Assembly: GCA_965218695.1 (NCBI GenBank)
Contig: OZ244651.1
Location: 896,001-960,000 of the forward strand
DNA length: 64,000 bases
Direction of reading: 5' to 3'
DNA from: Nitrosopumilus sp.
GTDB taxonomy: Archaea; Thermoproteota; Nitrososphaeria; Nitrososphaerales; Nitrosopumilaceae
The translations under genes and the position numbers were made by a program. How positions within the stretch are numbered: position 1 is the stretch's first letter; each line of letters opens with the position of its first letter. A model generated the notes under the pieces. That model was not told the DNA's origin. It saw nothing but the letters and a program-made list of their open reading frames with translations, and did not search any database. Positions 1-64,000 of the stretch are shown one piece after another.

Positions 1-2096
1 TGGATCTTTTGCGCCGCATTTTCCGGCAGGCGCTGCGTGCCCAAAAGCTTTATGGATCATGCCTTCCCGTGTTATGGCATGGTGCCTGTAATCGACTTGG
101 AAAAGATTGACTGGAACTCCGTAACCGACACAAAGTCCCTCTTCGAATCAGTCCTTGCCATGCTCAAATCCAAGGACGAGGAGAGCATAGCGCTGAGGAA
201 AAACATCGAGCAGTTGAAGGGGGAGGCAGAGGCCTTCTCAGGGGAACATGCGATGCTGACGGAGATGGATGCCAGGATCAAACTGCTGGAAGAAGAGAAT
301 GTGCAAAAGGACTCCGAGATAGAACAAAAGGACTCCGAGATAGAAAATCTGGGAGGGGATGTGGAGAATTTGAAGGCAGAGGTAGAGAAGCTGAGGGCAG
401 AAAACGCCGCCCTCCTGCAGGGATGCGACGTCTCGCAGGCAGTCATGGACAGGATAGCCCGCCTGGAGAGGCAGGCAACAGAGCAGGCCTCGCAGCTAAA
501 GGAGGCGCGCGCGGCCAACTCGGCGCTGGCAGCCGAGAATCTGGGCATCAAAAGCCGCCGCTCCAAGAAGCGGCTCCGGGAGTCATCCGGGCCTGCGCCG
601 GACCCGTTCAGGAAAGTCGTCTGCCTGCGCACCGGCAGGAATCCTCCCCCGATATCCGAAAAAAAGCTAGTCGACATGCCCGCCTGCCCGCACGGCCACG
701 CCCTCTCGACGGAGCCCACCGAGGTAACCTTCCGGGTAGTCGAGGAGATTATCGACGGGAAGCTGACCGGCATCCAGTATACCGTCGTCCGCAGGTACTG
801 CGGGGAATGCGGCAGGCAGTTTGTCCCCGAGATCCCCGGGGTCGTCCCAGGGGGGCGGTTCGGTGCCAGCATGACGTGCCTGGAGACTACCATGAGGATG
901 TACGACATCCCCTACGGAATCATCTGCAGTCTGATCAACATAATCCACCACGCAGGCCTTGCCAAGTCGACTGTCATCGGCCACGTGGATGCCGTTACGG
1001 GATCCCTCCACCCGCTCTACGAGGAGATGCTTGAGGAGATATTCTTCTCAGGGCATGTCTTCGGGGACGAGACCAGCTGGAGGGTAGCCGGGATGCTGTA
1101 CTGGCTGTGGGTGCTGGTAGGCGACGACTCGACTGTCTTTCACGTGGACAGGAGCCGGGGAGGCGACGTGCTGGAGACCCTGTTTGGAGGGTACGCAGGC
1201 CACGTCACCTCTGATTCACACGCTGCGTGGAACCGCATCGGCAGGACCCACCAAAAGTGCCACTACCACTACCTCCGCGAGATCATCCGCACCCTGACCA
1301 TGAAAAACCCGGGGCCAGAATTCAAAAAGTTTGCCAAGGCCCTAAAGGGGATAATCATCGATTCCTGGCACGCAGAGAAGGGACTCAACCCGAACGATGA
1401 TGCGGCCGCGCGAAACCTCAAGGTGCGCAACCTATTGGCCAGGGTGAGGCGCCTGATGTCTGGCAGCTACACCGAACCCCACTGCAAGCGGTTTGTCAAG
1501 CGGCTGCGGCGCGAGATCACCCACCTGTTCCCATTCATCCGCCTCAACACAAAGTGCCATAACAACGATGCCGAGCGCCCCCTGCGGCCCAGCGTCGCAT
1601 CCCGGAAGGTCTCAGGCGGCAGCAAGAGCCTTGCCGGCGCATACAACCACGCCGTCCTGGCCAGCATCCGCGAGACGTGCAGGATGCGCGGCGTCAACCC
1701 GCACGACTTTTTGGTCGACTACATGCGAGGCATGGTCGAAAAAATACCGGCAGCAGCAGCAGCAACGGTATAAATCCTGCAAAATCCATCCATGGCTGCC
1801 CTGCATGTCCTGCGCGACCCCCACAGCACCGGTTGCCTGACACATGTCAGGCCGCCGTGCCGGCCCGCCACCCGATTCGGGCACAACGCACCGCCCCGGA
1901 CAGCGCCAAAAAAGGCCACTTCGCAAGCCCGATCACCGGATCGGCCAAAATACAGCTCAGCCGAGCCTCATCCCCGCCCGGAAAAAACCCTGAATAATGC
2001 CAATTAAATGGGCATTTATGGCCGAAAACGTAGCTCAGTTGGTAATTAATCGGGGCAGATCAGGCACGAAATCGCTTCGCAAAGGCGACCTCTTAC
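1..2096 (+). mobile_element. IS66-family single-ORF element, long-TIR lineage, copy 1 (left end outside window); transposase 37..1773
   Basis: Coiled-coil, Cys zinc-ribbon (CPHGH..CGECG), DDE motifs GDETSW / TSDSH / HQKCHYH / NNDAERPLR; right end ...AAAGGCGACCTCTTAC at 2096 matches copy 2. Confidence 0.93.
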
Positions 2097-2103
2097 GTCG
2101 CAT

Positions 2104-3018
2104 GTGGCATATGTCTTCTTTCCGCTCCACGGGCTGTCGGGCGACTTTGATGACATCCGATTCTCTGACGATGTCTCAGTCTCACGCCTTGGCTCAAATC
2201 AATATGCAATGGTAACTGACATGGATACGGATCACGGTTATGTCCGAAAACCCGAGAAGAGGTTTCGCAAACTGCGGTACGGCGTCTTCATAAGACGAAC
2301 GCTAGAGAACGGTAGGGCCGTGTCATCGGAGAGGATGAAGGAGAAAGCGCAGAGAGTTTTGGATTCCTTCCGACTCTTCAAATCCGGCCTGATTTATACT
2401 GGTGCCATGTATTCGTACTCGCCTGATTCTTGGCCTAGGAAGAACCTGTTTACTTCAAGAGTAGGAGTAGAGAATCCACCCGAGATGGAGTCCGAGATGT
2501 TTGTCTCGGGGATCGAGATCGATCGGATTAAATGCTTCTTCACAAGGTTTACCCGATTGGAACACATTGAGCAGCAGCATTACCTGACTACATCCATCCG
2601 CAGATTCAACACATCCTATAACAACAAGCACATTGGAGACAAGATTGCTGATCTGTGTATCTCCTTGGAAACCCTTCTGAACGATTCCCCGGGAGAGATT
2701 ACTCTGAAATTATCCCTGCGTGTCGCACTGCTTTTAGGCGATACCGAAGATAACAGGGAATACCTGTGGCGATTCATAAAGAAATGCTACAACGTCCGCA
2801 GCGAGATAGTCCACGGCAAAAAGCGGAGAAGGATCACTGTCATGGGTAATACCATGACTGATCATCAGACCGCGCAGAGGCTTGAGAATGTTACTAGGCA
2901 GGCAATCACTAAGGTCGTGCTGCTGCAAGGGGGGATATCCGGCCAGAAGAATTTGCTGGATTCTCTGGACTGTTCGATTGTTAACAGGAAAAAACTGTTG
3001 GAATCAGAGAAACTATGA
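2104..3018 (+). CDS. ApeA-like HEPN-domain protein (putative RNase, defence)
   Basis: C-terminal 'ADLCISLETLL...LSLRVALLLG...YNVRSEIVHG' with the RxxxxH HEPN motif; the start may be clipped by the IS66 ending at 2096. Confidence 0.75.
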   Translation: MAYVFFPLHGLSGDFDDIRFSDDVSVSRLGSNQYAMVTDMDTDHGYVRKPEKRFRKLRYGVFIRRTLENGRAVSSERMKEKAQRVLDSFRLFKSGLIYTGAMYSYSPDSWPRKNLFTSRVGVENPPEMESEMFVSGIEIDRIKCFFTRFTRLEHIEQQHYLTTSIRRFNTSYNNKHIGDKIADLCISLETLLNDSPGEITLKLSLRVALLLGDTEDNREYLWRFIKKCYNVRSEIVHGKKRRRITVMGNTMTDHQTAQRLENVTRQAITKVVLLQGGISGQKNLLDSLDCSIVNRKKLLESEKL

Positions 3019-3022
3019 TCTA

Positions 3023-3196
3023 TAGCGACACGCCAAAGTTCGTTCCAAGAAAATTACACCAAGCCGAAAACTTTGTAGATCACCTCATCCTTTGACACAA
3101 CATGGATGAAACAGAGCGGGAAGAACTCAAAAAGGCATACAGGAAGGAGAAAGATCCTAGGGTGGCTGCAAGAATGCTCGCGGCGCACGTGGTCTA
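3023..3196 (+). pseudogene. IS630 left end and N-terminal transposase fragment
   Basis: TA|TAGCGACACGCCAAAGTTCG end; ORF from 3102 MDETEREELKKAYRKEKDPRVAARMLAAH resembles other IS630 N-termini in the window; cut by the next element. Confidence 0.8.
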
Positions 3197-4554
3197 TAGA
3201 GATTATGCGTAGTAGAGGCCAAAATGTTTCGCTAATTTACCATCTGAATTTTTAGATGCCCACGTCCATTAGCCGAAAGATTTTGATCCGGGCACACATC
3301 CCGCGCCCGCATGACACCTTCACGCGCGCCGGTTCGCAATGAAGCAAGGCTCCCAAAGGGAAGCAGGTTTCTTCCCGGCACAAGCAGGAGGGTTCTTTGC
3401 TGCATGATCAAAAGGTCTTCCCCCGGCAAGGCCAGGGACATCCTGGTCGCCTGCTGCAAGCGCAAGGGGGGCAATGGAATATGGTCCATCGCACGCGAAC
3501 TGATGAGGCCGTACTCCACCATTCGCGGCTGGCTCGTCCGGATGGTGTGGCGCGGCCTGGGCGGAAGGTTTGACCGGAAGTCGACCGGAAGGAAGAAGAT
3601 CCTGAATCCGCAGACGCTCAAGAAGATAATGGGGTGGACGCGCAGGGATCCCTCGAGGTACGGGTTCGGGCCGGCATCGTGGCGTCTGGACATGGTAAAC
3701 GAGATGATCAGGAGGGAGACCGACAGGCACGCCAGGCCCCGCACGCTGCGGAGGATCCTGCGCCGCCTCGGCCTTTCGTACTCCAAGCCTAGGCCGGCGC
3801 CGCGCAAGACCGCCCCTGCAGAGGAGCAGGACATGTTCAAGGAAATGGTGAAAATGACGATCCTGGGCGTGTCCGGGCACGGGTACGCGGTGCTGGCAGT
3901 AGACGAGGCAGGCGTCATGCGCGGGACATCGCTAGGATACGGGTGGCGCCAGGCCAAGAGCCGCGACGAGGTACGCACCGGGTTCTCCACCAAGGCAGTC
4001 AGGCTGTTCTGGGCGCTTGGACGAGACAGGGTCCACGTAAAGACCGTGGGGCGCACGAACTCCGAGACGTTCGTGGAATTTCTCAAGGAGTTGCGCCAAG
4101 AATACGGTCGGCTAGTCATACTCTTGGACAACGCGTCATACCACAGGTACAGGGTGGTAAATGAGTTCGTCAAGTCCACCTGCGGGGAGATCAAGCTGGC
4201 CTACCTCCCGCCATACACCCCGCAACTCAACCCAATCGAGATCCAGTGGAGGGTACTCAAGGAAATGCTTGCGGGAAAGTACTTCGAATCGACAGATGAC
4301 CTTGTCGGCGCAATAGCAGACCTGATCGATTCGGGCCAGATGAGGCCAGTCAGACTGATGAAATACCTCACTCACTGAACGACGAACCAAACCCCCACAG
4401 CAACACGCGCCCGTGACTCCAAACCGCATCATGCCAGCCTCACGGGCGGCATGCCCGCATGCCATAATTACGAATTCTTACCGTGCTTGATTTTTGGAAT
4501 GTTTCTCTTGGAAAATAAGCGGATCTTTATGGCCTTGACTACGCATAATCTCTA
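3197..4554 (+). mobile_element. IS630-family element, transposase 3311..4378
   Basis: TIR TAGAGATTATGCGTAGT / ACTACGCATAATCTCTA; motifs VDEAG, LDNASYH, LPPYTPQLNPIE. Confidence 0.92.
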
Positions 4555-4558
4555 TTAA

Positions 4559-5308
4559 CTATTCTTCTTCTTTGAGATGTTTTTTGAAAAATTCAATAGC
4601 ATTTAAAATTTTTTCAGGAAAAACTTCTTCTTCTGAAAGTTCAATTTCTTCTTCTTCATAAGGGAAATTAGTCATAGCAATTGAATCAATTCCACGTTTT
4701 ATATACATCCCAGTTTTTGAATCTAATCCATATCCTATTTTTTTATGATATTTATGTTGATATGGTTCTATTTCCAAACTTTGGTGCCATCTCTTTTTTT
4801 CATCATCCCAATCCACATACAAAGCATTTTTTCTTACTTCAAAATCGAATAGAAGTGAAAAATTAACTTCAATGTCCATTTCAGGATGTATCTTTTCCCG
4901 ATCTTCTGCAATTTTCTTGGCTTCACGATGATGATTTTTATATTTAGGTGGAAATTTGTCTCCATCATGAAGAGAGTCAATTGTTCGATAAACTTGACAT
5001 TCTTCAGGTAATTCTAAAAACGCTTCATCAAATTTAGGATTATGAGGTTGTGATCCACGCCCAAAAATTGTTTGCGGTACTTGGAATTTTCCTTCATTTG
5101 ATGCTTGAATACATTTTTTCAAGAGTAATGATTTACCAAATTCCTCTATTGCAATAGTGTACAACGCTACTGCTGTGGATTCGTTTCCATTATTTTTACA
5201 TAAAATTTCTGTATCATTAAGTAATTGATAAACTTTGGAAATACACAAAGTGATTCCTGTTTCTAATTGAGTTTTGGTAAGTAGAAATTTTTTTCCCAAT
5301 TTTAACAT
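4559..5308 (-). CDS. AbiV-family (HEPN-type) abortive-infection-like protein
   Basis: Motifs 'ALYTIAIEEFGK', 'HNPKF', 'RKNALYVDW' typical of AbiV; strongly AT-rich. Confidence 0.75.
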   Translation of the reverse strand: MLKLGKKFLLTKTQLETGITLCISKVYQLLNDTEILCKNNGNESTAVALYTIAIEEFGKSLLLKKCIQASNEGKFQVPQTIFGRGSQPHNPKFDEAFLELPEECQVYRTIDSLHDGDKFPPKYKNHHREAKKIAEDREKIHPEMDIEVNFSLLFDFEVRKNALYVDWDDEKKRWHQSLEIEPYQHKYHKKIGYGLDSKTGMYIKRGIDSIAMTNFPYEEEEIELSEEEVFPEKILNAIEFFKKHLKEEE

Positions 5309-5661
5309 CTAAGGATTTGGTTGATTTAAGAATTGTGATGCTAATAGTTAGTTTCACAACCTGGGTCTTAACGGCACCTCCTTGATCCAAGCGCGGGCGC
5401 TTGCGACAATCCTACACCGCGGAGTATAATTTCGTGAATAACTGCCAGATTTGATGCAGGCCCGAAGACAGGATTGCCGAATTTCTTCCAAGCCACTTGT
5501 TATTCTTGCCCCAAAATACAGGTTCGTTCAGATCCGTGAAGGGTCGTGGGGCGGCCGTTTACCGTTTCCGGACCTGCGTGCGCACGATCCCCTGCGCGCC
5601 TGCAGGCGCCTGCCTGTGCCTTTCTGTAGAGGTACCCCTCGATGTCAAGTTTTGGCAGGGA

Positions 5662-6608
5662 CTACCTCAGCCACTTGTCGATGCCGCTGCACATGGAGCT
5701 GAACCGGACGTACGGCACGTCCAGGACCGCGTGTTTCATCTGGCGCCACACCTCCTCGATCGCGTTCAGATCCGGGCAGCCGGGCGGCAGAAACTGCAGC
5801 TCCACGCTGTCCAGGCGCCCGATCTCTTCCCTGACGAACTTCGACCTGTGCTGCGGCGCGCCATCTGTGATCATCAGGATCTTCCCGAACCTTTCGCATG
5901 CGGCCTTCAGGAGCTCGACAAACTCCTTTCCGGTAAAGGAGCCGTATCTCTGGAAGAACCCCTCCCCGTCCAGCGTGATCAGGCCGAACACGATGGTCTT
6001 GGAGTGCGATCCCGTGTACGTGTAGACGCCGCGGACCCCCTTGGGCGTGTAGACGCCCTTCCTGAGCCGCGCGTCGGCCACGCATATCGCCTCGTCCTGC
6101 ACGCATACGGTGTAGCCGGCCCTCATCCTCCCCTCTATCAGCGGCCCCAGCCTCTTGCGGAACCACGCGATCTTCTGCCTGCTTGCTCTCTTCACGCGCC
6201 GTCCCATCGGAACCTTCCTGGTGAATCCCCAGCTGCGCAGCAGGAAGCGCGCGTACGGTATCGCATACTCCGTCATGTACTCCATGCCGGAACCGTCGCG
6301 AATGATATCGCGCAGGCCTTCTGCCGTCAGGTAGACTGTCTTTTTTACTTTTTTTTAACGGCCTTCAGGGTCTCGCCTGAGATCCTCGGTGGGCGGCCTG
6401 AGCGGGTGCGGGTCTGCAGGCCTGCAATGCCCCCCTTCAGGTACCGGCTGTGCCACTTGACGCCCCATGACGGGGCCATGCCCAGAAGGCGCGCGGCCCT
6501 GGTCACGCTCATTCCGTCCCTTTTCACCATCACGTTCAGCATTATCCTGTCCCGCACCTGAGGATCCTTCTCAGTCTTGCGAATCTTGAGCATCTGCTTG
6601 TATTTCAT
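5662..6608 (-). mobile_element. IS630-family transposase split by a -1 frameshift (HTH 6345..6608, DDE 5662..6285)
   Basis: Minus strand GTT AAA AAA AAG TAA (A8G); the -1 frame continues into QDEA..TDGAPQH..PDLNAIEE. Confidence 0.88.
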
Positions 6609-6805
6609 GGCCTGTCTGGGCTGTTCTGATCAATGAACTTTTCGCTGCAAGACAAGCCTTGTTCAAACCAGATGGCCGATTCCTGGTTTCCCACTGCTGT
6701 GATCTCGCACTTTTATTCGGCGGTATCGGTCTCGTTAACACAAAAGAACCGCTTTGACCCCTAAGCCTCAGCTAATCTGGCCTTTCCATCGCACTAAGTG
6801 TAATT

Positions 6806-7858
6806 TTATTTGGAAGATGAGAAAGTGGTATAAACATAATCCAATACATGGCAAATATCGTCTATTGTATTTGGGCCAAAGTCAGAATCATACGAGTACA
6901 CACGAGGTTTATGATTGGTCTTAGATTGAGTAATATTTGAGTTTTGTTTTGTTAAGATAACTCTGTTCTTATCAAGACTTAGTGTATCATTATTAGACGT
7001 AGCTGAAATAGAAATAATTACTAGTTTTTCTTTCAGTCTGTCTTGAATTATTTTGTTTAGTTCATAATCCCTATATGAAAAACCAATAACAATCAACACA
7101 TCGATGTCTTTTAATGTATTTTCAAAACGACGCAATAGTGCATTAAATGGTATTCGATTATAGTCTTTTTCACCAAGAGTCGGTGCAATCATAACATCGT
7201 AGTTGGCTCCATGCAGTCCAACATCGCCCAACTTAATTATCTCTCGTTCTTCATCATATTGTTTTTGCCAGCTAACTGAACCATGTAATTTGTTCAAATA
7301 AACCGGATTATTGCTGTGCGGTTCCCATTTATTACGCCAAAAGTACGTAAGGGAATATTCGTTCCCCACAAAACCGTCAATAACTTCCCTACTTTTATAT
7401 TCACAGTATTTTTCAATTACTAAATCGTAATTGGTGGTAATAACTTGAAATTTGTCATTGCCTTGTTTAGTCATAAGCGACTCCAGTTTTTCATAAACTG
7501 TTTCAATATCTATAACTGCGCTTGGTTCAAGCGTAAATGATTCCACAATAACATTACGGATGCTTGATTTTAAAGTAGTTAGACTATCTATTATGGTATC
7601 ATACTTCAGACTATTACCAGATAGGTAATATGTCATTGCGCGCACGATATTATAAATGGGACGGGTTCGAGAATTAATTGTATCGTCCATAATAGTATAC
7701 AAGTTTTCAATATCTGGGGATATTTCATTATTATTTAACAAATGCATAATAAATGCATTAGATCTGTGTTTTGGGATCAATTTTTTTAGAATTTGTTTCG
7801 TTGTTGGTTGGGAAACAAATACCGACGCACCAGCACCAAGAAATAATCCAGTTTTCAC
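6806..7858 (-). CDS. SIR2-like (SIR2_2) domain protein, putative defence NADase
   Basis: GAGAS, TTNYD, KLHGS, IGFSYRD motifs; AT-rich. Confidence 0.88.
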   Translation of the reverse strand: MKTGLFLGAGASVFVSQPTTKQILKKLIPKHRSNAFIMHLLNNNEISPDIENLYTIMDDTINSRTRPIYNIVRAMTYYLSGNSLKYDTIIDSLTTLKSSIRNVIVESFTLEPSAVIDIETVYEKLESLMTKQGNDKFQVITTNYDLVIEKYCEYKSREVIDGFVGNEYSLTYFWRNKWEPHSNNPVYLNKLHGSVSWQKQYDEEREIIKLGDVGLHGANYDVMIAPTLGEKDYNRIPFNALLRRFENTLKDIDVLIVIGFSYRDYELNKIIQDRLKEKLVIISISATSNNDTLSLDKNRVILTKQNSNITQSKTNHKPRVYSYDSDFGPNTIDDICHVLDYVYTTFSSSK

Positions 7859-8428
7859 ATAATCTAAAAAACAAAAAAGCTATTTAAGCTATGTGATAAC
7901 TACAGCTAAGCGAAATGTGCTTTGATCTAGGCAAAATCTGACAAGAATGCAAGCAGATCAATAAGGGTACGGCCCTATGGTTTTTGTTGTCTAGACAAAA
8001 AACCAAGCAGGGCCGCGATCTACTGAACAATCCAAGAATATATCAAGATGTCGCAAGCGGCATGAAAAACATGCTTGCCTGCGCCAACACGTCAAACAGG
8101 TACAATGCGGTATTTGGAACAGACGATCTAAATCACGGCATGCTGAGGGGAGCCACCATGGATTCGTCCGTAGGCGGGTGCGCAAACGCGGTAAAGCGCA
8201 CGCACTGCGACGCTCCCTCCGACAGGTGGCATGCATCGGCAATCAAGGGGATGGAGCAGGGCACGGTTCAGCGCGCATTCGAAGAAATGGTGGCAGTGCA
8301 ACTTGACACATTCAAAAAACTGGGCAAATTCCCAAAAGAAGGACTGGACATCGCAATCGACATGCACCTCATACCGCGTTATGACCGGGCACCCGGAGGG
8401 GAGCTGACCCGTTCCAAATACAAAAACG

Positions 8429-9954
8429 GTAAGTGTTCACGTCGTGCCTAATTCAGTTCACTCTTGGGTAAATTTTGTGCAAACCACAGATCCAAATAGG
8501 ATGGTAATCCAAACCCGATGTGAAAAGCCAGGCTGAACTCAAAAAGATGTACACGGATCTCAAGACTGAGAACATCAAGCTCAAGCAGACGATTGAGATG
8601 CAAGGGCAGATAATTGAGGAATTGAATCTGGCAGTTGCTGATCTTAAGCGCAGGCTGGTGCGGCATGACAATTACAACACCCCGTCATCACAAAAAAGGG
8701 GGCCCGGATGGCCTGACACAAAGGGAAAAGGCGACGAAAAGAATGCCTACAATAAATCCACAAAAGCCTCCCGGGATCAAAAGGACCGCGTGGATGCGGC
8801 CGGCAGCGGGAAGTCGCGCGGGGGGCAAAAAGGCCACATGGGCCGCACCCGCAAGCCAAAACCCACCGAGTTTGAGGAACACACCCCGGAGGCCTGCCCC
8901 GAATGCGGCTCGGGTAGCCTTTCCATAGTGCAGTCAGAAAAACGCGACATTACCAAGGTGGAGCGCACGATAAAGGTCATCACCACGCGCCACACCATAA
9001 ACACGTGTCGCTGCTCCTGCGGTCTGGTGGACATCAAGCCCGAGACCGGCCTTCCAGACAAGGGCAGCTACGATCCGAGCATAACGACTGATGTTGCAGA
9101 CGATTACGTGTGTCGCATGCCGTTTAGGATGATCGCAGACCGCATGTCGCGGTACGGAATTACACTCTCCTCGGGCACGGCGCACAACATAATGCGCAGG
9201 CTGGGAACGTCGCTGGGCGCCCCTGCGGCAGCCATTGCCGCCATGATACGCAAGGCCAAGATACTGCACGCCGACGAGACATCGATTCACCTAAACGGCC
9301 GCAACGTCTGGGTGTGGATACTGCACGATCCGCTGACCGGGCACGCGCTGTACGTGATACGGGACAGCCGGGGGGCAAAGGTTCTGAAAGAAGCGCTTGG
9401 GGGTTGGGACGGCACGTTAGTGTGCGACGGCTGGACGGCGTACGGAAAATACCGCGTCCAGCGCTGCTGGTCGCACATAATACGCGAGGCCAGGGACATC
9501 TGCAACCGCAATCCGGACTGCCCAGGCGCGCGCAACGTCCTGAAGCACCTGCGCATAATCTATGATTATGCCAGAAGGGCAAGCAGGAAACGCTCGCGCT
9601 CTCTCCGGGACAACGCGTCTGCCATGCTGACGTCATGCATCGAAAAGATCGTTGCAAGGTACGCCGACGATCCAATATTGGAAAAATTCATGGTCAAGAT
9701 CAGCAATGCTGGCAGCGACCTGTTCCGGTTCGTGCTGAACCCAAAGATCCCGCCTACAAACAATGCTGCAGAACGCGGGTTGCGCGAGATAGTCGTGCAC
9801 AGAAAAATACGGGGCAGCATAAGGGCAGAGGAGACGATGACGTGGATGGCGAATTTCTTTTCATGTGTAATGACATGGAAAAACAAGAAATTGGATTACT
9901 TGGCGGAGATTGCAAAATACGCCTAAAAATGAGTTAAACCACGTGAACACTTAC
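8429..9954 (+). mobile_element. IS66-family 1526-bp single-ORF element, copy A (transposase 8520..9926)
   Basis: TIR GTAAGTGTTCACGT, 8-bp TSD CAAAAACG; HADET, VCDGW, QRCWSH, TNNAAERGLR. Confidence 0.96.
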
Positions 9955-10437
9955 CAAAAACGGAACCACGTATTTTGAGCGTTACATGACAGTCCAGTGC
10001 GTAAACGACAAGATGCGCATGGTCCTTGCAGCATCATACCTCAAAAGGCTCGAATTCGTGCCTGATTACGTGGATGCAGTCCTCAAGACCATGGCAGGGA
10101 TGGGCATCAGGATCCGCCTGGCGCTGCTTGACCGGGAATTCTTCTCAGTCGACACGATAAGCAGGCTGCGGGCAAACGGCGTAAGGTACCTGATGCCGTG
10201 CAGGAACACGCCCAACGTGGTGGAAGCCCTGCAGGATTTTGCACAAGGAAAGAGGGAAAGGATCTCAACAAACGTGATTGAGAACAACCAGGGCTCCGTC
10301 GAATATTCCATGATAATAACTGAAAGAAAAAACGCCAAAGACCCTGATGTCCCGGAAGAGAAATACATCGGGTTTGCAACAAACCACCCCACAATCAAGA
10401 CGGAGGCTTATGCCAAAAGATGGGGAATAGAGACCGG

Positions 10438-11609
10438 AGACATAATCCGTAATTAGAAATTGTACATATTTTCCTATACTGTGTAGGTTTTTTGACTCCT
10501 ATCAGGTTGCTTCCCGGACTAGGAGAACCCTGAGGTTGGCAAATCCGCAGACGATGTCATTGACGGTGTCGTATTTTTTCAGGCGGTTTCGGTAGACACC
10601 GCTCATTATGCGAAACCGTTTGACCCTGCGGATGGCGTGCTCCACATACACCCGTGCCTTTGAGTGCTTTTTGTTGAATTCCTTCTGCTCGGGGGACAAT
10701 TCTGCGCCTTTTTGCTTCTTGTACGGCACTACTGCATCCCGGTCAGGAAATTCTTTGTTGATCCCCTGGTATCCGTTGTCCAGGATCTCTCTGACTTTGA
10801 TCCTTTCCTTGTCCTTGCTCCCGTCCTTGCGTGGAAGGTTGTCAGGGAATGTCGGGTGTTTCTTTTTGAATACTGCAAAGTCGTGGATCCTGCCCGGGGA
10901 ATGCCGGGTCTTGTGAATGATGAGGCCATCTGTGGCCGACGTGTACTGGATCTTGGACGTGTGCCTGTGTGCCTTGCCCGAGTAGTGGGACCGTTCCATG
11001 TCCTTGCGTCCGGGACGTTGTATCTGCTGCTCTGAGGCATCAATCAGGGCAGTCAGGCCCGGAATGATCTCCTCAAGATCGTCAAGCGTCTTGGTGGCCT
11101 TGATGTTGGCGTAGATCTTTGACGGAAGCGGAACGCACTGCCGGATCGACGGCTCCAGTGCCCCCATGCTGCGGGACACGCTAGCCTGGCCCATCTGAAA
11201 CACCATGGCAAGAAGATCCTGCGTAGCGTATGTCCTGTAATAAAACAGGACCAGAAGAAACCTGTTTTTCAGATCCAGTTTCCACCTGCGTCCGGCACCA
11301 ATGCCGCGCACCCTGCTTCTTTTGGCGAGTCGCTTTTGCTCTGCCTTGGGGTATTTTTTTGCCAGCCGCCCTGCCACCAAATTAAATTCGGAGACTGTCA
11401 GTCCAGTGCACCGGATGAACAGTTTGGGCTTTTTTGCTAATTTGTCGTATAATGACATGCTTTGACATTGGCAATCAGAATAAAACACGGCTGACGTATA
11501 GTTTTGATCATCGGGCAAGTTCGAATTGACATGCAATTCCATGCAGTCAGCCAGATTTGTCCTGCAATGCGTCCAATCTCGTGATTATGCCCAATTACGG
11601 ATGATGTCT
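10438..11609 (-). mobile_element. IS5/ISL2-like (DDE_Tnp_4) element, transposase 10502..~11458
   Basis: TIR AGACATAATCCGTAATT / AATTACGGATGATGTCT, 3-bp TSD CGG; IDASEQ, YSGK, HDF, LDNGYQG, RVYVEHAI. Confidence 0.9.
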
Positions 11610-11877
11610 CGGGTACGGTAAAATCGAGGAGTGCAGGGCCAAGACGCGGATTTCGGACATGGAATCGCGGATGTTGTGTTTTTACTATTCCCTAACATTG
11701 TACAATGAATGGATAATCGTCAGGGCAATGCTTTCTGACGGTACCGAAAGGCAGAGTGTCATGACCATGCTCACGTTCAAGGTGCAGTTGGAATCACTCC
11801 TCATACGCCAGTCCAAACCGCCTACCTGATCTCAGATGAGGCACTTTTCGCTTAGCTGAACTATGGTTGTGTCCTAG

Positions 11878-13506
11878 AGACATAACCCCACAACCATCCG
11901 CCGTCGTCGCGTCGGTACAGGTATTCTTCGAATTCTTGGGATTGTGGCATTTTTCACATACCGCCAGCTTCAAATATTAGAAGCCATGCGTAATCCCTCC
12001 ATTTCGTTGGGTTAAACCAGAAAAACCCAGAAAATATTAAAAATTCTGATTTAATTCTCGCCATGTTAGCCATGTGGGGATCCTGTCCTGCCAGAAATAC
12101 AAAATAACGTGCGCAACCTTGCAGCACCACGATGTGCACGGAATTAATTGTTTGAAACGGCGCTGCCGGGGACGTTTGCCTCTTCCCAGTTTATTACCGG
12201 CCCCAGCGTGCTACCTGAAGGAGGTCCTTTCTTCATCTGGTTCCACACGAGGTCCAGGTTTACAAGCCCGGTTATTATGTTAAATTCCCTGTTAAAGTCG
12301 CCAATCTTTCCCTTGTATGGCGCGGTAAGCCGGCCGTACCGCTTCAGCCTGCCAATGGAGTGCTCTACCTTTACCCGGGCGGAATTGATTTTGTGGTTGT
12401 GTTCTTTTTCCTCCTTTGTAAAGCGCTTGTGGTTCTTGGTCTTCTTGTGCGGCTGCAGGGTGTTTGTACCGGGCATATCCTTTGCGATTCCCTTGTAACC
12501 GCGGTCAGTAAGGGTGTGGATCCTGTCCTCTTCGGGGGTGTTCTCGTCGCACATGCGGTCCCACCATTTTCCAAATGGCAGCGGGCTCTCCCTGAGCAGC
12601 GTGATGTCGTGGACGGATCCCACGGTGCTGCCGGATATGGCGACTATCACCCCGTTTTCATTTATGCAGACTGTGGTGTTGAGCGTGAATTTCTTCTTCT
12701 TGCCCGAATACATCATGCTCCTCATCTGTTTTTCGTCCGGCCTCTGTATGGGGCAGTGCGTGCCGTCGATCATCATGATGCCCCCGTCAGGTCCGGAAAT
12801 TATTTTTTTGAGATCCTCTTTTGTCTCCGTGTCTGCCATCTCCTTTGAGATGTTGGCAGCAGTGGGCAGCGCCACGTCAAGCACCTCGTCTAGTACATCG
12901 ATATACCGGGACACGGTTGCCTGGTCTATTCCAAAGAATGCCGCAAGCACGCCCTGCGTGGGATTGCCCTTTTTGTACATCAGTGACATGAGCAACGCGT
13001 GCCTTGGGTACAGCTTGCAGCGGTTCCCGGGATCCGATGCCCTCGTCTCGTCATTCCTGAAGAGTGGGGATTTGCCGCTTTGCCTTATCCACGCCTCGGC
13101 CCTGTCAAGTATGTATTGGAACTGTTCCCTGCACTTCAGCGTCGCGTCATGAAGCTTCTTCCCGACTCTGATGATGTCGTCAAGCACCTCCACGCGGTGC
13201 AACAGGGCGGGCTCTCCTGCGGCTCTAGATTCGGAACCGTCCCGTGTGCGCCACAGGCTTTGCTCGTGCCTGGCAGCTGCGTCCTGGCGCTTGATGTCAG
13301 CGTCCTGGCGCTTGATGTCAGCGTCCTGGCGCTTGATCATGTCTCTGAGAGCCTTATTCTCTTTTTGCAGGTCGCTTGTTTTCTGATTCGACAACAGTAT
13401 GAACCGGCATATTTTGGTTTTAATTGAATGGATCATAAATTTTTGACAGCAGGGCTAACATGTCAACGCGGAGTTTGAAAAAATTCTGGATTACGCATAT
13501 TTTCTA
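11878..13506 (-). mobile_element. IS5/ISL2-like (DDE_Tnp_4) element, transposase 12144..13436; left end lost
   Basis: End AGACATAACCCCACAA at 11878; IDGTHCP, YSGKKK, HDI, TDRGYKG, RVKVEHSI. Confidence 0.85.
13279..13337 (-). repeat. 21-bp tandem repeat x~3 encoding IKRQDAD heptads
   Basis: GCGTCCTGGCGCTTGATGTCA repeated. Confidence 0.9.
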
Positions 13507-15773
13507 TTCTGGCAAGAAGAAGAAATTCACGCTCAACACCACCGTGTGCATAAACGAAAACGGGGTGATAGTCGCCATATCCGGCAGCACCGTGGGATCC
13601 GTCCACGACATCACGCTGCTCAGGGAGAGCCCGCTGCCATTTGGAAAATGGTGGGACCGCATGTGCGACGAGAACACCCCCGAAGAGGACAGGGTCCACA
13701 CCCTTACTGACCGCGGCTACAAGGGAATTGCAAAGGATCTGCCCGGCACAAACACCCTGCAGCCGCACAAGAAGACCAAGAACCACAAGCGCTTTACAAA
13801 GGAGGAAAAAGAGCACAACCATAAAATCAACTCCGCCCGGGTAAAGGTGGAGCACTCCATCGGCAGGCTGAAGCGGTACGGCCGGCTTACCGCGCCATAC
13901 AAAGGAAAGATTGGCGACTTTAACAGGGAATTTAACATAATAGCCGGGCTTGTAAACCTGGACCTCGTGTGGAACTACCTGGAGAAGGGACCGCCTCCTT
14001 CAGGCGGCAATCTGGGGCCGGTGATAAACTGGGAACAGGCAAACGCCCCCGGCAGCGCCGTCTCAAACAATTGTAAGTGTTCACGTCGTGCCTAATTCAG
14101 TTCACTCTTGGGTAAATTTTGTGCAAACCACAGATCCAAATAGGATGGTAATCCAAACCCGATGTGAAAAGCCAGGCTGAACTCAAAAAGATGTACACGG
14201 ATCTCAAGACTGAGAACATCAAGCTCAAGCAGACGATTGAGATGCAAGGGCAGATAATTGAGGAATTGAATCTGGCAGTTGCTGATCTTAAGCGCAGGCT
14301 GGTGCGGCATGACAATTACAACACCCCGTCATCACAAAAAAGGGGGCCCGGATGGCCTGACACAAAGGGAAAAGGCGACGAAAAGAATGCCTACAATAAA
14401 TCCACAAAAGCCTCCCGGGATCAAAAGGACCGCGTGGATGCGGCCGGCAGCGGGAAGTCGCGCGGGGGGCAAAAAGGCCACATGGGCCGCACCCGCAAGC
14501 CAAAACCCACCGAGTTTGAGGAACACACCCCGGAGGCCTGCCCCGAATGCGGCTCGGGTAGCCTTTCCATAGTGCAGTCAGAAAAACGCGACATTACCAA
14601 GGTGGAGCGCACGATAAAGGTCATCACCACGCGCCACACCATAAACACGTGTCGCTGCTCCTGCGGTCTGGTGGACATCAAGCCCGAGACCGGCCTTCCA
14701 GACAAGGGCAGCTACGATCCGAGCATAACGACTGATGTTGCAGACGATTACGTGTGTCGCATGCCGTTTAGGATGATCGCAGACCGCATGTCGCGGTACG
14801 GAATTACACTCTCCTCGGGCACGGCGCACAACATAATGCGCAGGCTGGGAACGTCGCTGGGCGCCCCTGCGGCAGCCATTGCCGCCATGATACGCAAGGC
14901 CAAGATACTGCACGCCGACGAGACATCGATTCACCTAAACGGCCGCAACGTCTGGGTGTGGATACTGCACGATCCGCTGACCGGGCACGCGCTGTACGTG
15001 ATACGGGACAGCCGGGGGGCAAAGGTTCTGAAAGAAGCGCTTGGGGGTTGGGACGGCACGTTAGTGTGCGACGGCTGGACGGCGTACGGAAAATACCGCG
15101 TCCAGCGCTGCTGGTCGCACATAATACGCGAGGCCAGGGACATCTGCAACCGCAATCCGGACTGCCCAGGCGCGCGCAACGTCCTGAAGCACCTGCGCAT
15201 AATCTATGATTATGCCAGAAGGGCAAGCAGGAAACGCTCGCGCTCTCTCCGGGACAACGCGTCTGCCATGCTGACGTCATGCATCGAAAAGATCGTTGCA
15301 AGGTACGCCGACGATCCAATATTGGAAAAATTCATGGTCAAGATCAGCAATGCTGGCAGCGACCTGTTCCGGTTCGTGCTGAACCCAAAGATCCCGCCTA
15401 CAAACAATGCTGCAGAACGCGGGTTGCGCGAGATAGTCGTGCACAGAAAAATACGGGGCAGCATAAGGGCAGAGGAGACGATGACGTGGATGGCGAATTT
15501 CTTTTCATGTGTAATGACATGGAAAAACAAGAAATTGGATTACTTGGCGGAGATTGCAAAATACGCCTAAAAATGAGTTAAACCACGTGAACACTTACAA
15601 ACAATTAATCCCGTGCACATCGTGGTGCTGCAAGGCTGCGCACGTTATTTCGTATTTCGGGCAGGACAGGATCCCCACATGGCTAACATGGCGAGAATTA
15701 AATCAGAATTTTTAATATTTTCCGGAATTTTCCGGTTTAATCCAGCGAAATGGAAGGATTACGCATAGCTTCT
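13507..15773 (+). pseudogene. Inverted, slightly diverged partial second copy of the 12144..13436 element (C-terminal half plus downstream flank), interrupted by IS66 copy B
   Basis: 13507-14072 and 15607-15773 mirror ~12713-11978. Confidence 0.85.
14073..15598 (+). mobile_element. IS66 1526-bp element, copy B
   Basis: Same transposase as copy A; TSD AAACAATT. Confidence 0.96.
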
Positions 15774-16643
15774 ACTGGATCATGATCCAGTTGACCTTCC
15801 GGTTCGAATCTTTTTTCATCCTGCCGTGGTATGACGTGTCGCCTGACTGGTGCAGCGTCGGGCACATGCCCGCCCAGGATACGAACTTTTTCGGGTTCCC
15901 AAACCTACCGATGATGTCGATCTCCGCTGCCAGCAGCGCTGCAGAAAACATGTTCATTCCCGTCATACTCAGCAGCAGCTTCGGGGCGTGGGCGTCACGG
16001 ACGTAGCGCTTGATCTCGGCCTCGGTTCTTTTGATCTCGTCGTTGTAGTGCCGTATCTGTGATATGCAGCCGTCCAGCACGAACCTGTCCTGGGAATTCT
16101 TCAGGTCTGCCTCTTCAAGATACCTTAGGGTTTTTCCTCTCCAGACGCTGGTTCCGCCATTCTTTGGATTTATGTCGTATTTGTCCGTCAGCGTGTGCAC
16201 AAAGTTGATTACTTTTGTCCGGTCCTGCACCAGGGCCATCTGATACCTAAGGATCTGTTTCATTCCCCGGGATTCGGCCGAACCTATGTGGCAACTCGGA
16301 ATCAGGTCGGCTCGCAGCAGGTGGGCAAGCGTTCTTGCATCTATGATGTCATTCTTTATGCTGGCCCATGCGATTGCCTTGACCTTGAACGGATTAGCAA
16401 GCGTCAGCGGGACTCCAGCGGACTCAAAGGCATCGGCAGTCTTTATCCAGTGGTTTCCGGTGGATTCGCAGACTGCCCTGCACTGGCCGTATGTAGCCTT
16501 TACGTATGCTGCAAACTCTAATGCCTCTCGGGATGTGTTGTTGTACGACGACTCTTCCAGAATCGTTCCTTCATGTTTCATTACGCACGTTACACATTTT
16601 CTCTTTCCTATGTTGATTCCAATACTCTTTTCTATTTCTTTCA
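15772..16643 (-). pseudogene. IS110-family recombinase, degenerate and C-terminally truncated
   Basis: RuvC-like DEDD segments GINIGK (first D->N), CESTG, KNDIIDA; Tnp domain 'SWAGMCP..HQSG'; SD-like GGAGGTGA followed by ATA rather than ATG. Confidence 0.88.
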
Positions 16644-16657
16644 CCTCCCTTTTTTTA

Positions 16658-16808
16658 TGTGACAGGCTGGAAGCTGCAGACATCTATCAAGGCTCTAGAC
16701 CCAGTAACACAGCAGCTCGGATAGCCCCATTCACGAACCAGGTCTTTGTGACCATGTGCATTTAGGGGTCAGCCCGCCACATGTGGTGGGTGGGTGGGGT
16801 TATCATGT
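16658..16808 (-). ncRNA. Candidate IS110 bridge RNA (left-end non-coding region)
   Basis: 12-bp closing stem (16770-81 with 16658-69, two G-U) enclosing two stem/internal-loop/stem modules; a loop 10-mer is repeated in the flank at 16809-16818. Confidence 0.65.
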
Positions 16809-16887
16809 ATTCACGAACTTTGGCGCGTTAGTATAGGTGGGCAACGACATGATTTTTGGATGCTGCGATTCTGAAACATTCTGTCAT

Positions 16888-17118
16888 TTAGAATCCAGTG
16901 GATACTCCCGGATAGTAATCAATGCCTGTCGGACTATACATGAACGCTATGTTTAGCACCAACTGCAGTGCCGTAAGACCAAGACCCAGATACAGGCATT
17001 TTTTTGCCTTTTGCGGATCATCACGTCTCAGTACAAAATATGCAATAATTCCTCCAAGCGCCCCGACTAATATTGGCAGCAAAAACCACCAGTTGCTTCG
17101 GGTTCTCTCCTCGTGCAT
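16888..17118 (-). CDS. Small membrane protein (two hydrophobic segments)
   Basis: RSNWWFLLPILVGALGGIIAYFVLRRDDPQKAKKCLYLG; resembles conserved thaumarchaeal hypotheticals as recalled, not searched. Confidence 0.7.
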   Translation of the reverse strand: MHEERTRSNWWFLLPILVGALGGIIAYFVLRRDDPQKAKKCLYLGLGLTALQLVLNIAFMYSPTGIDYYPGVSTGF

Positions 17119-17308
17119 GATGCATGATGGGCATTTTTACTATTATTTCTTCTGTTGGCCTTTTGTTCCCGAATTTGTCCGGCATCCCCTGATCCTGCAA
17201 AAACCCTCTGTTACGTGGCCCTGCATGGCATTGCATAGACTGTTGTTGCACAGTCTGGCGCGGCACGGTATCTGGCAATATGACAGAAATGCCGAATTCC
17301 ATTCCGTG

Positions 17309-19455
17309 GTAAGAGGTCGCCTTTGCGAAGCGATTCCGTGCCTGATCTGTTCCGATTAATTACCAACTGAGCTACGTTTTTGACCATAAATACCCGATTA
17401 ATTGCACGTTATCAACACGGTCCTCAGGCAGGGCGGTTTTCGGATCAAGGCTCTTCCGGTTGGATCTTTTGCGCCGCATTTTCCGGCAGGCGCTGCGTGC
17501 CCAAAAGCTTTATGGATCATGCCTTCCCGTGTTATGGCGTGGTGCCTGTAATCGACTTGGAAAAGATTGACTGGAACTCCGTAACCGACACCAAGTCCCT
17601 CTTCGAATCCGTCTTGGACATGCTCAAATCCAAGGACGAGGAGAGCATGGCACTGAGAAAAGACATCGAGCAGCTGAAGGAGGAGGCAGAGGCCTTCTCA
17701 GGGGAACACGCGATGCTGACGGAGATGGATGCCAGGATCAAACTGCTGGAAGAAGAGAATGTGCAAAAGGACTCCGAGATAGAGAAACTGAGGGCAGAGA
17801 ATGCCGCCCTCCTGCAGGGATGCGACGTCTCGCAGGCAGTCATGGACAGGATAGCCCGCCTGGAGCAGCAGGCATCAGAGCATGCCTCTCAGTTAAGGGA
17901 GGCGCGCGCGGCCAACTCGGCGCTGGCAGCCGAGAATCTGGGCATCAAAAGCCGCCGCTCCCAGAAGCGGCTCCGGGAATCACCCGGGCCTGCGCCGGAC
18001 CCGTTCAGGAAGGTCGTCTGCCTGCGCACCGGCCGTGATCCTCCCCCGATATCCGAAAAAAAGCTAGTCGACATGCCCGCCTGCCCGCACGGCCATGCCC
18101 TCTCGAAGGAGCCCACCGAGGTGACCATCCGGGTAGTCGAGGAGATCATCGACGGGAAGCTGACCGGCATCCAGTATACCGTCGTCCGCAGGTACTGCGG
18201 GGAATGCGGCAGGCAGTTTGCCCCCGAGATCCCAGGGGTCGTCCCAGGGGGGCGGTTCGGCGCCAGCCTGACGTGCCTTGAGACGACGATGAGGATGTAC
18301 AACATTCCCTACGAACCCATCCGCAAGCTGATCAACATAATCTACCACGCAGGCCTTGCCAAGTCGACAGTCATCAGCCACGTGGATGCCGTTACGGGAT
18401 CCCTCCACCCGCTCTACGAGGAGATGCTCGAGGATATATTCTTCTCAGGGCATGTCTTTGGCGACGAGACCAGCTGGAGGGTAGCCGGGATACTGTACTG
18501 GCTGTGGATACTAGTCGGTGACAACTCGACTGTCTTTTACGTGGACAAGAGCCGGGGAGGAGACGTGCTGGAGACCCTGCTTGGAGGGTACGGCGGCCAC
18601 GTCACCTCTGATTCACACGCTGCGTGGAACCGCATCGGCAGGACCCACCAAAAGTGCCACTACCACTACCTCCGCGAGATCCTCCGCACCCTGACCATGA
18701 AGAACCCCGGGCCCGAATTCAAAAAGTTCGCCAAGGCCCTGAAGGGGATAATCACCGATTCCTGGTTCCCGGAGAAGGGACTCGACCCGGACGACGACGA
18801 GGCCACGCGAAACCTCAAGGTGCGCAACCTATTGGCCAGGGTGAGGCGCCTGATCTCCGGCGAGTATACAGACGCCCACTGCAAGCGGTTTGTCAAGCGG
18901 CTGCGGCGCGAGATCACCCACCTGTTCCCATTCATCCGCCTCAACACAAAGTGCCATAACAACGATGCCGAGCGCCCCCTGCGGCCCAGCGTCGCATCCC
19001 GGAAGGTCTCAGGCGGCAGCAAGAGCCTTGCCGGCGCATACAACCACGCCGTCCTGGCCACCGTCCGCGAGACGTGCAGGAGGCGCGGAGTCAACCCGCA
19101 TGACTTTTTGGTTGACTATATGCACGGTCTTGTCGAAAAAATTCCGACAGGAGCAGCAGCAACTGCATAAATCCTGCAAAATCCACTCCCTGACTGTTCC
19201 ATGCAGACCCGTCGCGCCGGCAGCCTGGCATAACCTCGCCTGATCCCGGCACAATTCACCGCCCGGCCGCTTCAAAAAAGGCCACTTCGCAAACCCGATC
19301 ACCGGATCGGCCAAAACGTAGCTCAGTCTGACCCTCCCGGAAAAAACCTGAAATAATGCCAATTAAATGGGCATTTACGGCCGAAAACGTAGCTCAGTTG
19401 GTAATTAATCGGGGCAGATCAGGCACGGAATCGCTTCGCAAAGGCGACCTCTTAC
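17309..19455 (+). mobile_element. IS66 long-TIR element, copy 2 (2147 bp; transposase to 19170)
   Basis: ~100-bp imperfect TIRs beginning GTAAGAGGTCGCC; 8-bp TSD ATTCCGTG (17301-08, 19456-63). Confidence 0.95.
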
Positions 19456-19667
19456 ATTCCGTGTCGTATTACACCACACTCTTGCAGAATGAATTTTCCG
19501 GAGCCTTCTTGGAATTGCTGTCTCGGTTTTGACAGAACCCGTATGTGCCCCGCATGATCTGTCGTACTGACGCAGGCAGTCGTGGCCGTGGCCGTTCCCC
19601 ATGCACCTGCAACAACGCAGGTATCGGTCTGCCGGCATTACAGGCTGCCGCGCACCGCATGCAGTCC

Positions 19668-20402
19668 CTAAACGCCCGAGGGGGAGGAGGAGGGGGCGTT
19701 GTTGTCCTGGATGATGCCCCTCACATCAATACTTTTCCTGAAGGTCTCATATATGGCATCATCATCATCGTCGTCGTCGGCCATGTCCTCTGTGAACGGA
19801 ACCGAGCCCAGAACCCGTATTCCGGTCAGGGCTTCAAGATCCCTTGACAGATCCGATGCCGGATACCCGCCGGCAAAATCATTAATGATTATCCCCTTGA
19901 CGCTGACCCCGTATCTCTGGCATGCCATGCATGTCATGACCGTGTGGTTTATGGTTCCGACCTTGCTGCCTGCAACCACCACCGCAGGTATGCCCATCTC
20001 TGCAATCAGGTTCGCAACAAAATATTCCTCCAGTATGGGAGTCATTACCCCGCCAATCCCCTCCACAACAACCGTGTCGTGAATCTTGGCCAGTCTTTTG
20101 TAGCTGCTTGTGACGGCCCCTACATCCGGATTCATCCCCAGATTCGTCCGGGCAGTATACGGGGATGCCTGGATTGGGAAGAACTGCGGGTTTATCAGGG
20201 ATTCCGGGTCGTCAGACCGCGCGGCCCGGCGAAGAATGTCTGCATCCTGTGACTTGAATCCTGACTTTTGGGCGTCCCCTGCGGCAAACGGCTTCATCAC
20301 GCCCACGTCTATCCCCATCATCCTGAGGGTGATGGCAATGCCTGCTGCAACATGCGTCTTGCCCACCCCGGTGTCTGTTCCCGTGACAAAAAGCGAATCC
20401 AC
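19668..20402 (-). CDS. bioD: Dethiobiotin synthase
   Basis: FVTGTDTGVGKT, VVEGIGG, GTINHT. Confidence 0.96.
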   Translation of the reverse strand: MDSLFVTGTDTGVGKTHVAAGIAITLRMMGIDVGVMKPFAAGDAQKSGFKSQDADILRRAARSDDPESLINPQFFPIQASPYTARTNLGMNPDVGAVTSSYKRLAKIHDTVVVEGIGGVMTPILEEYFVANLIAEMGIPAVVVAGSKVGTINHTVMTCMACQRYGVSVKGIIINDFAGGYPASDLSRDLEALTGIRVLGSVPFTEDMADDDDDDDAIYETFRKSIDVRGIIQDNNAPSSSPSGV

Positions 20403-20576
20403 GATGTTTCCTGTTGGGGTGATCCGTTAAAATCCTACTGATTACTATCCTGATGGCCATCCCGCCCGTGCTCGGGCCTCATTGAAAAGCCAGGAATGGT
20501 CGCATCTGCTATTCCCTGGGGGTGTGTTTGTGAGGCCAATTATCATTATTAGGAGGAATGCCCCCACCAATACTGT

Positions 20577-21893
20577 TTGAATGACACTAGCTTTGTCTGG
20601 CATCCGAACACACAGATGAGCGAGTGGGAGTCCTTTGACAGGATTACCAGTGCAAAGGGTGTCTGGCTTGTCGACTCCCACAGGAGACGCATGATAGATG
20701 CCGTGGCCTCCATGTGGTGCAACGTATGGGGCCACTCGGACGCAGAACTTGTCCGCACCATCGTCTCACAGACTAAAAAGATGCAGCACACCCCCCTGTT
20801 CAATCTGACCCACGGGCCCGCAGAAGACCTGGCAGCCGGCCTCATAGACATCTCGCCTGGAATGCACAGGGTGTTTTACTCGGATAACGGCTCTGCGGCA
20901 ATGGAGGTTGCCATAAAGATGGCGCTGCAGTACTGGAATAATGCCGGGGAGAAAAGGACCAGAATCGCCACGCTCCGAAACGGATACCACGGGGACACGT
21001 TTGGCGCAATGTCCGTCGGATACGTTCCGGAATTCTTTGGCAGGTTCAAGCGACAGTTGTTCTCGGCCACGCGCCTGCCTGTCCCTGACGGGTACCGCAC
21101 CCCCAAGGGACTCACTCCTTCTGAGGATCAGAGCCGCTGCCTGGGCATGATAGAGTCCGTATTGTCCCGGGACGACACTGCCGCATTTGTAATGGAGAGC
21201 GGCGCGCAGGTTGCAGGAGGCGTAAGAATCTATCCTGAGGGATTTCAAAGGGAGATAGGCAGGATGTGCCAGAAGCATGGCGTGCTGCTGGTCCTGGATG
21301 AGATTGCCACCGGGTTTGGCAGGCTTGGCTCGATGGTCCAGTACGCTGAACAGGGATGCACCCCTGACATTGTGGCATACGGCAAGATGCTGACCGGGGG
21401 ATACCTTACCATGGCAGCCACGCTTGCAAACAGCAGGGTCTATGACTCTTTTCTTGGGGAGTTTGGCGATGCACGGCACATGTTCCACGGCCACACGTAC
21501 ACGGGCAACCCGATAGCAGCTGCCGTTGCAGACAGGAACCTCAAGATGTACCGCAAAAGACGCCTGATTGAGCGGATCCAAAAGACATCCAAAATATTCA
21601 AAGAGTACCGACAAGACCTTCTGGCACACGAGATGGTGGGGGACGTAAGGCACAAGGGAATGCTGATGGGAATAGAACTGGTATCAGACAAGAAGAAGAA
21701 AACCCCAATAACCTCCAAGACGTCCCTCAACAAGATACTGTTCGAGGAGGGAAGAAGGCATGGAATCTACCTGAGATCCCTTGGCAACATCCTTCTGCTG
21801 GTGCCGCCACTGGCAATCTCCGAGTCCGAGCTGCACACTCTTCTTGAGAGGGCGCTGCGAACCATCCATACGGCCTCTGCCAGGATCCTCTGA
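20577..21893 (+). CDS. bioA: Adenosylmethionine-8-amino-7-oxononanoate aminotransferase
   Basis: WHPNTQM, SDNGS, YHGDT, DEIATGFGR, GKMLTGG, HGHTYTGNP; bio context. Confidence 0.96.
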   Translation: MNDTSFVWHPNTQMSEWESFDRITSAKGVWLVDSHRRRMIDAVASMWCNVWGHSDAELVRTIVSQTKKMQHTPLFNLTHGPAEDLAAGLIDISPGMHRVFYSDNGSAAMEVAIKMALQYWNNAGEKRTRIATLRNGYHGDTFGAMSVGYVPEFFGRFKRQLFSATRLPVPDGYRTPKGLTPSEDQSRCLGMIESVLSRDDTAAFVMESGAQVAGGVRIYPEGFQREIGRMCQKHGVLLVLDEIATGFGRLGSMVQYAEQGCTPDIVAYGKMLTGGYLTMAATLANSRVYDSFLGEFGDARHMFHGHTYTGNPIAAAVADRNLKMYRKRRLIERIQKTSKIFKEYRQDLLAHEMVGDVRHKGMLMGIELVSDKKKKTPITSKTSLNKILFEEGRRHGIYLRSLGNILLLVPPLAISESELHTLLERALRTIHTASARIL

Positions 21894-21894
21894 C

Positions 21895-21925
21895 GGTTAA
21901 CCGGAATACCACAGACCGGTTAACC
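21895..21925. terminator. Perfect 10-bp hairpin between convergent bioA and tnpB
   Basis: GGTTAACCGG-N11-CCGGTTAACC. Confidence 0.5.
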
Positions 21926-21943
21926 ATTCCAGGTTCTGTAAAG

Positions 21944-23164
21944 TTACGGTGACCCGCGACTTGACTGATCCGCATCGACTGAAGTATTCGAATCCGGCTT
22001 CCCGGATCTAGCCCTCACCATCGCTTCATCTGCGGACCCGACTGGGCCAAACCACAGCCCACGTGCAAGTATGTTTTTACCTGCATTCTTGTCCCTGTCT
22101 ATGGACACGTGGCAGCGTGTGCACGTTACCATGCGGTGCGCTTCGGGGTTTACTTTTCCCCCACATTCCGCGCACCTTGATGACGTACCTGCCGCCGATA
22201 TTTTCTTGGTCGGAAGGCCGATCCTTCTAGCCTTGTATTCAACCATGAATTGCAAAATATGATATCCCCAACTGTTCAGTTTGGTTCTGGTCTTTTTTGA
22301 CGTCCCGCAACCTTTCTTCCACTTGCCTTTCATGTCCGTCAGGTCTTCCATGACGATTCCCCGGTTCCTTGAGACGATCTCGTTTGCTGCCGCGTGCATG
22401 ATGGGCGTGGTCCTGTCTTTTTCTTTCTTGCCGTACTTTGAGGCAATCTTCTTCCTTACACGGTGGTCATTCCGCTTGAAACGACTGACTTTACCCCTGC
22501 ATTTCTCCCTGATATGCCTGACTTTGGCAATGTCCATGACTTTTACGTTGCGTTGGCTGTCATACGTGGTGATGTTGTCCAAATTCAGGTCCATTCCGAG
22601 CCATCCGTCTGGGACTGCTTGCTCGACGGTCTCTGAATATGACACGATCAGCCTGTCCTTGGTAAGCGTGATGCCGCCAAGTTTTCCACCTTGGATCTTC
22701 TCTGACACGTAGGATGCGAGCCTGATTCGGACATGGTTTCCGAGCATCGCGGGAATAACAATGGAACCGTCAGTGATCTTATAGTTCTGGTTGTTTATCT
22801 TGAGCACGTCTTTTCTGACGTACGGCCGCGTGGTTTTTTTGGGCTTCTTGGCAGGGTTGGATTTTCTTGTCTGGGTATTGCCTTTCTTTTTGTCCTTGGC
22901 CTTCCTTGCGGCCTTGCGGAGCGCGGTACGCCATGCTTTTAACAGAGATTTTCCGGTCTTGATTGCCTCCTGCGTGTGGGTGGCATAGTATCCTTTCCGC
23001 CTCATCTCAGGATACGCGAGTTCTTGGAACTTTTTGGTTGACGTGATGTTGTGGAGCATTCCCAATCTTATGGCCTCGTTGGTGTCGTGCCTGAAATTCT
23101 CAAACGTTTCTTTGAGCTCGTCGTGGCGGTCGTGGAACTGCCAGACGCATTCGGTGTGTTTCAC
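21944..23164 (-). CDS. tnpB: TnpB (IS200/IS605, IS1341-type solo) RNA-guided nuclease
   Basis: RuvC GMDLN / VMEDL / DRDKNA, CxxC..CxxC zinc finger; no tnpA adjacent. Confidence 0.92.
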   Translation of the reverse strand: MKHTECVWQFHDRHDELKETFENFRHDTNEAIRLGMLHNITSTKKFQELAYPEMRRKGYYATHTQEAIKTGKSLLKAWRTALRKAARKAKDKKKGNTQTRKSNPAKKPKKTTRPYVRKDVLKINNQNYKITDGSIVIPAMLGNHVRIRLASYVSEKIQGGKLGGITLTKDRLIVSYSETVEQAVPDGWLGMDLNLDNITTYDSQRNVKVMDIAKVRHIREKCRGKVSRFKRNDHRVRKKIASKYGKKEKDRTTPIMHAAANEIVSRNRGIVMEDLTDMKGKWKKGCGTSKKTRTKLNSWGYHILQFMVEYKARRIGLPTKKISAAGTSSRCAECGGKVNPEAHRMVTCTRCHVSIDRDKNAGKNILARGLWFGPVGSADEAMVRARSGKPDSNTSVDADQSSRGSP

Positions 23165-23309
23165 GTATTATGTTGGCCGGCGCGGCTTTTAAGGGCGGCC
23201 GAACACACGATATCCGCATATCCGTGTTAGTGTGCCGGCATGAGTGGGTCACTGTAACTTTAGTTCCCCTTTTCAGTATAATTATAAATGGAAAAGCACC
23301 ACGCACTTC

Positions 23310-24284
23310 ATGGGTGCGGAGTTCATAACGGCCTGCCAAGACAAGGTGATGACCTCCGGGGCAGGAATATCTGCAGAGGAGGCAAGGATGCTGTTTTATG
23401 TTCCCGACGTGCAGCTGCGGGATCTTGCGCGCGCAGCCGATGCCGTCACCAGGAGGTTTAACGGAGACATGGTGGATGTGGAGCAGCTCAACAACATCAA
23501 AAAGAATGCATGCAGCGAGGACTGCTCGTTCTGCGGACAGTCTGCCCTTTATGATACCGGGATTGAATCATACCAGCTTCCCGAACCGCAGGATATACTT
23601 GACAGGGCCAAAAGGGCCCACGAACAGGGCGCATCATCATACTGCCTGGTGGCTGCGTGGAGGAGGCCGTCCCCGGCAGACTTTGAGAAGGTGTGCCGGA
23701 TAATCGAGGCCATTCGCAGCATTCCAATCGGCATAGAGTGCAGCCTTGGATTCCTGAGTGCGGATCAGGCAGAGAGGCTCAAGGAGCTTGGCGTGAGGCG
23801 GTACAACCACAACTTGGAGACTGCACGATCAAAGTTTCATGACATCTGTACAACCCACACGTACGACGACCGGCTTGATACCCTGCATACTGCCCGCAGG
23901 GCCGGCCTGGAACTGTGCACCGGCGGAATAATCGGCCTTGGGGAGAGCAGAGGGCAGAGGCTGGAGCTTGCGCTGGAGCTGGCAGGACTGCATCCAGAAG
24001 AGGTTACGATAAACATACTGGTGCCCGTGCCGGGAACGCCGCTTGAGCTGCAGACGGCACTCCCAAACCACGAGATAGTCCGAATGTTCTCAGTCGTCAG
24101 GTTTCTGCTGCCAGAATCGATAATCAAGATATCCGGTGGGCGGGAGATACATCTTGCAGACTCCGGCGAGGAGCTGCTGCAGAGCGGAGCCAACGGCATC
24201 ATAACCGAAGGATACCTGACCATGGACGGGAATGATGCCGGGAGAGACTCTGGGATGATCAAAAGAATTGGACTCAAGGCATAA
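23310..24284 (+). CDS. bioB: Biotin synthase
   Basis: CSEDCSFCGQS radical-SAM motif, YNHNLET, GGIIGLGE. Confidence 0.96.
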   Translation: MGAEFITACQDKVMTSGAGISAEEARMLFYVPDVQLRDLARAADAVTRRFNGDMVDVEQLNNIKKNACSEDCSFCGQSALYDTGIESYQLPEPQDILDRAKRAHEQGASSYCLVAAWRRPSPADFEKVCRIIEAIRSIPIGIECSLGFLSADQAERLKELGVRRYNHNLETARSKFHDICTTHTYDDRLDTLHTARRAGLELCTGGIIGLGESRGQRLELALELAGLHPEEVTINILVPVPGTPLELQTALPNHEIVRMFSVVRFLLPESIIKISGGREIHLADSGEELLQSGANGIITEGYLTMDGNDAGRDSGMIKRIGLKA

Positions 24285-25404
24285 TAGCCTGGATTTTGCC
24301 GATGCCAGGCTGCATCGCATACGGGAGGACGGACTGTACCGGATACTCAAGCCCGGGTCGGTGCAGGGCCAGCACATCACGATCGACGGCGAGAGACTCA
24401 TCAACCTGTGCTCGAATGACTACCTTGGAATTCCCGCAACGCCTGTCAGAACCGGACAGTCCCAGTCCAGCTCCCGGCTGGTATCGGGAAACGATCCCGT
24501 CTATGCCCAGCTGGAAGAGGCGCTTGCAAGGCACAAGTCGCAGCAGGGCAGCCTGGTATACCCGACCGGATACATGGCAAACACGGGGGTAATGCCTGCA
24601 GTGGCGCAAAAGGGGGACCTGATTCTCAGTGACGAGCTGAACCATGCAAGCATAATAGAATCGTGCAGGCTGTCCGGCGCCCGGGTCTCCGTGTACAGAC
24701 ACAATGACATGGACGATCTTGAGGAGAAGCTTGAGGAGGGCGCCGCAGGGAACAGGTTCATCGTCACCGAGGGCATATTCAGCATGGACGGGGACTATCC
24801 TGCCATGCGGGAGATTGTGGATCTTGCAGGCAGGACCGGTGCCGTAACGGTACTTGACGATGCCCATGGGGACTTTGTGGCAGGCAGCGACGGCAGGGGC
24901 GTGCCCGACCTGTTCGGGGTTGCAGGCAAGGTGGACATCTACATCAGCAGTCTGAGCAAGGCACTGGGCTCGTTTGGGGGATACGTGGCCTCTGACGAGA
25001 GGATAATCCAACTGTGCATAAACCGATCAAGGCCGTTCATCTACACGTCTGCACTGCCGGCGTTTCTGGTAGAGCATTCCCTGGGACGATTCCTCTCTGA
25101 CCGGGAGGCCCGAAGGCAGGTGCTTGCGCGCAACACCAGACAGATGGCCGACGGGCTGAAAAGAATCGGCTATGACGTAACATCGCAGACCCACATCATT
25201 CCGGTCGTGGTTGGCAGGGAACGCGATGCGCTGGAGATGGGCGAGTTTCTTCGCAAGAGGGGCGTCTTTGTGCAACCCATCCGGTACCCGACGGTTCCAA
25301 AAGACCAAGCAAGGCTGAGGGTATCGGTTACGGCATGGCTTACAGATACCGACATTGAAGAGTCGCTTGGCGCCTTTGAGAGTGCCCGTGGGCGGTTCTG
25401 CTGA
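24268..25404 (+). CDS. bioF: 8-amino-7-oxononanoate synthase
   Basis: SNDYLG, DELNHAS, FSMDGD, DDAHG, SLSKALG, IRYPTVP. Confidence 0.93.
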   Translation: MDSRHNSLDFADARLHRIREDGLYRILKPGSVQGQHITIDGERLINLCSNDYLGIPATPVRTGQSQSSSRLVSGNDPVYAQLEEALARHKSQQGSLVYPTGYMANTGVMPAVAQKGDLILSDELNHASIIESCRLSGARVSVYRHNDMDDLEEKLEEGAAGNRFIVTEGIFSMDGDYPAMREIVDLAGRTGAVTVLDDAHGDFVAGSDGRGVPDLFGVAGKVDIYISSLSKALGSFGGYVASDERIIQLCINRSRPFIYTSALPAFLVEHSLGRFLSDREARRQVLARNTRQMADGLKRIGYDVTSQTHIIPVVVGRERDALEMGEFLRKRGVFVQPIRYPTVPKDQARLRVSVTAWLTDTDIEESLGAFESARGRFC

Positions 25405-25509
25405 TCAGCGTGCAGCATCAAAGCCGCCTATCGCAGGTGAGCCGACGATTACTGCAATCGTGACGATTATTCCCAATGCTATACCCACTATCACAAGGCG
25501 ATTGTTCAT
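25405..25509 (-). CDS. Tiny single-TM protein (34 aa)
   Basis: MNNRLVIVGIALGIIVTIAVIVGSPAIGGFDAAR; AT-rich TATA-like stretch upstream. Confidence 0.5.
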   Translation of the reverse strand: MNNRLVIVGIALGIIVTIAVIVGSPAIGGFDAAR

Positions 25510-25619
25510 GGGGTATGATGAATGTGCCTCAGTTAAAAAGATACCCAGAATTTGGCGCCCAAGGCTGTCCGGTGCGCAGTCAGTCGCCAAGCGCACCCGC
25601 CGAACTAGCGCTTCGGGAT

Positions 25620-26711
25620 TTATGTCACAATCTTGTCAAGGCTGTCCTCGTTCAGGGCCCGCCTGATCTCCATGGCAATCCTTCTGCCTATGCCAAACGT
25701 TGTCCCGTACTGGTATTTCGTGTACGGGCTGGTTGTGGCGACTATCGGGTTTCCAGGAACCCGCAGGGAGACGTCATACACCACCAGCTCAAGATCCTTG
25801 GTGATGACGCTCTGGAGCGAGAACGGCCCTATGATTCCCGGGGAATACTCTTTTTTTACGGCATCGACGAACTTGTCGCCCATTTTCAGTACCTTCTCAA
25901 GCAGGGACTCCCTGATGCTTGCAGGGGTGTGCCCGACCTCGATGTTCTGCGGGTTAATTTCAATCTGCATCTGCTGGTTTGCAGTAAGGGCGTTGTAGTC
26001 GTGGATGTCAGTCTGCAGCCTCCTTTCAATCCCTATGAAATCCACCTGGTCTGATATCGGGGTGTGGAAGAAGTTAAAGTTCATGTACGTTCCGATGGCA
26101 AGCTCCTCGATGCTTGCCGTTGCCAGATCCTTCTCAGATATCACACCCTTCCGGATTCTGTCGTGCACCTTTTCTCTGTAATCCCCATATCCTGCTGCAG
26201 TGAAAAAGGCCCTCTCAAGGGGCCTGTCCTTCTCCTGCACCTTCACTATGCACGGCCCATCTATCTCCTCCGGGCCGGTAAACACCTTGGGGTATCGGAT
26301 GCCTGCCTTTTCAAGCAGATAGTACTGTCCCTTTTCTGCCGTCCTCTCCTCTGCCTGGAACAGCCGCCTGTTTCCAAATATTGGCACCCTGAAATCGTCC
26401 TCTATGGTCTTGTATCCAAGGTATGCTGTAAGGGAGCGGTGCGGGACGATGATCGTTCCTGACTTCCTCATCCTCTCCTGGTTTTTGTCCGATGCCATGT
26501 CTCTGAATTTGTCCAGCACTACGATCTCGTCTGCAATCCTTGAAAATCTCTGGTACGGCAGCTCCCTTCCCTTCTGGCAAAAGACCACAGTCGACAGTCC
26601 CTCGTCTTTTGCCCCGTCCATGATCTCAAGTGCCGAATGGCTGCCCAGAACACCTACCCTCACATCCGAGTAGCCCTCCACAACACTCCTCACATCAGAG
26701 TCCTCGATCAT
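25620..26711 (-). CDS. purP: PurP-family FAICAR synthetase (formate-dependent, ATP-grasp)
   Basis: GSHSALEI..GAKDEG, GHTPASIRESLL, PGIIGPFSLQ, GRRIAMEI. Confidence 0.92.
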   Translation of the reverse strand: MIEDSDVRSVVEGYSDVRVGVLGSHSALEIMDGAKDEGLSTVVFCQKGRELPYQRFSRIADEIVVLDKFRDMASDKNQERMRKSGTIIVPHRSLTAYLGYKTIEDDFRVPIFGNRRLFQAEERTAEKGQYYLLEKAGIRYPKVFTGPEEIDGPCIVKVQEKDRPLERAFFTAAGYGDYREKVHDRIRKGVISEKDLATASIEELAIGTYMNFNFFHTPISDQVDFIGIERRLQTDIHDYNALTANQQMQIEINPQNIEVGHTPASIRESLLEKVLKMGDKFVDAVKKEYSPGIIGPFSLQSVITKDLELVVYDVSLRVPGNPIVATTSPYTKYQYGTTFGIGRRIAMEIRRALNEDSLDKIVT

Positions 26712-26997
26712 GTTTCATCTTGAATGTAAGGACGTAATATAACTAGCCTTTGGGCATTCCTGTCTCTTATGATACCACAAGACTTTTCCCATCTGCGATC
26801 ATACATGATCCGTGCTGTACCATTTTGAGCTGCAGATGGCGGGGGTGATCCTGTTGACTGCCATGGCCGCAGGCGGGATATCGCTGTGGATCAAGCGCAG
26901 AAGGCACAGGGAGCCTGAGGAGGAGGAACAGGATGTCTCCGGCACTGGCTCTGATGTGATCTAAGAGATAAAATAGCTCAGCGGTATACTAGTATCA

Positions 26998-27558
26998 TTG
27001 AAACTTGTTATAGGGATGACCGGGAGCACAGGCGCAGTCTATGGGGTGAGGATGCTTGAGGTGCTCAGGAAAGCCGGCATTGAGACACACCTGATAATCT
27101 CCAAGTGGGCCAGAACCTGCATAGGGATGGAGACCAAATACACAATCGACTACGTCAAGTCCCTGGCAACGGACGTATCTGACGAGACAAACATGGCATC
27201 CGGGGTGTCCAGCGGAACATACCGGACAGACGGAATGATAGTGGCCCCGTGCAGCATGAAGACACTGGCTGCCATCGCAGGCGGATACGACGACACCCTG
27301 ATTGCAAGGGCCGCAGGCGTCACGATAAAAGAGTCCAGAAAACTGGTACTCATGGCACGGGAGACCCCGCTGTCTGCCATCCACCTGGAGAACATGCTAA
27401 AGCTTGCAAGGCTGGGCATAGTGATACTGCCACCGGTAACCGAATTCTATACCAAGCCAAAGTCGGTGGACGACATCATAAACCACGGCGTTGGAAAATG
27501 CCTGGATCAGTTTGGAATAGATCACGGCCTGTACACCCGGTGGGGCACCAGTGATTGA
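26998..27558 (+). CDS. ubiX: Flavin prenyltransferase
   Basis: GMTGSTG, PCSMKTL, KESRKLVL..RETPL, HLENM. Confidence 0.95.
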   Translation: MKLVIGMTGSTGAVYGVRMLEVLRKAGIETHLIISKWARTCIGMETKYTIDYVKSLATDVSDETNMASGVSSGTYRTDGMIVAPCSMKTLAAIAGGYDDTLIARAAGVTIKESRKLVLMARETPLSAIHLENMLKLARLGIVILPPVTEFYTKPKSVDDIINHGVGKCLDQFGIDHGLYTRWGTSD

Positions 27559-27562
27559 TCCG

Positions 27563-27728
27563 CTCAGGGAATATCCCAATGCCTTCAAGGAGATTCCCCC
27601 TGAGTCTTGGTGACGTGCCTGCGTCTGCCTGAGAATTCCAAGGCCCACACGCAGCCTGATGCCCTCAGTCACGCCACCATGGCGTTGGCGAGCCGGGCTG
27701 TCCCCTCACGAGGCATTGGCAAACCCGT
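27563..27728. ncRNA. Candidate structured RNA between convergent ubiX and VOC genes
   Basis: Nested stems CCAATGCCT/AGGCATTGG, GTGAC/GTCAC, CTGCGT/ACGCAG, ACGCCA/TGGCGT, CTCAGGG/CCCTGAG. Confidence 0.45.
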
Positions 27729-27752
27729 TTTTGGCGCTTGAGAAACCACGGA

Positions 27753-28157
27753 CTATTCCTTGGAATCCCCGACCAGCCAGATGGTGTTTCTGTCCTGATC
27801 ATGGATGCGGCTCATCATTCCGCCCCAGACCTGCTTTTCAGGTTTGGTGATATCAACCTGCCTTGATCTTAGTTCCCGGTATGTCGCCTCGATGTCCATG
27901 GTGTAAAACCAGATTCCGGTGGGTGCCCCGACTCTTGCCCTTGCCCGCTCAATCTGTTCTGGGGCGCAGTCTTTCAACTGGGCGGGGTCTGCCAGGCTGA
28001 TCACCGTCTCTGATCCCTTTGGACCCACTACAACCCACCTGTATCCTGCCACGTCCGTATCCACCTTTTTTTCAAGCCCGAGCCTCTGTGTGTAAAACTC
28101 CACTGCCCTTTGCTGGTCTGAAACCATGACTGTCATGCCCTCTATCCCGTCGATCAT
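27753..28157 (-). CDS. VOC/glyoxalase-family protein
   Basis: VMVSDQQRAVEFY..LG, DIEATYRELRSRQV, WGG..IHDQDRN. Confidence 0.88.
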   Translation of the reverse strand: MIDGIEGMTVMVSDQQRAVEFYTQRLGLEKKVDTDVAGYRWVVVGPKGSETVISLADPAQLKDCAPEQIERARARVGAPTGIWFYTMDIEATYRELRSRQVDITKPEKQVWGGMMSRIHDQDRNTIWLVGDSKE

Positions 28158-28352
28158 TCCACCGGGTCTGTCTTCTGCAGATATAAAAAATTTCAAGCCG
28201 GCAGCGTAAAGGAACGTCCGGCGGACACTGTGTCGTGTACGGGAGGAGCCTGACTCCTCGCGGGGAGATTCCTTCGGGTGCCGGCCGTACTCCTGCCGGC
28301 CAGTACCTCGGACAATCATGGTTTATACCCGAGGCAGGCGCACCACACATGA

Positions 28353-28787
28353 TTGCCAAGGTTCACACTGAAGAAGACGGTTCATGCACAACGGCAAAAG
28401 ACATACGACATGATGTCCGGTTTTGGATCCTACCCCCAGACGATCCCTCAGCACTTTCCGTCAGTCCGGGTCCGTTCCGTCCGGGGGGAGGTGGCAGTAG
28501 TAGAGGAGCACGTGAACCTTGGCGGGAGGCGCCTTGTCATCATGGCAAGGCACGTGTCCCGGCCCCCGTCTGCGCACGACCTGTTTGTAATCGGGGGCAG
28601 CCTCAAGGGGACAAGCATCATGCAGAGGTTTGAGGCGGCAGGAGACGACACCCTGGTCGTGACTGATGTGAACCTGCGGCTGGGTCTGGCCATGGGGATA
28701 AGCTCCGCACTTGACCGTGGCAGATACAAGCGCGACTATGGCGCCATTCTAGATGATCTTGCTGCTGCTGCAGAAGAATCGGGATGA
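28353..28787 (+). CDS. SRPBCC/polyketide-cyclase-like protein
   Basis: START-like pattern (YDMMSGFGSYPQTIPQHFPSVRVRS); TATA-like TTTATA upstream. Confidence 0.7.
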   Translation: MPRFTLKKTVHAQRQKTYDMMSGFGSYPQTIPQHFPSVRVRSVRGEVAVVEEHVNLGGRRLVIMARHVSRPPSAHDLFVIGGSLKGTSIMQRFEAAGDDTLVVTDVNLRLGLAMGISSALDRGRYKRDYGAILDDLAAAAEESG

Positions 28788-28793
28788 TGATGA

Positions 28794-28991
28794 TTATGAC
28801 GACTTGTCCTTGAAATCCTTGAGTTCCTTTTCGCCCTCTATCTTGCCCTTTTCAAACTCGCCCTTGGCCTTGCCAAACGTCTTTGCAAGCTCCGGTATCT
28901 TCTTTGCCCCAAAGATCAGCACGACTGCGATGACTATTATGAATATCCATTCCTGTCCTGCGATAAAACCGGCCAAAACGGATCCGAACAT
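28794..28991 (-). CDS. tatA: Twin-arginine translocase TatA
   Basis: IFGAKKIPELAKTFGKAKGEF. Confidence 0.93.
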   Translation of the reverse strand: MFGSVLAGFIAGQEWIFIIVIAVVLIFGAKKIPELAKTFGKAKGEFEKGKIEGEKELKDFKDKSS

Positions 28992-29005
28992 GGTACAGTG
29001 TTGAC

Positions 29006-29806
29006 TCAGATTGAATTTAAGTGTTCAACTTTTTCCTTGCGTTCTATGATGAACATGCCTGTAAGGTACAGGGCGATCATCGGGCCTGCGATAAACCACA
29101 TGGTGACTCCGCTCCCGTCAGGCGTTACCGCCGCCCCGAATATCACTATGGCCACTATGGCATACCTTATGTTCTTCCTCCAAAAGCCGGTATCCGCGGC
29201 CCCCGATACTGAGGCAGCATACATTACCAGCGGCAGCTGGAACGAGAGCCCGAATGCCAGAAGAAACTGCAGGACGAAGGAGACAAAGTCGATCACGTTT
29301 AGGAACGTCACGAGCCCGGAGGACTCACCATACCTGTACAGGAACTCCAGTATGTATGGGACCACCAAGACGTATGCAAACACGCATCCCGTGGCAAACA
29401 GCCCCACTGCCGGAACCATGATGGTCCTGCTTACGTTTATCTCCCTCTCTTTGAGGGCCGGCCTGATGAATCCGACCATGTTCCACACTATCACCGGCAT
29501 TCCGGCCACGATCCCCACAAGGGCCGCAATGTATACCTGCGCAAAGAATGCCTGTCCCGGCGACGTCTGAATCAGATCCACATCCTCGGGCACCAGGTTG
29601 TCCCTCATGTGGTTTGTTATCTGCGCTGCGATGTTGTCAAGCGGTTCCGGGGTGGGATAGTACAGGACGACCTCTCCTGCCACCTGGACAGGCTCCAAAT
29701 GGAACGTCAGCATAAACACCGTAATGACACCAATCACTATGACAATCTTCAGTACCCTCTTTCTCAGCTCGTCAAGATGCTGACCGAACTCCTTCAGTTC
29801 AGACAT
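29006..29806 (-). CDS. tatC: Twin-arginine translocase TatC
   Basis: HLDELRKR, FIRPAL, FQLP, AVTPD. Confidence 0.95.
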   Translation of the reverse strand: MSELKEFGQHLDELRKRVLKIVIVIGVITVFMLTFHLEPVQVAGEVVLYYPTPEPLDNIAAQITNHMRDNLVPEDVDLIQTSPGQAFFAQVYIAALVGIVAGMPVIVWNMVGFIRPALKEREINVSRTIMVPAVGLFATGCVFAYVLVVPYILEFLYRYGESSGLVTFLNVIDFVSFVLQFLLAFGLSFQLPLVMYAASVSGAADTGFWRKNIRYAIVAIVIFGAAVTPDGSGVTMWFIAGPMIALYLTGMFIIERKEKVEHLNSI

Positions 29807-30063
29807 TGCATCATTTGCATGTTCAGGGTATATCAGAGTTTATGCGTAGTACTGGACATAATGTTTCGCTCATTTTCCCGTCTAGGCTGTAGCTGCTGCC
29901 AATCTTAGAATTATACAGTAGATCTTATGTGCAACCTCCAAATTTTTAGAAAACGTGATTTTGCAGTTTTAGTAAAATCTGGAGTTTTACACGATAGGTC
30001 AACTCAACAGAAATTATACGTGATCAAGCCGTTTGCATATCCTTTTAAGGTAAAATACGGTAT

Positions 30064-31243
30064 ATGTACAGTATGACCACTCGCCACGTACTGTCCGTCT
30101 GGCAGCCGCACGCACTCGGCGCGGAATTCAGATACATGTTTGCCGAGTTCCGTTCAATCGTAAACGAGGCGGTACGGCTTGGCCGCAAGATGGATCTGCG
30201 CACGCGCAAGGAGTTCCAGAATGCACTGTACCGCACGCTGAAGGGCGACAGGACGTACGGGAAATACGTCCAGCACGCGGATGGGTTTTGCCATCAGGCT
30301 CCTCAAGCAGTACCGCACACTGCTAAAACAGAATCCAAAGACGCGCCTCCCGCGTCTGAGAAAAGATGTGCTGGAGCTTGACGGTCAGTTTTATACCATC
30401 AGCAACGGCGTGATCCGCATACCGTTGTGCCTCGGCGAATACCTATACATCCCGCTGCAGAAATACGTATTGGAACGGCTCGACGGCATGAAGCCGGGGG
30501 GCGTGCGGATCACATCAGACAGGCTGACAATCTCTTATGCCCAGAATGTGGAGAAGGTGATGCCAGACGACTGGGCGGGAGTGGATTTCAACGAGAGAAA
30601 CGCAACCATACACGACACGCGCGACAACACGACTGTGATTTCGCTGGGAAGGATCCCAGACACGCAGACCAAGTGCCGCGGCAAGGTGGCAAACTTTAAG
30701 CGCAACGACGTCCGCAAGCGGAAAAAGATTGCAGCCAAATACGGCAAGAAGGAGCGAGACCTCACAAACGACATGCTGCACAAGGCTGCCAAGTTTCTGA
30801 TATTATCCGGATTCGGCATTGTCTTGGAAGACCTCATGGGTATTCGGGAACAGCACCGGTGCGGGAGCAAAATGGGAAAGGGTTTGCGTGGACGGATCAA
30901 CGCTTGGCCGTTTTATAGGCTGAGAAATTTCATAGAGTACAAGGCACGTGAGGCAGGACTCCCCGTTGTTTTTGTGCCGGCACGCGGCACAAGCTCGCTT
31001 TGTGCGGAATGCGGGGGAAAGGTACGCCTCAAGCGCAACCGCATGGTACACTGCAGGACGTGTGACACACTCGCAGACAGGGATGAAAACGCGAGTAAGA
31101 ACATACTCTTTCGTGGCCCCGGGACCCGGGCCAGACTGGGCGCATGTGAAGCGATGATGGAAGAATCCCCTGGCGGGGCGGTACGACTAGTCGATGTTTG
31201 CTCAATGCAGAAAGGTGCGTGTCTGCGCACCGATTACGCATAA
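30064..31243 (+). pseudogene. tnpB: Second solo TnpB, frameshifted by one extra base at ~30280
   Basis: 30064 frame aligns to the TnpB N-terminus up to VQHA; CAC GCG G ATG then continues MGFAIRLL; RuvC GVDFN / LEDL / DRDENA intact. Confidence 0.88.
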
Positions 31244-31250
31244 GGTCTAT

Positions 31251-31715
31251 CTATTTGCTGGGTATTGGAAGCAGTTTTGCCTCCGGCAGCCCCGCATCCT
31301 TTAACTGCTTTGCGGTAAGGTTCTCAAACTCCAGGGATATCACGGCTTTTGCATTAAACCTGTCCTCCAACTCCCTTGCAAGGCCCGCTATGTCCCTGCC
31401 AGAATAGATCTCCTCTGATCCCTTGAGGATCATCCTCTCTCCCTTTTCAATCTCCTTTCCCCCGAACTTGTCCTTGAGGAACCCCGTGATTGCGGGAATC
31501 TCCTTTCTGCTGATGTTGTTGTAAAAGTAGGATATTCCCCTTATGGACTCGTAGTCGTACGGGGTGCCGTTCCTGTACATGAAGACCCCGATGAACCTCG
31601 CCTCGCTTTCAGGTTCCCTGACGCATTTTATCTCCCAGTTGAGAAGGTACTGGTGGTCGTATGAATAATCGCCCATCTCGTCTGGTGTGATCTTCCAGTA
31701 CCTTGATCTTGCCAT
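31251..31715 (-). CDS. Conserved hypothetical protein
   Basis: Protein-like ORF MARSRYWKITP..., TATA-like upstream. Confidence 0.7.
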   Translation of the reverse strand: MARSRYWKITPDEMGDYSYDHQYLLNWEIKCVREPESEARFIGVFMYRNGTPYDYESIRGISYFYNNISRKEIPAITGFLKDKFGGKEIEKGERMILKGSEEIYSGRDIAGLARELEDRFNAKAVISLEFENLTAKQLKDAGLPEAKLLPIPSK

Positions 31716-31887
31716 CACGTGTGCATGGAATGTGCTGGTATAAATTCCCAATGGAGCTGGCTGGCTGGCCGGCACGGCGCATGCTAATAATCGTAAACAT
31801 GCTATCGGCACCGGCATCTGCGCCCCTCCCCGTCCAGAATCCGGGCGTGCATCCGACCTTGGTGCACAGGATCCGTACCCTCAGCCA

Positions 31888-32157
31888 TCATCTTGCTGCA
31901 AGCTTTTTTTGTACCTGCGTTATCTCAATCTCGACAGTCTCCAGCGGATCCTCTGACTTGTTTCTCTTTATCGAGAACATCTTTGGCTTTTCAAAGTCGT
32001 CTGTACAATCCGGACACGCATACACCAACACCCTGTACTCGTTTGGCGCCTTGGGGTTTGAGAGTCTTGGATAGTACACCAGCCTTGCGCCGCAGTCCAC
32101 GCAGTACCTGTTGGCCCTCCTGATCCTGACCACTATATCCACCCCTGCATTACCCAC
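31888..32157 (-). CDS. Small zinc-ribbon protein
   Basis: CVDCG...CPDC. Confidence 0.7.
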   Translation of the reverse strand: MGNAGVDIVVRIRRANRYCVDCGARLVYYPRLSNPKAPNEYRVLVYACPDCTDDFEKPKMFSIKRNKSEDPLETVEIEITQVQKKLAAR

Positions 32158-32269
32158 TGTCTGTAATCCGGTATTAGGCGCATCATGTTAAAGAGAATAG
32201 ACCAAATGGTTTTCAGATGTGCTGATTCTCCGAATACGCCGTCAGGAGTGGCTACTGCTACTACTACTA

Positions 32270-33703
32270 CTACCCCTTCATCTCTACGCGGCTTTTGAAC
32301 TTGGGGGTTATTCCCAGGGAGGTGTAGTCCCCGGAATGGCACGTAAAGCACATCGAGTCCCTTGAAATGCCGACTGCGGCTGCAAGGTTCTCTGCGTCGT
32401 TGTATCCCAAAAAGTCAGCACCTATGTTCTGCCTGACCATCTCTATCTTCTCCTCAACACTCATCTCCCGGTCAGAGAATGTTGCCAGCTCGTTCTGGGA
32501 CGGAAAGTCGATTCCTGCATAGCATGGAAACTGTATGGGAGGGTACGTTATCATCATGCTGATCTTTTTTGCCCCTGCCCTTCTGAGCGCCTTGATTATT
32601 GCCCGGGAACTCGTCCCCCTGACCAGACTGTCGTCAACCACCACGACATGCTGGCCTTCTATTATATCCTGGATTGGAATTATCCATCTGTTTATCTCCA
32701 CCCTGTCGCTCTGGTGCGGCTCGATGAAGCTGCGCAGGGGTCCCTTCTTGCTGTACCTGTCCTTTAGCAGGCCCTCGTCAAACGGCACTCCCAGTTCCTG
32801 CGCATATCCCAGGGCTGCGGGTCTTGCAGAATCCGGAACCGGTATTACCAGATCCGCATCCCGCACCGGAAACTTTCTTGCAAGAAACCTGCCGATGTTC
32901 TTGCGGGTGACATAGATGTTGACGCCCTCCATCCTGCTTGAAGGATGTGCAAAGTAGGTAAACTCAAAGGAGCAGTGCGCCCGAGCGGTATTCCTTGAGA
33001 ACATCTCGGATTTCAGTCCGTCCCTGTTGATCCTTATCATCTCGCCTGGCACGACGTTGCGCTCCATCTTGGCACCAACGGCAGAGATTGCAGAGGATTC
33101 GGATGCCACAATGTACGTGTCATCTGCAGCCTTGTGTCCTAGCACCATTGGACGGAATCCCATGGGGTCGCGGGCCGCATAGACTGATTCGTCGTCTGAG
33201 ATGAATGTAAAGCAGTATGATCCCTTCATCTCGTTTTTCAATACTGACATGGCGCTTCCCATATCGCCCTTCTCGGATATCAGCGAGACCAGTCGCTGCG
33301 CTGCGACAAGCGTGTCGCTTGCATTCTGGGGGGTAAACGAGCACCCGCCAACCAGGTTTGACATCTCCTGGGCGTTTGCGATTGTTCCGTTGTGGGCCAC
33401 ACATAGATCCTTTACCTTCAGCGGCTGTGCATTCTCAAGGGAACTTCTCCCCATGGTGGAGTACCGCACATGGCCAATAACTGCATGCGATGCATAATTC
33501 CTTGCGATGGACTTGAGTTCTGATGCCGCTGCCGAGACCAGCCCGATCTTCTTGAACGGCGGCTTGTTGGGCACTGCAATCCCCCATGCCTCCTGCCCCC
33601 TGTGCTGGAGTGCCCTGAGGGCGTCGATTGCCATTGGGACGACGTTTGTCCCGCTGGCAGAGTAGATCCCGACAACACCGCAGTTCTCCTTTGGCTTATC
33701 CAT
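32270..33703 (-). CDS. purF: Amidophosphoribosyltransferase
   Basis: ENCGVVG propeptide Cys, LQHRGQE, GHVRYST, VDDSLVRGT. Confidence 0.97.
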   Translation of the reverse strand: MDKPKENCGVVGIYSASGTNVVPMAIDALRALQHRGQEAWGIAVPNKPPFKKIGLVSAAASELKSIARNYASHAVIGHVRYSTMGRSSLENAQPLKVKDLCVAHNGTIANAQEMSNLVGGCSFTPQNASDTLVAAQRLVSLISEKGDMGSAMSVLKNEMKGSYCFTFISDDESVYAARDPMGFRPMVLGHKAADDTYIVASESSAISAVGAKMERNVVPGEMIRINRDGLKSEMFSRNTARAHCSFEFTYFAHPSSRMEGVNIYVTRKNIGRFLARKFPVRDADLVIPVPDSARPAALGYAQELGVPFDEGLLKDRYSKKGPLRSFIEPHQSDRVEINRWIIPIQDIIEGQHVVVVDDSLVRGTSSRAIIKALRRAGAKKISMMITYPPIQFPCYAGIDFPSQNELATFSDREMSVEEKIEMVRQNIGADFLGYNDAENLAAAVGISRDSMCFTCHSGDYTSLGITPKFKSRVEMKG

Positions 33704-35849
33704 GTAGTACCAGACTCTTCAACGAGTTTAACCATACCTCACGCGCCTTATCAACTCTTAGATTGACTGTATCGTCTTTTCCCCTAAACAGTATGGATTC
33801 GCCCTCAAACCTTCCTATCTGGCCGAACCTGACTCCGCTCCCCTCTAGAGTCTCCCTGATCTCCTCCAGACTGTCCTCCCCTACTGCCAGCAGATATCTG
33901 GAGTGGCTCTCAGAGAACAGTATCCTGTCCATGTACATCACATCATGCGGCACCGCTACCGTATCCACAGCGCAGCCAATCTGGCCGGTCATGCACATCT
34001 CAGACACTGCGACTGCCAGGCCTCCCTTTGAGCAGTCGTGCGCAGATCTTACCAAACCCTTTGCGATGCAGTCCAGCACGCCGTTCATGTTCCTTTCTGA
34101 TGCGGCAAAATCCACGGCTGGGCATCTCCCACCCACGCATCCGTGTATGTACTCCAGATACTCAGAGCCGCCCATCTCGTCCTTTGTCTCACCTACCATC
34201 ACAAGACAGTCTCCGGGTGTAATTCTTTGGGGTGCGGGCTGTTTGTCTGAGAGTCCTAGGACTCCTATTAGTGGGGTGGGCTTGATGGGGCCTGAGGCAG
34301 TCTCGTTGTACAGGCTTACCTTTCCCCCGATACATGGAATGTTCATGTGCCTTGCAAAGTCTGCAATCCCCCTGAGCGATTCCAGAAACGTCCAGAATAT
34401 CTCGGGATCCCTGGGATTTCCAAACTGGAGGTGATCCAGCATCCCGGCGGGTCTGGCACCGGTGCACACGACGTTCCTGCATGCCTCCTCAAAGCAGCCG
34501 ATGGCGCCGTTGCGGGGGTCGACATAGCAGTGCTTGGGGTTTCCGTCAATCTTCATCGACAGGAACCTGCCGTTGTCAAGGCGCAGGACGGATGCGTCAC
34601 CGCCAGGCTTTATGACGGTCCTGATTCCCACCTCGTGATCATACTGGCCGTACACCCAGTTCTTGCTTGCAATGTTAGGCGCGCCAAGCAGGCTTGCCAG
34701 CACCTGTGACAGATCCGTGACCTCCTTGAGGCTCTCCCTGTGTATGGTCTTGAGGTACTCTGGCTTTTTCGACGGCAGGTCAAGGAGCGTGGCATCGGTA
34801 ATGACCTTTGCAGGCAGGCAGGCAAAGATCTCCTGGCCCCTTCGGATCCGCACAATCCCGTCTGGCGTAACTGAGCCAATGACGGAGCAGCTGATGCGAA
34901 ACTTTTTGCATATCTCCGCCAGTACCTTGACTTGTTTGCCTCCGGTAACCAGCAACATCCTCTCTTGTGACTCTGACACCATGATCTCCCACGGACTCAT
35001 CTCCTCCCTGGTGTGGACGCTTTCCACATCCACATCCATTCCCACGCCAAGGGTATTGGCAGTCTCGGATACGGCACATGCAAGCCCGCCGCCTCCAAGA
35101 TCCTTCATGGCGCGAATCACGCCTGCATTCCTTGCCTCCAGTATGGCCTCGATTATCAGCTTTTCAATGAACGGATCGGGTATCTGCACGGCCGAGCGGT
35201 CGTCTGTCTCCAGCGTGTCTGATGCAAACTGTGATCCCCCTATGCCGTCACGGCCTGTGGCACCGCCCACCAGAACCACCCGATCCCCTGGCTCTGCATG
35301 GTTCTTTATCAGGCGCTCCCTTTTTCCAAATCCGACTGCAGCCACATCCACCATGGCATATCCTGAATAGCATGAATCAAATTCTGTCTCGCCTCCGATG
35401 GTGGGAATTCCAAGGCAGTTGCCATAGTCTGCAATGCCGCTCACGGCGTTCCTGAACAGCCACCGTGCATGCGCATCATTTTTGATGTCCCCAAAGCGCA
35501 GTCCGTCAAGTATTGCAACCGGCCTAGTTCCTGCAGACAGTATGTCCCGTATCACCCCGCCGACCCCGGTTGCAGCGCCCCCGTACGGCTCTACTGCTGA
35601 AGGATGGTTGTGGCTCTCGATGTGGGCAGTTATCACGTACCCGCCCCCCACATCCAGCACTCCTGAGTCGTACCCCTTTTCTGTAATTACCAGTGGCCCG
35701 TTCATCGGAAGCATTCTCAGGTGTCTCTTTGATGACTTGTAGGAGCAGTGTTCGGACCATTCTGCTGCCACCATCTCAAACTCCGTACTGGTGGGCTCCC
35801 TGCCTATTCTTGCCCGAAGATCCTCGATCTCCTGCGGTTCCAGACTCAA
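33696..35849 (-). CDS. purL: FGAM synthase subunit PurL
   Basis: WSEHCSYKSS, ESHNHPS, SESQERM, GGKVSLYNE. Confidence 0.97.
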   Translation of the reverse strand: MSLEPQEIEDLRARIGREPTSTEFEMVAAEWSEHCSYKSSKRHLRMLPMNGPLVITEKGYDSGVLDVGGGYVITAHIESHNHPSAVEPYGGAATGVGGVIRDILSAGTRPVAILDGLRFGDIKNDAHARWLFRNAVSGIADYGNCLGIPTIGGETEFDSCYSGYAMVDVAAVGFGKRERLIKNHAEPGDRVVLVGGATGRDGIGGSQFASDTLETDDRSAVQIPDPFIEKLIIEAILEARNAGVIRAMKDLGGGGLACAVSETANTLGVGMDVDVESVHTREEMSPWEIMVSESQERMLLVTGGKQVKVLAEICKKFRISCSVIGSVTPDGIVRIRRGQEIFACLPAKVITDATLLDLPSKKPEYLKTIHRESLKEVTDLSQVLASLLGAPNIASKNWVYGQYDHEVGIRTVIKPGGDASVLRLDNGRFLSMKIDGNPKHCYVDPRNGAIGCFEEACRNVVCTGARPAGMLDHLQFGNPRDPEIFWTFLESLRGIADFARHMNIPCIGGKVSLYNETASGPIKPTPLIGVLGLSDKQPAPQRITPGDCLVMVGETKDEMGGSEYLEYIHGCVGGRCPAVDFAASERNMNGVLDCIAKGLVRSAHDCSKGGLAVAVSEMCMTGQIGCAVDTVAVPHDVMYMDRILFSESHSRYLLAVGEDSLEEIRETLEGSGVRFGQIGRFEGESILFRGKDDTVNLRVDKAREVWLNSLKSLVLHG

Positions 35850-36523
35850 CGGCGCACCGTTCCTTCAAGCATGGACTCTAAGATGAGCAGGGACGAGGTG
35901 TCGCCTGACGGATTAATCGCAGATTCGGCAGCCCTCTCCGGGTGGGGCATCATGCCCACCACGTTTCCATCCTCGTTGCATACTCCTGCAATGTTGTATA
36001 CGGAGCCGTTTACCGGCCCCTCGTACTGAAATACAATCTGGTTGTTCCTGCGCATTCGTGCCAGCGTGTCCTCATCTGTAAAGTATCTTCCCTCGCCGTT
36101 TGCAATCGGGATTGGAATCTTTTGGTGTAGCCGGAACCTGTCGGTAAAGGGGGTCCTGTTGTTCTCCACTGTTATGCCGGACCACTCACACATGTAGCTC
36201 AGCGACTCATTTCTGAGCAGCACGCCTGGCAGTATTCCTGATTCTGCAAGGATCTGAAACCCGTTGCAGACTCCAAGTATCGGGGTTCCAGAGTCTGCCA
36301 TCCTTTTGATGTCGCGTATTATGGGGCTGTGCGCCGCAATGATGCCCGCCCTGAGCCTGTCGCCGTACGAGAACCCACCGGGAAGAATTACCGCATCGGC
36401 GTCATCAGGCATGGGACTTTCATGCCAGAGATACTGCACGTCAAATCCGATGACATCACTCAGTACGTGATACATGTCGCGATCACAGTTGCTTCCTGGA
36501 AACACCACGATGACTACACTCAC
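35846..36523 (-). CDS. purQ: FGAM synthase glutaminase PurQ
   Basis: FPGSNCD, GVCNGFQ, MMPHPER. Confidence 0.97.
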   Translation of the reverse strand: MSVVIVVFPGSNCDRDMYHVLSDVIGFDVQYLWHESPMPDDADAVILPGGFSYGDRLRAGIIAAHSPIIRDIKRMADSGTPILGVCNGFQILAESGILPGVLLRNESLSYMCEWSGITVENNRTPFTDRFRLHQKIPIPIANGEGRYFTDEDTLARMRRNNQIVFQYEGPVNGSVYNIAGVCNEDGNVVGMMPHPERAAESAINPSGDTSSLLILESMLEGTVRR

Positions 36524-36587
36524 AGAACCGTTTAGATTTAGCGATATTTAATTGAAATTAGTCGCACCGGCTGATGCGGATTCCGGA

Positions 36588-36845
36588 TTACTGCCGTGCC
36601 TTAAGGGAAATCCTGCTTGCCACAGGATTGTATATCCTCAGCTCGTCGCAGATCTTCTGCACCCTGGACGTGGCAGCGTCTGCGTCTGCAGCATCAATGG
36701 TAAACTTTAGCATCCGGGCAGTCCTTATCCTTGAGACCTCCGAGTAACTGCCCCTCAGAACCAGATCATTGAGGATTGTATCCCCCTCCGGGTCGCTCAT
36801 GCCCTGCTTGTTCTCTATTGTGACGTGGATCTCATACGATGCCAT
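36588..36845 (-). CDS. purS: FGAM synthase subunit PurS
   Basis: DPEG...NPV motif; directly upstream of purQ. Confidence 0.9.
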   Translation of the reverse strand: MASYEIHVTIENKQGMSDPEGDTILNDLVLRGSYSEVSRIRTARMLKFTIDAADADAATSRVQKICDELRIYNPVASRISLKARQ

Positions 36846-36947
36846 CAGCATTCAAGTGTCCTGCCGGGTTAATCTATCTTGCTGGATACGTGACATGTGT
36901 CTGGCTGTCTTGGTTTTCATCCATCCTTCAAACCCCTGAATCATCAA

Positions 36948-37320
36948 ATGGACATTCTGGGGTTGATTCAGGCAAACCTTCTGACGCCAATCTGCTGTTT
37001 TTCATACTGGGCATCGTCGCTGCCCGAATCAAGTTCGATCTGAGGATGCCTGATGCGATATCCGAATTTCTCCCAATCTATCTCCTGGCAGTCATCGGGC
37101 TGCACGGGGGGCTGGAGATGCGCTCGACCGGGTTTGAGCAGATGCTTCCCCCTATGGTCGCCGCAGTGGCGCTGTCGCTGCTATTCACGCTCAACCACTA
37201 CCAAATCCTGAAACACCTTGGAAAATTCAACGTCTTTGACGCCTACGCGCTTGCCTCCACCTACGGCGCAGTGGGGGCCGTGACGTTTTCGGTGGGAATC
37301 TCGTTTTTGAACAACCAGCA
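36948..37320 (+). pseudogene. sbtA: SbtA-family Na+-dependent bicarbonate transporter, frameshifted near the start and 3'-truncated
   Basis: MDILGLIQANLLTPI / LFFILGIVAARIKFDLRMPDAISEFLPIYLLAVIGLHGG...YGAVGAVTF; homology appears to stop at FLNNQ. Confidence 0.8.
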
Positions 37321-37457
37321 TCGTCTCACTGGATTTGTGTGGCTTGAAGTATTCTTGGAACGTGCGCTTGACTACACCCAAACGACATGATTTCTGGACA
37401 ATAGAGTACACTGATTAATCGAGAATATTAATATACTGCAAATACCTTTTTTTTCTA

Positions 37458-38708
37458 TTGGTACAGGGAATAAAAGAAAAAATTGAGAACGCCAATAAAG
37501 AGGCAATAAATAAGATCCTTACATCAAGACCAATCTTAGTTGATGTCAAACCAGCTATAGAAGTAATACCTGAAATGAAAAAAAATATGATTATGCATGC
37601 TGGTCCTCCAATCGACTGGCAAAATATGTGCGGGCCTATGAGGGGAGCTATAATAGGAACTTTGTTATTCGAAGGTCTTGCTAAAACGAAAGATGAAGCT
37701 GTTAAGATTAGCGAAAATGGAGAAATTGAATTCTCACCAAATCACGAGCATCACGCTGTAGGCCCTATGGCTGGAATCACTTCTGCATCCATGCCAGTCT
37801 TCGTTGTGAAAAATGAGCCACACAACAATACAGCTTTTGCACGTGTGGTTGAAGATAAGATAGGATTTGGGGATTATGGAGATGAGGCAGTTGAAAGTTT
37901 GCGCTTTTGGAGAGATAAAGCGTCTGTTGCAATTGGCATCGCAGCCCGCAAAGCTGGGGGGATTGATTTGAAGAGCATTATTGCTAAGGCTTTGTTTAGG
38001 GGAGATGAACTACATAACAGACCTGTTGCTGGAAGCTCCTTGTTTACTAATATCATATTATCATATCTAATCGAGGTTGGCATGGATCATAAGGAACTGC
38101 TTCCAGTTGCAAAGTTTTTGACCGATAATGAAATATTTTTCCTTGGTCTGAGCATGGGTGCTTGTAAAGCAACCATGGATGCCGCGCACGGAATTGATTA
38201 TAGTACATTAGTTACTGTTATGGCAAGGAATGGTGTTGAGTTTGGAATCAAGGTGAGTGGTTTAGGCGATGAATGGTTTACTGGGCCAGCAAATATGATC
38301 GATGGCTTATTCCTCCCGGGATTCACAGCCGATGATGCTAATCCGGACATCGGCGACAGTGCTATTACGGAAACTGCTGGACTGGGAGGCTTCACTTTGG
38401 CAGCTGGACTTGCAATTATTAATTTGGTTGGAGGAACTCCTGATGAGGCAATACGGTATAGCAAGCAAATGCAAGAAATAACTATCGCGAAAAACAATGG
38501 ATACACAATTCCTGCTCTTAACTTTGAGGGAACGGCGACTGGAATTGATATAAGGAAGGTTGTCAAGACTGGAATTCTTCCAATCATTGATACTGCTATT
38601 GCCAGTAAGAACCCAGGGCAGCGTATGATAGGTGCTGGCTTGGTTAAGCCGCCGCTAGAAGCTTTTAAGAAAGCCCTACAGGGGTTTGCAAAAAAATACG
38701 ATATCTAA
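37458..38708 (+). CDS. DUF1116 / YlbE (AllG)-like protein
   Basis: HAGPPIDW..MCGPMRGA, GPMAG, GDELHNR, MARNG, DIGDSAITET.GLGG. Confidence 0.9.
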   Translation: MVQGIKEKIENANKEAINKILTSRPILVDVKPAIEVIPEMKKNMIMHAGPPIDWQNMCGPMRGAIIGTLLFEGLAKTKDEAVKISENGEIEFSPNHEHHAVGPMAGITSASMPVFVVKNEPHNNTAFARVVEDKIGFGDYGDEAVESLRFWRDKASVAIGIAARKAGGIDLKSIIAKALFRGDELHNRPVAGSSLFTNIILSYLIEVGMDHKELLPVAKFLTDNEIFFLGLSMGACKATMDAAHGIDYSTLVTVMARNGVEFGIKVSGLGDEWFTGPANMIDGLFLPGFTADDANPDIGDSAITETAGLGGFTLAAGLAIINLVGGTPDEAIRYSKQMQEITIAKNNGYTIPALNFEGTATGIDIRKVVKTGILPIIDTAIASKNPGQRMIGAGLVKPPLEAFKKALQGFAKKYDI

Positions 38709-38780
38709 TTTATCTATCGCTTTTTTGCACGCGAGTAAGGTACGCCAATAGATGCTGGTTGTAAAGTTCTCTTATAGGTA

Positions 38781-39880
38781 TACTGACGATCAAAAGTTTG
38801 TGCACAATGCTTCATATTTTCGGCTGGTAAATTTGAGAATGTCAAGCTTGAACCTAATGGTTCGATAATACAACGAGACTGCCCGGTGCATGTCCTGAAA
38901 TGTCCGGTAATATTCTGAGACAAGCAGGACGCGCTTTCCCTGGTGCCAGCATTCCTCCATCGCGTTGAGGTACGGCGATCCCTTTGGCAAATAGATCATC
39001 TTGACGTCTCTGTTGCTGCGCAGAAATTCCTTGACACGTTTTGAGCGGTGCTGCGGAGCCCGGTCTGTAGTCACCACCACTTTTCCAAAATGCCTGTGCA
39101 GATCCTTGAGATACCTGACAAACGTGGGCCCGTCAAATTTCTCGTACGTCCGGAAAAACTGCCTGCCGTCCCGGGCAATCGAGCCGTACGCTGCGATCCT
39201 CTTGTGGCTGCCGGTGTATGGTACGCTTATGGGATGGCCCACGGGAGACCAGTATTTGCGACCGACCATCACGTCGTGTATGAAAATTACCTCATCCTCC
39301 ATTACCGTGGTGAATCCCTCATTTTCCAGGCGTGAAACGCGCTTATTGAAGCGGTATTTCCAGTTCTGCACGGCTTTTTTGCCTGCCCTGTTAACGTGGA
39401 TCTTTCGCGGTGCCTTTGGAGACAGGTTGTGCTGGTGCATAATTTTCCTGACGTACGTGATGTGAAGTTTTACGCCCGCGTCCTTGCGTATATTCTCCTG
39501 CAACTCCGAGGGCGTGATCCTACGGCAGGATGCCCTTGCGATTATTCCGTCCATGATGTCTCGTGAAATCTTTCTGGGTCGTCCGCATCGGGGAAGGTCA
39601 CGGAGGCCTTGCAGGCCTCCGTCGTCGAATCGGCGCAACCAGTTACGGACCCAGTTTGGGCTCCGTCCCTGGATGTCGGCAGTCTCCTCCACGGACATGT
39701 TGCGCACGCGAACCATGCGCACCGAGACCATCCGGATTCTGACCTTGTAATCTTTTTCTTTTCTGTACGCCTTTTCGAGTTCTTCCAGTTTGGTGTCGTC
39801 CATGTATCCCTGAAATGGGCCTGATCTAGAAACTTTGCGGTTGGCTAGGGCATTTGTTCAAAGACTTTTGCGCGTCAGTA
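38781..39880 (-). mobile_element. IS630-family element, transposase 38790..39803
   Basis: TIR TACTGACG, TA duplication; EDE..TDRAPQH..PYLNAMEE. Confidence 0.94.
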
Positions 39881-39971
39881 TAGATGCCGTTACTGCAATG
39901 GCCATAATATGGGAAAGCATCAGCATAAGTTGATGCGGTGCTTTAACACCAACAGCTTGGAAACTAAATTG

Positions 39972-41705
39972 GTAAGTGTTCACGTGGTTTAACTCATTTT
40001 TAGGCGTATTTTGCAATCTCCGCCAAGTAATCCAATTTCTTGTTTTTCCATGTCATTACACATGAAAAGAAATTCGCCATCCACGTCATCGTCTCCTCTG
40101 CCCTTATGCTGCCCCGTATTTTTCTGTGCACGACTATCTCGCGCAACCCGCGTTCTGCAGCATTGTTTGTAGGCGGGATGTAAGTGTTCACGTGGTTTAA
40201 CTCATTTTTAGGCGTATTTTGCAATCTCCGCCAAGTAATCCAATTTCTTGTTTTTCCATGTCATTACACATGAAAAGAAATTCGCCATCCACGTCATCGT
40301 CTCCTCTGCCCTTATGCTGCCCCGTATTTTTCTGTGCACGACTATCTCGCGCAACCCGCGTTCTGCAGCATTGTTTGTAGGCGGGATCTTTGGGTTCAGC
40401 ACGAACCGGAACAGGTCGCTGCCAGCATTGCTGATCTTGACCATGAATTTTTCCAATATTGGATCGTCGGCGTACCTTGCAACGATCTTTTCGATGCATG
40501 ACGTCAGCATGGCAGACGCGTTGTCCCGGAGAGAGCGCGAGCGTTTCCTGCTTGCCCTTCTGGCATAATCATAGATTATGCGCAGGTGCTTCAGGACGTT
40601 GCGCGCGCCTGGGCAGTCCGGATTGCGGTTGCAGATGTCCCTGGCCTCGCGTATTATGTGCGACCAGCAGCGCTGGACGCGGTATTTTCCGTACGCCGTC
40701 CAGCCGTCGCACACTAACGTGCCGTCCCAACCCCCAAGCGCTTCTTTCAGAACCTTTGCCCCCCGGCTGTCCCGTATCACGTACAGCGCGTGCCCGGTCA
40801 GCGGATCGTGCAGTATCCACACCCAGACGTTGCGGCCGTTTAGGTGAATCGATGTCTCGTCGGCGTGCAGTATCTTGGCCTTGCGTATCATGGCGGCAAT
40901 GGCTGCCGCAGGGGCGCCCAGCGACGTTCCCAGCCTGCGCATTATGTTGTGCGCCGTGCCCGAGGAGAGTGTAATTCCGTACCGCGACATGCGGTCTGCG
41001 ATCATCCTAAACGGCATGCGACACACGTAATCGTCTGCAACATCAGTCGTTATGCTCGGATCGTAGCTGCCCTTGTCTGGAAGGCCGGTCTCGGGCTTGA
41101 TGTCCACCAGACCGCAGGAGCAGCGACACGTGTTTATGGTGTGGCGCGTGGTGATGACCTTTATCGTGCGCTCCACCTTGGTAATGTCGCGTTTTTCTGA
41201 CTGCACTATGGAAAGGCTACCCGAGCCGCATTCGGGGCAGGCCTCCGGGGTGTGTTCCTCAAACTCGGTGGGTTTTGGCTTGCGGGTGCGGCCCATGTAG
41301 CCTTTTTGCCCCCCGCGCGACTTCCCGCTGCCGGCCGCATCCACGCGGTCCTTTTGATCCCGGGAGGCTTTTGTGGATTTATTGTAGGCATTCTTTTCGT
41401 CGCCTTTTCCCTTTGTGTCAGGCCATCCGGGCCCCCTTTTTTGTGATGACGGGGTGTTGTAATTGTCATGCCGCACCAGCCTGCGCTTAAGATCAGCAAC
41501 TGCCAGATTCAATTCCTCAATTATCTGCCCTTGCATCTCAATCGTCTGCTTGAGCTTGATGTTCTCAGTCTTGAGATCCGTGTACATCTTTTTGAGTTCA
41601 GCCTGGCTTTTCACATCGGGTTTGGATTACCATCCTATTTGGATCTGTGGTTTGCACAAAATTTACCCAAGAGTGAACTGAATTAGGCACGACGTGAACA
41701 CTTAC
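39972..41705 (-). mobile_element. IS66 copy C (40180..41705) preceded by a 208-bp duplicated right end (39972..40179)
   Basis: One TSD, CTAAATTG, flanks the whole structure (39964-71, 41706-13). Confidence 0.94.
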
Positions 41706-41727
41706 CTAAATTGTAAAGCATCCACCA

Positions 41728-41818
41728 GTACATACTCAGGTCCCGGTATTGTCTAGGCGTAAACATGTACTGTTTTACGTATATTCACGCCTGAGTTTAA
41801 GGGGAACCTGAGTATGTA
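41728..41818. mobile_element. ~92-bp MITE (last base displaced to 45712 by an IS630 insertion)
   Basis: GTACATACTCAGG...CCTGAGTATGTA|C; 8-bp TSD ATCCACCA at 41720-27 and 45713-20. Confidence 0.8.
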
Positions 41819-41873
41819 TACCAAAAGTGAAAAGTTGATGCGATTGTCACATATTTTACCACATCTAAAGTTA

Positions 41874-43399
41874 GTAAGTGTTCACGTGGTTTAACTCATT
41901 TTTAGGCGTATTTTGCAATCTCCGCCAAGTAATCCAATTTCTTGTTTTTCCATGTCATTACACATGAAAAGAAATTCGCCATCCACGTCATCGTCTCCTC
42001 TGCCCTTATGCTGCCCCGTATTTTTCTGTGCACGACTATCTCGCGCAACCCGCGTTCTGCAGCATTGTTTGTAGGCGGGATCTTTGGGTTCAGCACGAAC
42101 CGGAACAGGTCGCTGCCAGCATTGCTGATCTTGACCATGAATTTTTCCAATATTGGATCGTCGGCGTACCTTGCAACGATCTTTTCGATGCATGACGTCA
42201 GCATGGCAGACGCGTTGTCCCGGAGAGAGCGCGAGCGTTTCCTGCTTGCCCTTCTGGCATAATCATAGATTATGCGCAGGTGCTTCAGGACGTTGCGCGC
42301 GCCTGGGCAGTCCGGATTGCGGTTGCAGATGTCCCTGGCCTCGCGTATTATGTGCGACCAGCAGCGCTGGACGCGGTATTTTCCGTACGCCGTCCAGCCG
42401 TCGCACACTAACGTGCCGTCCCAACCCCCAAGCGCTTCTTTCAGAACCTTTGCCCCCCGGCTGTCCCGTATCACGTACAGCGCGTGCCCGGTCAGCGGAT
42501 CGTGCAGTATCCACACCCAGACGTTGCGGCCGTTTAGGTGAATCGATGTCTCGTCGGCGTGCAGTATCTTGGCCTTGCGTATCATGGCGGCAATGGCTGC
42601 CGCAGGGGCGCCCAGCGACGTTCCCAGCCTGCGCATTATGTTGTGCGCCGTGCCCGAGGAGAGTGTAATTCCGTACCGCGACATGCGGTCTGCGATCATC
42701 CTAAACGGCATGCGACACACGTAATCGTCTGCAACATCAGTCGTTATGCTCGGATCGTAGCTGCCCTTGTCTGGAAGGCCGGTCTCGGGCTTGATGTCCA
42801 CCAGACCGCAGGAGCAGCGACACGTGTTTATGGTGTGGCGCGTGGTGATGACCTTTATCGTGCGCTCCACCCTGGTAATGTCGCGTTTTTCTGACTGCAC
42901 TATGGAAAGGCTACCCGAGCCGCATTCGGGGCAGGCCTCCGGGGTGTGTTCCTCAAACTCGGTGGGTTTTGGCTTGCGGGTGCGGCCCATGTGGCCTTTT
43001 TGCCCCCCGCGCGACTTCCCGCTGCCGGCCGCATCCACGCGGTCCTTTTGATCCCGGGAGGCTTTTGTGGATTTATTGTAGGCATTCTTTTCGTCGCCTT
43101 TTCCCTTTGTGTCAGGCCATCCGGGCCCCCTTTTTTGTGATGACGGGGTGTTGTAATTGTCATGCCGCACCAGCCTGCGCTTAAGATCAGCAACTGCCAG
43201 ATTCAATTCCTCAATTATCTGCCCTTGCATCTCAATCGTCTGCTTGAGCTTGATGTTCTCAGTCTTGAGATCCGTGTACATCTTTTTGAGTTCAGCCTGG
43301 CTTTTCACATTGGGTTTGGATTACCATCCTATTTGGATCTGTGGTTTGCACAAAATTTACCCAAGAGTGAACTGAATTAGGCACGACGTGAACACTTAC
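41874..43399 (-). mobile_element. IS66 1526-bp element, copy D
   Basis: TSD TAAAGTTA. Confidence 0.96.
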
Positions 43400-43602
43400 T
43401 AAAGTTATACCAATTTCACGTCCCACAGTCAATGAAGATCAAGACGATGTTGAAAAGATACGCCGCTGAGACAGACTGCGATACCAAGGACCGCATGATG
43501 CTGATCATCAGAGTCAAACGTGATGGAATAACCATGAGGGATTCTGCAAAATCCCTGGGAAAGTCAGCCTCGTGGGGCTACAAGTGGCACGAGCGCTACC
43601 TA

Positions 43603-44704
43603 TAGTGAAAAGCGAAAATTCGTTCCAAGTTCAGCACCTCGGACCGGAAACTATGTAGATCAGATTGTCGCCTAACGCGGCATGAGCAAAGTAACACGGG
43701 AAGAACTCGAAGCAGCATACAAAAAAGAAAAAAACCTCAAGGTGGGAGTCAGAATGCTTGCAGTACACATGGTATATTTTCGCAAAGTGAGCATAGATGA
43801 TGCAGCCGTCAGCCTTCTGCGATGCCCGCGATGGGTGCGCAACTGGCTGGAACGCTTCGAGAACGGAGGCCTGCAAGGCCTCCGGGACCTTCCCAGATCC
43901 GGCAGGCCGCCCAAGATTTCGCCGGAAGCGATAGACGGCATACTGGACAAGGTAGACCGGCTCAAGACCACTCCTGCCGAACTGCAGCAGGTCATACACA
44001 GGGAGACGGGAACAAAGATGCACAGGACGAATGTCAGGAAAATCATGCAAAAATACGGCCTGTCTCCCAAGGGGTCGCAAAAAATCCACATCAACAGGGC
44101 CACCAAAACGGCCGTAAAAAGTTGGCAATATCGCCTCAAAAAGAGAATTTCACGCCTAGAAAAGGACAGTTTTGTCCTGGTCGTGCAAGACGAGGCGTTC
44201 TTCATACACGACGTAAAATCTGGCCGCAAGTATTGGTCGCCTGTGGGGGTGCCAATAACCGTGCCATACACGGGAAGCCACAAAAGAATTACCGTGTACG
44301 GTTCAGTCACGACGGACGGCAGGCAGTTCTTCAGGACTGCCAGCGGGTTCAACGCGCCCACTTTTGTTGCATATCTCAAGGCCATGCAGAGACATTTTGG
44401 GAAGGTGGCCGTCATGGTGGACAGGGCATCCCCGCACCGCGCAAAAGCCGTCCGGACGCTGCTGCGCGAGAACAGGAACATCAGGATCATATACCTGCCA
44501 AAAGGCTCGCCGTATCTCAACGCCGTGGAAGAATGCTGGCACCAGGGAAAACGGAACCTGCTTGTCTCAGAATACTACAAAACCTTCGTGGACATGCACA
44601 GAGCCGTCTCCCAGTATTATCGAACTGCGAGATTCAATCTGGACTTGATCAAATACTTTAACAGAAAAGCCGAATTATTTTGCAGGAACTTTTGATCGCC
44701 ACTA
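43603..44704 (+). mobile_element. IS630 1102-bp element, copy 1 (transposase 43682..44695)
   Basis: TAGTG..CACTA ends, TA duplication; near-identical to the 57040 and 62044 copies. Confidence 0.95.
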
Positions 44705-45811
44705 TAGAAGTCGGATTTGACAGGCTGGGAAACATGCCGCGCTCCGGCAGGCCGACCAAGGCGAGCAAGGCAGACATGAAGAAGATCAGAAAGGCCGCAT
44801 GCAGTAAACCGGTCTGGACGGGCAGGGAGATGCAGCAATACATCCAACAGAAGACCGGAGTAAAGTACGAACTCGGATATGTGCGCCAGATACTGCGCGG
44901 GTGGGGCTATTCCCAAAAGGTTCCCGTAGGAAAACATGCAAGAAGGGCACCTGACGAGGAGATCAGGAAATTCCAAAAAGAGATGCCAGAGATTATAAAA
45001 AAAGAACAGTGAAGGAACAGTCGTAGCGATACAGGACGAGTCCATAGTAATCTCCGATGCGCGGCCGCGAAGACGCGGCTACACCAGGAAGGGAATACGG
45101 GCGTTTTTCACGTACACCGGCTCACACTCCAAGACGATAATCCATGGACTAATCACCACGGACGGCAGGGGCATGTTCCGGCAGTACGATGCGTTTACCA
45201 AGGACACCTTTGAGGACTTTCTAAGGCAGGCGATGTACAGGTTCAAGAAGATCTGCCTGATCATGGACAAGGCCTCCCAGCACAGGGCATCAAACATACG
45301 CAAACTGCTTGATGGCACAGACGGCCTGGAGATAATCTTCCTGCCAACTGCGACCCCGGACCTGAGCGCCATAGAGACGTACTGGAGGGATCTCAAACGG
45401 GCAGTGCTTGACGTGCCGTACACCAGCCTGAGCATGCTCCGCGAGGCGATCACCAGGTACGCGAGGTACAAAAAACCGAATCTGGTAGTCGAGAATTTTC
45501 TGTACAGGGCCATCTAGAACGACATCAAACCGCACCGGATCCACGCCGCCTAGCGTGTGCCATGCACGGCGCACCAGAGCATGCAATGTCTAATGTTTGG
45601 AGCGTCTTTTCTCGTCATTTGGGAATTCAACGCACCTCGTAATTTCCAGAGACGGCTGTTGCATCAAAAATTTATGAGCGATTTTGATATGAATTTTTCA
45701 TTGCTGGTATACATCCACCACTCCGAATAATACATATGTGCCAAAAATCTGATCTGCCCATAAAACAAATTAACAAATTGATCAGATTTATGAAAAATTT
45801 GGTGATAATGG

Positions 45812-47383
45812 TTAATTAGTGATATTTTTGTTAGGGATTCTCCTTCTAACTGCCATTACAAAAACAGCTGGCGCAGCAAAGTACATTCCAATGTTTAGCA
45901 ATATTACGCTAATGCCATAGCCGAGCATCTCAGATTCAGAGTTAATGTCAGCATATTGTAGCAATGTCAATGAAGTCAGTAGTGGGGTCAATGCTAGTTT
46001 CACAGTTTCCTTGAAGACTGGGTTTTCCCTTTCGTAATCAGCTATTGCTGGACTGAAGGAATAATAGAACTGGTTGAATCCTGTCATGAATGCAGAGCCA
46101 GACTCTGTTTGTAAAATAGTATTGTCACGAATTTCTCTTAAGATCTGGACTTGAGGGGCCATTTCAGAACCAAACGCTGCCGTAGCTATTAGGCATCCGC
46201 CGCCTGAAGCTTCTGGTTCTTCTTCTTCCATAGCTGCATCTTTCTCCTCCATCATCGTCTCGCTTTCTTCCATCATTTCTTCTTCCATCATCGTCTCGCT
46301 TTCTTCCATCATTTCTTCTTCCATCATTTCTTCTTCAGCTGCCACAAGGTACTCCTTGTATCCATCTTGTGCATAAATTTCTGGAACAACAAATGTTCCT
46401 TCTATCATCTGATTCTCGAGTTCAGCTATCTTTGCCTTTAATGCTGAAGGAATCTGACTCTCTAATTCATGGTATGATGCTAGACCTGACACTCCTTCAC
46501 TTATGCCCCATCGATAGAATTCACCGCCCTTTATTTCTCCTGAATTAATCCCTTCAATTCCTCGCACAATGATACTTGTATGGTTAAAAAGTGCACTTGT
46601 TAGAGTGATCTCTTCATCCAAAAAGATCTGGTCGTTGGTATTACCAATATGTAGTAGACCTGGATTTTCATTTAGGCCATTTATGACCCCAAAAGCTGCT
46701 CTATCTAGATCCTGAAACAGTATGTCTGCTCCAGCATCAATCTGACCTTTAGCAGCCTCGTAGCCTTTTGATACATCGTTAAAGCTACCGATGTAAACCT
46801 GCATTATTTCGACTTGAGGATTCTCCGTATGCACTCCAAGCTTGAACGCCTCATACATGCGTACTAGATTTGGAAAATCGTGGGCAGCTACAATTCCTAT
46901 TTTGTTTGTCTGTGTCATTCCAGTAGCTAATACTCCGGCAAGGTAGCCTGACTGCTCGTTCTTTGCGTCTAGACCAACCATGTTTGATGGATATGGTGCA
47001 TCAATGGGAGGAACAGCTGCTGTAACTAAGAAAGTCGTTTGTGGATAGTCGGCCGCTATTTTTGCAGTAACATCAGTGAATTGAGGGCCACCCATTATCA
47101 CATACTTGTAGCCCCGCTCTGCATAATCTCTAGCTGCAGTTTCCCACTGGGGCGGATCCTGTTTTTCACTTATAGCTATTTCGTAGCCGAACTTATCTTC
47201 TAAAGCTAACATGCCAGCATAGTGTAATGCCCCCCATCCTAGGTCATCAGTTGATGCCTCCATAACAAGAGCTGTCTTTGTAACTTGTGCATGTGCTGGT
47301 GAAAAACTAATGCCGATAACTGCCGTTAAAATTATAATCGAAAAGAGTCCCAGTACAATACCGCTACATTTTTTTCGGATCAA
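45812..47383 (-). CDS. BMP/PnrA-family nucleoside-binding ABC substrate protein with acidic Met/Glu linker and CFI-box-CTERM domain
   Basis: Signal peptide (PAHA-Q); DLGW, EQSGYLAG..A..TQTNKIG, GSFNDVSKG, GADILF; C-terminal GGGCLIATAAFGSEMAPQVQ.LRE.RD..FYYSFSP plus TM. Confidence 0.9.
   Translation of the reverse strand: MIRKKCSGIVLGLFSIIILTAVIGISFSPAHAQVTKTALVMEASTDDLGWGALHYAGMLALEDKFGYEIAISEKQDPPQWETAARDYAERGYKYVIMGGPQFTDVTAKIAADYPQTTFLVTAAVPPIDAPYPSNMVGLDAKNEQSGYLAGVLATGMTQTNKIGIVAAHDFPNLVRMYEAFKLGVHTENPQVEIMQVYIGSFNDVSKGYEAAKGQIDAGADILFQDLDRAAFGVINGLNENPGLLHIGNTNDQIFLDEEITLTSALFNHTSIIVRGIEGINSGEIKGGEFYRWGISEGVSGLASYHELESQIPSALKAKIAELENQMIEGTFVVPEIYAQDGYKEYLVAAEEEMMEEEMMEESETMMEEEMMEESETMMEEKDAAMEEEEPEASGGGCLIATAAFGSEMAPQVQILREIRDNTILQTESGSAFMTGFNQFYYSFSPAIADYERENPVFKETVKLALTPLLTSLTLLQYADINSESEMLGYGISVILLNIGMYFAAPAVFVMAVRRRIPNKNITN
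46248..46336 (-). repeat. 36-bp tandem repeat encoding EEEMMEESETMM linker
   Basis: Direct inspection. Confidence 0.85.
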
Positions 47384-47433
47384 GTGAATATCTATAGAGA
47401 GAGTAGGTTTGATATAAGTATGATCTTCAATAT

Positions 47434-48906
47434 CAGTAGATGGAAATGTGTTTTTTCAGGACAACCTGATCTTGCCGCGTTCCTTATGATCACTAGGCGT
47501 TCGCCATTATTAGACTCTGGGTGTTAAAAATGGAGCGCGCGAGTCTTACACGTTCAAATGAAAAACAAGCAATCGCTCCAAATACAGTCCGCCGAATCTG
47601 CATATAAGATCATCGGCCCCGTACTGTTTTCCCTGTTGCAGATCAAGTTCTCAGACAGGTACAACGCCCTATACGGACCGGTCCACTTTTTTGAACGCTT
47701 GTTTGGCATGTGCAGGCACACCGAATACGCAGAGACTGCATGGTCCAGCGACCCGGACGGCGGGACGGGCATTCCCACGGGCAGGTGGCTGCTTGACAGG
47801 ATACGCCATATCCGGTACGACTACATGTTAAAGCGGTGCCAGGCAATAACGGATCGCACCGTGCGCAGGATGAGGCGGCACGGCATGTTCAGGGAGCCGG
47901 TGGACATTGCAATCGACAAACACCTGGTCTGCAGGTACGACAGGTTCCGGAGGATCGTCAACACCATAAAGTCAAAACCAAAAAAGGGAACGTACAACTT
48001 TAACTGCCTGGCGACTGCAAACTGCATCGTGGCAGGCTCCAGGGCGTTTCTGGCAGCCCGGCTGGTCAGAAGGGGAGATACAGACCTCGAGGTGGTCTCA
48101 GGACTGATAGCAGACTGCAGAAGGCAGGGGATAAGGATCAAGTCACTAAAGATAGACCGGGAGTTCTTTTCTGTGGACATCATTAACATGCTGGAGCGTG
48201 AAGGGATCCCGTTCATGGTGCCTGCAATCAAGACCAAGGGCGTCAAAAAAGCCGTAGAGGAGTTCAAAGACGGCGGGAAGGCGACGGTGTCGCGGCATTC
48301 CATAGATTCGGGACGCGATACTGCCGAGTTTACACTGATAATCCAAAAGAGGAAGAACGGCCACTTTACGCTTGCCACCAACGCCACGGTGCCGCAGGTG
48401 CTGGGGTTCGAGTCCAGCAACGGCCTGACAGGCGCACACGGATTCGCAGAACAGTACCGTCTCCGCTGGGGAGTGGAGACTGCGTACAGCAACTACGAGT
48501 CACTCAGGCCCCGCACCACGAGCAGGAACGAGTCGGTGCGCATGCTGCTGCTGTTCTTCCCGATATTCATTTACAACGCCTGGGCGCTGGTCCGCCACCT
48601 GCTCCGGATCTCATTCCACGGCAGGCACATGACGCTCATAAAGATGCTCAGGCTGTTTCTCAGGTTCATGAAAGAGTTGGGCCTGGCCGAACCACCCACG
48701 TGAATTGTGTTTCTTGACGCATTCGTATGCAAGTGCCGGCCGCAAGGCTGCGCGGACATGCAGCAACCGGTGCCGGGGTGCCAACGGAATGTGCGCAGGA
48801 CAGTCAACTGGGATTATCTTTCGGATTTGTGGGCAGCTGGTTGTTAATCATGGGTTTGATAAAGGGGGTGTCAGGCATGTGCAATTAGACACATTTCCAA
48901 CTACTG
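47434..48906 (+). mobile_element. ISH3-like element, intact transposase 47558..48703
   Basis: TIR CAGTAGATGGAAATGTG / CACATTTCCAACTACTG, TSD CAATAT; IAIDKH, IDREFFS, RWGVETAY. Confidence 0.92.
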
Positions 48907-48912
48907 CAATAT

Positions 48913-49540
48913 AGGGTTGGCGTGTAATTCTGGTTCAACCCGCTCCTGCATGCCTCCCGCCGCGTCTTTACCGGCGGCATCCTAGTGCGTGTCGGGCTAT
49001 TGTTGCCGGCACGTCACTATCAGCTACAGACATGTCGGATCATCAGAAGCACTCCGCGTGTGCCAGACCGCCGTAGGATGACATCGGTATATTTAGCCGG
49101 TTGGCGCACTCGAACCGGTTGAGGGCCCGTATGTCCCCGGATGTTGCCCTGCCCTTTACGAACCGGCGCCGGTTGTCCTCGCGGACGAATCTGCAGTGCA
49201 GCTGGTGCCGCCTGTCTCTTCAGCCCCGAATATGCCCTCTATCGGTGGCCCTCTTTCTGTACTCGTCGGTATTGAACAGTCTGACAGCCTTCTTCCTGTT
49301 GGGCTTGCCCCTGTTGACGGCATCCTTCCGCTGTTTTATGTTGGGAATCAGGCCTTCCGGAACAGCTCCCCGCAGTTGCAGTCCGAGTCGTATCCCCTGT
49401 CCACGTCAAAGAAGCGCCCCCGCAAAGTCAAACCCGCGGAGCCTGATCTCGGCCAGCATTACCGGAGGCATGACCGTGTCGTTGACGCTCCTAGGCGTGG
49501 TGAACGCCGCCAGTACGATCTGCAGGCTCAGGATACCATA
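48913..49540 (-). pseudogene. IS5-like transposase remnant (frameshifted)
   Basis: FDVDRGYDS...PNIKQRKDAVNRGK, related to the 54850 remnant. Confidence 0.65.
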
Positions 49541-49899
49541 TACGGGTCACTTGCCCTGGACGGCAGGCAGCTTTTCCGGACATACGACAGATTCAATGCT
49601 CCCACCTTTGTTGTCTGCCTCAAGGAGTTGCAGAAGCATTTTGGAAAGGCGGTGGTAATAACTGACCGGGCACCGCAGCATCGCTCAAAACTGGGAAAGG
49701 GGTTTCTTCCCACGAACAAAAACATCAGGATCATGTATTTCCCCAAGGGCTCGCCTTACCTGAACGCCGTGGAAGAATGCTGGCGCCGGAGAAAACGCAG
49801 ACTGCTCGCTTCTGAATATTATAGAACATTTTCGGACATGTGTCGAGCCGTCTCTACGTATTACCGAACGGCACGGTTCAATCTGGAATTGATCAGATA
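49536..49899 (+). pseudogene. IS630 C-terminal fragment
   Basis: YGSLALDGRQ..TDRAPQH..PYLNAVEE; interrupted at TA by the next element. Confidence 0.8.
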
Positions 49900-50987
49900 T
49901 AGTGTCGATCAAAAGTTTTTTACATTTAGGGACTTTCTACAGATAAACTCCATTACGTCAATCCTTGGACGCGCGGTCCTGAAATACTCCGACATTGCGT
50001 TGCGCATCTGCACTATCGTGGCATAGTACTCGGACACCAGCACGTTACGTTTTGCCTGGTGCCAGTACTCCTCCACGCCGCTAAGCTCGGGCGTTGCAGC
50101 TGGAAGCCACATGACCTTGATGTCGGGATTTTCCTTTAGAAATTTCATCACGATCCTTGACTTGTGTTGTGGCGCATTATCCATGATTACGACCACCTTT
50201 CCAAAATGCCTGACCAGATCCTTGAGATACTGCAGGACCGTCTCCTTATCAAATTTTTCATGCGTCCTGAAGAACTGCCTGCCGTCTGTTACAATGAAAC
50301 CGTATGCCACCACCTTTCCGTGCCGTCCCTTGTATGTCGTGACAATCGGCTCGCCTTCTGGCGACCAATACTTTACGCCCGATGCCGGATCGTCTACAAA
50401 TATGGCCTCGTCAAAGACGACTGGGAGAAAACCCTTCTCTTGCAGGCGTGAAATCCGCCTTTTGGCGTTGCGCTGCCACTGCCTGATCTTTTTGATCTCT
50501 GGCCTGTTGACGTGGATGCGCTGGACCGTCTTGGCAGACAGGCCAAGCCTGTGCATTATCTTTGTGACGTTTGAAATGTGGTATGTCACCTTGAATTCTT
50601 TGCGTATGTTTTCTTTGAGCTGCTTTGGAGTTGTGATGCTGCCAGTCCTTGCTGCAAGCCCCGCAATCTTCTCAAGCCCGACCTTGGGCGGCCTGCCCGG
50701 GCGGGGCCTGTCTTCCAGGCCTGCAAGACCCTCGCTATCAAAATGCCGGACCCAGCTTGTGACAGTGTGCGGGTCGCAAAAGCACAGTGATGCCACCTCG
50801 GATATGCCCAGCCCCCTGATCTTGACCATGCAGACGGCGTGGATCCTGTCCTTTATGGTTCCCCTCTTCTCTTTCTTGTAGGCCTGGATTAACAGCTTTT
50901 TGCTTTTTTCATCCATGTGGGCGGTAGTGCGGAGTGATCAAAAAATGTTACGCTCAGACTGACGTAGAAGACTTTTGATTGACACTA
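49900..50987 (-). mobile_element. IS630 1088-bp element, copy 1 (transposase 49909..50916)
   Basis: TIR TAGTGTC(G/A)ATCAAAAGT, TA duplication. Confidence 0.95.
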
Positions 50988-51080
50988 TATGTAAACAAAA
51001 AAATTGAATTAATCCACACGAGCATATGATCTTAGCTATAGGTGGATAGGCGGGGGTTAACATGTGTTCAGCCCGGCTGA

Positions 51081-51171
51081 GTACGAGGGCAGCTACCTGC
51101 TTTGCTCAGGCACGAGTCTGTATGGCCGTGCGGATTTTACGCCTGACTTGACGCAGTAGCTGATCTCATAC
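51081..51171. mobile_element. 91-bp MITE
   Basis: GTACGAGGGCAGCTAC...GTAGCTGATCTCATAC with 8-bp TSD CCGGCTGA. Confidence 0.8.
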
Positions 51172-51251
51172 CCGGCTGACACGAGTATTCTTAAATAGTT
51201 TTAACTGATTTTTTGTATATGTTACATCTTACCAGAAACTCAAATAATTTC

Positions 51252-52823
51252 ATGGTAAAGATGAAGGGAATTACAAAGACATTCGATAGTTTGATAGCTA
51301 ATGATCATATTGATTTTGATGTAAGAGGTGGTGAAATCCACACTTTGTTGGGCGAAAACGGAGCCGGAAAGACCACACTTATGAAAATATTATACGGTTT
51401 GCTAAGTCCAGACTCTGGTGAGATTTTCGTTGAAGGAGAAAAAGTCCGATTCCGGTCTCCGCGAGATGCAATACAACTCGGTGTGGGGATGGTCCATCAG
51501 CACTTCATGCTCGTTTCACGACACACTGTATTAGATAACATCATTCTAGGCATTTCTGGTCTTCCTGCAAAAACTGCAGAAACTAAGAATGTGAATGTTC
51601 TACAAAAACTCATAAATAGAATTAGTCTGCACTCTGCCGAACATGCTGAGCTAATCTCGGAGATTTCTGACAAGTATAACCTAAAAATAAATCTCGCAGC
51701 AAAGATATGGCAGCTCTCTGTCGGCGAGCGCCAACGCGTAGAGATAATTAAGGTTCTTTACCGCGGCGCAAAGCTCTTGATACTTGATGAACCAACTTCG
51801 AATCTTACACCGCTGGAAAACGAGAACTTGTTTTCGGCGTTAAAAACATTGGTAAAGAGCGGTGTTTCAGTAGTCTTGATAACACACCGGCTTAATGAAG
51901 CGATGACTATGAGTGATAGGATTACTGTGCTAAGGAGTGGCAAACATGTTGCCACCCTTGACAGAGACCAGTTATCTAAAGCCAAGCTAGCTCAGATGAT
52001 CGTGGGAAAGGAGATTGCGTATGCAGAAGCTTCACACCAACCGACAGGCACTAAGCCAATTTGTAGGATGGAAAATATTTGGGCCAAGAACAATCTTGGC
52101 ATTGACGCAGTAAAAGGATTCTCCCTTGCTGTGAACGAAGCAGAGATCGTGGGCATTGCGGGTGTAGAAGGTAATGGCCAGGGAGAACTTGTTGAAGTAA
52201 TTATGGGACTTCGTAAAGCAGAACGAGGTCATGTATTTATCAAAGGAGATGAAATAACTCGCAAAAGCACGGGTGAAATACTGGGCAAGGGAGTATCTTA
52301 CATACCTCAGGATAGAAATACCGAGGGTCTGGTAGGTGTGTTTAATATCTGGGAAAACATGATCCTTGATCGGTATAATGAACCGTCCTTTTCTAACAGG
52401 TTTTTCATAGATGCAAAAAAAGCCAAAGAGCATGCACGTTCACTCATAGACGAATATGCCATCAAATGTCATGGACTGAACACTAAGGTCAAAACACTTT
52501 CAGGTGGCAATGCTCAACGAGTTGTTGTTGCGCGAGAACTAGACAGAAGTCCTAGTCTTGTTGTGGCAAACCAACCCACTCGTGGTCTTGATGTTGCCTC
52601 CACGGAATTTGTACTTAACAAGCTGGCTGATCATCGAAAGCAAGGATGCGCAATACTTGTCGTATTAACAGAGTTGGATGAAATAATCAGGATAAGTGAC
52701 AGAATAGTCGTAATGTATCAGGGAATAGTTCAGGGAATAGTTCGTCCCACAGAGACCGATAGAGAACAAATTGGATTGCTCATGTTAGGAGGAAAGAAAA
52801 AAAATAGTGACAAAATTGAGTGA
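51252..52823 (+). CDS. Nucleoside/sugar (CUT2, NupA-like) ABC transporter ATPase, two NBDs
   Basis: GENGAGKT, LSVGERQR, LDEPT, LSGGNAQR, QPTRGLD; CTTAAATA TATA-like at 51190. Confidence 0.95.
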   Translation: MVKMKGITKTFDSLIANDHIDFDVRGGEIHTLLGENGAGKTTLMKILYGLLSPDSGEIFVEGEKVRFRSPRDAIQLGVGMVHQHFMLVSRHTVLDNIILGISGLPAKTAETKNVNVLQKLINRISLHSAEHAELISEISDKYNLKINLAAKIWQLSVGERQRVEIIKVLYRGAKLLILDEPTSNLTPLENENLFSALKTLVKSGVSVVLITHRLNEAMTMSDRITVLRSGKHVATLDRDQLSKAKLAQMIVGKEIAYAEASHQPTGTKPICRMENIWAKNNLGIDAVKGFSLAVNEAEIVGIAGVEGNGQGELVEVIMGLRKAERGHVFIKGDEITRKSTGEILGKGVSYIPQDRNTEGLVGVFNIWENMILDRYNEPSFSNRFFIDAKKAKEHARSLIDEYAIKCHGLNTKVKTLSGGNAQRVVVARELDRSPSLVVANQPTRGLDVASTEFVLNKLADHRKQGCAILVVLTELDEIIRISDRIVVMYQGIVQGIVRPTETDREQIGLLMLGGKKKNSDKIE

Positions 52824-53859
52824 ATTACCGAACCTAGTCAAGACATGGCTAACATTTGACAAGATCATAATACCAATTGCGGTAGTTGTAGTAATTTTTG
52901 TAGTTCTTATCGCAGGTGCATTACTCGTAAAAACAGATGTTGTGGAGGCCCTGGATGCTTTCTTCCAAGGAACTTTTGGCAGCTCATTTGGTAATACGAC
53001 AGTCTTTCTAAGGACGGCTCCACTCTTGCTGACAGGAATTGGGGTAGCTGTAGCATTTAGAGCGAGGCTCATAAACATTGGTGCCGAAGGTCAGCTGTAC
53101 ATAGGCGCACTAGTTGCTACTTGGGGCGGAATAACACTAGATCTTCCGAGTATAGTGTTTATTCCAGTGCTAATGGCTCTGGCCTTCATTGCAGGAGGGG
53201 CATGGGCCTCTGTAGCTGCAGTGCTCAAGGCAAAATACCGGATTAATGAAATCATTGTTACTTTCATGATGAATTTTATTGCAATCTTCCTCGCCAGCTG
53301 GGCTCTCCTTAATCCGCTGAAAGGATCTTCGCCTGGACTTGCCCAGTCTGGCGACATAGCACAGAATGCTATGTTACCAGTTTTTGGGGATACACGCATC
53401 CACTTGGGGATAATAATTGGAATTTTAGCATGCATTCTCGTATATTACTTTTTCAAAAAGACAAAGAAAGGATTTGAGCTTCGAATGGTTGGGAGCAATC
53501 CTAACGCCGCGCGTTCCGCTGGCGTAAATATATTTCGTAGCATGTTCCTTGCCATGATGATAAGCGGCGGTCTATCTGGCCTAGCAGGGATGATTGAAGT
53601 TACAGGAATTCATCACCATCTGATAGACGGAATTTCTCCCGGCTATGGTTATACAGGCATTGTGATTGCACTTGTACCAAACCTTCATCCCCTAGGTATT
53701 ATCCCAAGTGCATTTCTGTTTGGCATCACATTTGCTGGGGCTGACGCTGCTCATCGTATCGCAGAACTACCTATTGGGATGGTATTTGTAATTCAAGGAA
53801 TAGTCATGTTCGTGGTTATCAGTTTGCAGTGGAAGAGGTTTAAGTCTTGGCAGAGATAA
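52807..53859 (+). CDS. Nucleoside ABC permease (NupB-like)
   Basis: NIGAEGQ, NEIIVTFMMN, GFELRMVG.NP.AAR.AG, GYGYTGI. Confidence 0.93.
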   Translation: MTKLSELPNLVKTWLTFDKIIIPIAVVVVIFVVLIAGALLVKTDVVEALDAFFQGTFGSSFGNTTVFLRTAPLLLTGIGVAVAFRARLINIGAEGQLYIGALVATWGGITLDLPSIVFIPVLMALAFIAGGAWASVAAVLKAKYRINEIIVTFMMNFIAIFLASWALLNPLKGSSPGLAQSGDIAQNAMLPVFGDTRIHLGIIIGILACILVYYFFKKTKKGFELRMVGSNPNAARSAGVNIFRSMFLAMMISGGLSGLAGMIEVTGIHHHLIDGISPGYGYTGIVIALVPNLHPLGIIPSAFLFGITFAGADAAHRIAELPIGMVFVIQGIVMFVVISLQWKRFKSWQR

Positions 53860-54782
53860 TAGAGGTTGCAATTATAGTTGGGTTTCTTGCTGGAGCCATC
53901 AAGCTGAGCGTGCCCCTCATTCTAACCTCGCTTGGCGAAATAGTTTCTGAACGTGCGGGCGTACTCAATCTAGGTCTGGAGGGGATTATGATTATGGGTG
54001 CTTTTGCTGGTTTTCTCGGTGCTGCAGTCTCAGGTAATATGTGGATGGGATTTGGCGCGGGAATGATTGCAGGAGTAGGGATGTCGTTTTTACTACCGTT
54101 GATTAGTGAGACACTACGTGGAAATCAAATAGTGACAGGCTTGGGGATATTTATCCTTGGCACCGGTCTTTCTTTGTTACTTTTCCGCATTGCTTTTGAG
54201 GGTACATTTGCTCCTGTAGTAGAAGGTCTTGGAAAAATTAGTATACCCATATTAAGCGATGCCCCCATTATTGGCCCGATTTTGTTCCAACATGACGTAA
54301 TGGTGTATGTTACTTTCTTGCTTGTTCCTATATTTTATTATTTTATTTTCCATACCAGTATTGGCCTGAGTGTGAGAAGTGTGGGTGAGAATCCCAAAGT
54401 GGCAGAAACACTTGGTCTGAGCGTTACGCGAATTAGGTACTATTCTGTGATGCTATGTGGCGCAATGGCTGGACTCGGGGGTGCATATTTAGCTATTGAA
54501 TATGCCAAGAAGTTTACAGAAGGTATGACTGCAGGCCTTGGATTTGTGGTTCTAGCAGTAGTTATTCTTGGAAGATGGAATCCTGTTGGCGCGCTTTTAG
54601 CAGCATTACTTTTTGCTGGCGCCACTGTTTTACAACTTAGGCTACAGATAATAGGAGTAGAGATAGCTCCGCAATTCTTTTTCATGATTCCATACCTTCT
54701 TACGATAATAGTGCTTGTGCTTGTATCTCGTGCTGGAGGGGGACCGGAGGCAATTGGTGTCCCTTATGTCAAGGAAAGATAA
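53847..54782 (+). CDS. Nucleoside ABC permease (NupC-like)
   Basis: SERAGVLNLGLEG, GENP..AE.LG, GRWNP, PEAIGVPY. Confidence 0.93.
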   Translation: MAEIIEVAIIVGFLAGAIKLSVPLILTSLGEIVSERAGVLNLGLEGIMIMGAFAGFLGAAVSGNMWMGFGAGMIAGVGMSFLLPLISETLRGNQIVTGLGIFILGTGLSLLLFRIAFEGTFAPVVEGLGKISIPILSDAPIIGPILFQHDVMVYVTFLLVPIFYYFIFHTSIGLSVRSVGENPKVAETLGLSVTRIRYYSVMLCGAMAGLGGAYLAIEYAKKFTEGMTAGLGFVVLAVVILGRWNPVGALLAALLFAGATVLQLRLQIIGVEIAPQFFFMIPYLLTIIVLVLVSRAGGGPEAIGVPYVKER

Positions 54783-54849
54783 CTTATAGAAGATAAACGG
54801 GGCATTAAATGGTAAAGCTGGTGCAAGAATTACTACATCTATGCTAATT

Positions 54850-55310
54850 TCTCCACGGACTCATCCGGTTACTGCGTCCAGTCTGCCGTTTTTGGATGCG
54901 TTTGCACGATGCTGAACCGCATGAAGGATCTCGGCATCGGCTGCAGGGATTCTGTCTTCTGCGCGGACCGCAGATACGATTCTGGCGGGACATGCGGCAT
55001 GCTATTCGGAATGGGTATGGTCCCAAACATCAAGCAAAAAAGAAACGCCGTAAGCCGCAGCAAGTCGTTCCGCAGGCGGGCTGCCGCCCTGTTTGACGAA
55101 ACTGTATACCGGTACCAGTAAACCTATAGCGGCGCGCCAAAATTCGTGTGCGAAGAATCCAATTTTGCACTTGGAATGGTGTGGTTCATTCGCCGATGGC
55201 CAGATTTTTGCACGAACTAGGGCGGCTAACAGCGCCCAGTTTGATGAAATGCAGAATTGCGGAATCCATTTAGCCTAAGGTGAGCGGATTGCTTTGGCCC
55301 CTACTACTGC
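54850..55310 (+). pseudogene. IS5-like transposase remnant followed by a ~180-bp IS630-ended miniature (55128-55305)
   Basis: ADRRYDS..PNIKQKRN; ends TAGCGGCGCGCCAAAATTCG and ..GCTTTGGCCCCTACTA (the latter matches the end at ~58470). Confidence 0.6.
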
Positions 55311-55462
55311 TCACCTGCATACTGACGTGCAGGAAATGTACGCTCAACTGCTACCAAGAACTTGACCATATACTAATGGCACAGTGATCCGTGCGGAGCC
55401 GAAACGCGTACTTTCGTTTGCTGAGAATACTAATATAATACTGTGTAACATGGTATTATGAG

Positions 55463-56851
55463 TTGGTTGGCATCAATAGACAGAAAAAGCCTAAATCGAT
55501 CTTGATAAAAAACGCGTACATAATAACTGTAGATAAAATAGATAGAATAATTAAAAACGGATCCATTTTCGTTGAAAATGATCGAATCATCGATATAGGA
55601 AAGAGCGACGATTTGTTACAAAAATACAAAGCTGAAAAGATAATAGATGCCAGACAAAATCTTGTCATACCGGGCCTTATCAACACCCATTCTCACATGG
55701 TTTTTTACCTAACCCGCGGTCTTGGCATGGATAAACATACAATTGATTGGCTTAGGGCAGCTATTTGGCCTTTCATGCAAGAGCTTTCTGAAGATGATGC
55801 CCATATTGGTGCACTATTAGGATTTGCTGAAAATTTGAAGACTGGAACCACATTTGTTATTGACAATGAAACAGCTGTACGAAAAGATAGAAAGGGAATT
55901 TTTGACAGAGTCGCGCAGGCTGCTCAGGAGTCTGGGATTAAGGCGATACTACTAAGAGGGTATCAGGATGAGCCATCTAAAATACCCGAAATGTTTGTGG
56001 AGAGTCTGGATGAAATAAATCATGAATATGAAAGAATTATAGGAAAATGGCACAATAAAGGTGATGGTAGACTAAAGACTTGGATTCATCCCGGGAACCT
56101 GCTATACTGTAGCCCCGAATCTTTTTGCAAATTCAATGAATTAGCTAAAAAACATGATATTGGAATTCATACTCATGTTGCTGAAGATCGTGAAGGAACA
56201 AACCGTATTAAGGAAAGATACGGCAAGGGGTACATCGAGGTTTTTCGTGATATTGGCGTACTTGGACCCAAATTTCAAATGGCTCACACCATCTTTGTTT
56301 CAGAAAAAGAAATACAGATGATCGCTCAGGCACAGGCCCGAGTTATGTATACGCCAACAGCAGATATGCTACTTGCAGCGGGAGCACCACCCATTCATAA
56401 GATGCGTGACGCTGGAGTCGTTGTAGGACTTGGTACAGACTCGCCTAATAATAGTCAAGACATGATACAATGTATGAAGTTTGGAGCTCTACTTCTAAAG
56501 TCCACGACGGAGAATTCCACAATAATGCCTGCTCAAGAAATCTTGAGACTAGCCACAATAGAAGGCGCCAAGTCCATGGGATTAGAAAACGAAATCGGAT
56601 CACTTGAGGTTGGAAAGAAGGCCGATATTGTGATTGTTGACGTACATAAGATTCATACTACTCCACTACACGACCCCGTCTCCACGTTGGTTTATTCCTC
56701 TAGTGGTACTGATGTAGATACTGTCATCGTTGATGGTGAGGTTCTGGTTGAAGGAGGAAAACTAGTTCATATTAATGAAAGTGAAATTATGGAAGCGGCT
56801 CAAGAAGCGGCAGATGGAGTTGTGAAACGTAGCAAGACGCAGCTTAACTGA
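55463..56851 (+). CDS. Metal-dependent amidohydrolase, MTA/SAH-deaminase / SsnA / TRZ-ATZ-like
   Basis: PGLINTHSH, HTHVAE, MAHT, GLGTDS, GSLEVGKKAD. Confidence 0.88.
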   Translation: MVGINRQKKPKSILIKNAYIITVDKIDRIIKNGSIFVENDRIIDIGKSDDLLQKYKAEKIIDARQNLVIPGLINTHSHMVFYLTRGLGMDKHTIDWLRAAIWPFMQELSEDDAHIGALLGFAENLKTGTTFVIDNETAVRKDRKGIFDRVAQAAQESGIKAILLRGYQDEPSKIPEMFVESLDEINHEYERIIGKWHNKGDGRLKTWIHPGNLLYCSPESFCKFNELAKKHDIGIHTHVAEDREGTNRIKERYGKGYIEVFRDIGVLGPKFQMAHTIFVSEKEIQMIAQAQARVMYTPTADMLLAAGAPPIHKMRDAGVVVGLGTDSPNNSQDMIQCMKFGALLLKSTTENSTIMPAQEILRLATIEGAKSMGLENEIGSLEVGKKADIVIVDVHKIHTTPLHDPVSTLVYSSSGTDVDTVIVDGEVLVEGGKLVHINESEIMEAAQEAADGVVKRSKTQLN

Positions 56852-56859
56852 AAGCGAAA

Positions 56860-58470
56860 AAAGGTTGCAAACTTGTGATAAAAAACGATTCACTGCCAAC
56901 TTTGGTTTTGAAAATAAACAGTTTGATGATTCCATCATAACAGGAACAGCATTGCACATGTATTATTCAGGAATGTCAGTAAGGATATTCCCAACCATTA
57001 TGAGATGATGGAGACTGCCACATCATTCAAAACCAGCTATAGTGAAAAGCGAAAATTCGTTCCAAGTTCAGCACCTCTGACCGGAAACTATGTAGATCAG
57101 ATTGTCGCCTAACGCGGCATGAGCAAAGTAACACGGGAAGAACTCGAAGCAGCATACAAAAAAGAAAAAAACCTCAAGGTGGGAGTCAGAATGCTTGCAG
57201 TACACATGGTATATTTTCGCAAAGTGAGCATAGATGATGCAGCCGTCAGCCTTCTGCGATGCCCGCGATGGGTGCGCAACTGGCTGGAACGCTTCGAGAA
57301 CGGAGGCCTGCAAGGCCTCCGGGACCTTCCCAGATCCGGCAGGCCGCCCAAGATTTCGCCGGAAGCGATAGACGGCATACTGGACAAGGTAGACCGGCTC
57401 AAGACCACTCCTGCCGAACTGCGGCAGGTCATACACAGGGAGACGGGAACAAAGATGCACAGGACGAATGTCAGGAAAATCATGCAAAAATACGGCCTGT
57501 CTCCCAAGGGGTCGCAAAAAATCCACATCAACAGGGCCACCAAAACGGCCGTAAAAAGTTGGCAATATCGCCTCAAAAAGAGAATTTCACGCCTAGAAAA
57601 GGACAGTTTTGTCCTGGTCGTGCAAGACGAGGCGTTCTTCATACACGACGTAAAATCTGGCCGCAAGTATTGGTCGCCTGTGGGGGTGCCAATAACCGTG
57701 CCATACACGGGAAGCCACAAAAGAATTACCGTGTACGGTTCAGTCACGACGGACGGCAGGCAGTTCTTCAGGACTGCCAGCGGGTTCAACGCGCCCACTT
57801 TTGTTGCATATCTCAAGGCCATGCAGAGACATTTTGGGAAGGTGGCCGTCATGGTGGACAGGGCATCCCCGCACCGCGCAAAAGCCGTCCGGACGCTGCT
57901 GCGCGAGAACAGGAACATCAGGATCATATACCTGCCAAAAGGCTCGCCGTATCTCAACGCCGTGGAAGAATGCTGGCACCAGGGAAAACGGAACCTGCTT
58001 GTCTCAGAATACTACAAAACCTTCGTGGACATGCACAGAGCCGTCTCCCAGTATTATCGAACTGCGAGATTCAATCTGGACTTGATCAAATACTTTAACA
58101 GAAAAGCCGAATTATTTTGCAGGAACTTTTGATCGCCACTATATAACGGAGTTTCAAATGATTACAATCTGACTGCAAAATATCTCAATGGGCTCGTACC
58201 AAGAGTTGGTGACTGTTTCAGGGTAGACTAGTATAGATTAAAGTCGCAGGAAAGCAGAATTACCCGTTTGCAAGTATGGATGATGATACCAGATATTTGC
58301 TGACCAGCGACATGGCAGCTACAAAGTTCCGGCACAATGCAGACAGCCTGTCATCCATGACCAAAAAGCAGGCTGGCAAATCTCCAAGGAATTTCATAAC
58401 CGACGGACTTCCAGCCTGCATAAAGTCAGGCAGGAAGGTATTTGGAAAAAAGATAAACCGCGTCAGGCAT
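56860..58470 (+). pseudogene. Degraded IS6-like transposase, interrupted by IS630
   Basis: KRFTANFGF..MYYSGMS; MDDDTRYLL, FITDGLPA; internal stops. Confidence 0.6.
57040..58141 (+). mobile_element. IS630 1102-bp element, copy 2
   Basis: Near-identical to the 43603 copy; TA duplication. Confidence 0.95.
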
Positions 58471-60170
58471 AGTTGGGGCCAAAGCAATCCGCTCACCCTA
58501 GCCTAAAATGGCCTCACAATTCTGCTGTCCATCAGGCTTGGTGCGGTTAGAGGCCCAGGTTTGTGCAAAAACCTGGCCGCCGGTGAATAGGGACACATCA
58601 TTCCGGGTGCAGAAGCGGATTCTTCGCACACGAATGCGGTTAGTTTACCATAGCCCGTGAGCCGGTTGTCCATCTTTTCAAGAATGCCCGTTATTACAGT
58701 CTTTAGCTCCTCTATGGACTTGAAGTACCTACCAGCCAGCCGTTTCTTGAGATCCCGCCACACGTTCTCGATTTGGTTCAGCTGCGGTGTGTACGGCGGA
58801 AGGAATTCCCGCTCGATAGCTCCGCCTGCACCCTCCACGTATAGTGTCAATCAAAAGTCTTCTACGTCAGTCTGAGCGTAACATTTTTTGATCACTCCGC
58901 ACTACCGCCCACATGGATGAAAAAAGCAAAAAGCTGTTAATCCAGGCCTACAAGAAAGAGAAGAGGGGAACCATAAAGGACAGGATCCACGCCGTCTGCA
59001 TGGTCAAGATCAGGGGGCTGGGCGTATCCGAGGTGGCATCACTGTGCTTTTGCGACCCGCACACTGTCACAAGCTGGGTCCGGCATTTTGATAGCGAGGG
59101 TCTTGCAGGCCTGGAAGACAGGCCCCGCCCGGGCAGGCCGCCCAAGGTCGGGCTTGAGAAGATTGCGGGGCTTGCAGCAAGGACTGGCAGCATCACAACT
59201 CCAAAGCAGCTCAAAGAAAACATACGCAAAGAATTCAAGGTGACATACCACATTTCAAACGTCACAAAGATAATGCACAGGCTTGGCCTGTCTGCCAAGA
59301 CGGTCCAGCGCATCCACGTCAACAGGCCAGAGATCAAAAAGATCAGGCAGTGGCAGCGCAACGCCAAAAGGCGGATTTCACGCCTGCAAGAGAAGGGTTT
59401 TCTCCCAGTCGTCTTTGACGAGGCCATATTTGTAGACGATCCGGCATCGGGCGTAAAGTATTGGTCGCCAGAAGGCGAGCCGATTGTCACGACATACAAG
59501 GGACGGCACGGAAAGGTGGTGGCATACGGTTCCATTGTAACAGACGGCAGGCAGTTCTTCAGGACGCATGAAAAATTTGATAAGGAGACGGTCCTGCAGT
59601 ATCTCAAGGATCTGGTCAGGCATTTTGGAAAGGTGGTCGTAATCATGGATAATGCGCCACAACACAAGTCAAGGATCGTGATGAAATTTCTAAAGGAAAA
59701 TCCCGACATCAAGGTCATGTGGCTTCCAGCTGCAACGCCCGAGCTTAGCGGCGTGGAGGAGTACTGGCACCAGGCAAAACGTAACGTGCTGGTGTCCGAG
59801 TACTATGCCACGATAGTGCAGATGCGCAACGCGATGTCGGAGTATTTCAGGACCGCGCGTCCAAGGATTGACGTAATGGAGTTCATCTGTAGAAAGTCCC
59901 TAAATGTAAAAAACTTTTGATCGACACTATACTCGTTGATCGTGTGGGAATGGTGGTGTGATGCGTTGTCCAGAACCATGCAGGACTTTGGATGGCTCCC
60001 CCGGACGTACTCCATGAACCCCTTGAATGTCTCAGAGTTTGCGGATTCCGCTATGCGCACGTAGATCACGTCCATCCCCATTACGCCGAACAGCTTGACG
60101 GATTTTTTTGAGAAGCCGGTTCGGACCGTGTCGCGGCCTCCGGCGAGTACATCTGCGAGACTGGGATCAA
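58470..60170 (-). pseudogene. Degraded IS630 remnant hosting the 1088-bp element
   Basis: VLDNASHH (3' of insert) and LPPYTPQLNQIE (5' of insert) on the minus strand. Confidence 0.7.
58842..59929 (+). mobile_element. IS630 1088-bp element, copy 2 (transposase 58913..59920)
   Basis: Near-identical to the 49900 copy, inverted. Confidence 0.95.
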
Positions 60171-60206
60171 ATGACAGTATATATAGAGAATTGGTTTAAT
60201 ATTAAT

Positions 60207-61805
60207 ATGATCCTCAATATTGTTAAAAAGAATTTTTTTAGGGATTCAGTTCAAATGATGCAATTTTCTCAGCGATTAAGAGATGAGCAGGGAGTTGTTG
60301 ATGCAGCTATCGTGATGGCAACAGAATTCAACAAAAATACTCTCAAGAACATGGATCTATTAACGGAAGATGGCATTGCTGCTACCGAAAATGATACATT
60401 AATTTCAATTAATTGTGAAGACGAAAATTCGTTGAACGATACTATCCAAAAGGCAGAACAATTACTTGTATCAACTTCTGTGAAGACAAAAAATGAATTC
60501 ACTAGTCTGACATCTGCATTGGATTCCTTTAGCAATGCAAACATTGCATCATTATCAATTCCCGGTCAATTTGTTAAAGAAATGGCTGCAGAGTTGTTAG
60601 AAAAAAAACTCCATCTATTTGTTTTCAGTGATCATGTATCATTAGATGATGAAATCTACTTGAAAAATCTTGCGCTTGAAAACAATGTATTATTCATGGG
60701 GCCTGAAGCTGGGACATCCATACTTGATGGAAATGTGTTTGGATTTGGAAATAGGGTAAGAAAAGGTTCTGTCGGAATTATTGGAGCGTCAGGCACTGGA
60801 ATTCAAGAGTCCGCCACTCTACTAGATTTGTTTGGTGAGGGCATATCTCATGCAATAGGGGTTGGTGGAAGAGACTTACAGAAAGATGTGGGTGGGATGA
60901 TGACAATGAAGGCCATGGAAATTTTTGAAGATGATCCAAACACTAAAGCTGTTCTACTCGTTTCAAAACCAGTCGATGATGGTGTTAGAAATAATATCAT
61001 AAACAAAATCAACAATTTTTCAAAGAAAAATTATGTTTTTTGTTTCATTAGTGATAAAGAAAACCGTGAAGATTCTGCCAAAATAAAATTTTCCAAATCA
61101 ATTCAAACATCTGTGCTAAAAATTCTGCAGTCTCTAAATAGTAACGTTTACAAAAAAACTAAGAATGTTGTTAAGAACCAAGTTAACGATTCAATTAAAC
61201 TGGCTGAATCACTTTCCAAAGATTTAAACGAGGAGCAAAAATTTGTCAGGGGATTTTTTGCTGGGGGTACCCTTTGTTACGAATCCAAAACACTTTTGGA
61301 ACAAATTGTGGGAAAAGTATACTCTAATCTTAGCTCAGATGATGCATATTCCATTACGGGAGATGCACCCAGTAAAGAAAATACTTTAATTGATTTTGGT
61401 GAAGAGCAATTTACTTCTGCAAGACCACACCCTATCATCGATCCTTTATTGAGAAAGAACCGAATTCTTGAAGAAGCCAATGACCCAAACGTAAGCGTGA
61501 TAATTATTGATATAATATGTGGAATTAACGCTGCAAAAAATACCATGGCATTTCATGCTGAAACCATAAAAAAAGCTATTCAGATTGCTAAGGAAAAAGG
61601 CAGAAGACTGCCTGTTTTTACATACATTTGTGGAACAGAAAAGGATGTAAGTGAAAATGAGCTCCAGATGTTAAGAGATTCTGGAGCCAGAATTTTTACA
61701 TCCAATGCCTTGATGAGTTTTGCGGCTGCGCTTGTTGTTAAGAATTTAGATGAAAATTTGATGAAAAAAATTCGGTGTGAATTTTTGGAGGCAGAATTAT
61801 TTTGA
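60207..61805 (+). CDS. fdrA: FdrA (AllF)-like acyl-CoA-synthetase-fold protein
   Basis: FRDSVQMM, MGPEAGT, GASGTGIQE, IGVGGRDL, SKP, AGGTLCYE, DFGEEQFT..RPHPIIDP. Confidence 0.9.
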   Translation: MILNIVKKNFFRDSVQMMQFSQRLRDEQGVVDAAIVMATEFNKNTLKNMDLLTEDGIAATENDTLISINCEDENSLNDTIQKAEQLLVSTSVKTKNEFTSLTSALDSFSNANIASLSIPGQFVKEMAAELLEKKLHLFVFSDHVSLDDEIYLKNLALENNVLFMGPEAGTSILDGNVFGFGNRVRKGSVGIIGASGTGIQESATLLDLFGEGISHAIGVGGRDLQKDVGGMMTMKAMEIFEDDPNTKAVLLVSKPVDDGVRNNIINKINNFSKKNYVFCFISDKENREDSAKIKFSKSIQTSVLKILQSLNSNVYKKTKNVVKNQVNDSIKLAESLSKDLNEEQKFVRGFFAGGTLCYESKTLLEQIVGKVYSNLSSDDAYSITGDAPSKENTLIDFGEEQFTSARPHPIIDPLLRKNRILEEANDPNVSVIIIDIICGINAAKNTMAFHAETIKKAIQIAKEKGRRLPVFTYICGTEKDVSENELQMLRDSGARIFTSNALMSFAAALVVKNLDENLMKKIRCEFLEAELF

Positions 61806-61957
61806 TACCGGGCAATCTTCGAGTAATAAATATCGGCTTAAAGCTTTTTTATCAATCCCTAACGGAACAAAAGATTGAAGCCGTTCACGTCATCTGGGAA
61901 CCAAAACCAAAACTTGAAAAAGAGATTGAAGATATACTTGATAGAATGGACGTGTGA
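61802..61957 (+). CDS. Stand-alone FdrA C-terminal-domain peptide (51 aa; not in the ORF track)
   Basis: TTGA overlap with the fdrA stop; MIPGNLRVINIGLKLFYQSLTEQKIEAVHVIWEPKPKLEKEIEDILDRMDV matches the VINIGL..F...VHV.W.P tail of FdrA. Confidence 0.75.
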   Translation: MIPGNLRVINIGLKLFYQSLTEQKIEAVHVIWEPKPKLEKEIEDILDRMDV

Positions 61958-61968
61958 TTATTCAAATG

Positions 61969-62043
61969 GTATGAAGTCAGCTGCCTCATTTACTCAGGTA
62001 CGAATCTGTATGGCCGTCGGGTTTTTACGCCCGGCTTAATGTA
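61969..62043. mobile_element. MITE of the 51081 family, interrupted at TA by IS630
   Basis: GTATGAAGTCAGCTGCC..CTCAGG.ACGA.TCTGTATGGCCGT..TTTTACGCC aligns with 51081. Confidence 0.7.
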
Positions 62044-63028
62044 TAGTGGCGATCAAAAGTTCCTGCAAAATAATTCGGCTTTTCTGTTAAAGTATTTGAT
62101 CAAGTCCAGATTGAATCTCGCAGTTCGATAATACTGGGAGACGGCTCTGTGCATGTCCACGAAGGTTTTGTAGTATTCTGAGACAAGCAGGTTCCGTTTT
62201 CCCTGGTGCCAGCATTCTTCCACGGCGTTGAGATACGGCGAGCCTTTTGGCAGGTATATGATCCTGATGTTCCTGTTCTCGCGCAGCAGCGTCCGGACGG
62301 CTTTTGCGCGGTGCGGGGATGCCCTGTCCACCATGACGGCCACCTTCCCAAAATGTCTCTGCATGGCCTTGAGATATGCAACAAAAGTGGGCGCGTTGAA
62401 CCCGCTGGCAGTCCTGAAGAACTGCCTGCCGTCCGTCGTGACTGAACCGTACACGGTAATTCTTTTGTGGCTTCCCGTGTATGGCACGGTTATTGGCACC
62501 CCCACAGGCGACCAATACTTGCGGCCAGATTTTACGTCGTGTATGAAGAACGCCTCGTCTTGCACGACCAGGACAAAACTGTCCTTTTCTAGGCGTGAAA
62601 TTCTCTTTTTGAGGCGATATTGCCAACTTTTTACGGCCGTTTTGGTGGCCCTGTTGATGTGGATTTTTTGCGACCCCTTGGGAGACAGGCCGTATTTTTG
62701 CATGATTTTCCTGACATTCGTCCTGTGCATCTTTGTTCCCGTCTCCCTGTGTATGACCTGCTGCAGTTCGGCAGGAGTGGTCTTGAGCCGGTCTACCTTG
62801 TCCAGTATGCCGTCTATCGCTTCCGGCGAAATCTTGGGCGGCCTGCCGGATCTGGGAAGGTCCCGGAGGCCTTGCAGGCCTCCGTTCTCGAAGCGTTCCA
62901 GCCAGTTGCGCACCCATCGCGGGCATCGCAGAAGGCTGACGGCTGCATCATCTATGCTCACTTTGCGAAAATATACCATGTGTACTGCAAGCATTCTGAC
63001 TCCCACCTTGAGGTTTTTTTCTTTTTTG
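62044..63028 (-). mobile_element. IS630 1102-bp element, copy 3, interrupted by IS66
   Basis: Same sequence as the 43603 copy up to 63028. Confidence 0.93.
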
Positions 63029-64000
63029 GTAAGTGTTCACGTCGTGCCTAATTCAGTTCACTCTTGGGTAAATTTTGTGCAAACCACAGATCCAAATAGG
63101 ATGGTAATCCAAACCCGATGTGAAAAGCCAGGCTGAACTCAAAAAGATGTACACGGATCTCAAGACTGAGAACATCAAGCTCAAGCAGACGATTGAGATG
63201 CAAGGGCAGATAATTGAGGAATTGAATCTGGCAGTTGCTGATCTTAAGCGCAGGCTGGTGCGGCATGACAATTACAACACCCCGTCATCACAAAAAAGGG
63301 GGCCCGGATGGCCTGACACAAAGGGAAAAGGCGACGAAAAGAATGCCTACAATAAATCCACAAAAGCCTCCCGGGATCAAAAGGACCGCGTGGATGCGGC
63401 CGGCAGCGGGAAGTCGCGCGGGGGGCAAAAAGGCCACATGGGCCGCACCCGCAAGCCAAAACCCACCGAGTTTGAGGAACACACCCCGGAGGCCTGCCCC
63501 GAATGCGGCTCGGGTAGCCTTTCCATAGTGCAGTCAGAAAAACGCGACATTACCAAGGTGGAGCGCACGATAAAGGTCATCACCACGCGCCACACCATAA
63601 ACACGTGTCGCTGCTCCTGCGGTCTGGTGGACATCAAGCCCGAGACCGGCCTTCCAGACAAGGGCAGCTACGATCCGAGCATAACGACTGATGTTGCAGA
63701 CGATTACGTGTGTCGCATGCCGTTTAGGATGATCGCAGACCGCATGTCGCGGTACGGAATTACACTCTCCTCGGGCACGGCGCACAACATAATGCGCAGG
63801 CTGGGAACGTCGCTGGGCGCCCCTGCGGCAGCCATTGCCGCCATGATACGCAAGGCCAAGATACTGCACGCCGACGAGACATCGATTCACCTAAACGGCC
63901 GCAACGTCTGGGTGTGGATACTGCACGATCCGCTGACCGGGCACGCGCTGTACGTGATACGGGACAGCCGGGGGGCAAAGGTTCTGAAAGAAGCGCTTGG
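63029..64000 (+). mobile_element. IS66 1526-bp element, copy E (runs off window)
   Basis: GTAAGTGTTCACGT left end; matches copy A. Confidence 0.95.

Follow-up and report, generated by a model that had tools for sequence, protein, structure and literature searches.

Four described systems lie closest to the locus reported here. Purified AllFGH of E. coli is an oxamate carbamoyltransferase (PMC11326118), the Bmp-family protein AtzT binds guanine (KD ~110 nM) and 2-hydroxyatrazine, not nucleosides (PMC6834077), and bacterial biuret and triuret breakdown involves TrtA, TrtB, BiuH and AtzF (PMC7948467). In October 2025, clusters of allFGHK, biuH and bmpA-nupABC were predicted in ammonia-oxidising archaea (AOA) and comammox; that study reports biuH in three Nitrosopumilaceae genomes and names N. 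viennensis as a cluster carrier (PMC12625717). One AllG in our set of loci (L021) is letter-identical to an NCBI-labelled N. viennensis YlbE. We found no enzyme or growth test of the AOA allFGHK/biuH clusters in the literature. The cassette type had already been predicted in AOA in 2025, in biochemically putative form, and the island described below is a further case. A sequence-only reading of the same DNA, which knew of no such route in this lineage, was out of date in that respect.

A foreign island in an ammonia-oxidising archaeon

The window is the whole 64,000-nucleotide stretch of a Nitrosopumilus sp. contig that was analysed. The host genome encodes an archaeal amoA, in keeping with the ammonia-oxidising archaeon suspected from the sequence alone. 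The window contains most of a horizontally acquired island that is foreign to this amoA-bearing host, and relatives lack it. The island itself was recognized correctly in the sequence-only reading, but its end was not: it runs from window position 37319 to window-equivalent 70148 (right boundary near L005:10148), ~6.1 kb beyond the window end, rather than stopping at 61957. Its 32.8 kb consist of ~15 kb of low-GC cargo and ~18 kb of resident insertion sequences (ISs), with 12 intact genes arranged in seven blocks and host-type ISs between the blocks (Table 1).

As had been noticed, the cargo is AT-richer than the core. Its genes have a GC content of 34-44% and GC3 of 25-41%, compared with GC3 of 59-72% in the flanks, 63-72% in purL, purQ, aspS, gatA and gatB (GC 54-57%) and 64-74% in the host-like IS transposase genes. 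DNA homology to the closest relative (G348) ends at 37318. That relative has an empty site, with sbt adjoining aspS and no island between them, and its flank proteins are 84-96% identical over aligned stretches. Only residues 52-161 of the left-flank Sbt_1-type frame match the open frames of same-genus relatives (~360-410 aa).

Table 1. Features of the island and its left flank. Positions are those of the window; for positions marked L005, window position = L005 + 60000.
Feature	Position	Strand	Evidence
Truncated Sbt_1-type (bicarbonate-transporter-like) gene, left flank	36839..37390	+	Pfam Sbt_1 positions 3-113 of 308
AllG (YlbE/DUF1116), carbamoyltransferase subunit, cargo block A	37458..38708	+	PF06545 E 3e-77; GC3 35%
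IS block 1	38779..45717	.	Pfam DDE_3, DDE_Tnp_IS66; repeat map; genome copy numbers
Bmp-family substrate-binding protein, surface-anchored	45812..47383	-	PF02608 E 9e-43; NF041770 E 6e-22
IS block 2: DDE_Tnp_1 (IS4/IS5-type) element, IS630-type fragment, IS630-type copy B (49898-50992)	47433..50993	.	Pfam + repeat map
ABC importer ATPase, two fused ABC domains	51213..52823	+	PF00005, two stretches
Two ABC importer permeases	52807..53859 and 53847..54782	+	PF02653 (BPD_transp_2), E 1e-38 and 8e-37
Deaminase-type amidohydrolase, TRZ/ATZ / MtaD subgroup, no assignable substrate	55463..56851	+	PF01979 (Amidohydro_1) E 4e-57
IS block 3: IS630-type copy A (57037-58143), 321 unique bases, DDE_3 fragment, IS630-type copy B (58837-59931)	57030..59938	.	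Pfam + repeat map
AllF (FdrA-like)	60207..61805 (listed ORF 60108-61805)	+	NF004760 E 4e-109; CoA_binding + Ligase_CoA domains
51-aa tail protein, C-terminal ~45 residues of E. coli-type FdrA, separate coupled gene	61802..61957	+	FdrA profile 510-554 of 555, E 2.6e-4
IS block 4: truncated IS630-type copy A + IS66-type copy extending beyond window	62031..64000	.	
Carbamate kinase	L005:4745-5743	+	TIGR00746, 343.7 bits
AllH (YlbF/DUF2877)	L005:5727-6602	-	Profile match
IS66 element between AllH and AH_C	L005:6616-8168		
AH_C (stand-alone allophanate-hydrolase C-terminal-domain) protein	L005:8154-8552	-	PF21986 E 1e-32
BiuH-like hydrolase	L005:8530-9414	-	Solved-structure matches

Insertion sequences spare the cargo genes

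IS block 1 holds an IS630-type copy, a 208-bp partial and two tandem IS66-type copies (40180-41710 and 41874-43403), a second IS630-type copy (43600-44706) and a decayed IS630 remnant (44680-45517, + strand). Two ORFs at 44617-45513 (- strand) are spurious antisense frames over this remnant.

IS clusters part every transcription unit from its neighbours, and regulation, even expression, may be broken. The island might be a passenger, recent AT-rich DNA that offers ISs a safe landing pad, with a defunct pathway and genes that are intact only through the recency of insertion. On the chromosome, ISs are densest in the 50-kb bin that holds the island (8 full copies; mean 1.0), the 99.5-100% identity among IS copies points to recent insertion, the insertions have cut the cargo into its seven blocks and probably rearranged it relative to relatives, and the sbt-like flank gene is truncated. 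We nevertheless consider a defunct passenger unlikely. All 12 cargo genes are full length, aligning end to end with homologues or a profile, and every one of the six internal IS clusters lies in the non-coding 16% of the cargo, none in the coding 84%; the naive chance of this (1.7e-5) is no more than indicative, given IS target preference and survivorship. The sequence-only reading had observed both patterns, intact frames and ISs solely between genes. The non-coding stretches hold no cargo-type pseudogene fragments detectable with a limited reference set, and contigs from other studies' runs cover parts of cargo genes at ~87-90% identity.

A carbamoyltransferase set, carbamate kinase and a BiuH-like hydrolase

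Pfam and NCBIfam matches bear out the genes first read from the window, namely AllG, the Bmp protein, the NupABC-like transporter, the amidohydrolase and FdrA/AllF. AllG is 86% identical to a protein on a Marine Group I contig (L036) and ~62% to those of family f15. In AllF the NF004760 match begins at residue 34; the true start is probably Met34, because many homologues, which share 81-93% identity with it, are 532 aa long. The small frame taken for the tail of FdrA is real: besides its profile match, it recurs 3' of AllF in 14 relatives' loci, with matches down to E 6e-17. At 13 of these 14 loci it has a different frame or follows a stop codon, and it is not fused to AllF where the frame is readable; at one locus (L031) tblastn coordinates place it in a different frame from AllF. 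YlbF (AllH) and carbamate kinase are missing from the window, as had been said, but both are encoded within the island, and reading on for 6 kb past the window completes the set of AllF, AllG, AllH and carbamate kinase.

The same extension encodes a BiuH-like protein that matches the solved structures of Rhizobium BiuH (E 2e-70), Herbaspirillum BiuH (2e-66) and triuret hydrolase (9e-42), with the catalytic Asp, Lys and Cys triad aligned. Its neighbour, the AH_C protein, also matches the C-terminal domain of allophanate hydrolase in 4gyr. The two genes are probably co-translated, because they overlap by 23 bases. AH_C domains in allophanate hydrolase act on N-carboxy compounds, and TrtB is a possible member of the family. 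AH_C is scarce, found in 2 of 300 other genomes of the order, so most BiuH-bearing archaea do without it.

Importer, amidohydrolase and an improbable purine substrate

The Bmp protein comprises an N-terminal hydrophobic segment, the Bmp domain, an acidic linker and a CFI-box-CTERM; among solved structures it matches AtzT best (6pi5, E 7e-21). We compared ligand contacts by hand in a pairwise alignment, using the published AtzT residue list (PMC6834077). All four hydrogen-bonding side chains of AtzT are replaced (Ser97 to Gly, Glu165 to Asn, Asn218 to Asp and Asn220 to Asp), and the two stacking aromatics are conservatively kept (Tyr45 to Trp, Trp194 to Phe). The ABC ATPase scores 456 bits against its nearest NCBIfam model, 'putative B6 ABC transporter ATP-binding protein', under the cut-off of 670, and the overlapping reading frames of the two permeases are coupled. 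The amidohydrolase, in which the HxH, HxxE, His and Asp motifs align, matches MTA/SAH deaminase (4e-58) and AtzA (9e-56) in the PDB; its top NCBIfam score of 373.6 bits is below the cut-off of 522 and it reaches no equivalog cut-off. A 93%-identical amidohydrolase on another contig (L055) adjoins AllG paralogues and a gene for an AtzD-family ring-opening amidohydrolase.

The sequence-only reading had proposed that nucleosides or purine bases are imported and deaminated by the amidohydrolase, a scheme in which AllFGH and carbamate kinase would complete an allantoin/oxalurate-type purine breakdown. The Bmp/PnrA family does include nucleoside binders, the guanine-binding AtzT is the best solved match, the nearest NCBIfam and PDB matches of the amidohydrolase include adenosine-type and guanine-type deaminases, and E. 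coli AllFGH acts on purine-derived oxalurate (PMC11326118). Yet the AtzT-type hydrogen-bonding contacts are lost, the amidohydrolase falls short of every equivalog model and the adjacent accessory genes, BiuH and AH_C, are biuret-pathway genes. The genome-wide search proposed with that reading recovered amoA, AllH and carbamate kinase; it gave no match to xanthine dehydrogenase (MoCoBD_1 domain) in the 99.99%-complete genome, none to a ureidoglycolate dehydrogenase of the Ldh_2 type and no allantoinase above cut-off. The host cell therefore makes no oxalurate from purines, and we regard a purine or nucleoside substrate as improbable.

Recurrent linkage in relatives

The island genes are exceptional in the host family. 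AllG has no match in the closest relative and was found in 0/120 and 0/73 other same-family genomes. An AllF homologue was found in 0/400 same-family genomes, and searches of 100 such genomes each recovered no orthologue of the amidohydrolase or of BiuH. Elsewhere the genes do co-occur, as the sequence-only reading would have it. Next to AllG in 15 relatives' loci we found AllF (14/15), the ABC ATPase of a Bmp-type importer (13/15), AllH (10/15) and carbamate kinase (10/15). In a 301-genome sample of the order, AllG is present in 12 of 19 BiuH-positive and 24 of 282 BiuH-negative genomes; BiuH adjoins AllG on the Marine Group I contig, and frequently lies no more than a few kb from the AllG cluster. 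In another amoA-bearing genome (G318:C89), an AllG paralogue forms a cluster with AtzD and carbamate kinase. Of 74 genomes of family f10, 22 have AllG and only one has BiuH, and the sampled AllG loci have AllF and the importer; the core module is therefore not dependent on biuret. AllF and the ABC ATPase form long, unplaced branches relative to sampled archaeal clusters, and AllF, carbamate kinase and AllH have a GC content of 34-36%, below the remaining cargo (40-44%). Because of these branches and the lower GC, the cargo may be a mosaic and not one co-evolved unit.

The f10 pattern also fits a division of labour in which BiuH yields allophanate, AH_C decarboxylates it to urea and a chromosomal urease finishes the work; AllFGH, carbamate kinase and the importer would then be a module of their own, serving another carbamoyl compound such as oxalurate. 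A urease alpha subunit is encoded elsewhere in the host genome, and the probable co-translation of AH_C with BiuH and the action of AH_C domains on N-carboxy compounds are in line with this urea end-point. We think it doubtful, in view of the enrichment of BiuH in AllG-positive genomes, its frequent proximity to the AllG cluster and the rarity of AH_C in the order.

A putative ureide cassette

The reading that we favour, with moderate confidence, is that the cargo is a recently acquired catabolic cassette that breaks down biuret-class ureides, with carbamoyl phosphate and ATP as its end-point. By this class we mean, presumptively, small N-rich carbamoyl compounds such as biuret, triuret, allophanate or oxalurate. 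The surface-anchored Bmp-type protein and the ABC importer would take up one or more ureides, and the amidohydrolase may deaminate an upstream compound at an exocyclic or terminal amino group. BiuH would convert biuret to allophanate and NH3, and the translationally coupled AH_C could decarboxylate an N-carboxy compound formed along the way: carboxybiuret if it acts before BiuH, allophanate or N-carboxycarbamate if it acts after. A four-part enzyme of AllF, its tail, AllG and AllH would then form carbamoyl phosphate from the remaining N-carbamoyl compound and phosphate, from which carbamate kinase would yield ATP, NH3 and CO2; the ammonia could feed ammonia oxidation and assimilation. We infer all substrates, the direction of flux and continued expression across the IS breaks.

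The complete AllF/AllG/AllH and carbamate kinase set makes conversion of imported organic nitrogen to NH3 and CO2 a sensible reading, and this part of the earlier proposal stands without its purine substrate. Ring-opening AtzD (cyanuric acid hydrolase) was not found in the host genome, so a deaminase role upstream of BiuH is tentative. The genome also has no allophanate hydrolase, AtzF or 'gatA-like' amidase, its sole Amidase-family gene being gatA beside gatB. This leaves gaps in the textbook biuret pathway, and any fate assigned to allophanate is guesswork.

Comparison with known systems

Like E. coli AllFGH with its catabolic carbamate kinase AllK (PMC11326118; PMC9843812), the island clusters FdrA-like, DUF1116 and DUF2877 families with carbamate kinase. 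It differs in that the C-terminal tail of FdrA is a separate 51-aa gene, the host genome lacks upstream genes of the allB, allC, allD and allE types, and the set, with its putative substrate, is linked to a Bmp-type importer, biuret hydrolase, AH_C and a deaminase-type amidohydrolase. With AtzT/PnrA-type Bmp proteins and NupABC-like importers (PMC6834077) it shares the fold family and the architecture of a double-ABC ATPase with two BPD_transp_2 permeases, whereas the Bmp protein has altered ligand contacts and archaeal-style anchoring through its CFI-box-CTERM.

The BiuH orthologue, with its aligned triad, is common to the bacterial biuret/triuret pathway (PMC7948467), in which the AH_C-type protein could find a counterpart as a decarboxylase like TrtB or the C-terminal domain of AtzF. 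In contrast to that pathway, the island has no TrtA-like second hydrolase and the genome neither AtzF nor AtzD, and the end steps would presumably be carried out by AllFGH and carbamate kinase, or by urease. The AOA clusters of PMC12625717 share the gene families and the idea that ureide and purine-breakdown products supply nitrifiers with ammonia. Here, however, the host family is otherwise without the cluster, no 'gatA-like' amidase adjoins biuH, and the island adds a stand-alone AH_C and a TRZ/ATZ-type amidohydrolase, neither mentioned in the searched text of that study; it is also IS-fragmented and compositionally foreign.

Gene content of the island

Pfam and NCBIfam scans found every gene named in the sequence-only reading at its place, and the island, which continues past the window end into the contig stretch L005 (window position = L005 position + 60,000), is real and well delimited, and belongs to a kind that published work has predicted. 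The host genome (2.63 Mb, 99.99% complete) carries archaeal amoA, which bears out the earlier view of the cell as an ammonia oxidiser. All parts of a Bmp/PnrA–NupABC-type importer are present (a Bmp protein, a double-ABC ATPase and two BPD_transp_2 permeases), as is a complete AllFGH-type set, with an FdrA-like subunit, DUF1116, DUF2877 nearby and an adjacent carbamate kinase. Carbamate kinase and YlbF had been described as absent from the window; both do lie outside it, but both are encoded in the genome, just past the window end. The genes for the AH_C protein and the BiuH-like hydrolase share a 23-base overlap, and one further IS66-type copy lies between AllH and the AH_C gene. A start at Met34 (60207) is likely for AllF, given that a length of 532 amino acids is common among its close homologues.

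Genes of the island, with window coordinates or, past the window end, coordinates in L005
Feature	Position	Strand	Supporting match
AllG/DUF1116	37458–38708	+	PF06545, E 3e-77
Bmp-family binding protein	45812–47383	−	Pfam/NCBIfam
Double-ABC ATPase	51213–52823		Pfam/NCBIfam
Two permeases, BPD_transp_2	52807–53859 and 53847–54782		Pfam
Amidohydro_1 enzyme	55463–56851		Pfam/NCBIfam
FdrA/AllF	60108–61805 (as listed)		NF004760, E 4e-109; also PF02629 (CoA_binding) and PF00549 (Ligase_CoA)
AllF tail peptide, 51 aa	61802–61957		FdrA model positions 510–554 of 555, E 2.6e-4
Carbamate kinase	L005:4745–5743	+	TIGR00746, 343.7 bits (just below the curated cut-off of 358.25), profile positions 1–308 of 309
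AllH/DUF2877	L005:5727–6602 (1.7 kb past window end)	−	PF11392, E 1e-16
AH_C protein, 132 aa (allophanate-hydrolase C-terminal domain alone)	L005:8154–8552	−	PF21986, E 1e-32
Isochorismatase-family (BiuH-like) hydrolase, 294 aa	L005:8530–9414	−	

ORFs at 44617–45513 (− strand) were rejected as cargo; they are antisense artefacts over a decayed IS630-type remnant. Rfam searches of the window and L005 returned no RNA elements.

The tail ORF overlaps the AllF stop codon. By tblastn, a tail follows AllF in 14 loci of relatives (12 archaeal, 2 from Chloroflexota; E values as low as 6e-17), in 13 of which it stands behind a stop or in another frame relative to AllF; in the fourteenth, L031, the tblastn coordinates place it in a frame other than that of AllF. 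Because the tail is out of frame or behind a stop in these loci, the part corresponding to the C terminus of E. coli-type FdrA is, on the predicted reading frames, a separate small protein in these lineages. On contig L055, the tail immediately precedes an AllG paralogue and has no AllF next to it.

Insertion site and recent acquisition

The closest relative, G348 (same genus, about 2.2 Mb, amoA present, GC content of 53% over the 34-kb region compared), has the gene order acs, gatB, gatA, aspS, sbt, purS, purQ, purL at this site and lacks the island genes; AllG has no match anywhere in its genome. Flank proteins are 84–96% identical over the aligned stretches. DNA homology ends at window 37318 and restarts at window-equivalent 70149, and about 810 bp of the sbt-like gene of G348 is replaced in the host by 32,830 bp. 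The Sbt_1-type (bicarbonate-transporter-like) gene at 36839–37390 is truncated at the left edge of the island; it is full length in 23 of 25 genomes of the genus. As the site is empty in G348 and the base composition of the island is deviant, the island is, by genome comparison, a clear case of recent horizontal acquisition.

We found no tRNA genes at the island, no direct repeats at its two boundaries and no integrase domain among the ORFs scanned. Between BiuH and the point at which homology to G348 restarts lies a 495-bp stretch of host-like GC content (L005:9662–10156), a low-copy repeat with at most three other sites in the genome. On L036, a contig of a Marine Group I thaumarchaeote, BiuH and AllG are divergently oriented neighbours; in the host island AllG starts the left end and BiuH the right end, and joining the two ends would restore the L036 arrangement. 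Such ends could derive from integration via a circular form cut in the BiuH–AllG spacer, or from later IS-mediated rearrangement.

Intact cargo under a heavy IS load

Self-comparison and comparison against the whole genome divided window 37319–70148 into unique, low-GC cargo (seven blocks, together 15,047 bp) and multi-copy elements (17,783 bp), the latter comprising IS66-type elements, three IS630-type variants, one IS4/IS5-type element and fragments. There are 31 full IS66-type copies genome-wide, and the 50-kb bin that holds the island is the densest for IS in the chromosome (8 full copies versus a mean of 1.0). Two more full IS66-type copies, with identical 468-aa transposase ORFs, lie upstream in the window and outside the island (8520–9926 and 14164–15570).

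The cargo is AT-richer than its surroundings, as had been noticed: cargo genes have a GC content of 34–44% and a GC3 of 25–41%, compared with 54–57% and 63–72% for the flanking purL, purQ, aspS, gatA and gatB. The IS transposase genes are host-like in GC content, with a GC3 of 64–74%. Because the cargo is low in both measures and the transposase GC3 is host-like, base composition marks the cargo as foreign and the ISs as residents that entered later.

All twelve cargo ORFs are full length when compared with profiles or homologues, and the observation that ISs fall only between genes holds, with all six internal IS clusters lying within the non-coding 16% of the cargo. The naive chance of this placement is 1.7e-5, a figure that is indicative only, given IS target preference and survivorship. 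A tblastx search against the loci of relatives, a small reference set, found no cargo pseudogene fragments in the non-coding cargo stretches. Intact cargo under such IS bombardment is what selection for function would give.

Contigs of four sequencing runs were compared with window 45700–57030, and all were short. Those of run X1, which may be the source sample, match parts of it exactly, and those of X5 and X7, which come from other studies, align to portions of the transporter and binding-protein genes at about 87–90% identity. In the binding protein, the linker at 46205–46314, acidic and rich in Glu and Met, differs in length between samples, with X5 and X7 contigs skipping 56–108 bases. 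A look-up of RNA runs covering window 51213–56851 returned none. Joints across the IS region in run contigs were discarded; their sides were shorter than 60 letters or lay within multi-copy repeats.

Predicted substrate class of the pathway

The island had been labelled a candidate purine or nucleoside route, and the host genome does not contain the upstream part of such a route. It has no match to the MoCoBD_1 domain, and therefore no xanthine dehydrogenase, no match to an Ldh_2 ureidoglycolate dehydrogenase, and no allantoinase above the cut-off (best score, 229 bits versus 358); the context of the AllFGH-type genes thus differs, in that enzymes leading from allantoin to oxalurate were not found in the genome. 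A tblastn search with a genuine AtzD-family query found no member of that family in the host (the control of the corresponding Pfam search matched nowhere). Of the Amidase family the genome has gatA alone, next to gatB, and there is no AtzF-type allophanate hydrolase. Because the corresponding genes were not found, the cell is, by gene content, unable to make oxalurate from purines or to open a triazine or barbiturate ring, and is without allophanate hydrolase. We therefore replace the purine/nucleoside label with ‘ureide (biuret-class)’.

The individual proteins were compared with solved structures. The BiuH-like hydrolase matches Rhizobium BiuH (E 2e-70) and Herbaspirillum BiuH (2e-66) ahead of the triuret hydrolase TrtA (9e-42) and RutB (2e-22), and its Asp, Lys and Cys align with the catalytic triad of characterised BiuH. 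For the AH_C protein the matches are 5c5z (E 2e-21) and, at E 7e-7, the C-terminal domain of 4gyr, an allophanate hydrolase.

The amidohydrolase keeps the metal and catalytic motifs of the TRZ/ATZ / MtaD-type deaminase subgroup, its HxH, HxxE, His and Asp lining up with those of the MTA/SAH deaminase 4f0r and of AtzA (4v1x), and the enzyme is about equidistant from MTA/SAH deaminase, AtzA and the uncharacterised amidohydrolase 3hpa. It falls below every curated NCBIfam cut-off (373.6 bits versus 522 for 5'-deoxyadenosine deaminase; 365 versus 609). In Tm0936-type nucleoside deaminases a Glu holds the ribose hydroxyls; the island enzyme would presumably have a Met at the aligned position. This deaminase may feed the biuret route or act on another imported compound.

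The best solved match of the binding protein is AtzT (6pi5, E 7e-21), for which guanine and 2-hydroxyatrazine are given as ligands in PMC6834077. In a low-identity alignment, read by hand against the residue list in that paper, both stacking aromatics of AtzT are conservatively kept (Tyr45 to Trp and Trp194 to Phe) and none of the four hydrogen-bonding side chains is identical (Ser97 to Gly, Glu165 to Asn, Asn218 to Asp and Asn220 to Asp). This pattern fits a predicted ligand that is planar and nitrogen-rich, and other than guanine.

Gene linkage in relatives

The genes do co-occur elsewhere. Fifteen AllG loci, drawn from three further families of the order, were compared: AllG adjoins AllF in 14, the ABC ATPase (at least 39% identity) in 13, AllH in 10 and carbamate kinase in 10; the misses are partly contig ends, and AllH is weakly conserved. 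A core module without BiuH also exists, consisting of the importer, AllF, AllG, AllH and often carbamate kinase; of the 74 genomes of family f10, for example, 22 carry AllG and 1 carries BiuH.

Across an order sample of 301 genomes, AllG occurs in 36 and BiuH in 19. AllG is found in 12 of the 19 BiuH-positive genomes versus 24 of the 282 BiuH-negative ones, a comparison that is descriptive only, as related genomes are not independent. BiuH adjoins AllG on L036 and the transporter at locus L025, and lies within a few kilobases of the cluster in three further genomes (G248, G236 and G316). On L055, a 93% homologue of the amidohydrolase is followed by an AllG paralogue and faces a ring-opening amidohydrolase of the AtzD/TrzD family (E 6e-150) together with another AllG paralogue; on L057 the amidohydrolase homologue is likewise followed by an AllG paralogue. 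The amoA-bearing genome G318 has a cluster on contig C89 with an NCS1 permease, an AllG paralogue, a ParB-like protein, an AtzD-family enzyme, carbamate kinase and an FAH-family protein. Given these BiuH, AtzD-family and amidohydrolase neighbours, AllG-family genes are, by gene order, repeatedly linked to enzymes of the cyanurate/biuret branch.

The G318 locus (L076, G318:C89, 1016–8554) and L055:390–5731 represent a second cluster type, in which an AtzD/TrzD-family enzyme accompanies an AllG paralogue and AllF and AllH are not nearby; its ParB-like protein is of ParB-N/HTH_ParB type. In the clusters of three family f15 genomes, the carbamate kinase (L021:7985–9895, + strand; also L022 and L023) is a single 636-aa ORF with a Bmp-type domain inserted mid-kinase. 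The insert is apparently circularly permuted, in the order kinase N-part, Bmp C-half, Bmp N-half and kinase C-part, and the protein may be a ligand-sensing kinase. The AllG of L021 is identical to the protein that NCBI labels Nitrososphaera viennensis YlbE.

Distribution and origin of the cargo

Searches of other genomes of the host family gave no AllG (0 of 120 and 0 of 73) and no AllF (0 of 400, 98 of them of the same genus). For BiuH there are only weak isochorismatase matches, in 3 of 100 genomes. The amidohydrolase is represented in 96 of 100 (a count that takes in G093, G077 and G092, flagged as unpublished) only by a distant 398-aa paralogue with at most 34% identity over partial length, which the host genome also carries (C1:2168758).

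AllG forms a well-supported clade with the L036 copy (86% identity) and metagenome proteins, sister (99/98 support) to a family f15 clade that includes the viennensis-labelled YlbE. BiuH is 82% identical to the L036 copy and 62–71% identical to its other matches in the order sample, nearly all from f15. For the amidohydrolase, metagenome homologues reach 90–95%, and one labelled Nitrososphaeraceae is at 65%. Dozens of metagenome homologues of AllF reach 81–93%, one of them Tara-labelled; AllF is absent from the genome of L036, within its 1.1 Mb. In trees of AllF and of the ABC ATPase, the host copies sit on long branches with no placement against the archaeal clusters sampled. GC content also differs inside the cargo, at 34–36% for AllF, carbamate kinase and AllH versus 40–44% for the rest. 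The cargo may be of mosaic origin.

A possible ATP-conserving terminal step

Allophanate is carbamoyl-carbamate and oxalurate is carbamoyl-oxamate; because of this resemblance, allophanate is a chemically plausible substrate for the AllF/tail/AllG/AllH complex. A tentative reading, to which we give a rather low probability, is that this complex and carbamate kinase form the terminal, ATP-conserving step of biuret- or cyanurate-type ureide breakdown and are not an oxalurate enzyme, with allophanate or a close N-carbamoyl relative plus phosphate giving carbamoyl phosphate and carbamate. It would apply to the host and, beyond it, to the numerous loci of archaea and bacteria in which these genes are linked in the same way.

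We infer each step of the mechanism as follows. The ureide would be imported, BiuH would release NH3 from biuret to give allophanate, and the coupled AH_C protein would decarboxylate an N-carboxy intermediate. The AllF/tail/AllG/AllH complex would split the N-carbamoyl compound using phosphate, and carbamate kinase would yield ATP, NH3 and CO2. Alternatively, AH_C could convert allophanate to urea, to be finished by urease, which is present in the host genome; AH_C is rare, occurring in 2 of 300 other genomes. A complex that acts on allophanate would take the place of the missing allophanate hydrolase, and because the genome lacks that enzyme and the allantoin enzymes, the AllFGH-type complex is the only obvious taker of the BiuH product.

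If phosphate-dependent splitting of allophanate is correct, one biuret would give three NH3, two CO2 and, by substrate-level phosphorylation, one ATP, and one organic nitrogen compound would supply a chemolithoautotroph with its energy substrate, its carbon and some ATP. The recent arrival of the island in a family otherwise without these genes would then represent a trait spreading among archaeal nitrifiers by gene transfer. Any use of organic nitrogen beyond urea and cyanate by archaeal nitrifiers would bear on models of nitrification in soils, sediments, oceans and animal hosts.

Comparison with known systems

Purified E. coli AllFGH is the oxamate carbamoyltransferase (PMC11326118). Clusters of allFGHK, biuH and bmpA–nupABC have been predicted in ammonia-oxidising archaea (AOA) and comammox bacteria in a genomic study (PMC12625717), which reports biuH in three Nitrosopumilaceae genomes, names the cultured Nitrososphaera viennensis as a carrier of biuH and allFGHK, and calls for laboratory tests. 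The earlier remark that no such route was known to be characterised in this lineage is out of date, since such clusters are predicted in that study. We found no published test of AOA on biuret, or of these enzymes, in the literature on biuret and biuret hydrolase in AOA and on FdrA in Nitrososphaera.

That study found no atzD in its nitrifier metagenome-assembled genomes (MAGs). The second cluster type in the amoA-bearing G318 holds an AtzD-family gene. To the 2025 genomic prediction, the island adds a recent acquisition with an empty site, a host family otherwise without the genes and a cargo that has stayed intact despite its ISs.
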